This document shows positions 1 to 45,414 of a DNA stretch of 45,414 nt, in pieces; the first letter of the stretch is position 1; every line of letters begins with the position of its first letter. Both the position numbers and the translations under genes were made by a program. The stretch is taken from NCBI GenBank assembly GCA_037386725.1, contig JARRLT010000002.1, forward strand, positions 1 through 45,414. Direction: 5' to 3'. The notes beneath the pieces were generated by a model. It was given only the letters and a program-made list of their open reading frames with translations. It did no database searches and was not told the origin of the DNA. The stretch comes from Promethearchaeota archaeon (GTDB taxonomy: Archaea; Asgardarchaeota; Lokiarchaeia; Sigyniarchaeales; SOKP01).

Positions 1-675
1 CATTTCAGCGACGATGACGACATACATTTCGCCGTTGTCGATGAATATCATTTGCGGATTTTTTCTTAAGAATTTATCAGCAATAGCCTTTGGTACTTTA
101 TTCATGCTACAAGAAAGATTAGGGCATCTCTTACAAGCGTCACCTAATAATACCTTGCTAAAGTAATACACCACACCTGCAAAAATAACTGTAATTACAA
201 TTAAACTAACACCAATAATAATCGATTCGGGTAAGGTTAAGATGAAATAAATGATGCCAAATATTACCCCAATAAATGGAAAAAGATCTATAAATGCTCC
301 TAATATTACCATGCTTCTTTTTTCAAACTTAGTAGTCGGAGACGGATCATATTTCCATAATTTAGGCATTCCTCGTAATGCCCAACATTTTAAGGTTTTT
401 CCTGGTTTTGTATAGAAAGGGCAATGCCGACAAAGCAGTAAGGGTTCAATTACCAAAAAAGTTAAAGCCAATATACCAGCATAGGTTATTAACCACCACC
501 ATTGAGAACTTAAGATTCCTACTAAGCTAAAAATAACAATTGCCAGAGTTCGATATGTAATGTTACCTAAGACGAAGTTTCTCACTCGTTTCGGATCAAC
601 TTTACATATAATAGAATCATCTATTTCACAATTTTGACAATCTACATCGCCTTTACAAAGTTTTTCGTTTTTCAT
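1..675 (-). CDS. Cys-rich polytopic membrane protein of unknown function. The N-terminus is complete and the C-terminus runs off the window edge.
   Basis: Absent from the ORF track because it is truncated by the window. Manual translation of the minus strand from the ATG at 675-673 gives 225 uninterrupted codons down to position 1 (all 225 triplets checked for stops): MKNEKLCKGDVDCQNCEIDDSIICKVDPKRVRNFVLGNITYRTLAIVIFSLVGILSSQWWWLITYAGILALTFLVIEPLLLCRHCPFY... It has about four hydrophobic helices and clustered cysteines (CKGDVDCQNC, CRHC, CKRCPNLSC). A purine-rich SD-like GAAGGA lies about 7 nt upstream of the ATG. Confidence 0.6.
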   Translation of the reverse strand, partial: MKNEKLCKGDVDCQNCEIDDSIICKVDPKRVRNFVLGNITYRTLAIVIFSLVGILSSQWWWLITYAGILALTFLVIEPLLLCRHCPFYTKPGKTLKCWALRGMPKLWKYDPSPTTKFEKRSMVILGAFIDLFPFIGVIFGIIYFILTLPESIIIGVSLIVITVIFAGVVYYFSKVLLGDACKRCPNLSCSMNKVPKAIADKFLRKNPQMIFIDNGEMYVVIVAEM

Positions 676-710
676 TCTATTTTCCTTCTAAAGAGTTGAT
701 ATAATTTTTA

Positions 711-718
711 TATATAAA
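711..718 (-). promoter_or_regulatory. TATA-box-like element (TTTATATA on the minus strand) upstream of the 1-675 gene
   Basis: The plus strand reads TATATAAA at 711-718, which is TTTATATA on the minus strand and ends 36 nt upstream of the ATG at 675. That spacing would give a short leader containing the GAAGGA motif. AT-rich context makes chance matches likely. Confidence 0.3.
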
Positions 719-764
719 GTTAAAGTAGAATAATTTAAATATATCTTCTGGTAAAATTATGATG

Positions 765-773
765 AGAAAATAA
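765..773 (-). terminator. T-rich tract immediately after the encoded CCA of the tRNA-like unit
   Basis: The minus strand reads TTATTTTCT directly 3' of ...GGCCCACCA. This is compatible with an oligo-T termination signal. Confidence 0.3.
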
Positions 774-838
774 TGGTGGGCCGAGGGAGATTTGAACTCC
801 CGACCTCTTGCACGTCAAGCAAGCGTCCATGGCGTCCC
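774..838 (-). tRNA. tRNA-Val(GAC)-like 65-nt unit with a canonical anticodon arm, variable loop, T-arm, 3' acceptor strand and encoded CCA, but no D stem-loop and no proper 5' acceptor strand
   Basis: The reverse complement of 774-838 reads GGGACGC CATGGACG CTTGC TTGACGT GCAAG AGGTC GGGAG TTCAAAT CTCCC TCGGCCC A CCA. This gives a perfect 5-bp anticodon stem, a 7-nt loop T-T-GAC-G-T, a 5-nt variable loop, a 5-bp T stem with a TTCAAAT loop, discriminator A and CCA. The expected 5' strand GGGCCGA is absent here and in the next ~90 nt (no TCGGCCC on the plus strand at 839-930). Only 15 nt precede the anticodon stem. GGGACGC can pair with 5 of the 7 positions of TCGGCCC. Confidence 0.55.
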
Positions 839-851
839 AATTTTTCAAACT

Positions 852-871
852 TAATTTTATATATAAAATTA
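852..871. promoter_or_regulatory. 20-nt perfect AT palindrome carrying TTTATATA on both strands; candidate bidirectional TATA element
   Basis: TAATTTTATATATAAAATTA at 852-871 is its own reverse complement. On the minus strand, TTTATATA (867-860) sits at -29..-22 relative to G838, the first base of the tRNA-like unit. On the plus strand, TTTATATA (856-863) lies 64 nt upstream of the GTG at 927. Confidence 0.35.
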
Positions 872-926
872 TTTTATAATAACTTAAGATAAGCCAAAAT
901 TGAATTAATTTAGGAAATGAGCCAAT

Positions 927-2315
927 GTGGAGTTTCAAATTAACAAGTACATCTCAGTCAAGTTAGAAAAATTAGCAGGTCATAAACGAAGACGAACGGT
1001 TATCTATATCAATGAAGAGGAATTCATTCATTGTAAATACATATTATTAGAGATTCCAAAAGATAAGTGGAGTTCAGAAGAAATAAATGAAATTTCTTCC
1101 ATTGATGATGCTGCTGAAAAATTGGGAAGGCAATTAGAACCGCATGGTCCTGATTGGGAGGAAGATATCGATAAATTAAACGATTATTTATCGGATGAGG
1201 AAGAATTCTGGGCTCATTGCAGCAACCTTCAAGCGTGGGCTGAATATGGGTATGATACAAGGTTTTTACGTAGTAATTTGGCATTTCCATTACTCAAAGA
1301 ACTCATATATGCTGGTGATCCGAAAGCTAAAAGAATATTTAAAGAAGAAGTAGTGAAGCGTTATATTGAAGGTGATGAAAGTGTTAGAACTTTTTTAATC
1401 CTACAAGGTTACATTTCTAAACTCTCGATTGAAGAAAGAGATTTATTGTTTGGATCGGATCGAGATCAAAACGCAATAAAAGAACTAGAAGAAATATTTG
1501 AAAAAACATTTGTTCTTAGGCCGCCTAGGTATACTAATCGAACACATTTAGTAGGCGGAAGTTTCGGTCTTAGGAATAGAAAAGTGATATGGATTAACCT
1601 TTCCAGCGAAACACTTAGGCAATTACCTTTAGTATTAAAAGAGTTGAAAAATATAGAATTCTTAGAACTTTATTTTCCGAACGTTACTGAAATTCCTGAA
1701 TGGATTGGGGAATTTCCTAAATTAAAGCAATTAATAATTACCCAAACACCAATTAAAACTCTACCTGAGAACATAGGTAACCTTAAAAACTTAGAGAAAT
1801 TAGTTATAAATTGGTGTCATCTAGAAAAGATTCCAATATCAATAAAAAAATTAAAACTTTTAGTTGAATTAGACTTAAATAAAAATAAATTGAAAGAATT
1901 ACCAGAATCTATTGGAAATCTTTCTTCTCTTGAAAGTCTCTCATTAATGGATAATAAAATAAATCTGCTTCCAGATTCCTTTGGAAAATTAGAAAATTTG
2001 AAAGAATTGCTGATTAGTAAAAATGAATTTACAATTTTTCCAGATTTCATTAGAGAATTAAAAACTTTAGAAAGATTAATAATCAGCAAGAATAAAATTA
2101 AAGTGCTACCGGAATTTATTTTAGATCTTTCCAACCTCAAGGATTTAATAGTAGATCAATCAATTCAAATGTTGGATGAATTTAAAACAAATTTAGAAAA
2201 TCTAAGAAATTCTGCGAAATGTTCGAACATAAACCGTGCTCTTCCGATATCTGTACCCCTGTTGGTAAATACGGTAATGTCAACAAAATCAGTTTCTCTG
2301 AAAACACCAAGATGA
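927..2315 (+). CDS. Leucine-rich repeat (LRR) protein with an N-terminal ~220-aa domain of unknown function
   Basis: 462-aa ORF. The frame opens at 921 after a TGA, and GTG at 927 is the first possible start (no in-frame ATG until about aa 341). The C-terminal half is a textbook LRR, with repeating LxxLxLxxNxLxxLPxxIGxLxx units. The last ~49 aa (2165-2315) are encoded antisense to the end of ORF-C. Confidence 0.8.
   Translation: MEFQINKYISVKLEKLAGHKRRRTVIYINEEEFIHCKYILLEIPKDKWSSEEINEISSIDDAAEKLGRQLEPHGPDWEEDIDKLNDYLSDEEEFWAHCSNLQAWAEYGYDTRFLRSNLAFPLLKELIYAGDPKAKRIFKEEVVKRYIEGDESVRTFLILQGYISKLSIEERDLLFGSDRDQNAIKELEEIFEKTFVLRPPRYTNRTHLVGGSFGLRNRKVIWINLSSETLRQLPLVLKELKNIEFLELYFPNVTEIPEWIGEFPKLKQLIITQTPIKTLPENIGNLKNLEKLVINWCHLEKIPISIKKLKLLVELDLNKNKLKELPESIGNLSSLESLSLMDNKINLLPDSFGKLENLKELLISKNEFTIFPDFIRELKTLERLIISKNKIKVLPEFILDLSNLKDLIVDQSIQMLDEFKTNLENLRNSAKCSNINRALPISVPLLVNTVMSTKSVSLKTPR
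1587..2156 (+). repeat. 8-9 tandem ~23-aa leucine-rich repeats (protein-level repeat)
   Basis: IEFLELYFPNVTEIPEWIGEFPK / LKQLIITQTPIKTLPENIGNLKN / LEKLVINWCHLEKIPISIKKLKL / LVELDLNKNKLKELPESIGNLSS / LESLSLMDNKINLLPDSFGKLEN / LKELLISKNEFTIFPDFIRELKT / LERLIISKNKIKVLPEFILDLSN, plus flanking partial units. Confidence 0.8.
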
Positions 2316-5300
2316 TTATCATATCCATTAAATTCTCTCATAATCATTTGAAACTCCCCCTCCTTTTCACCCCACCACGAGGGGCAATTAAATCTATCGC
2401 GTTCACGCTGCGAGCTACTAAGAAGATATGATGTATCATATAATTTACCGCGCCCAAAAGTCAGGAAATGAGGTGTCATTTTATCGATATTGGTTAATTC
2501 CCCTTGCTGTACAATCGCCATGATTCGGGGATTAAATGAAGTGTAAAAAAGCATAGTTTGGATAGCTTCATGGAGTTCGTTCTCATTTTTTGGATCAAAT
2601 TTAATTTGAGATTCAGTGATTCCATATTCATAAAATTTACTAGAGATTAATCCTCTTGCGATATTAATACCAGCACCGGTTTCAGCTGAAAAAGTAATTG
2701 TAAAAGGACCATCATCCTTATGTTGTTTAAAAAGTTTATAGAAAAATATATACGCGTCTTTAAATCTACCCTTTCTCTCTTCATTAAGATGCTCTAAATA
2801 ATCTAGTATATATCCGGGCTGATGTTCATTGTTTTCACTACTATAATCTGAATGGGGGGTAAAAGTTAAGGCGTAAATGATATCCTTTTCTATTGACCTT
2901 AAAATCTCAAATGGTACTTCCACTTGAAAATCGGAATGGAAAAAATCATTTGGTCTAATTGTAGAAAGGGGACCAGTTCCACCTCTTGTTGCACCTTTAA
3001 GCTGCAATAGAGCATTAGTGCCAGAATAGAGTGCATACCGAAGAATTTCAATAAAATTTAAATTTGATCGACCTTCCCGCGTTTCAGTTTTTGATGGTCT
3101 ATCTATATAATATCCAAAGGTATATAATGCCATCTCTACTGTTCTTCGAACCCAATCTTTAGGATTTCCATTTTCAAATTGATTTGGCCAAGATCTTTTC
3201 AATTTATCTGTTACCGCCTTTTCGACTAAAGGAAAAATTTTTTCCATTAATAGTCGTTTTCCATTAACAATTTTATCGGGACCTTCAATTTCATTCACAA
3301 AATTCCAATATCTATTGTAAATAAAAATTGTTACTTTATAATAATCAGTTGACGTTTTCGGATTATACAAATTAGTTAATTCGTCAATGAATCTTGTAAT
3401 TCCAATTTTATTTGGGTTTATTTCTAACAATAATGGTTCCTCATGATTATTCAATTCAAAGGAAATCTCAAATCCTTGAGTAAACAAACTTATGAATGCA
3501 TTATATAAGGTTTTCTTGTTTTTACTGCCATAACTAAAAGGGTGTTCCCCGCGCTTTCCATTAGGGATAACTTTAGATTCAAAGAGCATCGAACCTAAGG
3601 AAATTTTTTTATGCTTACTTGTTTCTACTTCCCAATTATTGTTAAAGGATTGACCAACACCCCAGAAGTTGAAAATAAATTGCCCATTTAATTTACTAAT
3701 ATGCATAATCCCTAAATACAACAACATTAATGTAGGATAGCCGAGAAGATCTAATAATTGCTCTTTTACAGCTTCAAATAGTTCAGGTATATCTTCTTCA
3801 TTATCAAATGACAATCCTACATATTCTCTTGGAAAATTCCTGAAATAACTATTCTCTCCACGTATTTCAATATCTTTTTTAATAATTTGAAACCAAGTTT
3901 TAAAAAACCCTAGATTCCCTGCAAAAGAAGGATTCCTCTTTATATCAATTAAAATTCCATCTTTATATTCTTTTGTAGCATAACGGTTAATTTCCTCAAA
4001 TTTATTTGAGTCCGAACCAAAGTTACCTATTAACGTATTAAATATTTCTTGATACCCGTTATAAGTATATTTAATTTTATCTTCAAGTAGATTAAAGAGA
4101 TCATCCCTAAAGGCAAGTTCCTGTATTTTCTCTGAAAGAGATTTAATACCTATAAGTTTATACAATTTGAAAAATAAAGTATCCATTTGGTTTATTATCC
4201 AATCATTTTTATCAATTTCCTTTTCTTCCTTAATAATTACACCTTCGTTATATCCTTTATTAATTTTCGATTCCTTGTATAGATTATAAGGAAAAATTCC
4301 TTGATACTTCTCAATAAATCGAGTGTTAAGTATATCTCTCTGAAAAAATGGAATGAGTTTCTCACCTGTAATTTTCACCATTGATCGGTAATGGTTTATT
4401 AACATATCTCCTCTAGTAGTTTCGATTATATTTGAGTGAAGATATTTTTCAAACCAATTTTCTTTCTCGATTTTAAATTGCTTATTCTCAAAGTCAAGGG
4501 AAATAAGACCGTTTAAAAGATAACCTTCTTCGTCAGTAATAAAGATGTCAGGTAAAATTAACTGTTTGTCTGAATCGTAAAAACCTAAACACCAATCCGT
4601 AGGAAGGTCTTCAAGATACATTGCAGAAATCATTCCTCGTTCCCCAGTTCTTTTGTTATACATATGCACCATAACACTTGAAATTTCTCTATCTCCTATT
4701 TCATTAATTGTTTTTAAAGTACTGGTCGCTGAGTCATAAATTTTGAACTCTGCGGGAAATAATATTGTTCGCGCTTTAATATCACTCTTAAAATAGTGAA
4801 CGATTACCTCTTGCCATATCAATATAAATTTATTATTTGGCAGTTCTCGCAAGAGTTTTCCCGCATCCATCGTAAAAGTATCCATAATTTCTTCATATTC
4901 TTGATCCCAGTTTTCCAACAATTGTGCAAATTTTGTTATATCTTCCACTAAACCTTTTTCCTTAGAATAAATTTCCAGTGCAAATTCTTTGATCTTAAAG
5001 TAAGCTTCGTTAGTATTGAAAAATTCGTCTAGTTTATCTTCACATTGTCCCTCAGATAACAATCCATTAAATAGATTTTTACCATTGATAAAGTCAACAA
5101 TTCGTTCCATTAATTCCATATGTAGTTTTCCCTTGGATATCCCTTTAATATTCTTTATATCCTTTATTTTGGTAATTTTTACGTAATTCTTGAACATTTC
5201 ATATATCATACTTGAATCTGTTATGGGAGAAACTAAAAATGAAATATGCTCTGGACCTAAAACATTTTTCAAACTCATTGTTCTCGAAAAATGAAAAAGG

Positions 5301-8300
5301 AATTCTGGTAAAAGAGTCCCAATGACATCAACAGGTAAATTTTCAACGATTCTTTCGACTGATCGTTTCATCTTTTCATTGGTCGAACTTCGATATGATT
5401 TAATGTGGGTAGAAATGCTTTTCTTAATTTGAGTAGTACCATCAGGAAGCTTCTGCGCTAAATATTTTACAAATCCATCAAATTCTCTTCCGTTTTTCGG
5501 AAATTCCTTGAATTTTTTAACCATATCAATCTCATTGTTTAAGAATTCTAAAAGAGCTGAATATGAATCTTTTCCTAAAACTTCTCTAAAATGCTCATTC
5601 AATTTTCTATCAAATTGCCCAGGATTAAATTCCACAAATTGATATTTCGCATATAAATATCCTTTAACAGCCCAAAATTCCGCAAATAAGTCAGTTGGGT
5701 TTAGTTCTAAGTTAAAGAAATAATCAGATTCTCCCTTCCAGCCATGAAAAGTAGTAGACATTATATCCAACTTCATACCACCAACAAAGCTTAAGGGATT
5801 GAATGCTTCGGTTAAAGTGCGTATAAGAACTTCAATTCCTTCACTACATAACCATTCTCTCATTTCAGTGGATAATTCTTCAAGCTTCTTTTTATCATTA
5901 GCATATTCAGCAAATGTTTCTTGTACTGTTTGGGAAATTTCTATTTCATTTTCTGTTTTTAGGTTGTGAAATCCAAACTCATTTCTCATTAAATGTTCAT
6001 AAGTGACTATTTTAAGTACTCGCTCTAAATAAAAGTTAATAAGATTATTAGAAGTTTTATCAAGTACTTCATTAAATTTAGTTTGGATTATATCTTGCAA
6101 CATTTCATTATACTCATCCTCATATTGCTCATGAAATTCCTTCTTTTCCGCATCTGATAGACCCAAAGTATCCATAATTTGATCGATTTTTCCTAAATAT
6201 GTTTCTTCAGTCATTGTTTTTAATTTCTTTTTAAGCCATGTTCTCTTAGCAACTGAATCTACTCCTGACCCAATTAATTCTTTAAATTTAGTCTTAAAAG
6301 CTTTAATTGGTTTATCCCACGCTTCAGTAAATACTTTTTCCATATTTTCAAAGTCGTTAAAATTTTCTATTGCATATTGAAGGTTATAACCCGATCTGAA
6401 ATCACATGAAATGAGTGCATCCTTTGTTACAAGATGGAACTCTATATCTGTATCAAGGTCACTTGAATATTCTCTATTTACCCAATATATTCTAAATGGT
6501 CTCTCAGATGTAAAATAATCTTCTAGTTGTTGTTTGATCATCTCATCACTATCGGTATAAAGAGGTTGCCCTGTCTCTTCCCAGTATATCTCTTTTAAGA
6601 TATTAATAATATTAGTATTGTCGTCCCATTTTTTATCTTCATATTGATTGGAAAAGCCTCCGTACACCACTTTTATTTCCAAATTCTTACGATTTAAACC
6701 ATACTCTTCTCTGAGTTTTTTCCCATATTTATCCAAGATTTGCTTTCTAATTTCTTGCTCAAATACCTTTTTGGTCCAACTTGGTTTAAATTCAAAGCTA
6801 GTTTTCTCTCCAAGAAACTCATAATCGGGATCAATTGTGGAAGCTTCGGAGGCAAGTGGAAGGCTATCTCCTTCAATACTTAATTTTATTGTTGTACCTT
6901 CTTCTTTACTAAGGTATCGTTCTTCAAGACTCAAGTGTTTAACATTTTGCACCTTAGTTTTTATTTCTTTTACTAAATCTTTAAGTAATTGAAATTGTTG
7001 TTCTCTACTGGGACCTAAGTTACTTCTCCAATCAGAATAGGTTGGAGGCTCATAAGTATCAATATCTTGGAGAGGATCGTATTCTACGAAGAGATTTTTG
7101 AAAGGTATTCTATCATTTCGAGGATCTGGGTTGATAAATGGTGTTACAGCAATACTAGGATTATTCTCATGAGCGCGCTTAAATAGGGCTCTTTGAATTG
7201 GATCTCCAAATAGGAAAGTCTTTATTTTAATAAGTCCCCGTACGATGGGGCTCGTTGGTTCAAGTCCAAACACATTTGCCATATTTTTTCTTCTATAGTA
7301 ATCTGCTATTTTGTTCTTGAGATAGTTATTGAATTTTTCTCCGACATATTCATCGACATCCCCGAGAATACCAGTTAAAGTAACAACCGATCCCGAGAAA
7401 AGGTCACCGAATAAGAAAGAAGGAATTGCCATTAGAAAACCGCGTAAAGCGTTCGATTTAAGGAAATTAATTACCTTTCCACCTCTGGCACTTTGCTCGC
7501 TCGCCAATCGAGCGGCTTCATTATATTGGTTTCGAATCTCTTCGGCGAACTTTGCTCTAAATTCTGAATTTGATAATCCCGACTCCGCTTTTGCATTTGA
7601 ATACCATGATCGATAATCGGACCATACATCGATTTTTAGTTTGCTTGATATCCACGCACCTCCTTTTATTGCTAATCTTCCTAAAGGACCCATCAAGGTT
7701 TCTCTAAGCGAAGTTAGTATGTTTTGAAACCAAAATATCGCGTTTTGATCCCATCCCTTTGATGTTGCGTATCCTTCTGCCCATGATTCAATATATTCAT
7801 CAAGAAATATCTCTTCGATTACTTCCTCTACCGGTTCCTTTATAAGAGAAATAGGGAATTTAATAATGTTAGTAAGCAAAGAATTAACCAAAGCCCCCGT
7901 TCCTCCTTTTACAAACGAGATTAATCCCTCTGTCCCTATATTCATCCCTGTAGAAATTATAGTGGTCCAAAACGTGGATTCGATTGTAACCCTGGTTGTA
8001 TGCGCTACCTCTGCCATCACATAGGACATTCTTTCTGCAAAAGTAGCTTGGGCGAAATAATCCATAATGGCATATTGAGTGGCTTGATAGAGTGCTAATT
8101 GATCATAAGTAATTCCGTTTATACTATTGGTATCACTTTCCTTAACGAGTTTATTAAAATTAATAGTGACAGTATAATATGCAGAACCTGAGCTCATTAC
8201 AGGAGTAACAAGATCCTCAAGTGGTTCATAAAAATAGATGTTTCCATCTTTAATTTCGTATTGATCCTGGGTTAATAGCTTGCTATTTTCTTCTGTAAGG

Positions 8301-8791
8301 TCATAGGTGTAATATTCTCTCCACTCGATGGGGACTCTTACTTGGTAATGCCTGTAAGATTGTAACTCCCATTCAATGGGCTCTCTATGAAGAACTTTTC
8401 TTAAAGAATAATATGATACTTTAATAGAATTTACAGGATAATCAAATGAACCTTCTTGAATCGGAACTTTAGCCACATATAACTCTTTTTCAGATCGGCT
8501 CATATCGGTATAGGGATTAACGCCTTTAGTAATAAGGCCCGTTATTGAACACCGGACATCTATCTTTATTTTAGCATTTTTGTAATTTCTAAGCTGGGAA
8601 TATCGATCCTCGCTTAATACTATAGGTTTATAGAGTGGATTTATAGGTAAAGTATAACTATTAAGACCTTCATTTTCATTTACAAAGATATATTGTGGTT
8701 TTTGATTTAAAACGGTTGGAATTATTCGATTATACTGAATTATAATTTCTAAATTGAAGATTCGCGTTGTACTCATAACCCTTTTCTTCAT
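2165..8791 (-). CDS. Giant ORF-C: 2,208-aa non-repetitive K/E/L/F-rich protein of unknown function, last gene of the cassette
   Basis: Uninterrupted 6.6-kb frame in AT-rich DNA, where off-frame ORFs in the track are at most 107 aa. ATG at 8791 (GGAG 12 nt upstream) or ATG at 8776. It overlaps the ORF-B 3' end by 62 or 47 nt. The first ~210 aa look beta-rich. Hydrophobic or amphipathic segments follow at aa ~271-315 and 449-477. The remaining ~1,700 aa look helix-rich. By eye I found no Walker A, HExxH or other catalytic signature. Confidence 0.8.
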   Translation of the reverse strand: MKKRVMSTTRIFNLEIIIQYNRIIPTVLNQKPQYIFVNENEGLNSYTLPINPLYKPIVLSEDRYSQLRNYKNAKIKIDVRCSITGLITKGVNPYTDMSRSEKELYVAKVPIQEGSFDYPVNSIKVSYYSLRKVLHREPIEWELQSYRHYQVRVPIEWREYYTYDLTEENSKLLTQDQYEIKDGNIYFYEPLEDLVTPVMSSGSAYYTVTINFNKLVKESDTNSINGITYDQLALYQATQYAIMDYFAQATFAERMSYVMAEVAHTTRVTIESTFWTTIISTGMNIGTEGLISFVKGGTGALVNSLLTNIIKFPISLIKEPVEEVIEEIFLDEYIESWAEGYATSKGWDQNAIFWFQNILTSLRETLMGPLGRLAIKGGAWISSKLKIDVWSDYRSWYSNAKAESGLSNSEFRAKFAEEIRNQYNEAARLASEQSARGGKVINFLKSNALRGFLMAIPSFLFGDLFSGSVVTLTGILGDVDEYVGEKFNNYLKNKIADYYRRKNMANVFGLEPTSPIVRGLIKIKTFLFGDPIQRALFKRAHENNPSIAVTPFINPDPRNDRIPFKNLFVEYDPLQDIDTYEPPTYSDWRSNLGPSREQQFQLLKDLVKEIKTKVQNVKHLSLEERYLSKEEGTTIKLSIEGDSLPLASEASTIDPDYEFLGEKTSFEFKPSWTKKVFEQEIRKQILDKYGKKLREEYGLNRKNLEIKVVYGGFSNQYEDKKWDDNTNIINILKEIYWEETGQPLYTDSDEMIKQQLEDYFTSERPFRIYWVNREYSSDLDTDIEFHLVTKDALISCDFRSGYNLQYAIENFNDFENMEKVFTEAWDKPIKAFKTKFKELIGSGVDSVAKRTWLKKKLKTMTEETYLGKIDQIMDTLGLSDAEKKEFHEQYEDEYNEMLQDIIQTKFNEVLDKTSNNLINFYLERVLKIVTYEHLMRNEFGFHNLKTENEIEISQTVQETFAEYANDKKKLEELSTEMREWLCSEGIEVLIRTLTEAFNPLSFVGGMKLDIMSTTFHGWKGESDYFFNLELNPTDLFAEFWAVKGYLYAKYQFVEFNPGQFDRKLNEHFREVLGKDSYSALLEFLNNEIDMVKKFKEFPKNGREFDGFVKYLAQKLPDGTTQIKKSISTHIKSYRSSTNEKMKRSVERIVENLPVDVIGTLLPEFLFHFSRTMSLKNVLGPEHISFLVSPITDSSMIYEMFKNYVKITKIKDIKNIKGISKGKLHMELMERIVDFINGKNLFNGLLSEGQCEDKLDEFFNTNEAYFKIKEFALEIYSKEKGLVEDITKFAQLLENWDQEYEEIMDTFTMDAGKLLRELPNNKFILIWQEVIVHYFKSDIKARTILFPAEFKIYDSATSTLKTINEIGDREISSVMVHMYNKRTGERGMISAMYLEDLPTDWCLGFYDSDKQLILPDIFITDEEGYLLNGLISLDFENKQFKIEKENWFEKYLHSNIIETTRGDMLINHYRSMVKITGEKLIPFFQRDILNTRFIEKYQGIFPYNLYKESKINKGYNEGVIIKEEKEIDKNDWIINQMDTLFFKLYKLIGIKSLSEKIQELAFRDDLFNLLEDKIKYTYNGYQEIFNTLIGNFGSDSNKFEEINRYATKEYKDGILIDIKRNPSFAGNLGFFKTWFQIIKKDIEIRGENSYFRNFPREYVGLSFDNEEDIPELFEAVKEQLLDLLGYPTLMLLYLGIMHISKLNGQFIFNFWGVGQSFNNNWEVETSKHKKISLGSMLFESKVIPNGKRGEHPFSYGSKNKKTLYNAFISLFTQGFEISFELNNHEEPLLLEINPNKIGITRFIDELTNLYNPKTSTDYYKVTIFIYNRYWNFVNEIEGPDKIVNGKRLLMEKIFPLVEKAVTDKLKRSWPNQFENGNPKDWVRRTVEMALYTFGYYIDRPSKTETREGRSNLNFIEILRYALYSGTNALLQLKGATRGGTGPLSTIRPNDFFHSDFQVEVPFEILRSIEKDIIYALTFTPHSDYSSENNEHQPGYILDYLEHLNEERKGRFKDAYIFFYKLFKQHKDDGPFTITFSAETGAGINIARGLISSKFYEYGITESQIKFDPKNENELHEAIQTMLFYTSFNPRIMAIVQQGELTNIDKMTPHFLTFGRGKLYDTSYLLSSSQRERDRFNCPSWWGEKEGEFQMIMREFNGYDNHLGVFRETDFVDITVFTNRGTDIGRARFMFEHFAEFLRFSKFVLNSSNI
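7361..7981 (-). other. Hydrophobic/amphipathic, Gly/Ala/Thr-rich segments in ORF-C; possible membrane-interacting region
   Basis: FWTTIISTGMNIGTEGLISFVKGGTGALVNSLLTNIIKFPISLI (aa ~274-317) and GFLMAIPSFLFGDLFSGSVVTLTGILG (aa ~451-477). The second is long and hydrophobic enough for a TM helix. Confidence 0.35.
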
Positions 8792-11700
8792 AGATATAAT
8801 AATCTCCTGTTAGCAAGAGATAATCCAAATTTAAATTATCAAAATCATATCCTCTCATCAGACCAGGATATCCACCATTAGTGATAAGATTACATGTATT
8901 TTTGAAGTTCTCGGGATCGTCCCATTTACTAGGTCGTGGAGGATAGGTAAGAACGTAGGCTTGATATGGATTACTTGAATCCATAGTCTTAACTAAGGTA
9001 TAAAATGCACCGGGATGCCCAAACAAGTAAGAATTTGCTAGTCCTACATCTGAAGCTACTTTTTGATTTAACGATTTTGTAGATTGTCTCTGCTGTCCAA
9101 TTGGGTTATAGGTAAATGCTTTTTGAAAGCTCGCAGAATGTTGTCTCTGAATAAACATGTTCGCTTCACTAAGAAGGGAATAAGTTACGGTATAAGCTGC
9201 AATACCTGCCGCAACACTCCATCCGTTTATTTCTCCTATACCACATGTTAAGGCGCTTACAGTTATTCTAGCGGCTAAGGCAGCTATGGCAGCAGAAGTC
9301 CCAATTACTATTTGATCAGTTACGTCTCTATCTTTTCGCTTAAGGAAACTATCCCATGTGGTTGAAAAAGTTTTCCTTCTTACCTCTTTATAAAATTCTG
9401 AATACACTTCATTATTATTCGGAATTAATTTATAAATCTCAAAAAGTTGATCTTTTACCCTATAATCTTTTTCTCCATTATCGAAGTTTGGGAATAATTG
9501 TTCTACCAAGTCAATTTTACCAAAATCGAAAGCCCAATAATTGGACATAATAAAACTCGGGATTTGTATATTGTGGTTATTCTCCATTCTTAGTTCATAG
9601 AGCCCATTATATCGTACATTCAAATCTCGCTTTTCATATACATCAAAATTTGGATCTCCATCGTAATTGTAACCTATCGCAAGTACTTTATAATCTCCCT
9701 CATAACTTATAAGATAATCGTATGAAGACCAAGCGTTAATTGGCATATCATCAAAATAATCTATCATATTTCCTGGAATATCATTAGAATTTATATGATA
9801 ATGAATGTTGCTCCAATCGCTTGGTTGAATAACATAAATGGTATCATAGTATGAATTTCCATCAGTATCAACATAGAGATAAGAACCGGAAACCTTATCA
9901 ATTCCCGCTTGATGTTTTTCAAGGTCACTAGTATATATAACTCCATCTATTGGGGTAATTACCACACCTTCTATTTCGAATGTGACATCTCCTTCATCAG
10001 TGATCGTGTTGGAATTTTCTTTAAGATAATCATTAAAAAGACTATAGCGATTTGGTATGGTGATCGTAACTGTTTTCTCAAAGTGATTTTCTCGTTCGAT
10101 ATCATTACCGCTTGATCTTATAAGTTCATCAAATTTAACGGGAACATTATCTACGTTCCATGTTTCTCTATTCCACGAAATATTTGAAGGATCGGTAAAA
10201 GGGATTTGAGGATTAAATGTGACATTTATTGTGTCTCCTGTACTGATATCTGTAAGCGTGTGAGAAGTAAAAATATTACTAAACATGCTTCCCACATTTA
10301 TTGAGGTTCCGTATGAATCAAAAATATCTGAATAAACCCTCGTTTCTTCAATTTCACCATTATTCCAATCGTTATAGATCAAATTTTCTTCAACCGAAGT
10401 TTTACTAACTTCTTCTTTAGTAATTCTTTCGAATTTTCTATAGGTTGCTTCTAAAGTACTGAAGATACCGGTCAATTGATCAACAAACCAAGTATCAAGT
10501 CGTCTCTGCTGAATGCCAAGCCAACCATTTTCAATTGCATTCATCGTTAAATCATCAGTAAAGAGTAAATTGTCAACACCCATCATGTTATAGATATGAT
10601 GAAGTATAAGATAATGCTCAAATCTTAACGGTTGAGCTGCCATTATGATGGTCTCTTTAGAATATGTACTATAACTTGAGGTTTGGGAACGTTTATAATG
10701 TGAAACTTCATGATCTATATTTCCGTCTTTATTATCATCAAGATAAAAGGTTTGAGACTCTTCCACAATATTTTCCTCGACGCTAACATATTCATCTAGC
10801 ATCTTTCTGGCCCAATAATCAAGGTTAGGAACCATTACAGCAAAAAGAGGTCCTAATCCAATAAAGGAGGTTAAAAGTTCTCTAAAATAATTTAAAAGGA
10901 AATTGTCAGTTGTATAATGAGCAAACTCGCGCTCGTCTAAGTTGAACCAACTCGTATCTTTCTGGGCGAAATTTTTATCATATTTCGTTTCACTTGAAGA
11001 TGATTGATGCATTGTCAAATACCATACAATAGAACCATCTGAGTCTTCTTGCCCATATTGGATAATATCTATTACATTATCCTTATCTATATCAATAGTT
11101 TGCTTATAATCAACAACATCATCCCCGCCTATATCTGCTTTGTATAAAATATTAGAACTATCATAATATAGCCCAAATTTGTCGTAGAGAGTTGATTCAT
11201 TATAGCAAAGAATTTTCTTAGTATTCATATCAATGATATTCGGATTTCTGCAATAATCTATCGCCTCAAAACTGGTGGAATCGGTTATACTCTCATAAAA
11301 AACTTCTTTCCCAAAACTTACGTATCTATCATAATAAATAAGGTAATAATCATAAAAGGATTCTGAAGCGTTCTGTATATATAGATTTCTACATCGAGAA
11401 TTAAATTGGATTTCAGAATAACTTGAAACAGGTCCTGCGGTATAATTTAAAATAACCGTAATAAGATCAAAATCATCTAGGTGATGTTGGTCTTGATTAA
11501 TATCTTGAATTCTTAATTGATTATTTTCTAAATCTAAAGTTAATATATAATCGTCTCCATCTTCAATATTGGTATTACCGAAAGTTTCATTTAGACCGAT
11601 CACTCGATAGATACTCACGTTGAAAAAGTCCTCTTTCAAGGAAGAATCAATATCAAACGTAAATGTATAATCTATCGTATCCTCATAAACCTTGAACGAT

Positions 11701-14700
11701 TCAGAATAATATTGAGTGATATTATATTCTGGGATCGACAGGTTATTATATAATTGACCATCTATAAGTTCATAATAGGGATCTAATGAATATTCATTTT
11801 CATAATAAATCTCAAAAGAATTAAAGTCTATATTAGGCTGATCAATCCTTATAGGTTCTTCCCATGAATCATTTGTGCAAAATTCAATAAATAAATCTGT
11901 ATCTGGCTCAATCATTACTGGAAATTGAACTTGACTACCAAAATATTCTTGATATTCATCGAAATTGGTATTCCAGAAGAAATAATTTCCTGTGGTATTG
12001 TATAATAATTGGACAGAATTCTGATCTTGACTTCCAAGAACCTTTGCGCTATAATAATTATAGTTCGCATCATAAATCTTTAAATTCTCAACCCACGATG
12101 AGTTTGGATAAAATAAAGGCTCCGCATCAAGATCAAATATATACTTATCTTGCTCTGGATTAGAGCTTGAATTAAAGACCTGCAATTCTGAATAACTCCA
12201 TACTCGAGCATAGTCTGTTTCAAGAATACTTTTCGCTACGCCGGACTCTTTGCGAATCATAACTTCATTTATCGTTAATTCATAGCTCGGATCATTCATA
12301 GTAAATACCAAGTCTGAAAAATCAATATATCCATCACTAGCAAAATCGGAAAGAGTACTAAAATCTAAATCGAGTTTAACTTGTTTATAGGTATTGGTAA
12401 ATTCAGTATCGAATGGAGTTAATTCAATCGGAACTTGATAGTAATATTCGTTAGTAAAATCGGTATAATTATACTCATCGTAAGTATTTACAAAAAGTAA
12501 TTCTGTTTTGGGTATATTATAATCTTTTTCTAAACTTTCCCTTTCTAGATACATTTTCCCGATGGTTAAGGATGCTCCTCTTTTTACAGGAGAGTCATAC
12601 CTAAGCAATAAGAAATCATCATTTTTGAATTGTAAGATCTCTGATGGATTATTTTGAAGAATGTATTCCTTTGGTAGATTAATGGAGTACGAAATTATAT
12701 TCCCATCTTCATCTTCTTCGGTAGTAAAGAAAGGTTTCTTTTCGACAAAATCAAGAACCTCAAGTTCATCATTGAAAACAAGGATTTTATCTTGTTCATA
12801 TGTGTCAGAAGCCACATCCTTATCTAACTTAATTTCAACATATTCTGTTCCATTATGATTGAAATATTTGTCCCCCTCCCATTTTACATATTGAAATTGG
12901 GGATTTATATCATTGTCTGGATGATAAATACCTGTACTCTTGAATTCTATTGAAATATCTAGTAATGAAACTTCTGATATATGGTCTTGGGGTAAGGAAA
13001 TCTTCAACTGACCATCATAATTCCGGTAATTTTCTGCGGAAATATACTGAGTATCTATTAAATGGCTGCTGGAATCTTTTAATCGAATAATAAACCTGTT
13101 TATACCCTCAATATTAGTGATGGCAGTAGAGAGATATAAGTTTATGAAATCTCCTTGTTCAAATCTATTTAAAATATTCCCATAACCCTCCAACTCCTCT
13201 TGCAAATTAAAACGAAGTATTTCTCCAGATTTAAGATGAGTCATTATTTCTGAAGCATGACACTTAGCATTCGTGTAACCGATATCTTTCTCGTTTGAAA
13301 AATAGGGTGCGTCTAAGTTAGGTATTACATCAAGACCATTAACTCCCAAAATATCCCAATTTGACACTTTTAAAGTTTCTTCTAAATCAGATTCGCTTGG
13401 ATTATAAGTAAATAAGTAACTTTCATATTCAGAATCAAATATTCCATTCTCAAAAGAAACGAAAAATTTGGTTACATTATTTACAGTTGTTATTTCGTTT
13501 CCATTATCTAAAATAACGATCTTATTAGAATTCTCATTTACATAATAATCGTTATTTTCTAAGAAAACGATTTCCTCATTTTCACCATAATAATAGACCT
13601 TGAGTGCAACATCATTGTTTACTTGCATTTCATCCATATATTCTTCTAAAGGTGAAGGTATATAGGTAAACTCATAACCGCCTAATTGGGAGTTATAATC
13701 AGTATAATTAATCGTAAATTCTTCTTCATAATAGTTTCTCTCATTAAACCTATATGAAAGATAAAGAGAATATTTATCTTCTATAGAAAGGGAATATTCA
13801 AAAGGGGATATGATACTCCCTCCACTTAACTTTCGATATTTTTCCCGATATATGCTTTGATCTTCTTCAAATGAATCTGAAAAACCATTTGTATATAATG
13901 TTAAATGCTTTCTCTCCAAAATACCTGGCTCCAATTTGCATTTATATTGGATTTCAACATTGCTTTGGGGGGATATTCCAGCGTTTTCATCAAAGTATAT
14001 TAATCTATTTTCTATTTTTAAAACATAATTATTGAACTCTGGAGAGTTAGAATAAATTGGATCCCCCCCATTAATGCTTAAGGACAGATGATACTCGGAG
14101 AAACTATTGTCAACATATTCGTAATTAAATGGAATGCCACTGAGGCTATAAACAGTTTTCGAAGAATTAAATCGTGTTTCAATCTTTAATTTAGACTCAG
14201 GAACTATTTCAAAACCATCTGGAACGTCATCTCTCAGATCATTTAGGTTAATATAGAAATAACTTGTTGAATTCTCGAATTGGTTAATATAATAAAGCCA
14301 TGCCAGATTTGTAAATTTATGAATTCTCTTTTCTTCTGGGTTAGATATATTTTGAATAATGGCATAGATGTATTCGAATATCTGTTCATTACCCCATTGA
14401 TTTTCGGGAACATTATTCATTATTGAAAACGATGCATTATTGTTGTTTTGATAGTATTGAGCAGTTAAATTGGTGAAGATTTCAGGTTGGTATTCAAATT
14501 TGTCTGTGATTTCTTTAATATACTCCTCACTGAAATCATCCCATTCTAATGAAGAGTAATGAACTGTAAAAGAATCATTTTCATTAAAGTCTGGATGTAA
14601 TTTAAAGTTTTCATCATCTATATAAGAATAATCCCACTTAATTTGACTTATCCATGGTTTTAAAGGATCTTCAATAATTTCATAATTAAATCCTTCTTTA

Positions 14701-17700
14701 AAAGTATGGAATGCCGAGTAATCAACCATGAATTTGCTTGCGGGATCTAATAAACCTTTATTTCCGAAATAATATTTATCGACAAAAAAGAGAAGATATT
14801 TACTCTTATTTTCAGAATATGCTAAGCGATAAAAGGATGAATTTAGAATATTTTCAGGTATGAAATAAGATCTTGAATCTCCATTCCAAGGTAATATGCA
14901 ATATGATCCTTGATCTCTTCCAATCGGAAATCCTTGCGTACTTAAGCCGTAATAGTATGGAGCTGAAATAGATCTAATTGCTGCTAATGTGATATTATCT
15001 GGCAATTTCACTCCAAATTTAATAGAAGGTCCTTCCCAGTCTTCGAATATAGAATATAACACAGATGAATTTATATAATCTGAAGACCCGATATCAAAAA
15101 TTTGATGATAATATACACTCCCCGTAACCATTATATTATCCGTTGATAGGAATTGATCGGTAATATTATAAGTATTATCCCAAGATACAGGTACTCTATT
15201 AACAAGTTCTGATTCATATTCTCCATAAAGAGGATTGATGTTTTCAATATGGACTTCCTTAGAATAACTTTTAATCCCATCAAGCTCAGTACCCGAACCA
15301 TAATATAAGTCAAGATAACCTGATTCAATTAGATCCTCATCTAAGTTATAGGAATCAATTAATACCCCCAAATTGGAGGGTAATTTATAATTATTATCAC
15401 GGGAGACTCTAAAAGTCTCTTGAGAACCTCTATAATTAAGACTATAATTTCCCTCTTCTTGGATTAGTGAAATAATATCAGCATATTGGATCCCATCAAA
15501 AGCGACAGTTACTAATGAATTATTAAGTACACCATAACGTTGGATCAGATCTAAGGAATTTAGAGTAAAATAATGATTAGTATTTATTGCCGCTCCTACA
15601 TCTAAAGATCCATTAATATCGGTAGGCATTACATCATATAATTCAAGAAGATAATCATCACATATATAATCAAACTCATCGATTATGAGGTATGGAATAA
15701 TTCTAGGATCATGGGTATTTTGCGAGATTCTTAATATTATGTCAAAACTACTTGTACCATAAGAATCATATACCGCTTGCAAATCTTTATTATATAATAT
15801 CTTATAACTTCCATCTGATTTTAATTGATCTTTAAGGGAATTATAACTAAGGTTAATAGTGATTGAATCATAATAGTATGAATCTAAAGCGTAACTTGAT
15901 ACAAAGAAAAGATCTATAGTTAAAGTATCATTTTCCCCAAAATCTTGAGTTTGATTAACGCAAACTGAATCAAACAAAAAGCTCATATTTATTTCAGGAG
16001 CATATAAAAGAGGTAAATTGTAAATTTCAACTGAAGTGTCGTTTTCTTTATCTAATCCGACATATAAGCTTGGATCTTTTATATAAGATGCTTGGAGGGC
16101 ACCATTTGCATTTATTATGCTATTTTCATAGGTATTACTGCTCAGTAACCTTACAGAATCATAAATCGGTTGATCTTCTACTTGAAATCCTGTTCCCACA
16201 TTATATTGTCTCCTTAAACCATATTTAATCTCAAAATTTTCATTGGGTGGCGTTTCAAACATTATTCTAGGGAATCCATTAAAAATATCTTTTTGAATTA
16301 TCCCATATGTTTTATTTAACTCATCCTCATTAAAGATAACAACTTCGGAGTTATTCCACATGGGAGAAATATCTGCAATACTATAATTTAAAATATAATC
16401 TGATTTTAACCCATCTCCCTTAAAAATATCTACGAATTCTGAATATAAAGGTTTTTCATCTTTTTCTGATTGCGAAGTAAAATTAAATACTATTGTAGAA
16501 ATATTAATATGATTATTATACCCTAAAATTATGTCTGCGAAATTCTTCTGGAAATCAAAATCAAACTTATAGTTTACATAAAATTCACTATTTTCATCAG
16601 GTTTTTGACCATTCTGAGTGAAATTTATTTCAGATAATTCTGATAAAGAATAAACCTCAGCATCATTAAATGGTAAAATATAATCAATTCCTTCTTTGAA
16701 TTGATAATTTTGATCATTCGTTATTCCTGTGACTGACAGAGCGGTTACATTTATTAATCCTAATATGTTTAGATAATCAGCTAAATCATCATTATCAGTA
16801 ATTTGAAATTGGGTATTCTCTTCGTTTGAATAAAAATAATTGACTTCAATTCCAAATGTTTCGTTTGCTGCTTGAGTTCCGATATTCTTTTTTCCCGATA
16901 AAGTGGTTACAGATCTTTGATCAACTTGAATTTCAAGATCAGAATCATGCGATTCAAATCCATCTTCATATAAACTCCATAATTCTGTAGGAGTTGATGA
17001 GGTTGGGTTTTCTTCCACCCGGAGATCAAGTAAAACAATCTCCACATTCCTACTTTCATTATATATGGAGTTCTTATTTTCGGAAATATCAAAAATTAAT
17101 TTGACTTTACACGAGAGATTTAAAATCCAAGCATCTTCTGGCCCTAATCCGATATCGAATTTCATAAAGCCATCATGATTAAAAGGTTGGAGCTTTACAT
17201 TCTCTCTTAAGGGAAATTCTTCTTCATTTCCTTCATCATTTATTATCGTACAGTTTACGTTTAATGTAACTACATCAAAATAAGAAATATCATGTTCTTC
17301 TCCAATATCGGTAAAATTCCCATTTACATAAAGTGTTCCTATAATATGGGGATAATTGCTTTCAAAATACATTGGATCCTCTCCTCTATATGCTTGACCG
17401 TAAGAAGCTATCAGTGGTTCAATTAGATCGATCTTAGTTTGCTTTTGACCAAACTTAAACCAATTATCCGTAATTATTTCAAAAGGTATAACAACAGGTT
17501 GAGTTTCTTTATATAAAGGAGAACCCAATACTGTAATTTTTATTGAATGAACACCATACCCCAATTCATTAACAATTTCTGCGGTAGTAAAGTTATCAAA
17601 CATAATTTTTCCATTTTCTTCGATCTCGGAATACATATACTTTGCAGGAATAGATTCTTGGGATCGGTAAAATTCCACTAATGCAACATGGGAAAATTTT

Positions 17701-20700
17701 TTGTTTAATAGGGAGATTCCATTAGATTCCATATCATGCACATCTCGTATAGATAATAGTTCTTCCAAAGATATTTGCCCATCTTGAATCGGTTTTCCTC
17801 CCGTTAGTCTCACATTAAGATAAAGGGGGTCATAAGGTAAAGATTGATTTCCTGTTACATTATATGCGGGCATCTCATATCGTACTGTGTCTTGAGCACT
17901 CAAAATAGCATCTTGCTTATGAAGTCTTATTAAACCTTCTGCATATGTACTATCTCTTAGAAATAATTGCTCAAAATCATAATCTTCGATTATTTTTCCC
18001 CCTGTAAAGACATCTTCAGAATCACTACATAATAGTCCTTTATTATTATACATCGCAAAATCTTCCCAAGAAAATTGCGAAGTAAATGCTCTAATATAGA
18101 GAGTTACATTTTCAATTGAGTCTATTTCTTTTCCGAATATTCTATAATAATCATCCAAATAGTTATTATTAAAAGATAAATCAAAATTTGCAATTCCTTG
18201 AGCATCCGTTATCGCATAATTCCAATAATATGGCCCATATTTGGTTATATTCCCTTCTGGACTTTTAAGAGAATAAGTAATAGGTTTTGAAAACATTTTT
18301 GATGGAGATTCTCCGGGACCGATAAAAGTTATTGAATCTGTGCCTAAACTCTCATAATAAGGATGAAAACCATCTTCAGTGGTATAACGAGTATCTAAAT
18401 ATTCGGTCTCTGCTTTTGGTGTAAATCCTATTTGAAGCCAAACTATTTTATCTGTCAAAGCTTGACCACTTTCTTTATCAGTTAATTGAAATTTAAATTT
18501 ATGATCATTATTTATAGAGAGGTCCAATTGAAACGCAGTATATTCTTCATTGCTTTCTAATGTTTCTAATGGGTTAAAGGTATATTGATAATCTCTCTTT
18601 TCGATGTATTTTGATGAGGATAATATTAAAGTCTCATCGATTCCGTCTGAAATAAATTTTAATTTGGATTTATCTGGAGTTGTTTTCACTTTAATAGTTT
18701 TATACCAGTTTTCATTTTCTTTATATCCATAAATTTTTTGACCCGCTACCTCATAATTTAGCAATATTTCTTCTTGACGTGATTTATTATATAGTTCGGA
18801 TGGTAAATAAGCTAATCGAATGTTATTTAGTCTTGTGCCTCCTAAAGGTAAAGAAAGGGGAGAATCAATTGAAAACTTCTGCTCGTACTTAAAGGTTCCT
18901 AATGAATCTATTGAAGTATAATCAATTGGAATATAATTTCCTTGAGAATCTTGTTGTAGGATGAGTAAATTGTTGGATAAGTCAAGCAATTTATCATAAG
19001 AGGTAAAATATTCTATATATACAAGATCGAATGCAGTAAGATTCTCATGATAAAATGCGGAATTATACGGATCTAATAAAATTAAGGTAGATCGATCATC
19101 GCATAAATAATAATCTGATGAAGCTAATTCAACAAAAATACTTTCATTATCCGCATCAACAATTTTAATAGAGTTGATTCTTAGAGATCTATAATCTAAA
19201 GCAATTGGTCGAGCTGTATAATAAAGCACTTCTAATTTATCTCCGACATCATAATGAGGGTATTGAATGGTTAAATCTCCAAATTCATCTATATCCCACG
19301 AATAATTATCTGGGGATAAAATTACAAAATTTTCGCTATTAGATTTATTTATTGAAAGCATCGTAACACCTCCAATTCCTAGTTCAATTTCTTGAGAGTC
19401 GTATGTATAGGTTGGACCATGAATAGTTATAGTTGAACCTTCAAATTGCTGTTTATAAAATTCCCGTTGGATGGATTTAATATCCGTTATATTTCCTTCA
19501 GTTATCCATTTATTTGAAATCGGATCAAATTTTGCGAAAGGTATTTCAAGGAGATTTGATCCAAGAGATCTATTAAATTCGTCTACTTGAGAAAATGAAA
19601 CAGGGGAAATTGGATCTCCTCTTAAAATATAGGAAATTAAAAGTTTAGTGTCATAATCAATAAATTGAGGGGAAGTTGTATTCCAAAAAATATTAAGGTA
19701 ATATTCATTGTTCTTGTAAAAGATTTCGGGATCTTTATAAGAGAGAATATTTCTATTCTTATAATCCACATCGTCAATTGAGGAATATAATGGTTTAATT
19801 TGAGTATTTTTATCAATGTAATAAATAGCAAATTCATTATAATTCATAAACTCTTTATCATCATATGGTGCAGTAAATTGAAGCTTATGAGTAGTAGTAT
19901 TATCTAAAGCTTCTTGATAATTATAAAGGTATACTTCATCCTCAACAAAATATTCTTTATCTTCAACAACACACCCTTTTATTAATATCGTTTCTCCATA
20001 CTCCACCTCGAAATATTCTTGTTCTAAGAAAATCGGACGAATTGAGTCAAGGTCTTTTTGGATTATCTCAACTTTGATTGTTTCGTTTAAAAGAATTTCA
20101 TGAATGGGAGACCCTAAAGAGTATAAAGATAGATTATAAACTGATAAAAATCGGGGTACAGTAAATTTGGAATAATAATAACTTTCAGTAAATCCTGCTA
20201 ATGAGTTAAGATCTAATTTATTAACATAATGAAGTCCACCTAAGCTGAGGATGTCTTCCATGGATGTTAAATTGGATAAGGAAAGAGGAATTTCTACAAA
20301 ATCTTCAAGTGGGATCTTGTCACTAGAATGATTGAATCTGCAATTAAGTTCGATAATATCAGAATATTTCATCTTAGTAAATGCTGAGATTTCGGTTCTA
20401 TTGTAAAAAAGGGTTATATCCGTCAAATTTATTTTCATTCTTTGGATTTTAATGAAAGAATTTGCGTAAAAATTAAAGTAATTTGGTGCTTTTACTGTTA
20501 TATTGGAATATATTACAGAATCTTTTAATACCTGTTGATCGGCAATTAAATTATATAATCTTATATCATGCAAGAGAACTTTTTGATACGGTAAATTAGC
20601 AATATCATAATTTTCCTCAGATTCAATAAATGAATTTGGCCAATGTTCTGGATCAGAAACAAGAATGTCAATAGATTCCAAATATTTCAAATTAAAAGAA

Positions 20701-23700
20701 ATTTCTGGGGAGGAGAGTGAAAGCTTATCTATATCTATATATAAAGGTAAATTGACCATTTTACCAAAGCCAAAAATATTTCTTTCAACACGATTATTTG
20801 CTGCAAAATATCTTTGTAAATCCAAGCTATCGTAATGCTTTACAAATGAATTTCCCTCAATATCATTGAATCTTATGTCCAATCCTCCAATAGTAATATT
20901 AGAACCATATGCAGCTGGTACAGAAAGATTAACAAAAAATCCATCTGCATTTTCCAAATTCAACTGATCTTGCTTTCTAGAAGCGTCATATTCAAAGTAA
21001 ATGAGATTTTGATCAATTTCACTTCCATTTATATAAAATTTATGAAGACATGAAGTTTCAGGGAAATATAGCTTGCCCTCTGTATTTACAGCGAAATCTT
21101 GTAAAAATAATAATTGAATTTTTTCATTTGTTGTTTTATTTATATAATATGCGTCTCTTAATCTCATAAAATTTTCAAGGACAAATTCCGAAGAATATAA
21201 GTTATTAATATTGATGGCTCTGGTTTCATTATATACAAGAGGATTAATAAAAGAAATTTCTTCTTGAAGTAAAGAATGCTTTACTACACCAATGTAATTG
21301 TCTTTTCTTGTTTCCCAAGATACCTTTGAAATAGGATTAATATTTGTATAAATATCTTCAGAAATTAAAGATTCTGAATAGCCAACTAATGTTGATATAT
21401 TATTCTGAGTACCAAAGCTTATTTCATATTCATTGCCATTTAAAACCGCCTTTCCGAAGTAAAAATCGTTCATAAATACATCTAATTCTGGAATATCACC
21501 AAATTGATGTTCATTAGCGAAACTAAGAATTCTTTCTTCTCCAATTTTATTTAAATTTAAAAGATTATTGGTCCAAGTGAGAGATGTTTCCTTGCTAAAA
21601 AGAATATTTGTAAAATTATTTATGTTGTATGTAGTGGAATTCCCAATATTCCCGGATGGATCAGTCACTCGATATTGTATTGAAAAATTAGATGGAAGAT
21701 TACCTAAATCAGATAATTGAGTGATATTCCGAGATGTAAATTCAACCCATGGACCGATTATTCCTGTATCAAGATCGATTATACGATATTCTTCTTTTGG
21801 AATGAAATAATAGGGTTGAGGGGAGCGTAAGGATAAGGATTGATTGACACCCAAAGAATGTGCATACAACCATTCAATATCGAGTGGAGTAAGACATACT
21901 TGATAAATACGTATATCATCTAGAAATCCTTCTAAGAGATCATGATTCCACATATCACTATAATATCGAGCTCCGATTCCCGCATATAGTGGAATGTCTC
22001 CAGTATAAATTTGAGTATATTTAATACTACTAAAGTACTCTCCATTTTTATAAAAGGTTACATTATTTTTTGCCTTTGTTACTGCAATTTGCGTCCAATG
22101 ACCGAAGTTTATTAAACCAGGTCCACTTGTAGCACTTAATCCCCCACTTGAAATGAATTGACTATAATTAAGAGCCCCATTTGGCAATATACTTATATAA
22201 TTCCGAGCATCGCTATTTTCAGCAAATTCTCCATAAATAACTCCTTGATTTGCCACCGAACTAGTGTTAATCCAAGTTACAAGTGAAAATTGTTCTTGTG
22301 ATTCAGAAAATACAGGTGATAATTTAACATAATCATTCATGTAAACTGTACATTCTTCAAGATAAATTTCAAACTGGTGAGCATAATCTCGAGCAAAGAA
22401 TGTAAAATTAACCAAATTATTTATGTTAGTTAAATTTACCTTGAAGACATATCTATATGAAGTTCCTATTAAGGCACATTGATAAGAATCATAAGATAGA
22501 TCTTCATAATTCCAAAAAGAGATATTTATAAACGAATATGAAGACTCAGTAATTTCTTCGATAAATTCTCCTCTAAATTTAAATTCCAATTCTACATTTT
22601 TTGCTTCATATTGAACGCTTGGATCTATGCTTACTGAAAAATTAATTATTGAAGGTTTTTGAACTTGTTCATAGAATTTAAATTCTAATAAATTAAATTC
22701 TGACTGATCTCCTGAAACGGTGATAGTTATATAGAAATCCTTAAATTCAATATTTGATCCTAAAATGGCTCTAATATTAAAAGAAATAGTCTCTTGACCA
22801 ACTGAAGCATAACGATTTACATAACTTTGAATTGTTCCAGAATCGGTTATGATATTGAGTTCTATTTGCAATTTGTGATTTGAAGGATTATATTGTAATC
22901 CATCATCTATCGTTTGGAAGGAATAAGTCATATCTATAAAAAATAACCCATGTTCTTTCTGCAAATTCGTTAGATTTGACTCAAATGGATAATAAGTGGT
23001 AAAAGTTTGATATAGGTTATGATACGGATCATTTATGTCAGATTTACATTGATTCCACATATTTATTTCAATTCTATCTATATCAAACTCAATATTCGTT
23101 ATAATAAACTTAATATCGAAAGAATGACCACTTAAAGAAGTATCAAAACTGATTGGGGTAGATTGGATGGTATTCATCTGATCTGAAAGACTCATATAAT
23201 ATAATTGACTTTGGAATGAATCCTGCACAATAAATTCCACGTAATTATCATAATCATTACTTTTATGAATTATAGAATAGTCCAAGTCAATTGTAATTTC
23301 ATAAATTCCTTCATGTGAGAGGAATTCATCTAAAATGGTTGAATCATATGTTTTAATAATCTCCGCTTCTATATCTTGTTGGGGACCTGTTTGAGTCCAT
23401 TTGTATTCAAGTTGGAATCTATCTAAAGATAAATTGAAATCGGAATCATATAAAATATTTAATTTAGGACCTTTCGCTTCGATCATAAAACTTACTATAT
23501 AATCTCCAAAAATGCTTCCCCTTACATAATTTGTAACATCTAAAGACCCAATTCCAGGGACTATCGTCTCTTTTAATTCCCAAATGGTACCATCAGCAAC
23601 ATAGAGGCCACAAGAATCAATATCGAGTACATCCACATCATAATCATAAAATAGAGAAACTTCTTCCAAAGACTTCCCAATACCTAAAGAGAAGGGTATA

Positions 23701-26700
23701 TCAATATAGATCTTAATACTGGGTTGTATCTTTTCCACCTTTAGGTCAATGAAATTTACAGTTAGTTCTGCTAAGTTCCCTTCAAGGGTAAGTACTACTC
23801 GAAAGTCATCGAAAATAAAATAACCGTTATCCTTCATATAGTTTGAAATATTATAGGGAAATAGGATTGAATCAATAATAGTTTTCCATTGTGGTTCACC
23901 ATCAGTCTTTATTTCTATATAGTAGGAAAATTGCCCTAAACCTCCATTATCATTAAAAATGTAATCCATATCTAAAATAAAGATGTTCTGTTTTTTCTCA
24001 TCATCCGTTAATTCCATCTGATCATCGGGAAGATCGATTACTACTTCTTGCTTTAAGAGTGTTCCTCCAAGAGGATCTTCCTCGCAAAGGAATACCGCAC
24101 CAATATTTAGCTCTCCAATAAAATCAATTTGAGCATTTGTAATTTCAAAACTTAATTCAATCCCATCCACATCTTGATAGGAATTGTATAAGAATGTCTG
24201 CTCAAAATGACCTGTGTTCGTTATTAAGCCATCAAATCCAACGAAATCTGTCTGCTCGTTATTTTCAACTTTAAATCTCACCCTATCTAAATCCGGATAA
24301 TTTTCATTCTTAGAGATTATAGAATAATCGAAACTTATTGTTATCTCATAATTTAGCAAATAATCGGAATATAACGATTCTGAATCATATTGATCCAGAA
24401 AGCCATCCAAATTAGTAGTATGGGACAATATTGAAGTAATCTCATTTTGAGGGGAGATCCAAGTTGCCTCGTAGTCATATTCAAATCGATCTAAATAAAG
24501 AATGAATTCATTTTCTGGATAATGAGGTAAACCTATGATTTCAAACCTAAATTCAATACTATTATCACTTGAATCGATATAAGAAAGAATGTTAAAAACA
24601 TTATTTTCAATAGATTCGTCACAATTATTATCTATTATGTCCCAAAGTAGGGTAGATGGATTAAATATCTGAAACTCGAAACTCTCAACAGACCTACTCA
24701 ACTTATAACTTGTAAGCAGCGAAGCTGCATTAATATCATAATCGGGATCAAATATTTTATGGATTTCAATCTGAATTTGGGGTTTAACTTGATCTTCTCT
24801 TAGATCTTTAAGATCAAATTGAGAAATCTCGCAAATCCCAACCCCTGAAAATAAGAACGTCACATAAACACCTTGAAAATAATGTGAACCAGGAATATAG
24901 GTGTTCATTATACTACGCAAATCAAACTGTTCACTCGTCTGACTTGTAGTATAGATATTGGTAAAAATCTGATTATACCATGCATCATCAGCTTTTATAT
25001 CCAATATAACTTGAAGTTGGCCATCTGTATCCGTTAAATCCCAAGAAGTTTCTAATAACCATTTTCCATTTTCTTGCTCATTTAGATCATTAAGAGTTAT
25101 AGGACACTCTATCACCAGATCTTGCTCGATACAAGGTACATGAGAAAGATCAAAACATTCAAACTCCATTTGAATATTAAAGGAATTTTCAATGATATCT
25201 AATTCTCCATTTTGGAGTATAATTTGAATCTTAAAACCGTTATTATCATTGTAAGAATTATATTCAAAATTCTTAGAAAAGGGTTGCACTATTTCTGAAA
25301 TTGTGAGTGACTCAGAATAAAAATAACCATGTTCGTCATTTGTTATAATCACTTCAGCGAAAGTCAAATCAGGATGATCTTCCCTAACTTTTGAGAGCGT
25401 ATAATCAAAGGAAAAAGTAATATTATAAAATTTTTCATAATTAGGATAACCATCATCATAGTAATCTAAGAATGTATTATGTATATCTTGTGTAAGTTCG
25501 GCATCTAAATCATAAGTTATAGGGTTTATTTTGGTATACTCATAATCGATATAAAATTGATCGAGATATAATAAATATTCATGAATAGCATACATCTGCT
25601 CAGAACCTTCAATATAAAATCGAGCAGTAACAATATATTCTCCTCCAACCTCTGTCCAATAATTTGAATTTATGTTAAGAGTATTCGTAATCCAAGTATC
25701 ACTAGTGTCATATGAATTCTCTTGAGTTACCCAACTATCACTTGTCGTTTTGAGAGCAAAATCAAAATTAGCGGCCGTAGAATCTAATTTATAGCGATAC
25801 CCCAATAAAACATTATCTAAGGAATTATCATTAACAATTCCTAAATGAAAGTCAATATCAACCTCTAGTTCAGCACCCACTCCCGAAGTATCCCGTTGGT
25901 CAGTTAAATAGAGAGAATTTACTCGTACTTGAGAATTTTCTCCTCCTAAATAATAAGTAATTCTAAAGCCGTATAACTCTTCCATATTATAAATGTTAAA
26001 AAAATAATTAATTATCCCAGTGTTTTCATATTGCCTAGAATCAACCATATTAAAATATCCTTCTGAATCCTTCCCTTCTAATGTAATCTTTAATAAATTT
26101 CCTTCGGTAAAATCGATATCGGAATAAACAGAATAATCCCCGTTTTCTGCTTCATTTTGATCCAAATTAAGATCTGGAGTAAAAGAAAATTCTTGTTCAA
26201 ATGTATATTCCCCTCCTAATCCATCATCATAAAGGCAAGAAAAAGTCATGGTAACTACTACATCAGAAGTTATCGTAATCTCTGAGTTCCGATTCAAAAT
26301 CTTAATGTCAAACCCATTATTACTTATAGCGTTATATTCAGTAATAGTATTAGTAAAAGTTTGCAAGCCCGTGGAAAGAGACTTTTGAGAATTATAATTA
26401 CCAGATTCTGGATCAATGACCTCTACTTTAGCGATAGATCCATAATTATCATCAATTTTGGAAACGTCACAATCAAATGAAACATCGATTTGAAAGATTT
26501 GTAGGAATCTTGTGTCAAATTGATTATCTAAAAAGCCATCATTAAAATGAACCGAAATTTCTGAGGTATCTGAGGGATTTATTAACTTTAAGTAAAGATA
26601 ATCAATTTGTATTGTATTTACATTATCTACATTTACGTGATTATCCCAATTCCGAAAATTAATTGAAATCGAAGTAGTATCATTATATGGAATATAAGCA

Positions 26701-29700
26701 CCTGAGAGCCAAGTATCAGAAAATTCAAATGATGATCCATCTATTTTTAAATCTGCTGTTCCAGTTACTGTTTTAATATGATAAAAGATAAAAAAATCAT
26801 TAACACCATTTAAGATTCCTGAGTCGAAATTAAAAGTAACCGTGCTTGTTTTAGCTTTATGCGTAACCCTCATTCTTGCCATATTACATTCCATTCTTCC
26901 TTCAGCTCTTTGGTCTTGACCAAATAAACCAACAGGAGTAGAATGGCATTCAAAATTCAATCTTACCTCTATTCGTCTGTCAGATCTCATATATTGATTG
27001 AAATTGCTTTGACCATAATAAAGATTTGAGGGAGTTAGAGTAATTGTACGAGTCGTCCATCCTTCCTCACCACTTATAGTTTTAAAAGTTTCCCATGAAC
27101 CATTATCCCTCTTAATTTGGAAATATATATAACACTGACTTCCTACTATAAAATCAAACATTGTCTTGAAATTGAATCGTAATTCAGATATTTGATATTC
27201 TGATTCGGAACGTATAGCGTAAAAGTCATATTCATCGTAGGCATTTAACCAATACCCGCTACTGGTGGTAATTTGCCTCGCAAAATGAAAATTGCGCATA
27301 TAACTATCATCCGATTCCGACCAAAGGTAAAAAGTTTCTCCATATACGTTGACTATGTTATAGGTAGAATCATCAGTAGAAGAGCAAGAAGGAGAAGTTG
27401 AAAAAGAAGCGCCACTTTTAAATACTTCATTAACCCAAGTAGATGCAGAATATCGTGAGGCTTCCCATACACCTCCAACGTCTTGAAGTAATGAAACATC
27501 GGAGTCTCTATTTGTATATGATCCACCAGTGCTCGCTACATTCAACTGTTTAATCGGTGTCCTAAATACTCCCGTATCTGCATTATAACTGGAGGTGATA
27601 AAAGTTGGATTGTATGAAAGACCGCCCCAATTATTGGTGGTTAAAGTTCCTTGATCGCTTGCTTTTTCAAAATTATTGAGGATTAATCGCGTTCCATCCA
27701 TCGTATATTGTACCATAGAATCATAATCTGGTAATTTTACGGAGTTCATATAACTTGGATCGAATTGCCATGCTGTTTCGTCCCAAACGGTGGACTCTTC
27801 TAAGTTCATTGAATCAGAATGAATTTGGACATCGTCGTTTATGTTTTCATCTGAAATCTCTAAATCCATGCCAGAACTTGAAACTGTCTGTCCAGTAGTG
27901 ACACTAAAGTCGTCATATTGAGCGGGAGTGGCTCTTGAAGATGGAGTTTCCATTTCAGAGCTAAAAATTGCTGAGGAAGGGGTCCATGAACTTACAGTGT
28001 CACTTGTTGAGCTCATTTGCCAAGTATACCAATCATTTTGATAAGTGTTATAAGGAAGGATATTTTGCATTACTGCAGATCCTGAGGAAACATCAAAAGT
28101 ACTACTATATCCATCTGGGCTAAAAGTATGAGTCATATAGGATTCTTGAGCGATAAAATCTTCATGCCATTTAATATAGGAAACAGGATTAATTTGAGTA
28201 GAAAATATTTGATCCCAATTTCCATCTGCAATCCATAAATCACCTGCAGTAAATCCCAAACCATTAAGGAAGTAGTCGCTAGGGTAGCTAGGAATTTCAT
28301 AATTATGATCTTGAATTAGTGAAGAACTAAAAACTCCATTATTATCATCTTCGAATTTTGAAGCTCGATTAGGATTTACTGATATAAAATCCCAAATTGA
28401 CCAATCGCTAGAATAATCGTTATAAGTGGGTATTTGATTGAATAAATGGAGAGGATCTCCTTCTTGCACGCCATCACTATAGGAGCTTAATTGCCCAATA
28501 CTCGTCTCAGTATTGTAAGGCCATATTTGGTGCTCTAAGTTGGTAAATCGGTTATCTCCTTCTAAATAGTTTGGGTCCCAGGAAAATCCGAAAGCATCCC
28601 AATAACCAGTCATCCCGAGGTCCGCATCATCAGTATATAACTTAATTCCAATGATATTATTGCATAATGTTTGAAAGTTTCCTCCTGATTGAACTAAATT
28701 ATCTTCGATATACCAATTAAATTGATCATTTGTGCAATCAAAAACAATTTTATTATGATATAATGTATCAGCTTCTACTACTCTTTGGGTATCTTGAGTA
28801 ACACCGTCAAAATATCTGAACGTACTTGATTCAATCATGAAATATACAGCACAACCAATATCACCAATTAACTCAACATAAGTGTTTTGATTAGGATTAT
28901 CTGTTCCCCAATAAAATTCAATCGTTTCAGCTATTTTAGAAGAATCGAAGTTTATCCACACTTCAGGATTTTCATTCGAAATCCCATCTTCTATGGCTAA
29001 AACATTTTCATGATCATCTAAGTTAGTAATATAAATATCGCTATTAGGTTGCGGTTGCACCACATCAAATGCTTCTTTTAGTTCGGTAATATCATGAGGA
29101 TTGAGATTATCTCCTATATTATAATCGGGATTGAATTCTAATCCAAACGCATCATAATATAAATGATAATCTGAGTCATCAGTAGAGGATATTAAGCAAA
29201 TTTCATCTATTCCCAATGTAATGTCGGAATAATAAGAAAGATCAGTGAATGAAGTGGTATCAATTTTCAGTGAAAAGGTATTTTCAAGATCATTTAAAGA
29301 GATATAAATATGATACCACATATTTGCTGAATATGAAAAAGGATTTACTCCCCATGTCCAACTTGTTCCATCATGAAACTCAATGTTCCCAGTAGGAGTA
29401 GTTCGCAGTCTCACAATTGAATTTCCTCCTTCTTTCAAATTTAGGAATTCCGAATATTTATATTCGCTTATCATAAAATAAAATTCAAATTCAAAATTGG
29501 TTTGAGAGGTATCTAAAAGGTGGGAAACAGAAACTACTTCGTTTGGATTATCATCATAAAGATCAAGAATATATTTATGATTTTTAGCATTATAATCAGA
29601 AAGAGAGTCTTTGATTAAAACTTCTGTATCATAGGACAGACTATATTTATCAACAAATTTTAATTCAGTAGGAAGTCCATAAGAATTTGTATTATCATGT

Positions 29701-32700
29701 AATGAGTAGTATGGATCTTCTGTTAGGCCTAAACCATCGATATACATACTATATAAATCATCAATTACATCACTCCATGATTCAATTGTATCGATATAAG
29801 GTTCGGCATTTATGAAATCAAACACGCCTTGCTCTACACCATTAACGATTATACTCCATTGGTATTGATTTAATCCTAAATAATTATTTCCTGAACACTC
29901 AAAATTTACTTGAATATGATAGAATTCATTATTATTAACTTGTAATAGTTGATGATTGCTACTTCCGTCAAAATATTGAATATAGCCCTCATCAATTAAT
30001 ATTTTAATAACATCTGTATCAGTTCCTTCTAAAGTAAAATAAGAAGCTTTTTGAATATCATCAGTACCCCACCAGAATTCAATGGTTCCCTTATTCATTT
30101 GGGCGAATTTAGAAGTAAAATCCCATTTACCTGCGTTATTCCTATCGGTGGCTTTAAATACTGAATTGTGCCCTAACCATTCACTTATTACTTCTAAATC
30201 ACAATTTGAATCTGTACCAGAATAATCCGAAAGAAAGGTGATTTCAGAAGCGGGATTATTTATTTCTTGATCGAAAGAAAAAGTTCCATAGAAATTACCT
30301 GTTTCTAAACTTTCGTCTCTAAAATCAAAACTACCATAAAACAAGTCTGGTTCAGAAGTGTAAAAGAAACTTTCCGATGCTTTATAGTCAAAGGTGTTAA
30401 ATGATTCTCTCCATAAGGTTTCTTGAATACTATTTGGATAGGATTGGATTGAACTAAAATCTGCATCACTTGTAGCTAAATCGCCATTCATATAAGCGGT
30501 ATAATCAATGTAAGTAAAGTCATCATTCCAAGAAGGAGTCTTGTAAAACTGACCGCCATTAAGATTAGAATCCAATATTCCGTTATTCCAAGAAGAAGAA
30601 GTATATCCATCATTATAAGTAAAATCCCATCCCAAATATCCGCTATTATCATCTTCTTTATAATTATAACGCGGGAATTCATTATAAAGGTATAATGGGT
30701 TAAAGCTTGATTGACTATTATATAAATTAGGATAGACCTCATAAGATCCACTTAATGTATCAAATTGGATTTCGTCAACATAGACAAAATAAGCATTCCC
30801 AGTAGAACTAGAGAGAATACTAAGGGAATTAATTAAAGATTTTGAATTTCCTAAATAACTAAACGGTCCATAAGAAACATCATCGATAAAAAGTCTATAT
30901 TGACCCAGATTAAGTCCTTTATAAGAAGAACTTGTCTCCGATCTAAACTCAATTGTTATTTTATACCATTGATCAGGGTTTACATCGATTAAATCTATTT
31001 TAATCGAATTATCTGTGGTTTTCAATTTATTATTCTCAAAGAAAACAGAAATTAATTTATTTTCGCTTTCTCCTAAGAATACTTCTGAAAGATCTGCAGT
31101 AGAAGTAGTTCTAAAGTAAAATTCAACCCTTCCATATGACATCATCCCTCCCAAAGATTTTTTTACTTGGATGTTATTTATGGGGGAATCATCTTCAAGC
31201 TGGAGAACAGAAGTTCTTCCATCTAATACATCTATTATTTCAGAATATACATTTAATCCATCTCCCGATTTTATTATTTCCCAATCAGAAGGTTCTTCAC
31301 CGATGGCATTTTGGCTAAAGGAATAAGTATGATTAAAGTATTTGAAATTTTCTAAATTCCCATCATAATTCCATAAATTGTCGGTATGATCATATAAAAT
31401 GTTAGAAGACGTTACAAAAGGGATCGTACTCCATGATAAGATTCCTTCATTCATATATACATCTTCTTCTTGAAGAGGATAGGAAGAAGAGCTGAATTCG
31501 AGAGCCGAACCTACCGCTCCATCCACTAAATGCTGTTCTCCCATAAGAGTACCATCATTATTGGATGCAGAATCCGTTATCTTACGTCCCTCATCATCTA
31601 ATCTCCACCACGCTTTTTCACCTTCTGCAATTTGTTGCTGGGAATAAAGCCAATTCACTTGATCTCGTGATAAACCGAAATCAAAAAATATTATTTCATC
31701 TAGCTTACCCGAAAAATATTTATTATCACGCATATCAGTTCCTATAACAAGATCTAAATCGGGGTTTATAAAGACCACTTGGGAAGATTCCATACTATCA
31801 ACCATTTTATTATCAACGCAAAGAATTCCATAGGGCCCATTTCTGGAAACAACGACATGATGCCATAATCCATCGTTAAAAGCATTTGGAGATTCAAGCT
31901 GAAATTGATATCCGCCTGTATTATAAATATAAAATTGTACTTTTCCTTCTGAAGTCAACAGTACTTCAAATTCACCAGAGGTTCCTTCTGGACCTAATTC
32001 TCGTTTTCCTATTATAGTACTGGCTGAAGTTGCTTCGGAACTAAACCAAAATGAAATTGAAAAAGGCATATATCCTTGAATAACTCGATCTTCAATATCC
32101 ATATATTCATCTGAACCATCAGTATTAAATTCAAGAGCATAATTTCCGACTTTCCCTTGAACCCAATCATCTTGCTCCATATTTTTTAACGCACCAGGGA
32201 ATGTGTTTCGCACATCTATAGTCATAGTTCCCTTTCCCTTTTCAAATGGGTACCAGCAAATGGCTTCCTCCTCATTATTTTCAAAAGTTATAGGAGTAAG
32301 GGGATCAGCGTAAATATTCTCAAAATTTTCTATTCCCGTATAGATAGAAATAGTTGGACAAGGGACATCCAAATCAGCAAAAAATTCATATTCATAATCC
32401 TTTCTGTTAAGATAAATATCTGTAACTCTTAATGTAATATATATTACGTCACCAGTTCCAGTGGTTGGTAATTCGTTTTTAATGTTATTCCATACTAAAT
32501 TAAATTCATTCAAAAAGGTTGGATTTCGCTCGAAAAATCCCTTTGACACTAGTTGATCATTTTCGTTATAATATAATAATTGAACGCTTGAAACAGTTCT
32601 ATCTGTGATAAATGTAAAAAGTTGGCTATTTGGAAGATAATATCCATTTGGTCTAATAAGATATCCTAAAGCTGAAGTTCTCTTAAAATATGCATCTGTA

Positions 32701-35321
32701 TAAATTTCATCTAAAGTAAGGTTTTGAGTACCTAATTGGGATTCTTGAAATTCATATAAAATCTTTTGACGAATCTTTAAGGAATTCCTATTAGTAATTT
32801 GGCGTAAAAACCCTCCGAAAAAACCAATATCCTTTTTTGGATAGTAAGGTATTGCTTTATACCCCTTTAAGTTATCACCAATGCTATAGGAGTGATCAAA
32901 AGAAAATCCGATCCCATCCAAATAAAAGATATGATTAGCATCTCCGCCCTCAAAGCTAAGTTCATTAATTCCTATATTAGGGATATTAACATAATGAAGT
33001 TCAGTTCCTTCTATTATCCCGTTAATCATAATATCAAAAGTACCCGCACCATCATGCATATATAATCTGAAATGCATAAATTCATTATTAGGAATGGAAT
33101 CAGCTTTAACTGTGTGCCAAACACCATCATAATATTTTATATCATCTCGATCCAGATGTAACCATACTATATCTGTTCCATCTTCTTTGAGTTTGATATT
33201 TACTCTTCTTCGATTACCGTCATCATAAGTTGATTTCGCAATCCAAAATTCAATCGCTGGATCTGCAACATTTGAACCGAAATTATTAGTAATTTGCAAG
33301 CTTCCTGATGATAATTGTTCGCATTCAAGTACTTTATAATGGCCATCAAATGCAGGAATAAGCTTTACTGAACCCTCTCCATTATACAAATCAATAAAAT
33401 CTATACTTTCCCCTTGAATATTACTAGGTAAATCAATAAAATCGTAGGTTGAGGGATATATACCTTCATTTATTACATTGAAACCTTTTTTATTCAATCC
33501 AACTTTGTAATTTGGGTCCCAAGAGAGTCCAAATGAATCATATTGCCCTTTCGTATCTATTATATCAAGATAAGGATGAATATAGGTAAGATAATCCAAA
33601 TCATTATCATTAAAGAAATTTTCATTATCAATCAAACAATTATCGTTTAAAAATAGTGAAAAATTATCATAATCACAATCAAAAGTAAAAGTAAAATGAA
33701 CCCAATCACCGATATTATAGGAATAATCAATTAGTGAAAAGGATCCTTGCATATGGTTCCCATAATACACTTTCATTTGACCCCCAGAAATGTCTTCTAA
33801 ATAAATCTTGGTTGCTAATTCTCCACTTGAACTTTCACCAAACTTGATTCGCGATCCAGAGGAGCCTTGTGAAAGTCTTTGCCACCATTCAATTGTTCCT
33901 TTTGCTTGCATGAATTCTATTCCGCTTACTTGAGCGGTTCCAGAACCATCAGAGATAATTTCTAAGATTTTACTATGATCTTCGATCTCGGGTAAAACAT
34001 ATGCATTTTTTCCAGAGGAAGTACCTGTGATAGTCCAGTCATATGGAAGGGCATAATTTTCAATATCCTCGAAAGAATAGGTACCTGGATAAATATCTCC
34101 ATTTTGCTTTTCATAATGCGGAGAAATAATTTGGACTAAATCCATTTGCACATTGGAAAACTCTCTAGAAGCAAGGAGATTAAACGTCTCTAGAGAAGTA
34201 TATTCTTTTTGGGAATAATGAATATCTAAATTATAATAATTAAGAGTAAGTTTTGAGGAAATTGCTAAATTACTGTTACTTCTTCCTAAGAGTAGTATAA
34301 GAGAAGCTTCATATTGATACTCTAATTTAAGGGATAAGAAATACACATCTGTAATTTCGTTATAGGTCACAAATTCATCCAGATCAGAAGAGAGAAGAGT
34401 AAGATGATCCTCTTCAAATTTAATCTCTGTATATTCATTATATTGATTTTTAACGTAAAGATTAATTTCATCATATTGACATTCTAATAAGGAATTAAGT
34501 AATAAATCGTCATAGTTAACTTCGGAAGAATAATCAAGATTCATTTCTATAGAATTTATATCAACATTTTCATTGCAATAATAATCTGTTAGATCCAAAG
34601 AAAATTCAATTGAAGGGCTTAAGCTAATCCTTTCGGATCTTTTCCCTACATATAGCGAAGAAGTTACTGAATCTACTGCAAACCCCGATTCATAAACAAA
34701 GGAATCGGGAAAAACCATATCTAAGCAAAATATAGATTTTAATTCAAAACCAGAATCTGTTAAATTGAAATAATGTTCAAATTGGGTAAATTCTCTATCG
34801 GCAACATAAGAAAATGAGCCTAATTCATTATGATTATCATAGCATACAGTATCAATCATTTCATATCTTCCAGTCTCAAAATTGAAAAGATATATATCAA
34901 TAAGACTAGCCGATTTCTGCTCTTCCTTGAGGAATACGCTCCCATCGTATGAATCAATATCTAATAACTCATATCCCGGAATCTCAGAATAATCTACACT
35001 TAATTCTAAATATTGGGTTGTATTAGTAACATAATCATAATCAAAGGAAAACCTCATAGGATCTAAAGTTGATAGAGAACCTTCTTCCCATTCAAATGCC
35101 TTATAGGAAAGATCCACAAATGCTAACCCCGTAGACAAATCTGGATTCAAAATTGATAATTGCTTAGAAGCTGGGGTATAATAATATTGGCTTTCAGGAA
35201 TAACAATATCGTTAATGCGAAATTCATTTATTTCATAATTGAATTGAGGATAAAATAAAGAATCCTCTACAATTTCATAGGTTGTTTCATCAATTTTTTT
35301 TCTACTTGCTCTCCATTCCAT
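8730..35321 (-). CDS. Giant ORF-B: 8,863-aa beta-rich surface-protein-like polypeptide (LamG/ConA-like modules, super-repeats, C-terminal membrane hairpin), possibly the continuation of ORF-A
   Basis: Single 26.6-kb open frame. It contains LamG_3-type signatures (GKLDEIIFFDFGLSRDQVNWLY; GFLDDIRIYQVCLTPLDIEWLY). The N-terminus MEWRASRKKIDETTYEIVEDSLFYPQ has no hydrophobic signal. Its frame opens only at 35336, inside the ORF-A 3' end, and no SD-like motif lies upstream of the ATG at 35321. Two hydrophobic helices sit ~150 aa from the C-terminus. Confidence 0.85.
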   Translation of the reverse strand: MEWRASRKKIDETTYEIVEDSLFYPQFNYEINEFRINDIVIPESQYYYTPASKQLSILNPDLSTGLAFVDLSYKAFEWEEGSLSTLDPMRFSFDYDYVTNTTQYLELSVDYSEIPGYELLDIDSYDGSVFLKEEQKSASLIDIYLFNFETGRYEMIDTVCYDNHNELGSFSYVADREFTQFEHYFNLTDSGFELKSIFCLDMVFPDSFVYESGFAVDSVTSSLYVGKRSERISLSPSIEFSLDLTDYYCNENVDINSIEMNLDYSSEVNYDDLLLNSLLECQYDEINLYVKNQYNEYTEIKFEEDHLTLLSSDLDEFVTYNEITDVYFLSLKLEYQYEASLILLLGRSNSNLAISSKLTLNYYNLDIHYSQKEYTSLETFNLLASREFSNVQMDLVQIISPHYEKQNGDIYPGTYSFEDIENYALPYDWTITGTSSGKNAYVLPEIEDHSKILEIISDGSGTAQVSGIEFMQAKGTIEWWQRLSQGSSGSRIKFGESSSGELATKIYLEDISGGQMKVYYGNHMQGSFSLIDYSYNIGDWVHFTFTFDCDYDNFSLFLNDNCLIDNENFFNDNDLDYLTYIHPYLDIIDTKGQYDSFGLSWDPNYKVGLNKKGFNVINEGIYPSTYDFIDLPSNIQGESIDFIDLYNGEGSVKLIPAFDGHYKVLECEQLSSGSLQITNNFGSNVADPAIEFWIAKSTYDDGNRRRVNIKLKEDGTDIVWLHLDRDDIKYYDGVWHTVKADSIPNNEFMHFRLYMHDGAGTFDIMINGIIEGTELHYVNIPNIGINELSFEGGDANHIFYLDGIGFSFDHSYSIGDNLKGYKAIPYYPKKDIGFFGGFLRQITNRNSLKIRQKILYEFQESQLGTQNLTLDEIYTDAYFKRTSALGYLIRPNGYYLPNSQLFTFITDRTVSSVQLLYYNENDQLVSKGFFERNPTFLNEFNLVWNNIKNELPTTGTGDVIYITLRVTDIYLNRKDYEYEFFADLDVPCPTISIYTGIENFENIYADPLTPITFENNEEEAICWYPFEKGKGTMTIDVRNTFPGALKNMEQDDWVQGKVGNYALEFNTDGSDEYMDIEDRVIQGYMPFSISFWFSSEATSASTIIGKRELGPEGTSGEFEVLLTSEGKVQFYIYNTGGYQFQLESPNAFNDGLWHHVVVSRNGPYGILCVDNKMVDSMESSQVVFINPDLDLVIGTDMRDNKYFSGKLDEIIFFDFGLSRDQVNWLYSQQQIAEGEKAWWRLDDEGRKITDSASNNDGTLMGEQHLVDGAVGSALEFSSSSYPLQEEDVYMNEGILSWSTIPFVTSSNILYDHTDNLWNYDGNLENFKYFNHTYSFSQNAIGEEPSDWEIIKSGDGLNVYSEIIDVLDGRTSVLQLEDDSPINNIQVKKSLGGMMSYGRVEFYFRTTSTADLSEVFLGESENKLISVFFENNKLKTTDNSIKIDLIDVNPDQWYKITIEFRSETSSSYKGLNLGQYRLFIDDVSYGPFSYLGNSKSLINSLSILSSSTGNAYFVYVDEIQFDTLSGSYEVYPNLYNSQSSFNPLYLYNEFPRYNYKEDDNSGYLGWDFTYNDGYTSSSWNNGILDSNLNGGQFYKTPSWNDDFTYIDYTAYMNGDLATSDADFSSIQSYPNSIQETLWRESFNTFDYKASESFFYTSEPDLFYGSFDFRDESLETGNFYGTFSFDQEINNPASEITFLSDYSGTDSNCDLEVISEWLGHNSVFKATDRNNAGKWDFTSKFAQMNKGTIEFWWGTDDIQKASYFTLEGTDTDVIKILIDEGYIQYFDGSSNHQLLQVNNNEFYHIQVNFECSGNNYLGLNQYQWSIIVNGVEQGVFDFINAEPYIDTIESWSDVIDDLYSMYIDGLGLTEDPYYSLHDNTNSYGLPTELKFVDKYSLSYDTEVLIKDSLSDYNAKNHKYILDLYDDNPNEVVSVSHLLDTSQTNFEFEFYFMISEYKYSEFLNLKEGGNSIVRLRTTPTGNIEFHDGTSWTWGVNPFSYSANMWYHIYISLNDLENTFSLKIDTTSFTDLSYYSDITLGIDEICLISSTDDSDYHLYYDAFGLEFNPDYNIGDNLNPHDITELKEAFDVVQPQPNSDIYITNLDDHENVLAIEDGISNENPEVWINFDSSKIAETIEFYWGTDNPNQNTYVELIGDIGCAVYFMIESSTFRYFDGVTQDTQRVVEADTLYHNKIVFDCTNDQFNWYIEDNLVQSGGNFQTLCNNIIGIKLYTDDADLGMTGYWDAFGFSWDPNYLEGDNRFTNLEHQIWPYNTETSIGQLSSYSDGVQEGDPLHLFNQIPTYNDYSSDWSIWDFISVNPNRASKFEDDNNGVFSSSLIQDHNYEIPSYPSDYFLNGLGFTAGDLWIADGNWDQIFSTQINPVSYIKWHEDFIAQESYMTHTFSPDGYSSTFDVSSGSAVMQNILPYNTYQNDWYTWQMSSTSDTVSSWTPSSAIFSSEMETPSSRATPAQYDDFSVTTGQTVSSSGMDLEISDENINDDVQIHSDSMNLEESTVWDETAWQFDPSYMNSVKLPDYDSMVQYTMDGTRLILNNFEKASDQGTLTTNNWGGLSYNPTFITSSYNADTGVFRTPIKQLNVASTGGSYTNRDSDVSLLQDVGGVWEASRYSASTWVNEVFKSGASFSTSPSCSSTDDSTYNIVNVYGETFYLWSESDDSYMRNFHFARQITTSSGYWLNAYDEYDFYAIRSESEYQISELRFNFKTMFDFIVGSQCYIYFQIKRDNGSWETFKTISGEEGWTTRTITLTPSNLYYGQSNFNQYMRSDRRIEVRLNFECHSTPVGLFGQDQRAEGRMECNMARMRVTHKAKTSTVTFNFDSGILNGVNDFFIFYHIKTVTGTADLKIDGSSFEFSDTWLSGAYIPYNDTTSISINFRNWDNHVNVDNVNTIQIDYLYLKLINPSDTSEISVHFNDGFLDNQFDTRFLQIFQIDVSFDCDVSKIDDNYGSIAKVEVIDPESGNYNSQKSLSTGLQTFTNTITEYNAISNNGFDIKILNRNSEITITSDVVVTMTFSCLYDDGLGGEYTFEQEFSFTPDLNLDQNEAENGDYSVYSDIDFTEGNLLKITLEGKDSEGYFNMVDSRQYENTGIINYFFNIYNMEELYGFRITYYLGGENSQVRVNSLYLTDQRDTSGVGAELEVDIDFHLGIVNDNSLDNVLLGYRYKLDSTAANFDFALKTTSDSWVTQENSYDTSDTWITNTLNINSNYWTEVGGEYIVTARFYIEGSEQMYAIHEYLLYLDQFYIDYEYTKINPITYDLDAELTQDIHNTFLDYYDDGYPNYEKFYNITFSFDYTLSKVREDHPDLTFAEVIITNDEHGYFYSESLTISEIVQPFSKNFEYNSYNDNNGFKIQIILQNGELDIIENSFNIQMEFECFDLSHVPCIEQDLVIECPITLNDLNEQENGKWLLETSWDLTDTDGQLQVILDIKADDAWYNQIFTNIYTTSQTSEQFDLRSIMNTYIPGSHYFQGVYVTFLFSGVGICEISQFDLKDLREDQVKPQIQIEIHKIFDPDYDINAASLLTSYKLSRSVESFEFQIFNPSTLLWDIIDNNCDESIENNVFNILSYIDSSDNSIEFRFEIIGLPHYPENEFILYLDRFEYDYEATWISPQNEITSILSHTTNLDGFLDQYDSESLYSDYLLNYEITISFDYSIISKNENYPDLDRVRFKVENNEQTDFVGFDGLITNTGHFEQTFLYNSYQDVDGIELSFEITNAQIDFIGELNIGAVFLCEEDPLGGTLLKQEVVIDLPDDQMELTDDEKKQNIFILDMDYIFNDNGGLGQFSYYIEIKTDGEPQWKTIIDSILFPYNISNYMKDNGYFIFDDFRVVLTLEGNLAELTVNFIDLKVEKIQPSIKIYIDIPFSLGIGKSLEEVSLFYDYDVDVLDIDSCGLYVADGTIWELKETIVPGIGSLDVTNYVRGSIFGDYIVSFMIEAKGPKLNILYDSDFNLSLDRFQLEYKWTQTGPQQDIEAEIIKTYDSTILDEFLSHEGIYEITIDLDYSIIHKSNDYDNYVEFIVQDSFQSQLYYMSLSDQMNTIQSTPISFDTSLSGHSFDIKFIITNIEFDIDRIEINMWNQCKSDINDPYHNLYQTFTTYYPFESNLTNLQKEHGLFFIDMTYSFQTIDDGLQYNPSNHKLQIELNIITDSGTIQSYVNRYASVGQETISFNIRAILGSNIEFKDFYITITVSGDQSEFNLLEFKFYEQVQKPSIINFSVSIDPSVQYEAKNVELEFKFRGEFIEEITESSYSFINISFWNYEDLSYDSYQCALIGTSYRYVFKVNLTNINNLVNFTFFARDYAHQFEIYLEECTVYMNDYVKLSPVFSESQEQFSLVTWINTSSVANQGVIYGEFAENSDARNYISILPNGALNYSQFISSGGLSATSGPGLINFGHWTQIAVTKAKNNVTFYKNGEYFSSIKYTQIYTGDIPLYAGIGARYYSDMWNHDLLEGFLDDIRIYQVCLTPLDIEWLYAHSLGVNQSLSLRSPQPYYFIPKEEYRIIDLDTGIIGPWVEFTSRNITQLSDLGNLPSNFSIQYRVTDPSGNIGNSTTYNINNFTNILFSKETSLTWTNNLLNLNKIGEERILSFANEHQFGDIPELDVFMNDFYFGKAVLNGNEYEISFGTQNNISTLVGYSESLISEDIYTNINPISKVSWETRKDNYIGVVKHSLLQEEISFINPLVYNETRAININNLYSSEFVLENFMRLRDAYYINKTTNEKIQLLFLQDFAVNTEGKLYFPETSCLHKFYINGSEIDQNLIYFEYDASRKQDQLNLENADGFFVNLSVPAAYGSNITIGGLDIRFNDIEGNSFVKHYDSLDLQRYFAANNRVERNIFGFGKMVNLPLYIDIDKLSLSSPEISFNLKYLESIDILVSDPEHWPNSFIESEENYDIANLPYQKVLLHDIRLYNLIADQQVLKDSVIYSNITVKAPNYFNFYANSFIKIQRMKINLTDITLFYNRTEISAFTKMKYSDIIELNCRFNHSSDKIPLEDFVEIPLSLSNLTSMEDILSLGGLHYVNKLDLNSLAGFTESYYYSKFTVPRFLSVYNLSLYSLGSPIHEILLNETIKVEIIQKDLDSIRPIFLEQEYFEVEYGETILIKGCVVEDKEYFVEDEVYLYNYQEALDNTTTHKLQFTAPYDDKEFMNYNEFAIYYIDKNTQIKPLYSSIDDVDYKNRNILSYKDPEIFYKNNEYYLNIFWNTTSPQFIDYDTKLLISYILRGDPISPVSFSQVDEFNRSLGSNLLEIPFAKFDPISNKWITEGNITDIKSIQREFYKQQFEGSTITIHGPTYTYDSQEIELGIGGVTMLSINKSNSENFVILSPDNYSWDIDEFGDLTIQYPHYDVGDKLEVLYYTARPIALDYRSLRINSIKIVDADNESIFVELASSDYYLCDDRSTLILLDPYNSAFYHENLTAFDLVYIEYFTSYDKLLDLSNNLLILQQDSQGNYIPIDYTSIDSLGTFKYEQKFSIDSPLSLPLGGTRLNNIRLAYLPSELYNKSRQEEILLNYEVAGQKIYGYKENENWYKTIKVKTTPDKSKLKFISDGIDETLILSSSKYIEKRDYQYTFNPLETLESNEEYTAFQLDLSINNDHKFKFQLTDKESGQALTDKIVWLQIGFTPKAETEYLDTRYTTEDGFHPYYESLGTDSITFIGPGESPSKMFSKPITYSLKSPEGNITKYGPYYWNYAITDAQGIANFDLSFNNNYLDDYYRIFGKEIDSIENVTLYIRAFTSQFSWEDFAMYNNKGLLCSDSEDVFTGGKIIEDYDFEQLFLRDSTYAEGLIRLHKQDAILSAQDTVRYEMPAYNVTGNQSLPYDPLYLNVRLTGGKPIQDGQISLEELLSIRDVHDMESNGISLLNKKFSHVALVEFYRSQESIPAKYMYSEIEENGKIMFDNFTTAEIVNELGYGVHSIKITVLGSPLYKETQPVVIPFEIITDNWFKFGQKQTKIDLIEPLIASYGQAYRGEDPMYFESNYPHIIGTLYVNGNFTDIGEEHDISYFDVVTLNVNCTIINDEGNEEEFPLRENVKLQPFNHDGFMKFDIGLGPEDAWILNLSCKVKLIFDISENKNSIYNESRNVEIVLLDLRVEENPTSSTPTELWSLYEDGFESHDSDLEIQVDQRSVTTLSGKKNIGTQAANETFGIEVNYFYSNEENTQFQITDNDDLADYLNILGLINVTALSVTGITNDQNYQFKEGIDYILPFNDAEVYSLSELSEINFTQNGQKPDENSEFYVNYKFDFDFQKNFADIILGYNNHINISTIVFNFTSQSEKDEKPLYSEFVDIFKGDGLKSDYILNYSIADISPMWNNSEVVIFNEDELNKTYGIIQKDIFNGFPRIMFETPPNENFEIKYGLRRQYNVGTGFQVEDQPIYDSVRLLSSNTYENSIINANGALQASYIKDPSLYVGLDKENDTSVEIYNLPLLYAPEINMSFLFDSVCVNQTQDFGENDTLTIDLFFVSSYALDSYYYDSITINLSYNSLKDQLKSDGSYKILYNKDLQAVYDSYGTSSFDIILRISQNTHDPRIIPYLIIDEFDYICDDYLLELYDVMPTDINGSLDVGAAINTNHYFTLNSLDLIQRYGVLNNSLVTVAFDGIQYADIISLIQEEGNYSLNYRGSQETFRVSRDNNYKLPSNLGVLIDSYNLDEDLIESGYLDLYYGSGTELDGIKSYSKEVHIENINPLYGEYESELVNRVPVSWDNTYNITDQFLSTDNIMVTGSVYYHQIFDIGSSDYINSSVLYSIFEDWEGPSIKFGVKLPDNITLAAIRSISAPYYYGLSTQGFPIGRDQGSYCILPWNGDSRSYFIPENILNSSFYRLAYSENKSKYLLFFVDKYYFGNKGLLDPASKFMVDYSAFHTFKEGFNYEIIEDPLKPWISQIKWDYSYIDDENFKLHPDFNENDSFTVHYSSLEWDDFSEEYIKEITDKFEYQPEIFTNLTAQYYQNNNNASFSIMNNVPENQWGNEQIFEYIYAIIQNISNPEEKRIHKFTNLAWLYYINQFENSTSYFYINLNDLRDDVPDGFEIVPESKLKIETRFNSSKTVYSLSGIPFNYEYVDNSFSEYHLSLSINGGDPIYSNSPEFNNYVLKIENRLIYFDENAGISPQSNVEIQYKCKLEPGILERKHLTLYTNGFSDSFEEDQSIYREKYRKLSGGSIISPFEYSLSIEDKYSLYLSYRFNERNYYEEEFTINYTDYNSQLGGYEFTYIPSPLEEYMDEMQVNNDVALKVYYYGENEEIVFLENNDYYVNENSNKIVILDNGNEITTVNNVTKFFVSFENGIFDSEYESYLFTYNPSESDLEETLKVSNWDILGVNGLDVIPNLDAPYFSNEKDIGYTNAKCHASEIMTHLKSGEILRFNLQEELEGYGNILNRFEQGDFINLYLSTAITNIEGINRFIIRLKDSSSHLIDTQYISAENYRNYDGQLKISLPQDHISEVSLLDISIEFKSTGIYHPDNDINPQFQYVKWEGDKYFNHNGTEYVEIKLDKDVASDTYEQDKILVFNDELEVLDFVEKKPFFTTEEDEDGNIISYSINLPKEYILQNNPSEILQFKNDDFLLLRYDSPVKRGASLTIGKMYLERESLEKDYNIPKTELLFVNTYDEYNYTDFTNEYYYQVPIELTPFDTEFTNTYKQVKLDLDFSTLSDFASDGYIDFSDLVFTMNDPSYELTINEVMIRKESGVAKSILETDYARVWSYSELQVFNSSSNPEQDKYIFDLDAEPLFYPNSSWVENLKIYDANYNYYSAKVLGSQDQNSVQLLYNTTGNYFFWNTNFDEYQEYFGSQVQFPVMIEPDTDLFIEFCTNDSWEEPIRIDQPNIDFNSFEIYYENEYSLDPYYELIDGQLYNNLSIPEYNITQYYSESFKVYEDTIDYTFTFDIDSSLKEDFFNVSIYRVIGLNETFGNTNIEDGDDYILTLDLENNQLRIQDINQDQHHLDDFDLITVILNYTAGPVSSYSEIQFNSRCRNLYIQNASESFYDYYLIYYDRYVSFGKEVFYESITDSTSFEAIDYCRNPNIIDMNTKKILCYNESTLYDKFGLYYDSSNILYKADIGGDDVVDYKQTIDIDKDNVIDIIQYGQEDSDGSIVWYLTMHQSSSSETKYDKNFAQKDTSWFNLDEREFAHYTTDNFLLNYFRELLTSFIGLGPLFAVMVPNLDYWARKMLDEYVSVEENIVEESQTFYLDDNKDGNIDHEVSHYKRSQTSSYSTYSKETIIMAAQPLRFEHYLILHHIYNMMGVDNLLFTDDLTMNAIENGWLGIQQRRLDTWFVDQLTGIFSTLEATYRKFERITKEEVSKTSVEENLIYNDWNNGEIEETRVYSDIFDSYGTSINVGSMFSNIFTSHTLTDISTGDTINVTFNPQIPFTDPSNISWNRETWNVDNVPVKFDELIRSSGNDIERENHFEKTVTITIPNRYSLFNDYLKENSNTITDEGDVTFEIEGVVITPIDGVIYTSDLEKHQAGIDKVSGSYLYVDTDGNSYYDTIYVIQPSDWSNIHYHINSNDIPGNMIDYFDDMPINAWSSYDYLISYEGDYKVLAIGYNYDGDPNFDVYEKRDLNVRYNGLYELRMENNHNIQIPSFIMSNYWAFDFGKIDLVEQLFPNFDNGEKDYRVKDQLFEIYKLIPNNNEVYSEFYKEVRRKTFSTTWDSFLKRKDRDVTDQIVIGTSAAIAALAARITVSALTCGIGEINGWSVAAGIAAYTVTYSLLSEANMFIQRQHSASFQKAFTYNPIGQQRQSTKSLNQKVASDVGLANSYLFGHPGAFYTLVKTMDSSNPYQAYVLTYPPRPSKWDDPENFKNTCNLITNGGYPGLMRGYDFDNLNLDYLLLTGDYYIYEEKGYEYNANLQFRNYNSV
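9170..9312 (-). other. Predicted two-helix transmembrane hairpin near the ORF-B C-terminus
   Basis: DQIVIGTSAAIAALAARITVSALTCGIGEINGWSVAAGIAAYTVTYSLLSEA. These are two Ala/Gly/Ile-rich ~20-aa hydrophobic stretches joined by a short GEINGW turn, in a locally GC-richer patch. A ~146-aa tail follows. Confidence 0.55.
9830..11160 (-). other. Membrane-proximal region of ORF-B with FG-GAP/VCBS-like DxDxDG calcium-loop motifs
   Basis: ADIGGDDVVDYKQTIDIDKDNVIDIIQYGQEDSDGSIVWY, FYLDDNKDGNIDHEV and LYVDTDGNSYYDTIYV. The assignment rests on motif resemblance only. Confidence 0.35.
21850..22330 (-). other. LamG_3 / concanavalin A-like lectin domain in ORF-B
   Basis: FSLVTWINTSS...GHWTQIAVTKAKNNVTFYKNGEYFSS...GFLDDIRIYQVCLTPLDIEWLYAHS. 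The order of elements is canonical for Laminin_G_3 (PF13385): F(S/T)hxxW, WxhhAhT, hxhYxNG, and the terminal hDDhRIYxxxLT..ei..LY. Confidence 0.7.
22340..26620 (-). repeat. Four tandem, highly diverged ~1.05-kb (~350-aa) super-repeats in ORF-B
   Basis: Boundary signatures recur at ~26600 (IQIDYLYLKLINP), ~25560 (LYLDQFYIDYEYT), ~24485 (LYLDRFEYDYEAT), ~23415 (LSLDRFQLEYKWT) and ~22360 (FEIYLEECTVYMNDY). An internal signature recurs at ~26478 (IDVSFDCDVSK), ~25410 (ITFSFDYTLSK), ~24330 (ITISFDYSIISK) and ~23280 (ITIDLDYSIIHK). The spacing is 1,040-1,080 nt. There is little DNA-level identity. Confidence 0.65.
28555..34090 (-). repeat. Six ~190-200-aa ConA/LamG-like jelly-roll modules sharing a distinctive C-terminal GFSWDPNYxxGDN-type signature, interrupted by an Ig-like segment and a classical LamG_3
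   Basis: The modules end at ~33500 (YDSFGLSWDPNYKVGLN), ~32880 (YLDGIGFSFDHSYSIGDNL), ~30770 (YVDEIQFD), ~29700 (YIDGLGLTEDPYYSLHDN), ~29105 (YYDAFGLEFNPDYNIGDNL) and ~28555 (YWDAFGFSWDPNYLEGDN). Each also carries an early (G)TYSF/xW motif, an IEFW-type strand (GTIEWW, AIEFWI, RVEFYF, GTIEFWW, FEFEFYF, TIEFYW) and a Y(F/Y)DG...W(Y)H strand. Confidence 0.6.
31640..32270 (-). other. LamG_3 / concanavalin A-like lectin domain in ORF-B, followed by the start of a second degenerate one
   Basis: AICWYPFEKGKGTMTIDVRN...GKVGNYALEFNTDGSDEYMDI...PFSISFWFSS...GLWHHVVVSRNGPYGILCVDNKMV...GKLDEIIFFDFGLSRDQVNWLYSQQ. I confirmed the DNA position of the last motif by back-translating 31625-31710. The next stretch, WWRLDDEGRKITDSASNNDGTLMGEQHLVDGAVGSALEFSS, restarts the pattern. 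Confidence 0.75.
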
Positions 35322-38300
35322 TGAGATTCGGAAATATTAAATCTTGGAGTAAATGAAAAATCCTTTATCTCTTGAGAATAACAAGCAATGAATTCATGTC
35401 CGTTTAATTTTGAATCAATTTCAGTTCTAAATTCAACTAGTAAATCTGTATCATCACCTTTAAGCATAGTTTTTCTCAGTAGTTCTAAACATACATCTTT
35501 TTCTCCAGAGTAAGAAATGTCTTCAATATTAAAGGATAAAATATGCTCCTTAAACCCCAAATTATCTTGATTAATATCCGATATGAATGTTCCAATTGAA
35601 ATCTTTTCGTCAGTGTAAGAATTATAACTGAAAATATCCGCTATGGCTTTATAAGAAGTTATCGAGAATCGTGATTCTGAAAATCTTGAGCGATCAAATC
35701 CTGAAGTAAAGTCAATTCTAAATGAACCGGTTATGAAATCTGAGTCTGAATCAATTATATTGTATCCATATATAAAGTTATCTTGAATTGAAGGAATACC
35801 AACTTGGGATCCATTAAAAGAACTATAAAAGACAGCACCCGCAGGAATTCCCACGAGTTGAGTTGGTTGAGTAAAATTTAAGAAAAGATCACCTATTGCA
35901 TCTGTTCCTAAGGTATAATTAACTTTAATATCAGGATGCGAGAAAGTACCAAAGATTTCAGCATCGTCTCTTACATTAGTAATAAATAATGGATCTGAAA
36001 ATTGAGTATTTCCAAGGGTAATAGAATTTGGAATATACCAGTAATTATCTCTATATTCAAGATAAATCTGAGGAACATATTCGATATTTATATATTTAAA
36101 GAGCCCTTTATACATAGGATCAAGAATAAGTTGATCTTCTGTCACTTCGAATTTTGTAAGCGGATAATCATAAATAATATCGTCATAATCTTCCTTAAGT
36201 CCTTTAATTCCAACTAGATCACCAAAATAAGGTATATTTGATAAATTAAACTTGAGATAATCTTTTGCTATTAACTGATTAGAAAGAGTTGCTACTGAAG
36301 TTATTCCTTTTGAACCTTTATATCTTGAAGCGATAGGAGTAAATTGATAGGGAATATTATGAGGAATTACCATCCAATTTTCTGAATTAGGATTCTCCCA
36401 TTGTAATGAAAAGTTTGTATTCGCAAAATATTTATTAAATGCGGAAAAAGATGTTGTATTTGTGGTTCCACTATATTTATTAAATTCAGTATCTAGATAG
36501 GTTTTTTCACTTTGAGTGTAGGATTCATAAGCATAGACTATTTTTATATGGGTTAATTGAGAATATATCGAACTCAAATCTAAAATAATCTCCCATCTTG
36601 AAAAATCATATTTATCTTTTGAAAGTTCAAACCATCCAAGAGAAGTCTTATACATAACCTTCTCGATCCTATCGACCGGAGTATATTTTAAGGTGATTGT
36701 TGGAGTATTACTTGTGAGATTACTTTTAGAAAAAATTTCATAAGCCGGAAGTAAAGGTTTACTAAAATCAAAAATATCTGTATTATGGATAAGAGTGTAT
36801 TCAAAAATCCCTTTAGTAGAAGCAATAACAAGTTTTTCTTCGGAGTTTTCATTGATTGCAAGTAAATCCAAGATATGTAATCTTCCAGTATCAAACCCCG
36901 AGAGCTCATATTTTTCCCACTCTCCCGTATTTACATTATGCTCATAAACAATTACTCGATCTCTTTCTCCAATTATAGACAAATCTAGCCCAACGGATAC
37001 TTTATCATAATTATCATTTCGCAGGAATTCTATCACGGAAATCTTTCCCAAAATAGATTCCTCAATGATATGTTCTAATTTAAAGTTATAGTCTAATAAA
37101 AGAAGTTTTGAATAATAGGACTGATTGATGAATCCCCCAAGAAGAATCGCCTTTTTATTGAAATAGGTGAAATTTTCTACAATTTTAATAGATGTTGGAA
37201 GAATGTTATAATCAAGCGTAGTCTCAGCTTGTTTAATTAAGTTAAAATTTGTTCCAAATTGATATTTTGCCAATATTATATTTTCATCGACGGAGACTGA
37301 AGCTGAAACCGCTATGCTATTACCGTCAATTTTATTTGCATCAAAAGCTAAAATTTCAGTATTTTGGATATTGGTTACATTACTCTTTAATTTCCATGAG
37401 TAAGTGGTAGTATTAAAATAAAGAATATCGATTCTATTTGGTAATATTCTTATAATTTCTTGGAATCCATCATTATTTGTGTCAAATAATTTAAATCGTT
37501 GACCTTCGATAGATGTAATTGGATCTTCTAACTTGCTTAAATCAAAGTCATTAGTCCAACCTGAGATGAAAGAGTAATTAAAAATGGAAAGATGAAGATT
37601 TTCTTGCTCTCTAGAAATAATTATCGGTTGATATATTCCCCTAGAAAACATCCCCCATGACCCATAGAGATTTTGATCAGTTTCAGGTGTAACCAAGAAT
37701 GGTAGATATGAAGTACTTGTGTTTTGCATATTTTTTAAGAAATCTATATCTTGATTCATATCCCATGTAATCTCATATCGCGTTCCCGCATATTCTGTAG
37801 TTGTTATTAATGCAGGATTCGTATAAAGATCAATCCATCTATATCGTGCAGAGTCATAATATTCAGCAATGATTGACCAAAATTGTTCGTTATCAAAATA
37901 ATTAGTAATTTGGCCATCAATAACTTGGAGATTCTGCGGTTCGGAGGGGTCATACTCGAAAATTTGCTCATATAATATATTAGTAAGCAATTTAATGTTG
38001 GAATAGTCATAAATTGCTATAGGGGCTATTTCAGAAATATAATTATGTCCATAATCGAATAAAGTTACTCGTATATAATTAATACTTGAAATCTGGTCTA
38101 ACATTGAGGGTGTAACAACTAAAGCCCATTTATCGTAGCCTAGAAAAGTGAATTTTCCTATTTCTTGCCAATTAGCTTGAATTTCACTTCCATAGGCAAT
38201 TATTTCTTTTATATCCATCGTGCCGAGACGGGTTCTATTTGTGATTGATGTATTTAATAAAAGGGTACAATCTGAAAGGTCTTCTGTTCCTAAACACAAG

Positions 38301-41300
38301 ATTCCATTATTTGAAGCGTCTTTTCCAAGATTCCATCGATATAGAGTTCCTTCGCTTTTGTCAATATGAGGGTCATAAGATCCCTCGAATTTCTCTGAAA
38401 TTAAGACATTCGGCATTCTTAAATAATGTGTAGCATATCCATTTCCATCTTCAAGTTCAAACCAAAATAAGAACTTATCTTGATCTATAGCATTATTATA
38501 TTCGGAAATATTAAATTGATCTAATATCCATTTATGGGTACCCAGATCAAATGTTAATGGTATTTTCTGAGGATTTAACTCATAAAATTCAGCATAAATA
38601 AAGTTAGAATATGATGGATTTAGCAAATATCTGTAATCTTCATCAATTTTAACAAATAAGGCTCCCCCTTGGGTAATAAGTTCAAATTCTACCTTCTTTC
38701 CATTTATAAAAATTTGTTGCATTTCCTTAATTAAAGATGTATCAAAAATTACAGGATCTCCAAATCCTATTATTTTATACAGATAGTCATCAAAACTTAA
38801 AGGAGTATCTAAAAGAAGCTTTTGATAAGATAAAGGATTAGTGTATCTCATTGAGACATTATATACTCCTTTTTTATGACCAAGAAGAGCCTCAATATCA
38901 CCCCAATCAAACCCATCATAAGTAATATCTTCGGCTGTAAGAGATATATTGTCATTTCCATTAAAGTATAATCCTTCAGTTATCTCGAAAACTTCCTCAG
39001 TACCTTCAAAATACACTGTATGTGTGATTTCATTTAATACGGGAGGAATTGCATCAAAATATCTGTCTAATTTATAAGCTTCTCTACTATTTCCTGCTTG
39101 ATCAGTACAAATTACAAAAACACTATAATTTCCAGGGGGGAATTGAGTCACATCAATTAGAAATTGCCATCTATCAACATCAATTTGCTTTTTTGAATAA
39201 TCAAAATCAGTATAGATGGTTCCCGTAGCATCACGCTCTAATCTAAGGTCTAAAGTATAATACCCAGATGCTTCATTAATGTTTACAATTATACTATATA
39301 ACCCAGAAAAGGTGAATTCTTCATTGGTAATCTCTGTAAATTCTGGTTCAAGATTATCAATATATAATGTAAAGGTCGTAAAGGAACTTTGATTTAACAT
39401 ATCGACGCAAGTAAGCTTGTAAGTATAATTTCCATCAATTAAACTGCTATCATTGAAATGGAAAATATAAGAAGTATCAATTACTTCCCAATATCCTAGG
39501 ATTGATACATTAAGATTCCAATCTTTTATAGTGGAAGGATCATAAATTTCAAATTCTATAGTTCCGTTTTCTGGATTTATACACTTATCAATTTGCTCCT
39601 CAGTATTTCCAAATAATTTCGTAATTTGAGGACCATCATAATCAAATAAATAATTATTAATTGCGTAGGTACTTATGGTTCCTGAAATATCTTTGAAATA
39701 CGCTTTCAATTTATAATATCCTTGAGGAAGGGTTGTAAAATTATAGGAGCCAACATATTGGGAGTTTGTCCTTAAAGAAGAGGTTGTGAGATAATCGATT
39801 TCGATATCGCTTATAGAATCAAGATATTCATTGCTATCTAAGGTTATCAAAATATTACTTGAATCGATAAGATAAGAAAACTCATAAGACGTTCCATTTA
39901 CATAAACATTTTGGACAGAGCAAATATCATTTGGAAGTAGGATCGGTCTTGGTATAACGAAATAATTCTCTTGGATTTCTATATTAGGATAAAGCTCATT
40001 ATAAGTGGAATCGTAATTCTCATGGAATACAATTGTATCGACTAGTCTATTTTTAGAATCCCATATTCCTAAATATGGGTAACTATTATCAACAATAAAA
40101 GGAATACCTTGAGAATTATTATATGAATCATACGAAGTAGCAAAAGAGAGATATACATTATCTATTGCAGCATAATCAATCCATGAAAGATCATTTATTT
40201 GTATCACATCTTTATAAGCGCTATATGTTGCTGTAATTATTACTTGATCAACCCCGACAACCGTTTGATTTTGATAGTATCTAATAGTTATAGGGATATC
40301 TACAAAATCCGTTCCATAAATCGAATAAAAAATTGGGGTTAAGGCAATATCATCATTATTCTGATATGAATCTTCAAAAATGTAATTATTCCCTAAACAT
40401 TCTCTATATGATAAAATAAAGGATTCATAGGGAGTACTTACCCTTATACTTGAAATATCATTATCATAGGGTTTAATTGAAACGTTAAGATCAATTAAAC
40501 CATTCTTATTCACAGTATAATAAGGTGCATCAAAACCGTTAATTATAAATTCGCCTTCATTAAAATTTTTTATAAAGTAATAAGAATCATTAGTAAGAAT
40601 AAAACTATTTCCAAAACGATCATATGATATTAATCGGAAATGAACTTTGGAGTCTCTAAGATTTTTAATGTTAAATTGTATTAATTTAGGAAGTTCTTGA
40701 ATGGTATAGGTTTCAAATGTGATCCAAGTGGCTTCTGGAGTATCATATTTGAAGTCCAGCCGGATAGTATCAATATCATCTAAAGTAGAATTAATGAGAA
40801 GATTGAGATAATAATCTGATGGATCATTAAAGACTTTTGGAAACTCTATTTGCTCAAGATAAATAACAGGAGAATTAAAGTCAATTATAATCGGATCTAA
40901 ACTATAATTATAATAATAAAATTTTTTAAATGGAGAGAATGTAAAATTTGCATCTATTATAAAACTGGCATTAAATTCCCCATCTTCAAGTCCATTTTGA
41001 ACTTTCCAATCAAGAAGCGAATTCAATGGAATAATATTATAATGAGAACTAAGATAAGAAGAGGAAAATGAATTTAAATAGTCAATATTATCAGAATAAT
41101 TAACATATAAATCTATAGAATTAATTTGCCCTCCAAAATCTTGGATCGCGTCTATAGAAATCTCAGAATTATGATTAATTCTTCCTTGTAAATCTAAATA
41201 CAAAATATCTAACGAATCATGAAAATGATCAATTTCAAAATATCCTGTTGCATTATTTATCGAATAAGCAGAATATGCGATATTTTCAAAGGACCCTCCT

Positions 41301-44300
41301 GTATTTCCAATTACCTTTGCAATAAAATACCAATTAGAATCTGGAATATCGCGTGAATTCATAACATAGTTATAAGAAGCTTGCTCAATATCAAATTCTT
41401 TAATCTTAGTCCATAATCTCTCATTAGGAGAAGTCATATTTGGATTTGTATCCGATAAATAAAATTCCACCTTATCGATAGGAGTGCGAGGATTTAATTC
41501 TACTTCACTGTTAAAAAGAATGTAATCTTCTAAAGATTCTCCTTGAGAAATTGGAACCCACCCTTCTTCCTCACTGTCTTTTAGAATAGAAACATTTGCA
41601 ATAGTAATTTGATCATATTTTAATAGTTCAATATCAAAGTTAGATAGGGCCTTCCGATAGATCCTAAATTCATCAATTTTTCCATTAAAGGAAGATATAT
41701 TGAATCTATCTCCACCTAAGGTAAGATTATCACCTAAATTGATAAACATGGAATCGATCCATGGTTGAGAAACATCTCCAATACTAGAATTAAACCATTT
41801 ATCTCCCAAAAAGACATTAACCTCACCTTGATCGAACCTCAAGGCAAAGAAAGAATATTTGTTTACATCAATACTTTTATCGCCATAAACTGCTGTAACC
41901 TGATTATTTTCTCCATCGATATATACATGTAATCGAGAATTATAGATTCCCAACTCAATATTTCCAGAAGAAAAGAATAGATTGGTAACATTATTTACAG
42001 ATTTTGAGCTTGAAAAGCTTGAAGGATTTATAAAACCAGTAATTGTAAATTCTGCATTAGTTTCAAATATATTCCCAGCAATTGAAGAATAATTGATATA
42101 ATCTTCATTGCTTTCTGAAAAATATAATCCGGAACCAATAACACCATCTGTCCATGTAGTATTCCCCATAAGTAAGCCCATATAATTTTCGGCTGAATCA
42201 TGAGTAACTGATCCAGAAGATTCGTTAAACTGAGCATGAAACGCAAGATCGGGTAATGGAGGTGTATAATAGTATGAAAAGGGTTCATCAAAAATTAACC
42301 ATCCAAAGATCTCATCAGAGTGATCTCTGGAACCGACATCATTTCTATTCTGAGTTTCCTCAGCATAAACTTGATATTGAGTAGTTGAATGATATCCTGC
42401 TCCACGAGCTAAGGAACTTTCTGGTTCAGATTGAGTTTGCTGATCTACAAAAATAAGCGGTTTTTTAGAATATGACTTAACATATGTGATAGAATGCGGA
42501 GTGTCATCAACTCCATCTTTGGTACCATCATTGGCTAATCCTGTTTCCCATATATGATTTTCAAAAATACCAGATTTGCCTGCTTCAATTGCAATATATG
42601 AGATTCTTTCACCTACGGTCGGAATAGGTTCAAAACCATTTGCTTGTTGAATGGTAAATGATGTTGCACTTGAATTATAAAGTATTGAATGTTTATATTC
42701 ATTATTATAATAGTTATTTAGAGAAAAAAGGACTACTGGTGTTGAAGTGAAATTTTGAGTAAAATCAACTGTAACTCCTTCATATGCATCACTATCAGTG
42801 TGAACTGAATCTGTAAATACTGAATTCGCTTCAATTTTTATATTATCTGGAGAAAGTTCCCAATTCCCTTTCTCCATGATAATATAACTTACATTTTCAG
42901 GAGTGTGATTATCCCCATCTCTTTCTTGCATAAATAACACACATGAAGTGGAATTGACATCTTTAACCCGAACTTCTACCGATTCATCTCCCTCTCTTGT
43001 TTCTATATGAGAAATAACAACTGGATCTTGATATTCGTTTTCGAACATGATGAGTGAAGAATATCCATAATCAATCGTTCCGTATATAATTGTTCTTCCT
43101 ACCTCAAATTGAAATACGGGAGCGATAGAATTTCTTAAACTATCAAGAAATTCATCAATAGTTGGTAAATTATCCGGATAATTATCACCATCCTCATCTA
43201 TAAAAAATCGATTTCCATTAATCGGATCTTCTAATCCTATATATTCATCTTGGAATAACTCATTATAAAGAGCAGTTTCAACATGTCCTGCCGCTCCAAG
43301 CATGTTCATGCGAATACTTCCATAGATTATATGCTCATAGTGGAAGTATCCGAATTTATCGGTGTTTATGGTTGCGATGGGATCACCATAAGTAACCCCT
43401 CTCTGTAAATAAAGATCTAATTTATCTAATTGTACCCCTTGACCAATTGAATTTATCACTTGTCCAGCAAAGGTTACATTCCAGTATTCTTCCGTTGCCA
43501 TAGTTGTTATGAATCCTGCTTCATACCCATATTTTGATTCTATCTCAAAAGGATCTGCTGAGAGTATTTTTAAATTGTCTTTTCCTAACTCTAAATTATA
43601 AGTATTTGGCTGGGATTCTCGGTATCCAAATCCCGAGAGTAATCCATAGGAAATTTTAAACTCATATTTTCCAGGATTTAATTTTAACTCATTAAACTTT
43701 ATCTTCACAAATAACTTTCTACTAAATCCAAATCGGGAATACTCTGAAAAAAGGTCATAATCATCTTCTATATCTCTTCCTTCAACTTCGGTGACATTAA
43801 TTGGGTTGATTCGTACGTGAATAACTCCTGATTGACCGAAGATTGGATCAGAAAAGCATCTAACTACAATTTCATCATTGATTGTAAACATTTGAGAAAA
43901 GTCAAAATCTTCTTCAAAATTTAAGTCTCCATAAAAATTACCACCCGAAATTCGTAGATCAGAGGGTACACGAGCAAATTCTAATGGAGGCGTGGTGACA
44001 GTTCCCAAAGAATTAACTCCAAATACAAGGGGTAAACACACCAAGAAAAAACACATTAAGATCGTAGCTCTAGGGTGTCTTACATTAGAAGGATCATATT
44101 TTTTGAACCCTTTTCTCTTTATGCCAAATCTTCTTTTTAATGTATTGGAATATTCGTATTTTCGCTCATTAATCTTTTTCTGCTTGTAATATTTACACTT
44201 TACAGTAAAAATTACAATCACTATCAAAATAATCATGGTAGGCAATCCTAAATAATCGGGTGCCCATATAAAGCAAAATCCAAAGAATCCCACAGAAATA

Positions 44301-45247
44301 AGAAGTAGTATGAATAAAATCCGAAGTTTCGCCGTGTGATACAATAAATATAACGATTTACGAGGTTGTTTAATTGATAGAGAAATATTCTCTGGGAGTT
44401 CTATAATTAAGATAGAAATTAATGATGTTAATAGTGAAAAGATAAAAGATTTGTAAAAGAGGAGAAAAATAGGTATAAGTCCTCCTAATATTAATATCGG
44501 AATTACTCTTCTATTTTTATCTTTTAATTTAATAATACCGTACCCTAAAGAAGCAACATATATCACTCCTTGACAAATAGAAAGAAAAGAAAGTATTGCA
44601 GGAAGAGAAACATGGAAATAAACACTTGTAAAAAATCCTGGAATAACGGTCAAAATAAATAGGAGAGGTAGGAAAAAACCCATAAAAATTCGCTTCTTGA
44701 GCTTTTCTTTGTTAACAATTAAATCGTTATTATGCGTTTTTAATTTTCTTTTGCCTTTTCCCTTTTTATGCTTATATCCACTTCTTTTTAACGTTCTTTT
44801 TATTTTAAATAAGTGGAAAGAACTTTTGAAGTCATATTTATTAAGGATCTCTAAACAAAGCTTTTTGATTAATAAGATCCTAACTCTTGAAAGGTTAATT
44901 TGAGAGATTCGTTCTTCAAACGTTAACCGGTTTTTAGAAAATTTGTATAAATCATCTTTAAATGTAAACCCAAGTATTTTGGAACAAGATAGATGAAAAA
45001 TAATACTTTTATAAGCATTTACTAATATTACTGCTCGACTAATGAGTGATAGCTGTTTAGATGTGAAAAGTGAAAGTATTTCTTCCAATGGTTCCACGCA
45101 AAATTCGATTTCATATTGAGATACATTATAGCGCTTCAATATATCTTTTATGTGAACTAAATTTAAAGCAAATTGAATGATATTATTTCCTTTTGAATAA
45201 TCCAAGACATCTTTTAAAGATTCATTTGAAGAAAACAAACCTTTCAT
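35267..45247 (-). CDS. Giant ORF-A: 3,326-aa protein with an N-terminal cytoplasmic-looking domain, ~7 TM helices and a very large beta-rich ectodomain (LamG_3, Ig-like, FG-GAP-like modules)
   Basis: 10-kb open frame. The ATG at 45247 overlaps the TGA of the upstream ORF (ATGA). Hydrophobic helices lie at aa ~187-349 and 394-412. A LamG_3 domain lies at aa ~1001-1212 (GKIDEFRIYRKALSNFDIELLKY; residue-to-coordinate mapping verified at N1188 = 41686). Ig-like endings carry the DxxGN motif. There is a single DxDxDG loop (FIDEDGDNYPDNLP). The ORF ends ...SQWNGEQVEKKLMKQPMKL-TAG. Confidence 0.85.
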   Translation of the reverse strand: MKGLFSSNESLKDVLDYSKGNNIIQFALNLVHIKDILKRYNVSQYEIEFCVEPLEEILSLFTSKQLSLISRAVILVNAYKSIIFHLSCSKILGFTFKDDLYKFSKNRLTFEERISQINLSRVRILLIKKLCLEILNKYDFKSSFHLFKIKRTLKRSGYKHKKGKGKRKLKTHNNDLIVNKEKLKKRIFMGFFLPLLFILTVIPGFFTSVYFHVSLPAILSFLSICQGVIYVASLGYGIIKLKDKNRRVIPILILGGLIPIFLLFYKSFIFSLLTSLISILIIELPENISLSIKQPRKSLYLLYHTAKLRILFILLLISVGFFGFCFIWAPDYLGLPTMIILIVIVIFTVKCKYYKQKKINERKYEYSNTLKRRFGIKRKGFKKYDPSNVRHPRATILMCFFLVCLPLVFGVNSLGTVTTPPLEFARVPSDLRISGGNFYGDLNFEEDFDFSQMFTINDEIVVRCFSDPIFGQSGVIHVRINPINVTEVEGRDIEDDYDLFSEYSRFGFSRKLFVKIKFNELKLNPGKYEFKISYGLLSGFGYRESQPNTYNLELGKDNLKILSADPFEIESKYGYEAGFITTMATEEYWNVTFAGQVINSIGQGVQLDKLDLYLQRGVTYGDPIATINTDKFGYFHYEHIIYGSIRMNMLGAAGHVETALYNELFQDEYIGLEDPINGNRFFIDEDGDNYPDNLPTIDEFLDSLRNSIAPVFQFEVGRTIIYGTIDYGYSSLIMFENEYQDPVVISHIETREGDESVEVRVKDVNSTSCVLFMQERDGDNHTPENVSYIIMEKGNWELSPDNIKIEANSVFTDSVHTDSDAYEGVTVDFTQNFTSTPVVLFSLNNYYNNEYKHSILYNSSATSFTIQQANGFEPIPTVGERISYIAIEAGKSGIFENHIWETGLANDGTKDGVDDTPHSITYVKSYSKKPLIFVDQQTQSEPESSLARGAGYHSTTQYQVYAEETQNRNDVGSRDHSDEIFGWLIFDEPFSYYYTPPLPDLAFHAQFNESSGSVTHDSAENYMGLLMGNTTWTDGVIGSGLYFSESNEDYINYSSIAGNIFETNAEFTITGFINPSSFSSSKSVNNVTNLFFSSGNIELGIYNSRLHVYIDGENNQVTAVYGDKSIDVNKYSFFALRFDQGEVNVFLGDKWFNSSIGDVSQPWIDSMFINLGDNLTLGGDRFNISSFNGKIDEFRIYRKALSNFDIELLKYDQITIANVSILKDSEEEGWVPISQGESLEDYILFNSEVELNPRTPIDKVEFYLSDTNPNMTSPNERLWTKIKEFDIEQASYNYVMNSRDIPDSNWYFIAKVIGNTGGSFENIAYSAYSINNATGYFEIDHFHDSLDILYLDLQGRINHNSEISIDAIQDFGGQINSIDLYVNYSDNIDYLNSFSSSYLSSHYNIIPLNSLLDWKVQNGLEDGEFNASFIIDANFTFSPFKKFYYYNYSLDPIIIDFNSPVIYLEQIEFPKVFNDPSDYYLNLLINSTLDDIDTIRLDFKYDTPEATWITFETYTIQELPKLIQFNIKNLRDSKVHFRLISYDRFGNSFILTNDSYYFIKNFNEGEFIINGFDAPYYTVNKNGLIDLNVSIKPYDNDISSIRVSTPYESFILSYRECLGNNYIFEDSYQNNDDIALTPIFYSIYGTDFVDIPITIRYYQNQTVVGVDQVIITATYSAYKDVIQINDLSWIDYAAIDNVYLSFATSYDSYNNSQGIPFIVDNSYPYLGIWDSKNRLVDTIVFHENYDSTYNELYPNIEIQENYFVIPRPILLPNDICSVQNVYVNGTSYEFSYLIDSSNILITLDSNEYLDSISDIEIDYLTTSSLRTNSQYVGSYNFTTLPQGYYKLKAYFKDISGTISTYAINNYLFDYDGPQITKLFGNTEEQIDKCINPENGTIEFEIYDPSTIKDWNLNVSILGYWEVIDTSYIFHFNDSSLIDGNYTYKLTCVDMLNQSSFTTFTLYIDNLEPEFTEITNEEFTFSGLYSIIVNINEASGYYTLDLRLERDATGTIYTDFDYSKKQIDVDRWQFLIDVTQFPPGNYSVFVICTDQAGNSREAYKLDRYFDAIPPVLNEITHTVYFEGTEEVFEITEGLYFNGNDNISLTAEDITYDGFDWGDIEALLGHKKGVYNVSMRYTNPLSYQKLLLDTPLSFDDYLYKIIGFGDPVIFDTSLIKEMQQIFINGKKVEFELITQGGALFVKIDEDYRYLLNPSYSNFIYAEFYELNPQKIPLTFDLGTHKWILDQFNISEYNNAIDQDKFLFWFELEDGNGYATHYLRMPNVLISEKFEGSYDPHIDKSEGTLYRWNLGKDASNNGILCLGTEDLSDCTLLLNTSITNRTRLGTMDIKEIIAYGSEIQANWQEIGKFTFLGYDKWALVVTPSMLDQISSINYIRVTLFDYGHNYISEIAPIAIYDYSNIKLLTNILYEQIFEYDPSEPQNLQVIDGQITNYFDNEQFWSIIAEYYDSARYRWIDLYTNPALITTTEYAGTRYEITWDMNQDIDFLKNMQNTSTSYLPFLVTPETDQNLYGSWGMFSRGIYQPIIISREQENLHLSIFNYSFISGWTNDFDLSKLEDPITSIEGQRFKLFDTNNDGFQEIIRILPNRIDILYFNTTTYSWKLKSNVTNIQNTEILAFDANKIDGNSIAVSASVSVDENIILAKYQFGTNFNLIKQAETTLDYNILPTSIKIVENFTYFNKKAILLGGFINQSYYSKLLLLDYNFKLEHIIEESILGKISVIEFLRNDNYDKVSVGLDLSIIGERDRVIVYEHNVNTGEWEKYELSGFDTGRLHILDLLAINENSEEKLVIASTKGIFEYTLIHNTDIFDFSKPLLPAYEIFSKSNLTSNTPTITLKYTPVDRIEKVMYKTSLGWFELSKDKYDFSRWEIILDLSSIYSQLTHIKIVYAYESYTQSEKTYLDTEFNKYSGTTNTTSFSAFNKYFANTNFSLQWENPNSENWMVIPHNIPYQFTPIASRYKGSKGITSVATLSNQLIAKDYLKFNLSNIPYFGDLVGIKGLKEDYDDIIYDYPLTKFEVTEDQLILDPMYKGLFKYINIEYVPQIYLEYRDNYWYIPNSITLGNTQFSDPLFITNVRDDAEIFGTFSHPDIKVNYTLGTDAIGDLFLNFTQPTQLVGIPAGAVFYSSFNGSQVGIPSIQDNFIYGYNIIDSDSDFITGSFRIDFTSGFDRSRFSESRFSITSYKAIADIFSYNSYTDEKISIGTFISDINQDNLGFKEHILSFNIEDISYSGEKDVCLELLRKTMLKGDDTDLLVEFRTEIDSKLNGHEFIACYSQEIKDFSFTPRFNISESQWNGEQVEKKLMKQPMKL
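35294..35301 (-). promoter_or_regulatory. A8 homopolymer forming an A_AAA_AAA -1 slippery heptamer in the ORF-A frame, inside the ORF-A/ORF-B overlap; candidate recoding, phase-variation or assembly-indel site
   Basis: The plus strand has T8 at 35294-35301. In the ORF-A frame the minus strand reads GTA GAA AAA AAA TTG ATG ... TAG. In the ORF-B frame it reads AGT AGA AAA AAA ATT GAT GAA. ORF-A codons start at positions congruent to 1 mod 3 and ORF-B codons at 2 mod 3, so a -1 shift connects them. Both frames are open across 35336-35270. Confidence 0.5.
36850..37520 (-). other. FG-GAP/VCBS-like beta-propeller-type region in ORF-A
   Basis: LFDTNNDGFQEIIRILPNRIDILYF..., AFDANKIDGNSIAVSASV..., KKAILLGGFINQSY..., DRVIVYEHNVNTGEWEKYEL... 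The pattern is blade-like, with DxNxDG loops. The assignment rests on resemblance only. Confidence 0.35.
39040..39960 (-). repeat. Three tandem ~100-aa Ig-like beta-sandwich domains in ORF-A with G.Y.h.h...D..GN...h.h..D..(P)P endings
   Basis: QGYYKLKAYFKDISGTISTYAINNYLFDYDGPQI (~39690), GNYTYKLTCVDMLNQSSFTTFTLYIDNLEPEF (~39390) and PGNYSVFVICTDQAGNSREAYKLDRYFDAIPPVL (~39090), spaced ~300 nt apart. A related ending, KVHFRLISYDRFGNSFILTNDSYYF, lies at ~40600. Confidence 0.5.
41612..42247 (-). other. LamG_3 / concanavalin A-like lectin domain in ORF-A (aa ~1001-1212)
   Basis: LAFHAQFNESSGSVTHDSAENYMGLLMGNTTWTDGVIGSGLYFSESNEDYINY...EFTITGFINPSS...YSFFALRFDQGEVNVFLGDKW...FNGKIDEFRIYRKALSNFDIELLKY. 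It has the full canonical order of PF13385 elements. Confidence 0.75.
42278..43105 (-). repeat. Three tandem ~85-95-aa modules in ORF-A (aa ~712-989) with an H-type-lectin-like sequence pattern
   Basis: Each unit has Fxxx(Y/F)xxxP(V/L)(V/I), then a (N/S)(V/S)(T/S)xx(S/G)(C/F)xh strand, then an E-rich loop with H/E..E.hxYhhhE. Unit a: SLIMFENEYQDPVVISHIE...VKDVNSTSCVLFMQE...HTPENVSYIIMEKG. Unit b: VTVDFTQNFTSTPVVLFSL...YNSSATSFTIQQ...ERISYIAIEAG. Unit c: SITYVKSYSKKPLIFVDQ...HSDEIFGWLIFDEP. Confidence 0.35.
44006..44689 (-). other. Transmembrane block of ORF-A: six helices, a polybasic loop and a seventh signal-anchor-like helix
   Basis: IFMGFFLPLLFILTVIPGFFTSV / SLPAILSFLSICQGVIYVASLGYG / VIPILILGGLIPIFLLFY / FIFSLLTSLISILIIEL / LRILFILLLISVGFFGFCFIW / LPTMIILIVIVIFTV, then KCKYYKQKKINERKYEYSNTLKRRFGIKRKGFKKYDPSNVRHPR, then ATILMCFFLVCLPLVFGVNSLG. 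The distribution of basic loops fits the positive-inside rule, with the N-terminus inside and the giant domain outside. Confidence 0.65.
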
Positions 45248-45414
45248 TCTGCTCTCGAGATCTGCTCGATAGGTCTTTTCAAGAAAATAATATTTATTAA
45301 GTAAGAATTGAATATCAGTTTCAAGTTTTTCACTTCCTGCCGTTTAATCAGTTCAACGGCAGAAGCCACATGGCTTATTGTAAACAAACATAACCTGAAG
45401 CCTGACGACGTGGA
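45244..45414 (-). CDS. 3' end of an upstream ORF (edge-truncated), translationally coupled to ORF-A through an ATGA overlap
   Basis: Manual translation of the minus strand from 45414 gives 56 sense codons, STSSGFRLCLFTISHVASAVELIKRQEVKNLKLIFNSYLINIIFLKRPIEQISRAE, followed by TGA at 45246-45244, which overlaps the ORF-A ATG (45247-45245). A stop-free run of this length is unlikely by chance in DNA this AT-rich. It is absent from the track because it has no start inside the window. Confidence 0.4.
   Translation of the reverse strand, partial: STSSGFRLCLFTISHVASAVELIKRQEVKNLKLIFNSYLINIIFLKRPIEQISRAE

Follow-up and report, generated by a model that had tools for sequence, protein, structure and literature searches.

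Asgard archaea have been reported to have most of the archaeal proteins longer than 10,000 amino acids, and the function of these 'huge proteins' is described as not understood (PMC11573180; bioRxiv 10.1101/2023.11.21.568195). The nanohaloarchaeal 'SPEARE' proteins were proposed to act in cell-cell contact and effector transfer (PMC10266531), and the VARTIG modules, which have variable downstream genes, were described as resembling polymorphic toxin systems in their organization (PMC8416519). Among immunity proteins, Imm-LRR forms a recognized class (PMC3482391). There is also a precedent for giant genes that appear broken, as fixing a local assembly error turned two adjacent giant ORFs into one 74,983-aa gene (bioRxiv 10.1101/2023.11.21.568195).

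Here we analyzed a 45,414-nt stretch of DNA (the window) from an uncultivated archaeon, Ca. Lokiarchaeota (Promethearchaeota, Asgard). A first-pass annotation had described three consecutive minus-strand ORFs of 3,326, 8,863 and 2,208 aa, overlapping by 55 nt (A/B) and 62 nt (B/C) and met by an upstream frame through an ATGA overlap. We confirmed this geometry in the sequence; the stop TGA of the upstream ORF at 45246-45244 overlaps the ORF A ATG. The reading of the locus as a cassette of several proteins did not hold. ORFs A, B and C are almost certainly consecutive pieces of one evolutionary gene (~43.1 kb, ~14,400 codons in all), whose fused product of ~14,360 aa is a member of a conserved, uncharacterized family of Lokiarchaeal giant surface proteins. 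The genes are laid out as follows:
45244-45414, minus strand: incomplete upstream ORF, running in from beyond the window end, with 56 codons in view
35267-45247, minus strand: ORF A, 3,326 aa, of which 3,318 aa form the N-terminal part of the giant protein
8730-35321, minus strand: ORF B, 8,863 aa, supplying the middle 8,850 aa (ectodomain and conserved C-terminal module)
2165-8791, minus strand: ORF C, 2,208 aa, supplying the C-terminal ~2,190 aa
927-2315, plus strand: leucine-rich repeat (LRR) protein gene, matching Pfam LRR families, convergent on the giant gene

The single-gene reading follows from relatives in other Lokiarchaeal genomes, which carry a single stop-free frame across both junctions, two of them at A/B and at least 13 at B/C. 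At A/B, P0010 (6,636 aa) and L019 (a stop-free frame of 7,390 aa) are colinear with ORF A up to its last residues (A 1874-3325 and 1666-3325, respectively) and then with ORF B from aa 64; ORF B is colinear with P0009 as well as with these two. At B/C, the frame of P0009, P0002 and 11 genomic loci extends 1,100-2,300 aa past the module that ends B, and this extension matches C aa 19-570. In a profile built from 11 relatives, nodes 2-151 match the B frame and nodes 167-272 the C frame, colinearly. Homology reaches both breaks in the upstream frame and then resumes in the downstream frame, leaving gaps of ~15 profile positions at B/C and 13 aa at A/B. ORF C had been taken for an orphan partner, but its residues 19-570 are conserved in all relatives, within their single ORFs, and its distal tail in L016, L009 and L007. 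Nor did the upstream ORF prove to be a syntenic partner: its visible 56 codons gave no Pfam match and no similarity to the relatives' N-termini, and L020, the sole relative with readable 5' context, has no co-directional gene upstream. The conserved neighbor is the LRR gene, outside the stretch 2165-45414 to which the cassette had been assigned.

A lineage-specific gene fission, in which a 7TM giant, another giant and a 2,208-aa partner would be made as three separate proteins under translational coupling and would assemble into a multi-protein surface apparatus, is thus very improbable. ATG codons do lie near both junctions, and GGAG stands 12 nt upstream of the ORF C ATG, but the parts sit in one frame in all relatives, and B and C proteins would have N-termini with neither signal nor anchor. 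The annotation of a second assembly of the same population, JARRLU010000003.1, likewise has three genes, but it lends this view no independent weight, because fold-back has made that assembly chimeric at each of the two sites.

We compared this second assembly with the window. The two are 100.000% identical over 10,027 and 9,954 nt, with near-identity across 16.6 kb, and JARRLU010000003.1 departs from the window in three short stretches, two of which begin exactly at the frame changes:
35189-35321, minus strand: junction 1 (A to B), with a -1 change at the A8 run 35294-35301
8699-8791, minus strand: junction 2 (B to C), with a +1 change at about nt 8738-8750
2055-2200, no strand assigned: third discordant stretch, taking in the ORF C stop and the LRR gene's 3' end

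Window stretch 35189-35300 is missing from the second assembly and 8699-8738 is altered in it, the two junction stretches there being fold-back copies of upstream sequence. The C-frame profile match begins at nt 8737, one base inside the second discordant stretch, while the third creates a 150-nt overlap of ORF C with the LRR gene. The A8 run at junction 1 exceeds every other homopolymer of the 43 kb in length. Since each ORF border coincides with a point at which an otherwise identical assembly diverges, the borders, which are present in the window sequence as first annotated, are probably not features of the organism. From the breaking of the second assembly at the frame-change nucleotides, we infer that the breaks are probably local faults of short-read metagenome assembly. 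Three points count against such faults: a 1-nt homopolymer error is unusual in Illumina data, a slippery heptamer compatible with recoding (A_AAA_AAA) lies in the zero frame at A/B, and the window's own junction sequences are unique, coding-like and supported by homology.

The heptamer and the junction sequences would also favor breaks that are real in the organism, either through recoding or as recent frameshift mutations. Recoding would involve a -1 shift at A_AAA_AAA, by ribosomal frameshifting or by slippage during transcription, and a +1 shift near CAA_TTT_AGA, so that longer read-through products accompany a short anchored one; mutation would amount to surface-protein phase variation at the homopolymer or to decay into a pseudogene. 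The zero-frame heptamer, GA[A AAA AAA]T, coincides exactly with the switch, a zero-frame stop comes 9 codons later, and no other A8 run occurs in the gene. Among archaea, Sulfolobus fucA1 is a known case of -1 frameshifting on A-AAA-AAT. However, the breaks are not conserved, with relatives continuous at both sites, and the sequence downstream showed no RNA structure (z = -0.40 and +0.54). At the +1 site there is no stop context and, AGA being a common codon at 31% GC, no hungry codon. The gene contains 96 in-frame X_XXY_YYZ heptamers, which makes a single one weak evidence, and an early stop after any shift is expected in AT-rich DNA. Real breaks, moreover, do not explain why the second assembly breaks at exactly these two nucleotides, and we consider them unlikely.

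Read as one gene, the locus very likely encodes a surface-anchored adhesin-like protein, with an ectodomain of ~11,000 aa that is mostly beta-rich. This agrees with the earlier description of a huge membrane-anchored, mostly beta-sandwich cell-surface protein of an uncultivated archaeon. From the N-terminus, we found:
44006-44728, minus strand: polytopic membrane anchor, A aa ~174-414, 7-8 helices by hydropathy
43208-43990, minus strand: two tandem Ig/FnIII-like beta-sandwich domains, A aa ~420-680, membrane-adjacent
42653-42772, minus strand: H-type-lectin-like stretch, A 826-865, Pfam H_lectin at 21.4 bits, below cut-off
41630-42094, minus strand: Laminin_G_3, A 1052-1206, Pfam E = 7e-13
22722-33704, minus strand: ancient-repeat zone, B ~540-4200, units of ~355-390 aa at 24-32% identity
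31656-32120, minus strand: Laminin_G_3, B 1068-1222, Pfam E = 2e-21
21876-22337, minus strand: Laminin_G_3, B 4329-4482, Pfam E = 4e-15
8802-12491, minus strand: conserved C-terminal module, B 7611-8840, 30-39% identical to 14 Promethearchaeota loci
10821-10877: second conserved hydrophobic segment, by hydropathy
9162-9311, minus strand: conserved hydrophobic hairpin-like segment, B 8671-8720, by hydropathy
2180-7990, minus strand: C-terminal hydrophobic helices (C ~250-480), then the distal tail

The K/R-rich N-terminus (K+R = 16.8% in the first 400 aa) would be cytoplasmic, with the 7-8 transmembrane helices that follow anchoring the protein. The membrane anchors of the first-pass annotation correspond to hydrophobic helices at A 187-414; the AF2 model has helices in this region, and A 170-600 has 37 homologue clusters. 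Next would come the two Ig/FnIII-like domains, the H-lectin-like domain and the LamG_3 domains. The two Ig/FnIII-like domains were modeled by AF2 with pLDDT mostly 80-97 and matched by Foldseek to transglutaminase C-terminal barrels, IL-6R and RbmA (E ~1e-5). Big_13 matches in Pfam were weak and sub-threshold. The H-lectin-like module is sub-threshold in the window and significant at the equivalent position of a homologue, P0033. All three LamG_3 domains named earlier are strong in Pfam, and a fourth, at B 459-559, is borderline. No profile matched the six claimed ConA-like modules or the FG-GAP-like DxDxDG loops. The view of the locus as non-repetitive DNA encoding anciently repetitive protein was borne out by the repeat zone of B and the lack of notable DNA tandem repeats. 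No enzyme family was matched by the giant protein in Pfam or NCBIfam, as anticipated; neither were RTX, LPXTG or PGF-CTERM signatures, a T1SS signal, near-identical tandem repeats, a Walker A motif or an ATPase found.

A cultured Asgard archaeon glycosylates its proteins at N-X-S/T (PMC11284389). The ectodomain is enriched in this site, with 52 and 68 sites observed against 32.9 and 32.6 expected in the window and up to 83 against 38.6 in relatives. The ancient-repeat zone of B largely coincides with a site-poor zone (7 observed, 45.8 expected). Judging by these counts, the site-rich ectodomain is probably a glycan-coated stalk, and the site-poor LamG-like repeat zone within it is probably a binding zone.

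The ectodomain would be followed by the conserved module, whose hydrophobic segments, at about -170/-100 and -660 from the module end, are present in the window and all relatives, and the protein would end in the ~1,900-aa distal tail. This tail is alpha-rich, K/E-rich, variable between lineages and free of N-X-S/T sites; its AF2 model (pLDDT 32) is of low confidence and informative for secondary structure only. Across the distal tails of 16 family members, 2 sites were observed versus 164.8 expected (Poisson 4e-68), whereas the reverse motif occurs 153 times. In L014, L015 and P0002, relatives outside the window's own lineage, sequences 80-95% identical from -1200 to +300 fall abruptly to ~20% beyond +300 to +600, and their downstream ORFs are mutually unrelated. 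The LRR gene is the conserved neighbor of the long-tail subfamily: in each of the six long-tail members, the gene directly downstream encodes this LRR protein or a homologue of it (as immediate neighbor in the relatives L016, L009, L007, L012 and L008). The window's LRR protein has a non-LRR N-domain of ~250 aa followed by the LRRs, with no transmembrane segment or signal sequence.

We tentatively suggest that the tail may be an exported, polymorphic effector-like region. It would have to remain glycan-free despite export, would be swapped or diversified between close relatives and would pair with a cognate cytoplasmic neighbor, here the LRR protein. If so, the locus would be an archaeal counterpart of contact-dependent polymorphic effector/immunity systems, borne on a giant adhesin. 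Against this stand the size of the tails (1,000-2,000 aa, very large for a delivered domain), the convergent orientation of the LRR gene, whereas immunity genes are usually co-directional, and the lack of any toxin or enzyme family above threshold in the tails, the PD-(D/E)XK match at the C-terminal end of P0009 being sub-threshold (19.7 bits, E = 8.6e-4).

A K/E-rich helical tail would also fit a cytoplasmic domain, so that the single gene could instead encode an adhesin with a membrane anchor at either end, its tail binding the LRR protein as an adaptor for signaling or a cytoskeleton link, with no exported effector. The conserved hydrophobic segments do precede the tail, the tail is K/R/E-rich while the ectodomain is acidic and N/S/T-rich, and the LRR partner, without signal or transmembrane segment, is neutral in N-X-S/T (4 versus 3.1 expected). 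Nanohaloarchaeal giants were likewise reported with an ectodomain and a C-terminal ATPase domain (PMC10266531), although no such domain was found here. A cytoplasmic tail should, however, be neutral in N-X-S/T, as are the neighboring non-membrane ORFs (80 observed, 85 expected), rather than show 2 of 165, and it diverges abruptly beside an extracellular trunk of 80-95% identity, the opposite of what adhesins usually do. This arrangement appears to us somewhat less likely than an exported tail. With moderate confidence, we favor overall one giant surface-protein gene split by probably artefactual breaks and encoding an anchored adhesin with a possibly effector-like tail.

Like RTX/T1SS giant adhesins (LapA, SiiE, MpIBP), this protein is a cell-anchored, very long beta-sandwich chain with lectin-like modules, but it comes from an archaeal host and has none of their RTX repeats, T1SS signal or near-identical tandem repeats. 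It shares a giant membrane-anchored ectodomain with Ig/LamG-type domains with the 'SPEARE' proteins (8,880-9,409 aa; PMC10266531), which differ in their N-terminal Sec signal and C-terminal VirB4/TraG-like ATPase; here the anchor is polytopic and no Walker A or ATPase was matched. Bacterial polymorphic toxin systems such as CdiA and Rhs (PMC3482391) also combine a long filamentous trunk with a C-terminal region abruptly variable in close relatives and adjacent genes that co-vary with it, LRR proteins being among their immunity classes. Here, no recognized toxin domain, pre-toxin motif or known secretion domain is present, the variable part spans 1,000-2,000 aa, the LRR gene is convergent and the host belongs to the archaea, among which classical systems are rare; the comparison is one of likeness and not of established membership. 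By description alone, VARTIG modules of Thermococcales (PMC8416519) are alike in being large archaeal Ig-domain surface proteins with a recombining hypervariable C-terminus; they are far smaller, vary in an Ig domain and are restricted to Thermococcales. The archaeal 'huge proteins' resemble the product in far exceeding 5,000 aa, carrying LamG_3 near the N-terminus and having few other Pfam matches; their surveys give counts and domain tallies only (PMC11573180; bioRxiv 10.1101/2023.11.21.568195), and do not describe the polytopic N-anchor, conserved C-terminal module, site-free polymorphic tail or LRR neighbor. Finally, the giant genes of Omnitrophota belong to another phylum and protein family with many enzyme domains, but they too appeared as adjacent giant ORFs on one contig, split by a local assembly error (bioRxiv 10.1101/2023.11.21.568195), as we propose for this locus.

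The three giant open reading frames (ORFs A, B and C) lie on the minus strand of a window of ~31% GC across its entire length, with the following positions, neighbour and Pfam matches.

35267..45247, minus strand: ORF A, 3,326 aa
8730..35321, minus strand: ORF B, 8,863 aa
2165..8791, minus strand: ORF C, 2,208 aa
927..2315, plus strand: LRR gene, convergent on the giant ORFs
A 1052-1206: Laminin_G_3, strong Pfam match
B 1068-1222: Laminin_G_3, strong Pfam match
B 4329-4482: Laminin_G_3, strong Pfam match
B 459-559: Laminin_G_3, borderline Pfam match

Successive ORFs overlap by 55 nt (A/B) and 62 nt (B/C), and the ATG of A is overlapped by the TGA closing a frame that is open from the window end. 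The first-pass annotation had reported this geometry, the ATGA overlap and three LamG_3 domains, all present in the sequence, and its description was accurate apart from the unverified 'six ConA-like' and 'FG-GAP-like' items. Hydrophobic helices were found at A aa 187-414, sub-threshold Pfam matches to H_lectin and Big_13 in A, and ancient protein repeats (24-32% identity) in B 540-4200. Pfam gave no match in B 4501-8863 or in C, and A, C and the end of B were likewise without an NCBIfam match. The window holds no DNA tandem repeats of note and, by Rfam and ARAGORN, no RNA gene at threshold. The 56-codon upstream ORF was rejected as a lost N-terminal piece, having no similarity to the longer N-termini of relatives.

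Word-indexed homology searches were nearly empty, with A matching only itself and C giving one distant match, and exact-sequence look-ups of C and of the LRR protein led to no contig. ORFs A and C share clusters with MEJ2248096.1 and MEJ2248098.1 from a 'Candidatus Lokiarchaeota archaeon' MAG, and every relative found came from a Promethearchaeota (Lokiarchaeal) MAG or a sediment metagenome. One 11.5-kb contig (locus L015, JAAKFN010000045.1) is labelled 'Candidatus Anoxychlamydiales bacterium'; its family member shares 80-90% identity with L014 and P0002, both Lokiarchaeal, and the contig is probably archaeal and mis-binned.

In relatives, the sequence on either side of both ORF junctions is encoded in single frames. 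Across B/C, the homologous protein P0002 aligns first with the final ~1,250 aa of B (34% identity) and, further along the same polypeptide, with C aa 19-570, and P0009 (Loki's Castle; 6,917 aa, partial) spans B 127-8795 followed by C 19-377. Scanning genomes with the conserved module at the end of B (B 7611-8840; 1,230 aa) returned 14 loci sharing 30-39% identity with the window over the module. At 11 of the 14, a stop-free frame runs from at least 10 kb upstream (or the contig edge) through the module and 1,100-2,300 aa beyond it; the tails of all 11 match C 19-570, and those of L016, L009 and L007 also match C 793-2197. Across A/B, P0010 (6,636 aa, partial) spans A 1874-3325 and B 64-5266, and the 22-kb metagenome locus L019 holds a single 7,390-aa open frame spanning A 1666-3325 and B 64-7070. 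The window is colinear with P0009, P0010 and L019 at 31-44% identity over thousands of residues. Because these frames continue through sequence matching C, ORF C is the C-terminal part of the protein and not the orphan partner it had been taken for. The 'overlapping-ORF cassette' itself is most likely not real. Fission into three true separate genes, set against these continuous frames, is highly improbable. By colinear homology of trunk and C-terminal module, the window protein belongs to an unnamed Lokiarchaeal giant surface-protein family (P0009, P0010, L005-L019).

Family members are routinely fragmented in assemblies. In the Zod_Metabat.578 MAG, two contigs carry one piece each (L006, L020), an N-terminal one at the end of its contig and a C-terminal one, and the two may be a single giant gene broken across contigs. 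P0002 (2,483 aa; L001 9764-10001) and the L018 protein (2,033 aa; L018 9968) have nothing related further upstream. Since homology extends as far as the upstream stop codon and no start codon is present, these 'short forms' were rejected as autonomous genes; rather than complete genes, they seem to be remnants truncated at the 5' end, or contig chimeras. Isolate 33X4 is the source of both L010 and L018, and two module-bearing loci in a single MAG indicate paralogues.

Joining the three ORFs requires a -1 shift from A to B and a +1 shift from B to C. At A/B, homology in the A frame ends at '...WNGEQVE' and restarts in the B frame at 'TTYEIVED', with a 13-aa gap relative to P0010. Between the two ends lies GA[A AAA AAA]T, the gene's only A8 run and its longest homopolymer; A9 in its place would bring A and B into one frame. 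At B/C, a profile of 11 relatives is matched by the B frame over nodes 2-151 (to B's stop) and by the C frame over nodes 167-272 (from nt 8737), leaving ~15 profile positions missing; by eye, B-frame homology persists through 'YNANLQF'. A single 65-nt deletion at this second junction was rejected, the length difference from relatives being spread over several in-frame gaps.

A second assembly of the same population (contig JARRLU010000003.1; loci L003 and L004) matches the window at 100.000% identity along 10,027 and 9,954 nt and at close to full identity along 16.6 kb. It departs from the window at four places.

35189-35300: discordant stretch 1, against 83 nt in the second assembly; begins at the A run
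8699-8738: discordant stretch 2, against 34 nt; begins one base before the C-frame match
2055-2200: discordant stretch 3, against 95 nt; stop of C and end of the LRR gene
838/839: complete divergence of the two assemblies

Agreement ends at the exact nucleotide of each frame change. The second assembly's stretches 1 and 2 are fold-back chimeras, inverted copies of sequence ~110-190 nt upstream; the window's own versions are unique, and its stretch at junction 2 encodes the homology-supported QYNRIIPTVLNQK. Both frame breaks are probably assembly artefacts, in which a short stretch would have been uncrossable by either assembler and the window bridged out of frame. A published case, where two adjacent giant ORFs were merged once a local assembly error had been corrected (bioRxiv 10.1101/2023.11.21.568195), supports this reading.

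Shifts that are genuine in the organism seem unlikely. The A run places a zero-frame X_XXY_YYZ heptamer in the A frame at 35294-35300, which fits -1 frameshifting, but the whole gene contains 96 such in-frame heptamers, no RNA structure follows either the A/B site (MFE -11 kcal/mol, z = -0.40 versus shuffles) or the B/C site (z = +0.54), the +1 site is without known frameshift context, and the shift is unconserved, the frames of relatives being uninterrupted at both sites. A phase-variable A run, or a recent decay into a pseudogene, is also conceivable.

Stretch 3 concerns the end of the gene. In the window, the LRR repeats continue through it and ORF C ends '...FSKFVLNSSNI'; in the second assembly, ORF C ends '...VFVESEYDIKKVTIRDLTYNGLFTL', the LRR protein is shorter (382 aa), and the LRR and giant-gene stops abut, as in relatives. 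The 150-nt overlap of C and the LRR gene in the window is due to this stretch. Alignment scores for the last 26 residues of C, in either version, were within shuffle noise.

Window positions 1-838, beyond the last divergence point, may stem from a chimeric join. A tRNA-Val(GAC)-like piece at 777-838 (minus strand), which lacks a D arm and has its CCA encoded (27.7 bits for Rfam tRNA, against a gathering score of 29), starts exactly at 838/839. The second-assembly locus L003 carries at ~17933-18047, oppositely oriented, what appears to be a complete tRNA-Val with an intron, its anticodon stem showing compensatory changes; ARAGORN detects neither. At 1-675 (minus strand), in the contig part absent from the second assembly, lies an ORF cut off by the contig start; its product is a polytopic, Cys-rich (CxxC-type) membrane protein with no Pfam match.

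With the breaks taken as probable assembly artefacts, the fused model of A, B and C is 14,360 aa long, with joints at aa 3318 and 12166. Its first 400 aa are rich in lysine and arginine (16.8%), which suggests a cytoplasmic N-terminus. For the region A 170-600, a search of 1.84 billion representatives gave 37 homologue clusters; LamG_3 lies downstream of the TM region in all five homologues scanned, with H_lectin as well in two, and the order common to longer homologues is TM region, H_lectin, LamG_3. AF2 with a 29-sequence alignment (pLDDT 72) modelled eight helices and, after them, two beta sandwiches at high confidence, whose fold matches (transglutaminase C-terminal barrels, IL-6R, RbmA) place them, as modelled, in the Ig/FnIII type. 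The trunk is ~95% free of Pfam annotation. Hydrophobic segments conserved in the family are predicted at ~-660, -170/-100, +270 to +400 and +440 to +520 residues relative to the module end, and the content of K, R and E is higher in the tail, the distal region encoded in ORF C, than in the trunk. Module and long-tail profiles found no solved-structure relative by sequence, even at E <= 1, and single-sequence AF2 of C 1009-2208 reached a pLDDT of 31.8.

The fused protein is zoned with respect to N-X-S/T, the motif at which a cultured Asgard archaeon glycosylates (PMC11284389).

Table. N-X-S/T sites in the fused protein, observed/expected, with the reverse motif as control
aa 400-3200: 52/32.9
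aa 3600-7200 (repeat zone): 7/45.8; reverse motif 47
aa 7600-10400: 68/32.6
aa 12000-14360: 1/18.6; reverse motif 17

In the trunks of relatives the motif is enriched 1.5-2 fold, and it is sparse from about -680 onward. The tails of 16 family members, taken from +270 to the stop and amounting to 22,723 aa, contain two sites versus 164.8 expected (P = 4e-68), one of them being the window's 'NSS' within discordant stretch 3; the same tails contain 153 reverse motifs, and 157 N-x-[DE] versus 169.5 expected. Thirty neighbouring non-membrane ORFs gave 80/85 for N-X-S/T. Since a cytoplasmic domain is expected to be neutral, the tail seems to meet the glycosylation machinery and yet to be under selection to remain unmodified. 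A giant protein anchored at both ends, its cytoplasmic tail bound by an LRR adaptor, is a rather doubtful alternative against this neutral expectation. No TM segment separates the site-poor repeat zone from its site-rich flanks, so site avoidance occurs in the extracellular part of the protein. The site-poor zone (window 23649-34451; B aa ~290-3890) is N/S/T-rich over ~3,600 aa, overlaps the ancient LamG-like repeats and is mirrored only partly in P0010.

The tails are also polymorphic. L014, L015 and P0002 share 80-95% identity from -1200 to +300 and ~20% beyond; this abrupt divergence was seen among relatives, the window having no close relative for comparison. Distal tails form subfamilies or are unique, and the immediate downstream gene co-varies with tail type. 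A homologue of the window LRR protein, including its non-LRR N-domain, stands next to all six long-tail members; the LRR gene is convergent in the window, L016, L009, L007 and L012, and in L008 only the N-domain is present. The neighbours of L006 and L018 are LRR-only proteins, L005 and L010 have a different small ORF in common, present twice in L010, and the downstream ORFs of L014, L015 and L001 are mutually unrelated. The L010 copies (18032-18761), directly downstream of a short-tail member, are tandem 113-aa paralogues, 79.6% identical, in a layout resembling an immunity-gene array; their homologue in L005 has a marginal DUF2695 match, the sole Pfam family among the small downstream ORFs of relatives. 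The C-terminal end of P0009 has a sub-threshold PD-(D/E)XK match (PDDEXK_1 at 19.7 bits) and the L015 tail a sub-threshold ArenaCapSnatch match (E = 0.089); the other tails scanned held no known domain, and the window tail gave nothing in Pfam or NCBIfam.

The best supported reading is a giant adhesin-like filament, coated with glycan and anchored at its N-terminus. The C-terminal module together with the tail may constitute an effector region that is exported, polymorphic and free of glycan, paired with a cognate partner in the cytoplasm; this reading, plausible though less than probable, is analogous to polymorphic toxin systems and VARTIG. Against it stand the lack of a toxin fold, the very large tails and the convergent partner gene. 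That Lokiarchaeia carry a native archaeal-type contact-dependent effector system is a speculative extension, on the doubtful side. Its carrier would be a membrane-anchored, glycan-coated filament of ~14,000 aa, bearing at its far end a module active on membranes and a large effector region that recombines. All N-glycosylation sites would have been purged from that region, allowing it to leave the producer unmodified, and a cognate cytoplasmic partner (LRR or another protein) would be encoded alongside.

When metagenome bins show adjacent 'overlapping giant ORFs', the first presumption should be one gene broken by local assembly faults, a reading that relatives and a second assembly supported here without reads. 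The repaired gene, of a family spread through Lokiarchaeia, would encode ~14,360 aa, compared with 9,409 aa for the largest protein of a cultivated archaeon (PMC10266531). Lokiarchaeia are without S-layer, and the cell-cell contacts that bear on eukaryogenesis are attributed, tentatively, to their 'complex surface proteins' (PMC9834061). The N-X-S/T zoning and the polymorphic C-terminus with its conserved neighbour are new observations; near-absolute site exclusion in the tail, abrupt C-terminal polymorphism and the LRR neighbour offer testable handles on the role of these giants and raise a possible polymorphic effector system in archaea, where classical ones are rare (PMC3482391).

Earlier surveys list huge archaeal proteins bearing LamG_3, as well as Asgard proteins >10,000 aa, without characterising them (PMC11573180; bioRxiv 10.1101/2023.11.21.568195). 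The window agrees with the former, defined by >5,000 aa and an N-terminal-side Laminin_G_3 (PMC11573180), with B alone at 8,863 aa and LamG_3 at A 1052-1206. RTX/T1SS adhesins carry C-terminal RTX nonapeptides and a T1SS signal, whereas Pfam scans of A, B and C gave no RTX-type family; PGF-CTERM (archaeosortase)/S-layer proteins end in a sorting signal, which Pfam and NCBIfam did not find in C or the end of B, as the first-pass annotation had judged by eye for both types of terminus. SPEARE-type proteins have a C-terminal VirB4/TraG-like P-loop ATPase; the window has no such match in Pfam or NCBIfam, and the Walker A motif [AG]x4GK[ST] is absent from the fused protein and from every relative's tail, on which ground a SPEARE-like ATPase was rejected. 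Polymorphic toxin systems share the abruptly divergent C-terminus on a conserved trunk, as in L014, L015 and P0002. They employ a known export or trafficking domain (T5SS, T6SS, T7SS), whereas Pfam found none in the window, whose N-terminus is a polytopic anchor. They also have a downstream immunity gene, Imm-LRR being a known class (PMC3482391); here the neighbours co-vary with the tail, and the LRR gene, a candidate at most for an immunity role, is convergent in the window's subfamily. The locus has only some of the defining features of such systems, and VARTIG modules (PMC8416519) offer an analogue for a polymorphic C-terminal region with a partner. By class, the window protein is a variant of the giant archaeal surface adhesin.

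What the first reader, a model, noticed from the sequence alone, without database searches (positions are those of the whole stretch)
35267..35336. A8 run forming an A_AAA_AAA -1 slippery heptamer exactly in the ORF-A/ORF-B overlap, which would fuse them into a ~12,170-aa protein
Seen in the sequence: ORF-A reads ...GAG CAA GTA GAA AAA AAA TTG ATG AAA CAA CCT ATG AAA TTG TAG. ORF-B is in the -1 frame relative to it and reads ATG GAA TGG AGA GCA AGT AGA AAA AAA ATT GAT GAA... The A8 run (35301-35294) is an X_XXY_YYZ heptamer (A_AAA_AAA) in the ORF-A zero frame. After a -1 slip the next codon is ATT, which gives ...NGEQVEKK-IDETTYEIVEDSLFYPQ... (3,318 + 8,854 = 12,172 aa). The -1 frame opens only at 35336, 35 nt before the run, and ORF-A stops 25 nt after it, so the run sits in the middle of the short window where both frames are open. 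ORF-B has no signal peptide or TM at its N-terminus and no SD-like motif before its lone ATG, which fits a continuation rather than a separate secreted protein. This T8/A8 is the longest homopolymer I noticed in the window. There are three alternatives: programmed -1 frameshifting or transcriptional slippage; slipped-strand phase variation of a surface giant (A8/A9 switching between a 3.3k-aa and a 12k-aa product); or a one-base homopolymer error in the assembly.
Basis: partly seen in the sequence, partly recalled or inferred. Interest (0 to 1): 0.8.

Follow-up and report, generated by a model that had tools for sequence, protein, structure and literature searches.

The report
Broken giant archaeal gene, not recoding
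The A8 run sits where one enormous (about 14,400-residue) Lokiarchaeota surface-protein gene is broken in this contig because a short conserved stretch of sequence is missing there, so it is most likely an assembly or deletion scar and not a programmed frameshift signal.

Summary
The only homopolymer of 8 or more bases in the window (A8, minus strand, 35301-35294) forms an in-register A_AAA_AAA in the ORF-A/ORF-B overlap. Codon statistics switch frame exactly at the run, and at least 12 homologues (about 30-35% identity) align in one stretch across the junction, so ORF-A and ORF-B are one gene.

The slippage and phase-variation readings are not supported. All 11 aligned homologues have 13 residues (TPYIPIxQxxIxL) exactly where the -1 fusion has a gap. 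A second NCBI Lokiarchaeota MAG contig is 100% identical outside three short blocks. At this point it reads NGEQV-DFSYIPLNQS..., which is the missing motif. The window therefore lacks at least 28 nt, 3n+1 in total (31 or 40 nt fits best), and the A8 is the join.

The same pattern recurs at ORF-B/ORF-C (8738, +1, homologues continuous) and at the ORF-C stop. Each of the three blocks that differ between the contigs holds one giant-ORF stop codon. No downstream RNA structure is predicted, and 96 other in-register slippery heptamers cause no frame change.

Most likely this is a local misassembly (about 0.6) or a real deletion (about 0.2). True recoding or phase variation is about 0.1 or less.
The parts
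35294..35301 (-). A8 run. It forms A_AAA_AAA in the ORF-A frame and AGA AAA AAA ATT in the ORF-B frame. It is the point where the coding frame changes and where the window and the sister contig stop being identical.
   Evidence: Homology limits the shift to between QVE (ends at 35300) and KIDE (K starts at 35297).
35267..35336 (-). Stretch where both the ORF-A and ORF-B frames are open.
   Evidence: ORF-A-frame codons after the run score -4.5 bits, and only 0.05% of true in-frame windows score that low. ORF-B-frame codons before the run score -0.9 bits.
35267..45247 (-). ORF-A (3326 aa): the N-terminal fragment of the giant gene. It has a cytoplasmic head of about 186 aa, a TM cluster at 187-414, and LamG_3 at 1052-1206.
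8730..35321 (-). ORF-B (8863 aa): the central fragment. Its first 9 codons (MEWRASRKK) are mostly out-of-frame read-through. It has LamG_3 domains and a hydrophobic segment about 190 aa before its end.
2165..8791 (-). ORF-C (2208 aa): the C-terminal fragment. Its apparent N-terminus MKKRVMSTTRIF... has a negative coding score. Real ORF-C-frame coding starts at about 8737.
35189..35300 (-). J1 discrepancy block, 112 nt. It is genuine coding sequence (KIDETTYEIVEDSLFYPQFNYEINEFRINDIVIPES), homologous to other family members. In the sister contig it is replaced by 83 nt.
35409..35476 (-). Upstream segment whose inverted copy (68 nt, 2 mismatches) replaces most of the J1 block in the sister contig.
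8700..8738 (-). J2 discrepancy block, 39 nt versus 33 nt in the sister contig. It holds the ORF-B stop (8732-8730). Its first base, T at 8738, is the simplest candidate for the extra nucleotide that causes the +1 shift, and it completes the palindrome AATTATAATT (8747-8738).
8836..8866 (-). Upstream segment whose inverted copy (31 nt, 1 mismatch) fills the J2 block in the sister contig.
2058..2200 (-). J3 discrepancy block, 143 nt versus 92 nt in the sister contig. It holds the ORF-C stop (2167-2165). It is antisense to a leucine-rich repeat (LRR) unit of the convergent LRR gene.
927..2315 (+). Convergent LRR-protein ORF (462 aa here, 382 aa in the sister contig). Its 150-nt overlap with ORF-C is probably a product of the J3 defect.

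Best explanation
ORF-A, ORF-B and ORF-C are fragments of one giant gene (about 14,400 codons) of a Candidatus Lokiarchaeota MAG. The protein is inferred to be membrane-anchored, with a cytoplasmic N-terminus, 6-7 TM helices, an exposed region of about 11,500 residues with LamG domains, further hydrophobic segments, and a K/E-rich tail of about 2,200 residues.

The ORF-A/ORF-B break is not a decoding signal. At the A-run this contig lacks a short stretch of the organism's real sequence: at least 28 nt, 3n+1 in total, most simply 31 or 40 nt. That stretch encodes the family-conserved motif (D)FSYIPLNQS.... The loss puts the downstream part in the -1 frame, and the A8 is simply where the two remaining ends meet (GTAGA | AAAAAAATT).

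The most likely cause is a local assembly or gap-joining error at a poorly covered site. The reasons are these:
- The window contig and a second contig of the same population are 100% identical except at three short blocks.
- Each contig is defective in its own way at those same three places.
- Each of the three blocks holds one of the three giant-ORF stop codons.

Shown: gene continuity, the position of the shift, the missing motif, and the co-located discrepancies. Inferred: that the cause is technical and not a mutation, the exact length of the missing piece, and the topology. The confidence given (0.6) is for the technical-artefact version. That the break is a missing-segment defect of some kind (technical or a real deletion), and not recoding, I put at about 0.8.
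For: 1. Frame switch at the run. ORF-A-frame codons score +8.2 bits before the run and -4.5 after. ORF-B-frame codons score -0.9 before and +8.4 after. None of about 8,800 off-frame windows reaches +8.4.

2. Full HMMER search with the fused junction +/-600 aa gave 132 hits. At least 12 align in a single stretch across position 600/601, for example P0006 (7107 aa, q280-1010), P0008 (3931 aa, q282-996), P0009 and P0010 (alignments).

3. Alignment A2. All 11 homologues have TPYIPIxQxxIxL between QVE and (S/T)K-ID. The window fusion has a 13-column gap there. The sister contig's ORF-A end, NGEQVDFSYIPLNQSQF*, fills it.

4. A profile of the 11 homologue segments scores the reconstruction with the sister-contig piece at 78.2 bits. 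The plain -1 fusion scores 61.4 and the ORF-A end as it stands scores 17.5.

5. The sister contig JARRLU010000003.1 (GCA_037386705.1) is 100.000% identical over 10,027 + 9,954 + about 17,700 nt. It differs only at 35189-35300, 8700-8738 and 2058-2200 (plus one base at 2055), and beyond about 838.

6. At J2, homologues from other Asgard MAGs (P0137 Hermodarchaeota, P0138-P0140) are continuous, and the frames abut at 8738.

7. At J3, concatenating the two contigs' blocks gives natural ends for both convergent genes and explains the lone base difference at 2055.

8. No RNA structure is predicted downstream of the run. There are 96 other in-register slippery heptamers with no frame change.
Against: - No reads were available, so a technical origin is inferred and not shown.
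- The sister contig is itself corrupted at the same site. An inverted copy of upstream sequence replaces the A-run and the next 111 nt, so it cannot give the true run length or the full missing piece.
- A8 is not normally difficult for Illumina assembly, and why two assemblies fail at the same three sites is unexplained.
- The 31-nt reconstruction is in frame, but any guess has a 1 in 3 chance of being in frame.
- The two contigs could be real alleles.
Confidence: 0.6

Rival explanations
1. The deletion is real. In this population the giant gene has truly lost 3n+1 nt at J1, for example by replication slippage between short direct repeats (AAGTAGA) or by template switching at a quasi-palindrome. 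The gene is then a pseudogene, or is expressed as separate fragments.
For: - The ORF-A-frame QV(E/D) and the ORF-B-frame SRKKIDE both match homologues over the shared AAGTAGA. That is what a deletion between short direct repeats would leave.
- The extra T at J2 completes a perfect palindrome AATTATAATT, a classic templated-frameshift signature.
- The sister-contig variants look like template-switch events.
Against: It needs at least 5 independent structural lesions in two lineages at the same three sites, with no ordinary substitutions in about 44 kb. Each contig retains sequence the other lacks, which is what patchy assembly of one underlying sequence produces.
Confidence: 0.2
2. This is a simple homopolymer miscount. 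The true sequence is A9 (or A6), the protein naturally lacks the 13-residue segment, and the sister contig's extra piece is an allelic or artefactual difference.
For: The frame change maps inside the run, and the run is the longest homopolymer in the window. The plain -1 fusion still aligns across the junction (61.4 bits).
Against: The 27-28 nt unique to the sister contig encode the family motif YIPxxQ in the ORF-A frame at exactly the gap position, adding 10-17 bits. That is not credible for junk. The flanks are 100% identical, so the two contigs are the same organism.
Confidence: 0.06
3. The site is a programmed -1 ribosomal frameshift (tandem slippage on A_AAA_AAA), or RNA polymerase slips on the A8/T8 tract. 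Either would yield a full-length protein from the sequence as written, as in Sulfolobus solfataricus fucA1.
For: There is an in-register A_AAA_AAA, a short overlap with a stop 25 nt downstream, and no start signal for ORF-B. The archaeal precedent uses A-AAA-AAT in a 40-nt overlap (PMC1616953).
Against: - Homologues are unsplit.
- No downstream structure is predicted. The nearest hairpin starts 26 nt away and the z-score is -0.38.
- The heptamer type is common in this gene, 96 in register.
- The product would lack a conserved 13-residue segment that the organism's own sister contig encodes.
- A second shift of the opposite sign, with no slippery motif, would also be needed at J2.
Confidence: 0.05
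4. The run is a slipped-strand phase-variation switch. A8/A9 length changes in the population toggle between a 3.3k-aa product and the full-length product.
For: The run is the longest homopolymer in the window and lies inside a putative surface protein.
Against: The one other assembly of this population shows no run-length variant. It shows a different, larger rearrangement. A9 would not restore the missing motif. No such contingency locus came up for archaea in the literature consulted here, and this point rests on my own knowledge.
Confidence: 0.03
5. ORF-A and ORF-B are two separate, translationally coupled genes.
For: An ATG exists at 35321, and the sister MAG is annotated as separate genes.
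Against: - Homologues are continuous across the junction.
- ORF-B-frame coding potential is absent upstream of the run.
- There is no SD, signal peptide or TM segment.
- The composition of ORF-A and ORF-B is the same.
Confidence: 0.01

Closest known systems
Sulfolobus (Saccharolobus) solfataricus fucA1 programmed -1 frameshift (PMC1616953)
   Same: It is archaeal. Two ORFs overlap by a few tens of nt with the second in the -1 frame, and an A-rich X_XXY_YYZ heptamer (A-AAA-AAT there, A_AAA_AAA here) lies in the overlap.
   Different: fucA1 has a flanking putative stem-loop and rare codons, and its shifted product was shown by mass spectrometry. Here no structure is predicted, homologues are unsplit, the shifted product would lack a conserved segment, and a sister assembly shows that sequence is missing at the site.
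Fragmented giant genes in metagenome-assembled genomes (assembly-induced frameshifts)
   Same: A very long ORF is cut into adjacent ORFs in different frames, with no start or export signals on the downstream pieces. Independent assemblies disagree exactly at the breaks. A homologous giant gene on JGI contig Ga0073582_101285 is likewise split, into a 1301-aa ORF, a 396-nt gap and 3931 aa.
   Different: Nothing essential. The unusual detail is that two contigs fail at the same three sites, and one of them does so with inverted duplications.
Archaeal 'huge proteins' with an N-terminal Laminin_G_3 domain (PMC11573180) and Asgard giant genes / aloposons (PMC8813620)
   Same: The source is an Asgard (Lokiarchaeota) MAG. 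The protein is over 5,000 aa, and LamG_3 is almost the only Pfam domain. Its function is unknown. The apparent arrangement is tandem giant ORFs, with a tRNA-like fragment downstream of them (838-777).
   Different: The 'tandem' arrangement here is one broken gene. The aloposon hallmarks (four upstream genes including MinD/ParA, homology to Otus/Ephialtes) could not be tested because the contig ends 167 nt upstream of ORF-A.

Membership tests
Programmed -1 ribosomal frameshift site | X_XXY_YYZ heptamer in the zero-frame register within the overlap | tested here: met
   A_AAA_AAA at 35300-35294. However, 96 such in-register heptamers occur in the three ORFs.
Programmed -1 ribosomal frameshift site | Stimulatory element: a hairpin or pseudoknot 5-9 nt downstream, or an upstream SD-like site | tested here: not met
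   The fold of 35301-35180 gives z = -0.38, and 70 of 200 shuffles fold as well. The only local hairpin starts 26 nt after the heptamer.
Programmed -1 ribosomal frameshift site | The split and the slippery site are conserved in orthologues | tested here: not met
   At least 12 homologues have one continuous frame across the position. Apparent ends at this position (P0015-P0017) are contig truncations.
Programmed -1 ribosomal frameshift site | The shifted product is collinear with unsplit relatives at the shift point | tested here: not met
   A 13-residue gap lies exactly at the junction. The missing motif is present in the sister contig.
Programmed -1 ribosomal frameshift site | The trans-frame protein is detected | not testable with these tools
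   No proteome or transcriptome data.
Homopolymer phase-variation (contingency) locus / transcriptional slippage tract | Run-length polymorphism among reads, strains or transcripts | tested here: inconclusive
   The only other assembly replaces the run with other sequence. No reads were available.
Homopolymer phase-variation (contingency) locus / transcriptional slippage tract | Changing the run by one base restores an intact, family-like protein | tested here: not met
   A9 gives a readable frame but leaves out the conserved 13-residue segment.
Archaeal LamG_3 huge proteins (PMC11573180) | Length of 5,000 aa or more | tested here: met
   ORF-B alone is 8,863 aa. The joined gene is about 14,360 aa or more.
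Archaeal LamG_3 huge proteins (PMC11573180) | Laminin_G_3 domain(s) toward the N-terminal part, with few other domains | tested here: met
   PF13385 at ORF-A residues 1052-1206 (E = 7e-13) and three stretches in the first half of ORF-B (E = 4e-30). ORF-C and the second half of ORF-B have no Pfam hit.
Aloposon (Asgard giant-gene mobile element, PMC8813620) | Integration at a tRNA gene downstream of the giant genes | tested here: inconclusive
   A tRNA-like fragment at 838-777 scores 27.7 bits, just under the Rfam threshold of 29, and its D-arm is missing. The sister contig diverges exactly there.
Aloposon (Asgard giant-gene mobile element, PMC8813620) | Four conserved genes, including a MinD/ParA ATPase, upstream of the giant genes; homology to Otus/Ephialtes | not testable with these tools
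   The contig ends 167 nt upstream of ORF-A. No Otus/Ephialtes sequences were at hand.

The most novel reading that the evidence does not exclude
The three co-located lesions in both contigs could be biological. Under this reading, quasi-palindromic or short-repeat hotspots inside a giant Lokiarchaeal surface-protein gene undergo frequent template-switch or slippage events in vivo. The A8 join would then permit leaky -1 decoding, giving a population-level on/off or truncation switch for a protein of about 14,400 aa. That would be a form of phase variation not described in archaea.
Probability: 0.04. Interest if true: 0.75.

Novelty: not a real feature. Interest (0 to 1): 0.15.

Why it matters
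As a recoding signal it does not hold up, so no archaeal frameshift or phase-variation site should be recorded here.

Three practical points remain:
- The three "genes" annotated in both public MAGs (for example MEJ2248096.1, the 8,818-aa ORF and MEJ2248098.1) should be read as one gene of about 14,400 codons. That would be among the largest predicted archaeal proteins, and it belongs to a family found in other Asgard MAGs.
- A long homopolymer in a short two-frame overlap can be the scar of a missing segment and not a slip site. Comparison with unsplit homologues tells the two apart.
- Both public contigs carry local errors at the same three positions.

Tried and rejected
- Word-index homologue search with the fused junction found nothing, not even ORF-A itself. 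I treated it as a false negative. The full HMMER search later found 132 relatives.
- Back-translated peptide scans of genome, metagenome and viral contig collections found no relatives, so those collections gave no independent copy of the locus.
- Exact look-ups of ORF-A, ORF-C and the LRR protein found nothing on record for the window's own contig.
- Self-BLAST for internal repeats that could bridge the junction showed the protein is not repetitive enough.
- Pfam, NCBIfam and PDB sequence searches found only LamG_3 and LRR, and no functional handle.
- tRNA and Rfam scans at gathering thresholds found nothing.
- The idea that homologues also end or start at the junction (P0015-P0017) was rejected. 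Those ends are contig truncations.
- A literature search for the sister MAG's accession found nothing, so the sequencing and assembly methods are unknown.
- I did not run structure prediction, because the homologue alignments had already settled continuity.

Full report
**1. What is in the sequence**

The minus strand carries three very long ORFs:
- ORF-A, 35267..45247, 3326 aa
- ORF-B, 8730..35321, 8863 aa
- ORF-C, 2165..8791, 2208 aa

ORF-A and ORF-C share a frame and ORF-B is in another. ORF-A to ORF-B needs a -1 shift, and ORF-B to ORF-C needs a +1 shift.

- The A8 run is at 35301-35294.
- A_AAA_AAA is in the ORF-A register.
- The ORF-B frame opens at 35336.
- The ORF-A stop is at 35269-35267.

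The run is the only homopolymer of 8 or more bases in the 45,414-nt window. The window is an entire contig. The heptamer alone is not distinctive. The three ORFs contain 96 in-register X_XXY_YYZ heptamers with Y = A/T, including a perfect A_AAA_AAA at 31164-31158, and none of them is associated with a frame change.

**2. ORF-A and ORF-B are one gene, and the frame changes inside the run**

I trained a codon log-odds model on the three ORFs.

| Frame | Before the run | After the run |
|---|---|---|
| ORF-A frame | +8.2 bits (12 codons) | -4.5 bits (8 codons) |
| ORF-B frame | -0.9 bits | +8.4 bits |

Only 0.05% of genuine in-frame windows score as low as -4.5. None of about 8,800 off-frame windows reaches +8.4.

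A full HMMER search of 1.84 billion representatives, using the fused junction +/-600 aa, returned 132 hits. At least 12 proteins at 30-35% identity align in one stretch across query position 600/601. Examples are P0006 (7107 aa, q280-1010), P0008 (3931 aa, q282-996), P0009, P0010, P0011, P0012 and P0013.

Residue-level alignments match the ORF-A-frame NGEQVE to NG(A/T)QVE, and the ORF-B-frame KIDETTYEI to KIDEIAYQF / KIDDTTFQF. This confines the shift to 35300-35297, which is inside the run. Homologues that seem to start or stop at this position are truncated by contig ends.

**3. The -1 fusion is not the whole story**

In alignment A2, all 11 homologues carry 13 residues (consensus TPYIPIxQxxIxL) between QVE and (S/T)K-ID. 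The window fusion has a 13-column gap exactly at the junction.

ORF-A's 90% cluster contains a second NCBI protein, MEJ2248096.1. It comes from another Candidatus Lokiarchaeota MAG, GCA_037386705.1, contig JARRLU010000003.1 (44,650 nt). That contig is 100.000% identical to the window over 10,027 nt up to window 35301, and again from 35188 onward. In between it has 83 nt instead of the window's 112 nt.

The first 27-28 of those 83 nt (TTTTTCATATATTCCTTTGAATCAAAGT) are unique. Read in the ORF-A frame they give D-F-S-Y-I-P-L-N-Q-S, which is the missing family motif in the right place. The rest is an inverted copy, with 2 mismatches, of window 35409-35476.

A profile built from the 11 homologue segments gives these scores:

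| Sequence scored | Bits |
|---|---|
| Reconstruction NGEQV-DFSYIPLNQS-RKKIDETTYEIV | 78.2 |
| Plain -1 fusion | 61.4 |
| ORF-A end in the sister contig | 27.6 |
| ORF-A end in the window | 17.5 |

The organism's sequence therefore contains a piece that the window lacks. The piece must be 3n+1 nt long to explain the -1 offset. A 31-nt piece (…CAAAGT + AGA) gives an in-frame reconstruction, and 40 nt would match the homologues' length. Which of these is right is inference. Either way, the A8 is the place where the two retained ends meet. The window's own 112-nt block is genuine, because it encodes KIDETTYEIVEDSLFYPQFNYEINEFR..., which is homologous to the family. Each contig therefore holds part of the truth.

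**4. The same thing happens twice more**

Outside J1, the two contigs differ in two further blocks and at one isolated base:
- 8700-8738 (39 nt versus 33 nt)
- 2058-2200 (143 nt versus 92 nt)
- one base at 2055

They also diverge beyond about 838. Each of the three blocks contains one giant-ORF stop codon (35269-67, 8732-30, 2167-65).

*J2.* The best codon-score switch from the ORF-B frame to the ORF-C frame is at 8732-8738. ORF-C's apparent N-terminus scores negatively. Homologues from other Asgard MAGs are continuous across it: P0137 (Hermodarchaeota, 94% query coverage), P0138, P0139 and P0140. KVRSNNQFDTIRPTCVDKRPQYEFVN aligns to LQFRNYN|QYNRIIPTVLNQKPQYIFVN. The simplest lesion is one extra T at 8738, the first base of the block, which completes the palindrome AATTATAATT. 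A loss of 3n+2 nt is not excluded, because homologues are about 20 residues longer nearby. In the sister contig this block is again mostly an inverted copy of nearby upstream sequence (8836-8866).

*J3.* Concatenating the sister block and the window block gives natural ends for both convergent genes. ORF-C would end ...AEFLRVFVESEYDIKKVTIRDLTYNGLFTL*, and the LRR protein ...KTNLENIYFYTKE*. The same model explains the single base difference at 2055 as a breakpoint inside an imperfect direct repeat, TTTTCTAA / TTCTCTAA.

ORF-A, ORF-B and ORF-C are therefore one gene of about 14,360 or more codons.

**5. Mechanism**

A programmed -1 shift or polymerase slippage at A8 fails four tests:
- No stimulatory structure is predicted (z = -0.38).
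- Neither the split nor the site is conserved.
- The shifted product is not collinear with relatives.
- A second shift of the opposite sign, with no slippery motif, would also be needed.

A8/A9 phase variation or a one-base miscount would not restore the missing motif.

The real choice is between a technical defect and a real deletion. I favour a technical origin at about 0.6. Two contigs with no ordinary substitutions over about 44 kb nevertheless carry at least 5 structural discrepancies, all at the same three sites, and each contig retains sequence the other lacks. That is the pattern expected when poorly covered spots are bridged wrongly, and it is not the pattern expected from independent mutations.

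A real deletion or templated mutation gets about 0.2. In its favour, both frames match homologues over the shared AAGTAGA, the extra T at J2 perfects a palindrome, and the sister-contig variants look like template switches. Only the reads can decide between the two.

**6. What the gene is**

The source is a Lokiarchaeota MAG, with GC of about 31%. ORF-A is preceded by an AT-rich, TATA-like stretch and has no SD.

The joined protein has these parts:
- a hydrophilic head of about 186 aa
- a cluster of 6-7 hydrophobic helices at 187-414
- about 11,500 residues rich in D/N/S/T/Y, with LamG_3 domains
- a hydrophobic segment near residue 11,980
- a K/E/R-richer tail of about 2,200 residues with no Pfam, NCBIfam or PDB match

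ORF-B has no export signal of its own, which fits a protein that depends on ORF-A's membrane anchor. The topology is inference.

This matches the commonest architecture reported for archaeal proteins over 5,000 aa, LamG_3 toward the N-terminus with unknown function. Twelve such proteins are reported in Lokiarchaeota (PMC11573180).

**7. Comparison and novelty**

The closest recoding precedent is S. solfataricus fucA1: A-AAA-AAT, a 40-nt overlap, a flanking stem-loop and rare codons, and a product shown by mass spectrometry (PMC1616953). The resemblance here is limited to the heptamer and the overlap.

The closest real match is an assembly-fragmented giant gene. A homologous gene on a JGI contig is also broken.

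As a recoding or phase-variation site, the finding is not a real feature. As a gene, it is a new member of the known Asgard LamG giant-protein kind. Interest is low (0.15). The residual novel reading, in vivo hotspots with leaky decoding, has a probability of about 0.04.

Noticed in passing
Homologues are continuous across it and the frames abut at 8738. With ORF-C included the gene is about 14,400 aa, not 12,170.
   Followed up: yes
window 2058-2200 (J3) and 927-2315: ORF-C and the convergent LRR ORF overlap by 150 nt here but by only 4 nt in the sister contig. Joining both contigs' blocks gives natural ends for both genes, so this contig probably lacks 92 nt at 2200/2201.
   Followed up: yes
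L001 10045-10112 and L002 10056-10086 (sister contig JARRLU010000003.1): The public sister contig carries near-perfect inverted copies of sequence 100-170 nt upstream (68 nt with 2 mismatches, and 31 nt with 1 mismatch), exactly at J1 and J2. They look like fold-back or template-switch artefacts. Their cause is unexplained.
   Followed up: partly
window 777-838 (- strand); L002 17945-18003: There is a tRNA-like fragment (anticodon and T arms plus acceptor 3' end, 27.7 bits, just under the Rfam threshold) downstream of the giant gene and the LRR gene. The two contigs diverge exactly here, and the sister contig has a different tRNA-like sequence on the other strand. This is reminiscent of tRNA-integrating Asgard 'aloposons' with giant genes (PMC8813620).
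   Followed up: partly
window 31158-31164 (- strand, ORF-B): A second perfect in-register A_AAA_AAA (an A7 run) lies inside ORF-B with no frame change. Ninety-six in-register X_XXY_YYZ heptamers occur in the gene overall.
   Followed up: yes
window 1-~690 (- strand): A partial gene for a small multi-pass membrane protein with Cys-rich ends (MKNEKLCKGDVDCQNCEID...) runs off the window start. I did not analyse it.
   Followed up: no
L003 3-3908 and 4304-16096 (JGI 3300005663, Ga0073582_101285): A homologous giant gene in another metagenome is also split, into a 1301-aa LamG ORF, a 396-nt gap and a 3931-aa ORF that runs to the contig end. Fragmentation of this family in assemblies seems common.
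   Followed up: no
P0138 (homologue of the ORF-B/ORF-C junction region, 2049 aa): This homologue carries a LAGLIDADG_3 (PF14528) homing-endonuclease domain in its C-terminal part, which the window protein lacks.
   Followed up: no
fused protein residues ~11,980-12,040 (window ~9300-9120) and the ORF-C part: Hydrophobic segments lie near the end of ORF-B. They are followed by a K/E/R-rich tail of about 2,200 aa with no detectable domains. This suggests both ends of the giant protein are cytoplasmic, with an exposed loop of about 11,500 aa between them.
   Followed up: partly
   Followed up: yes
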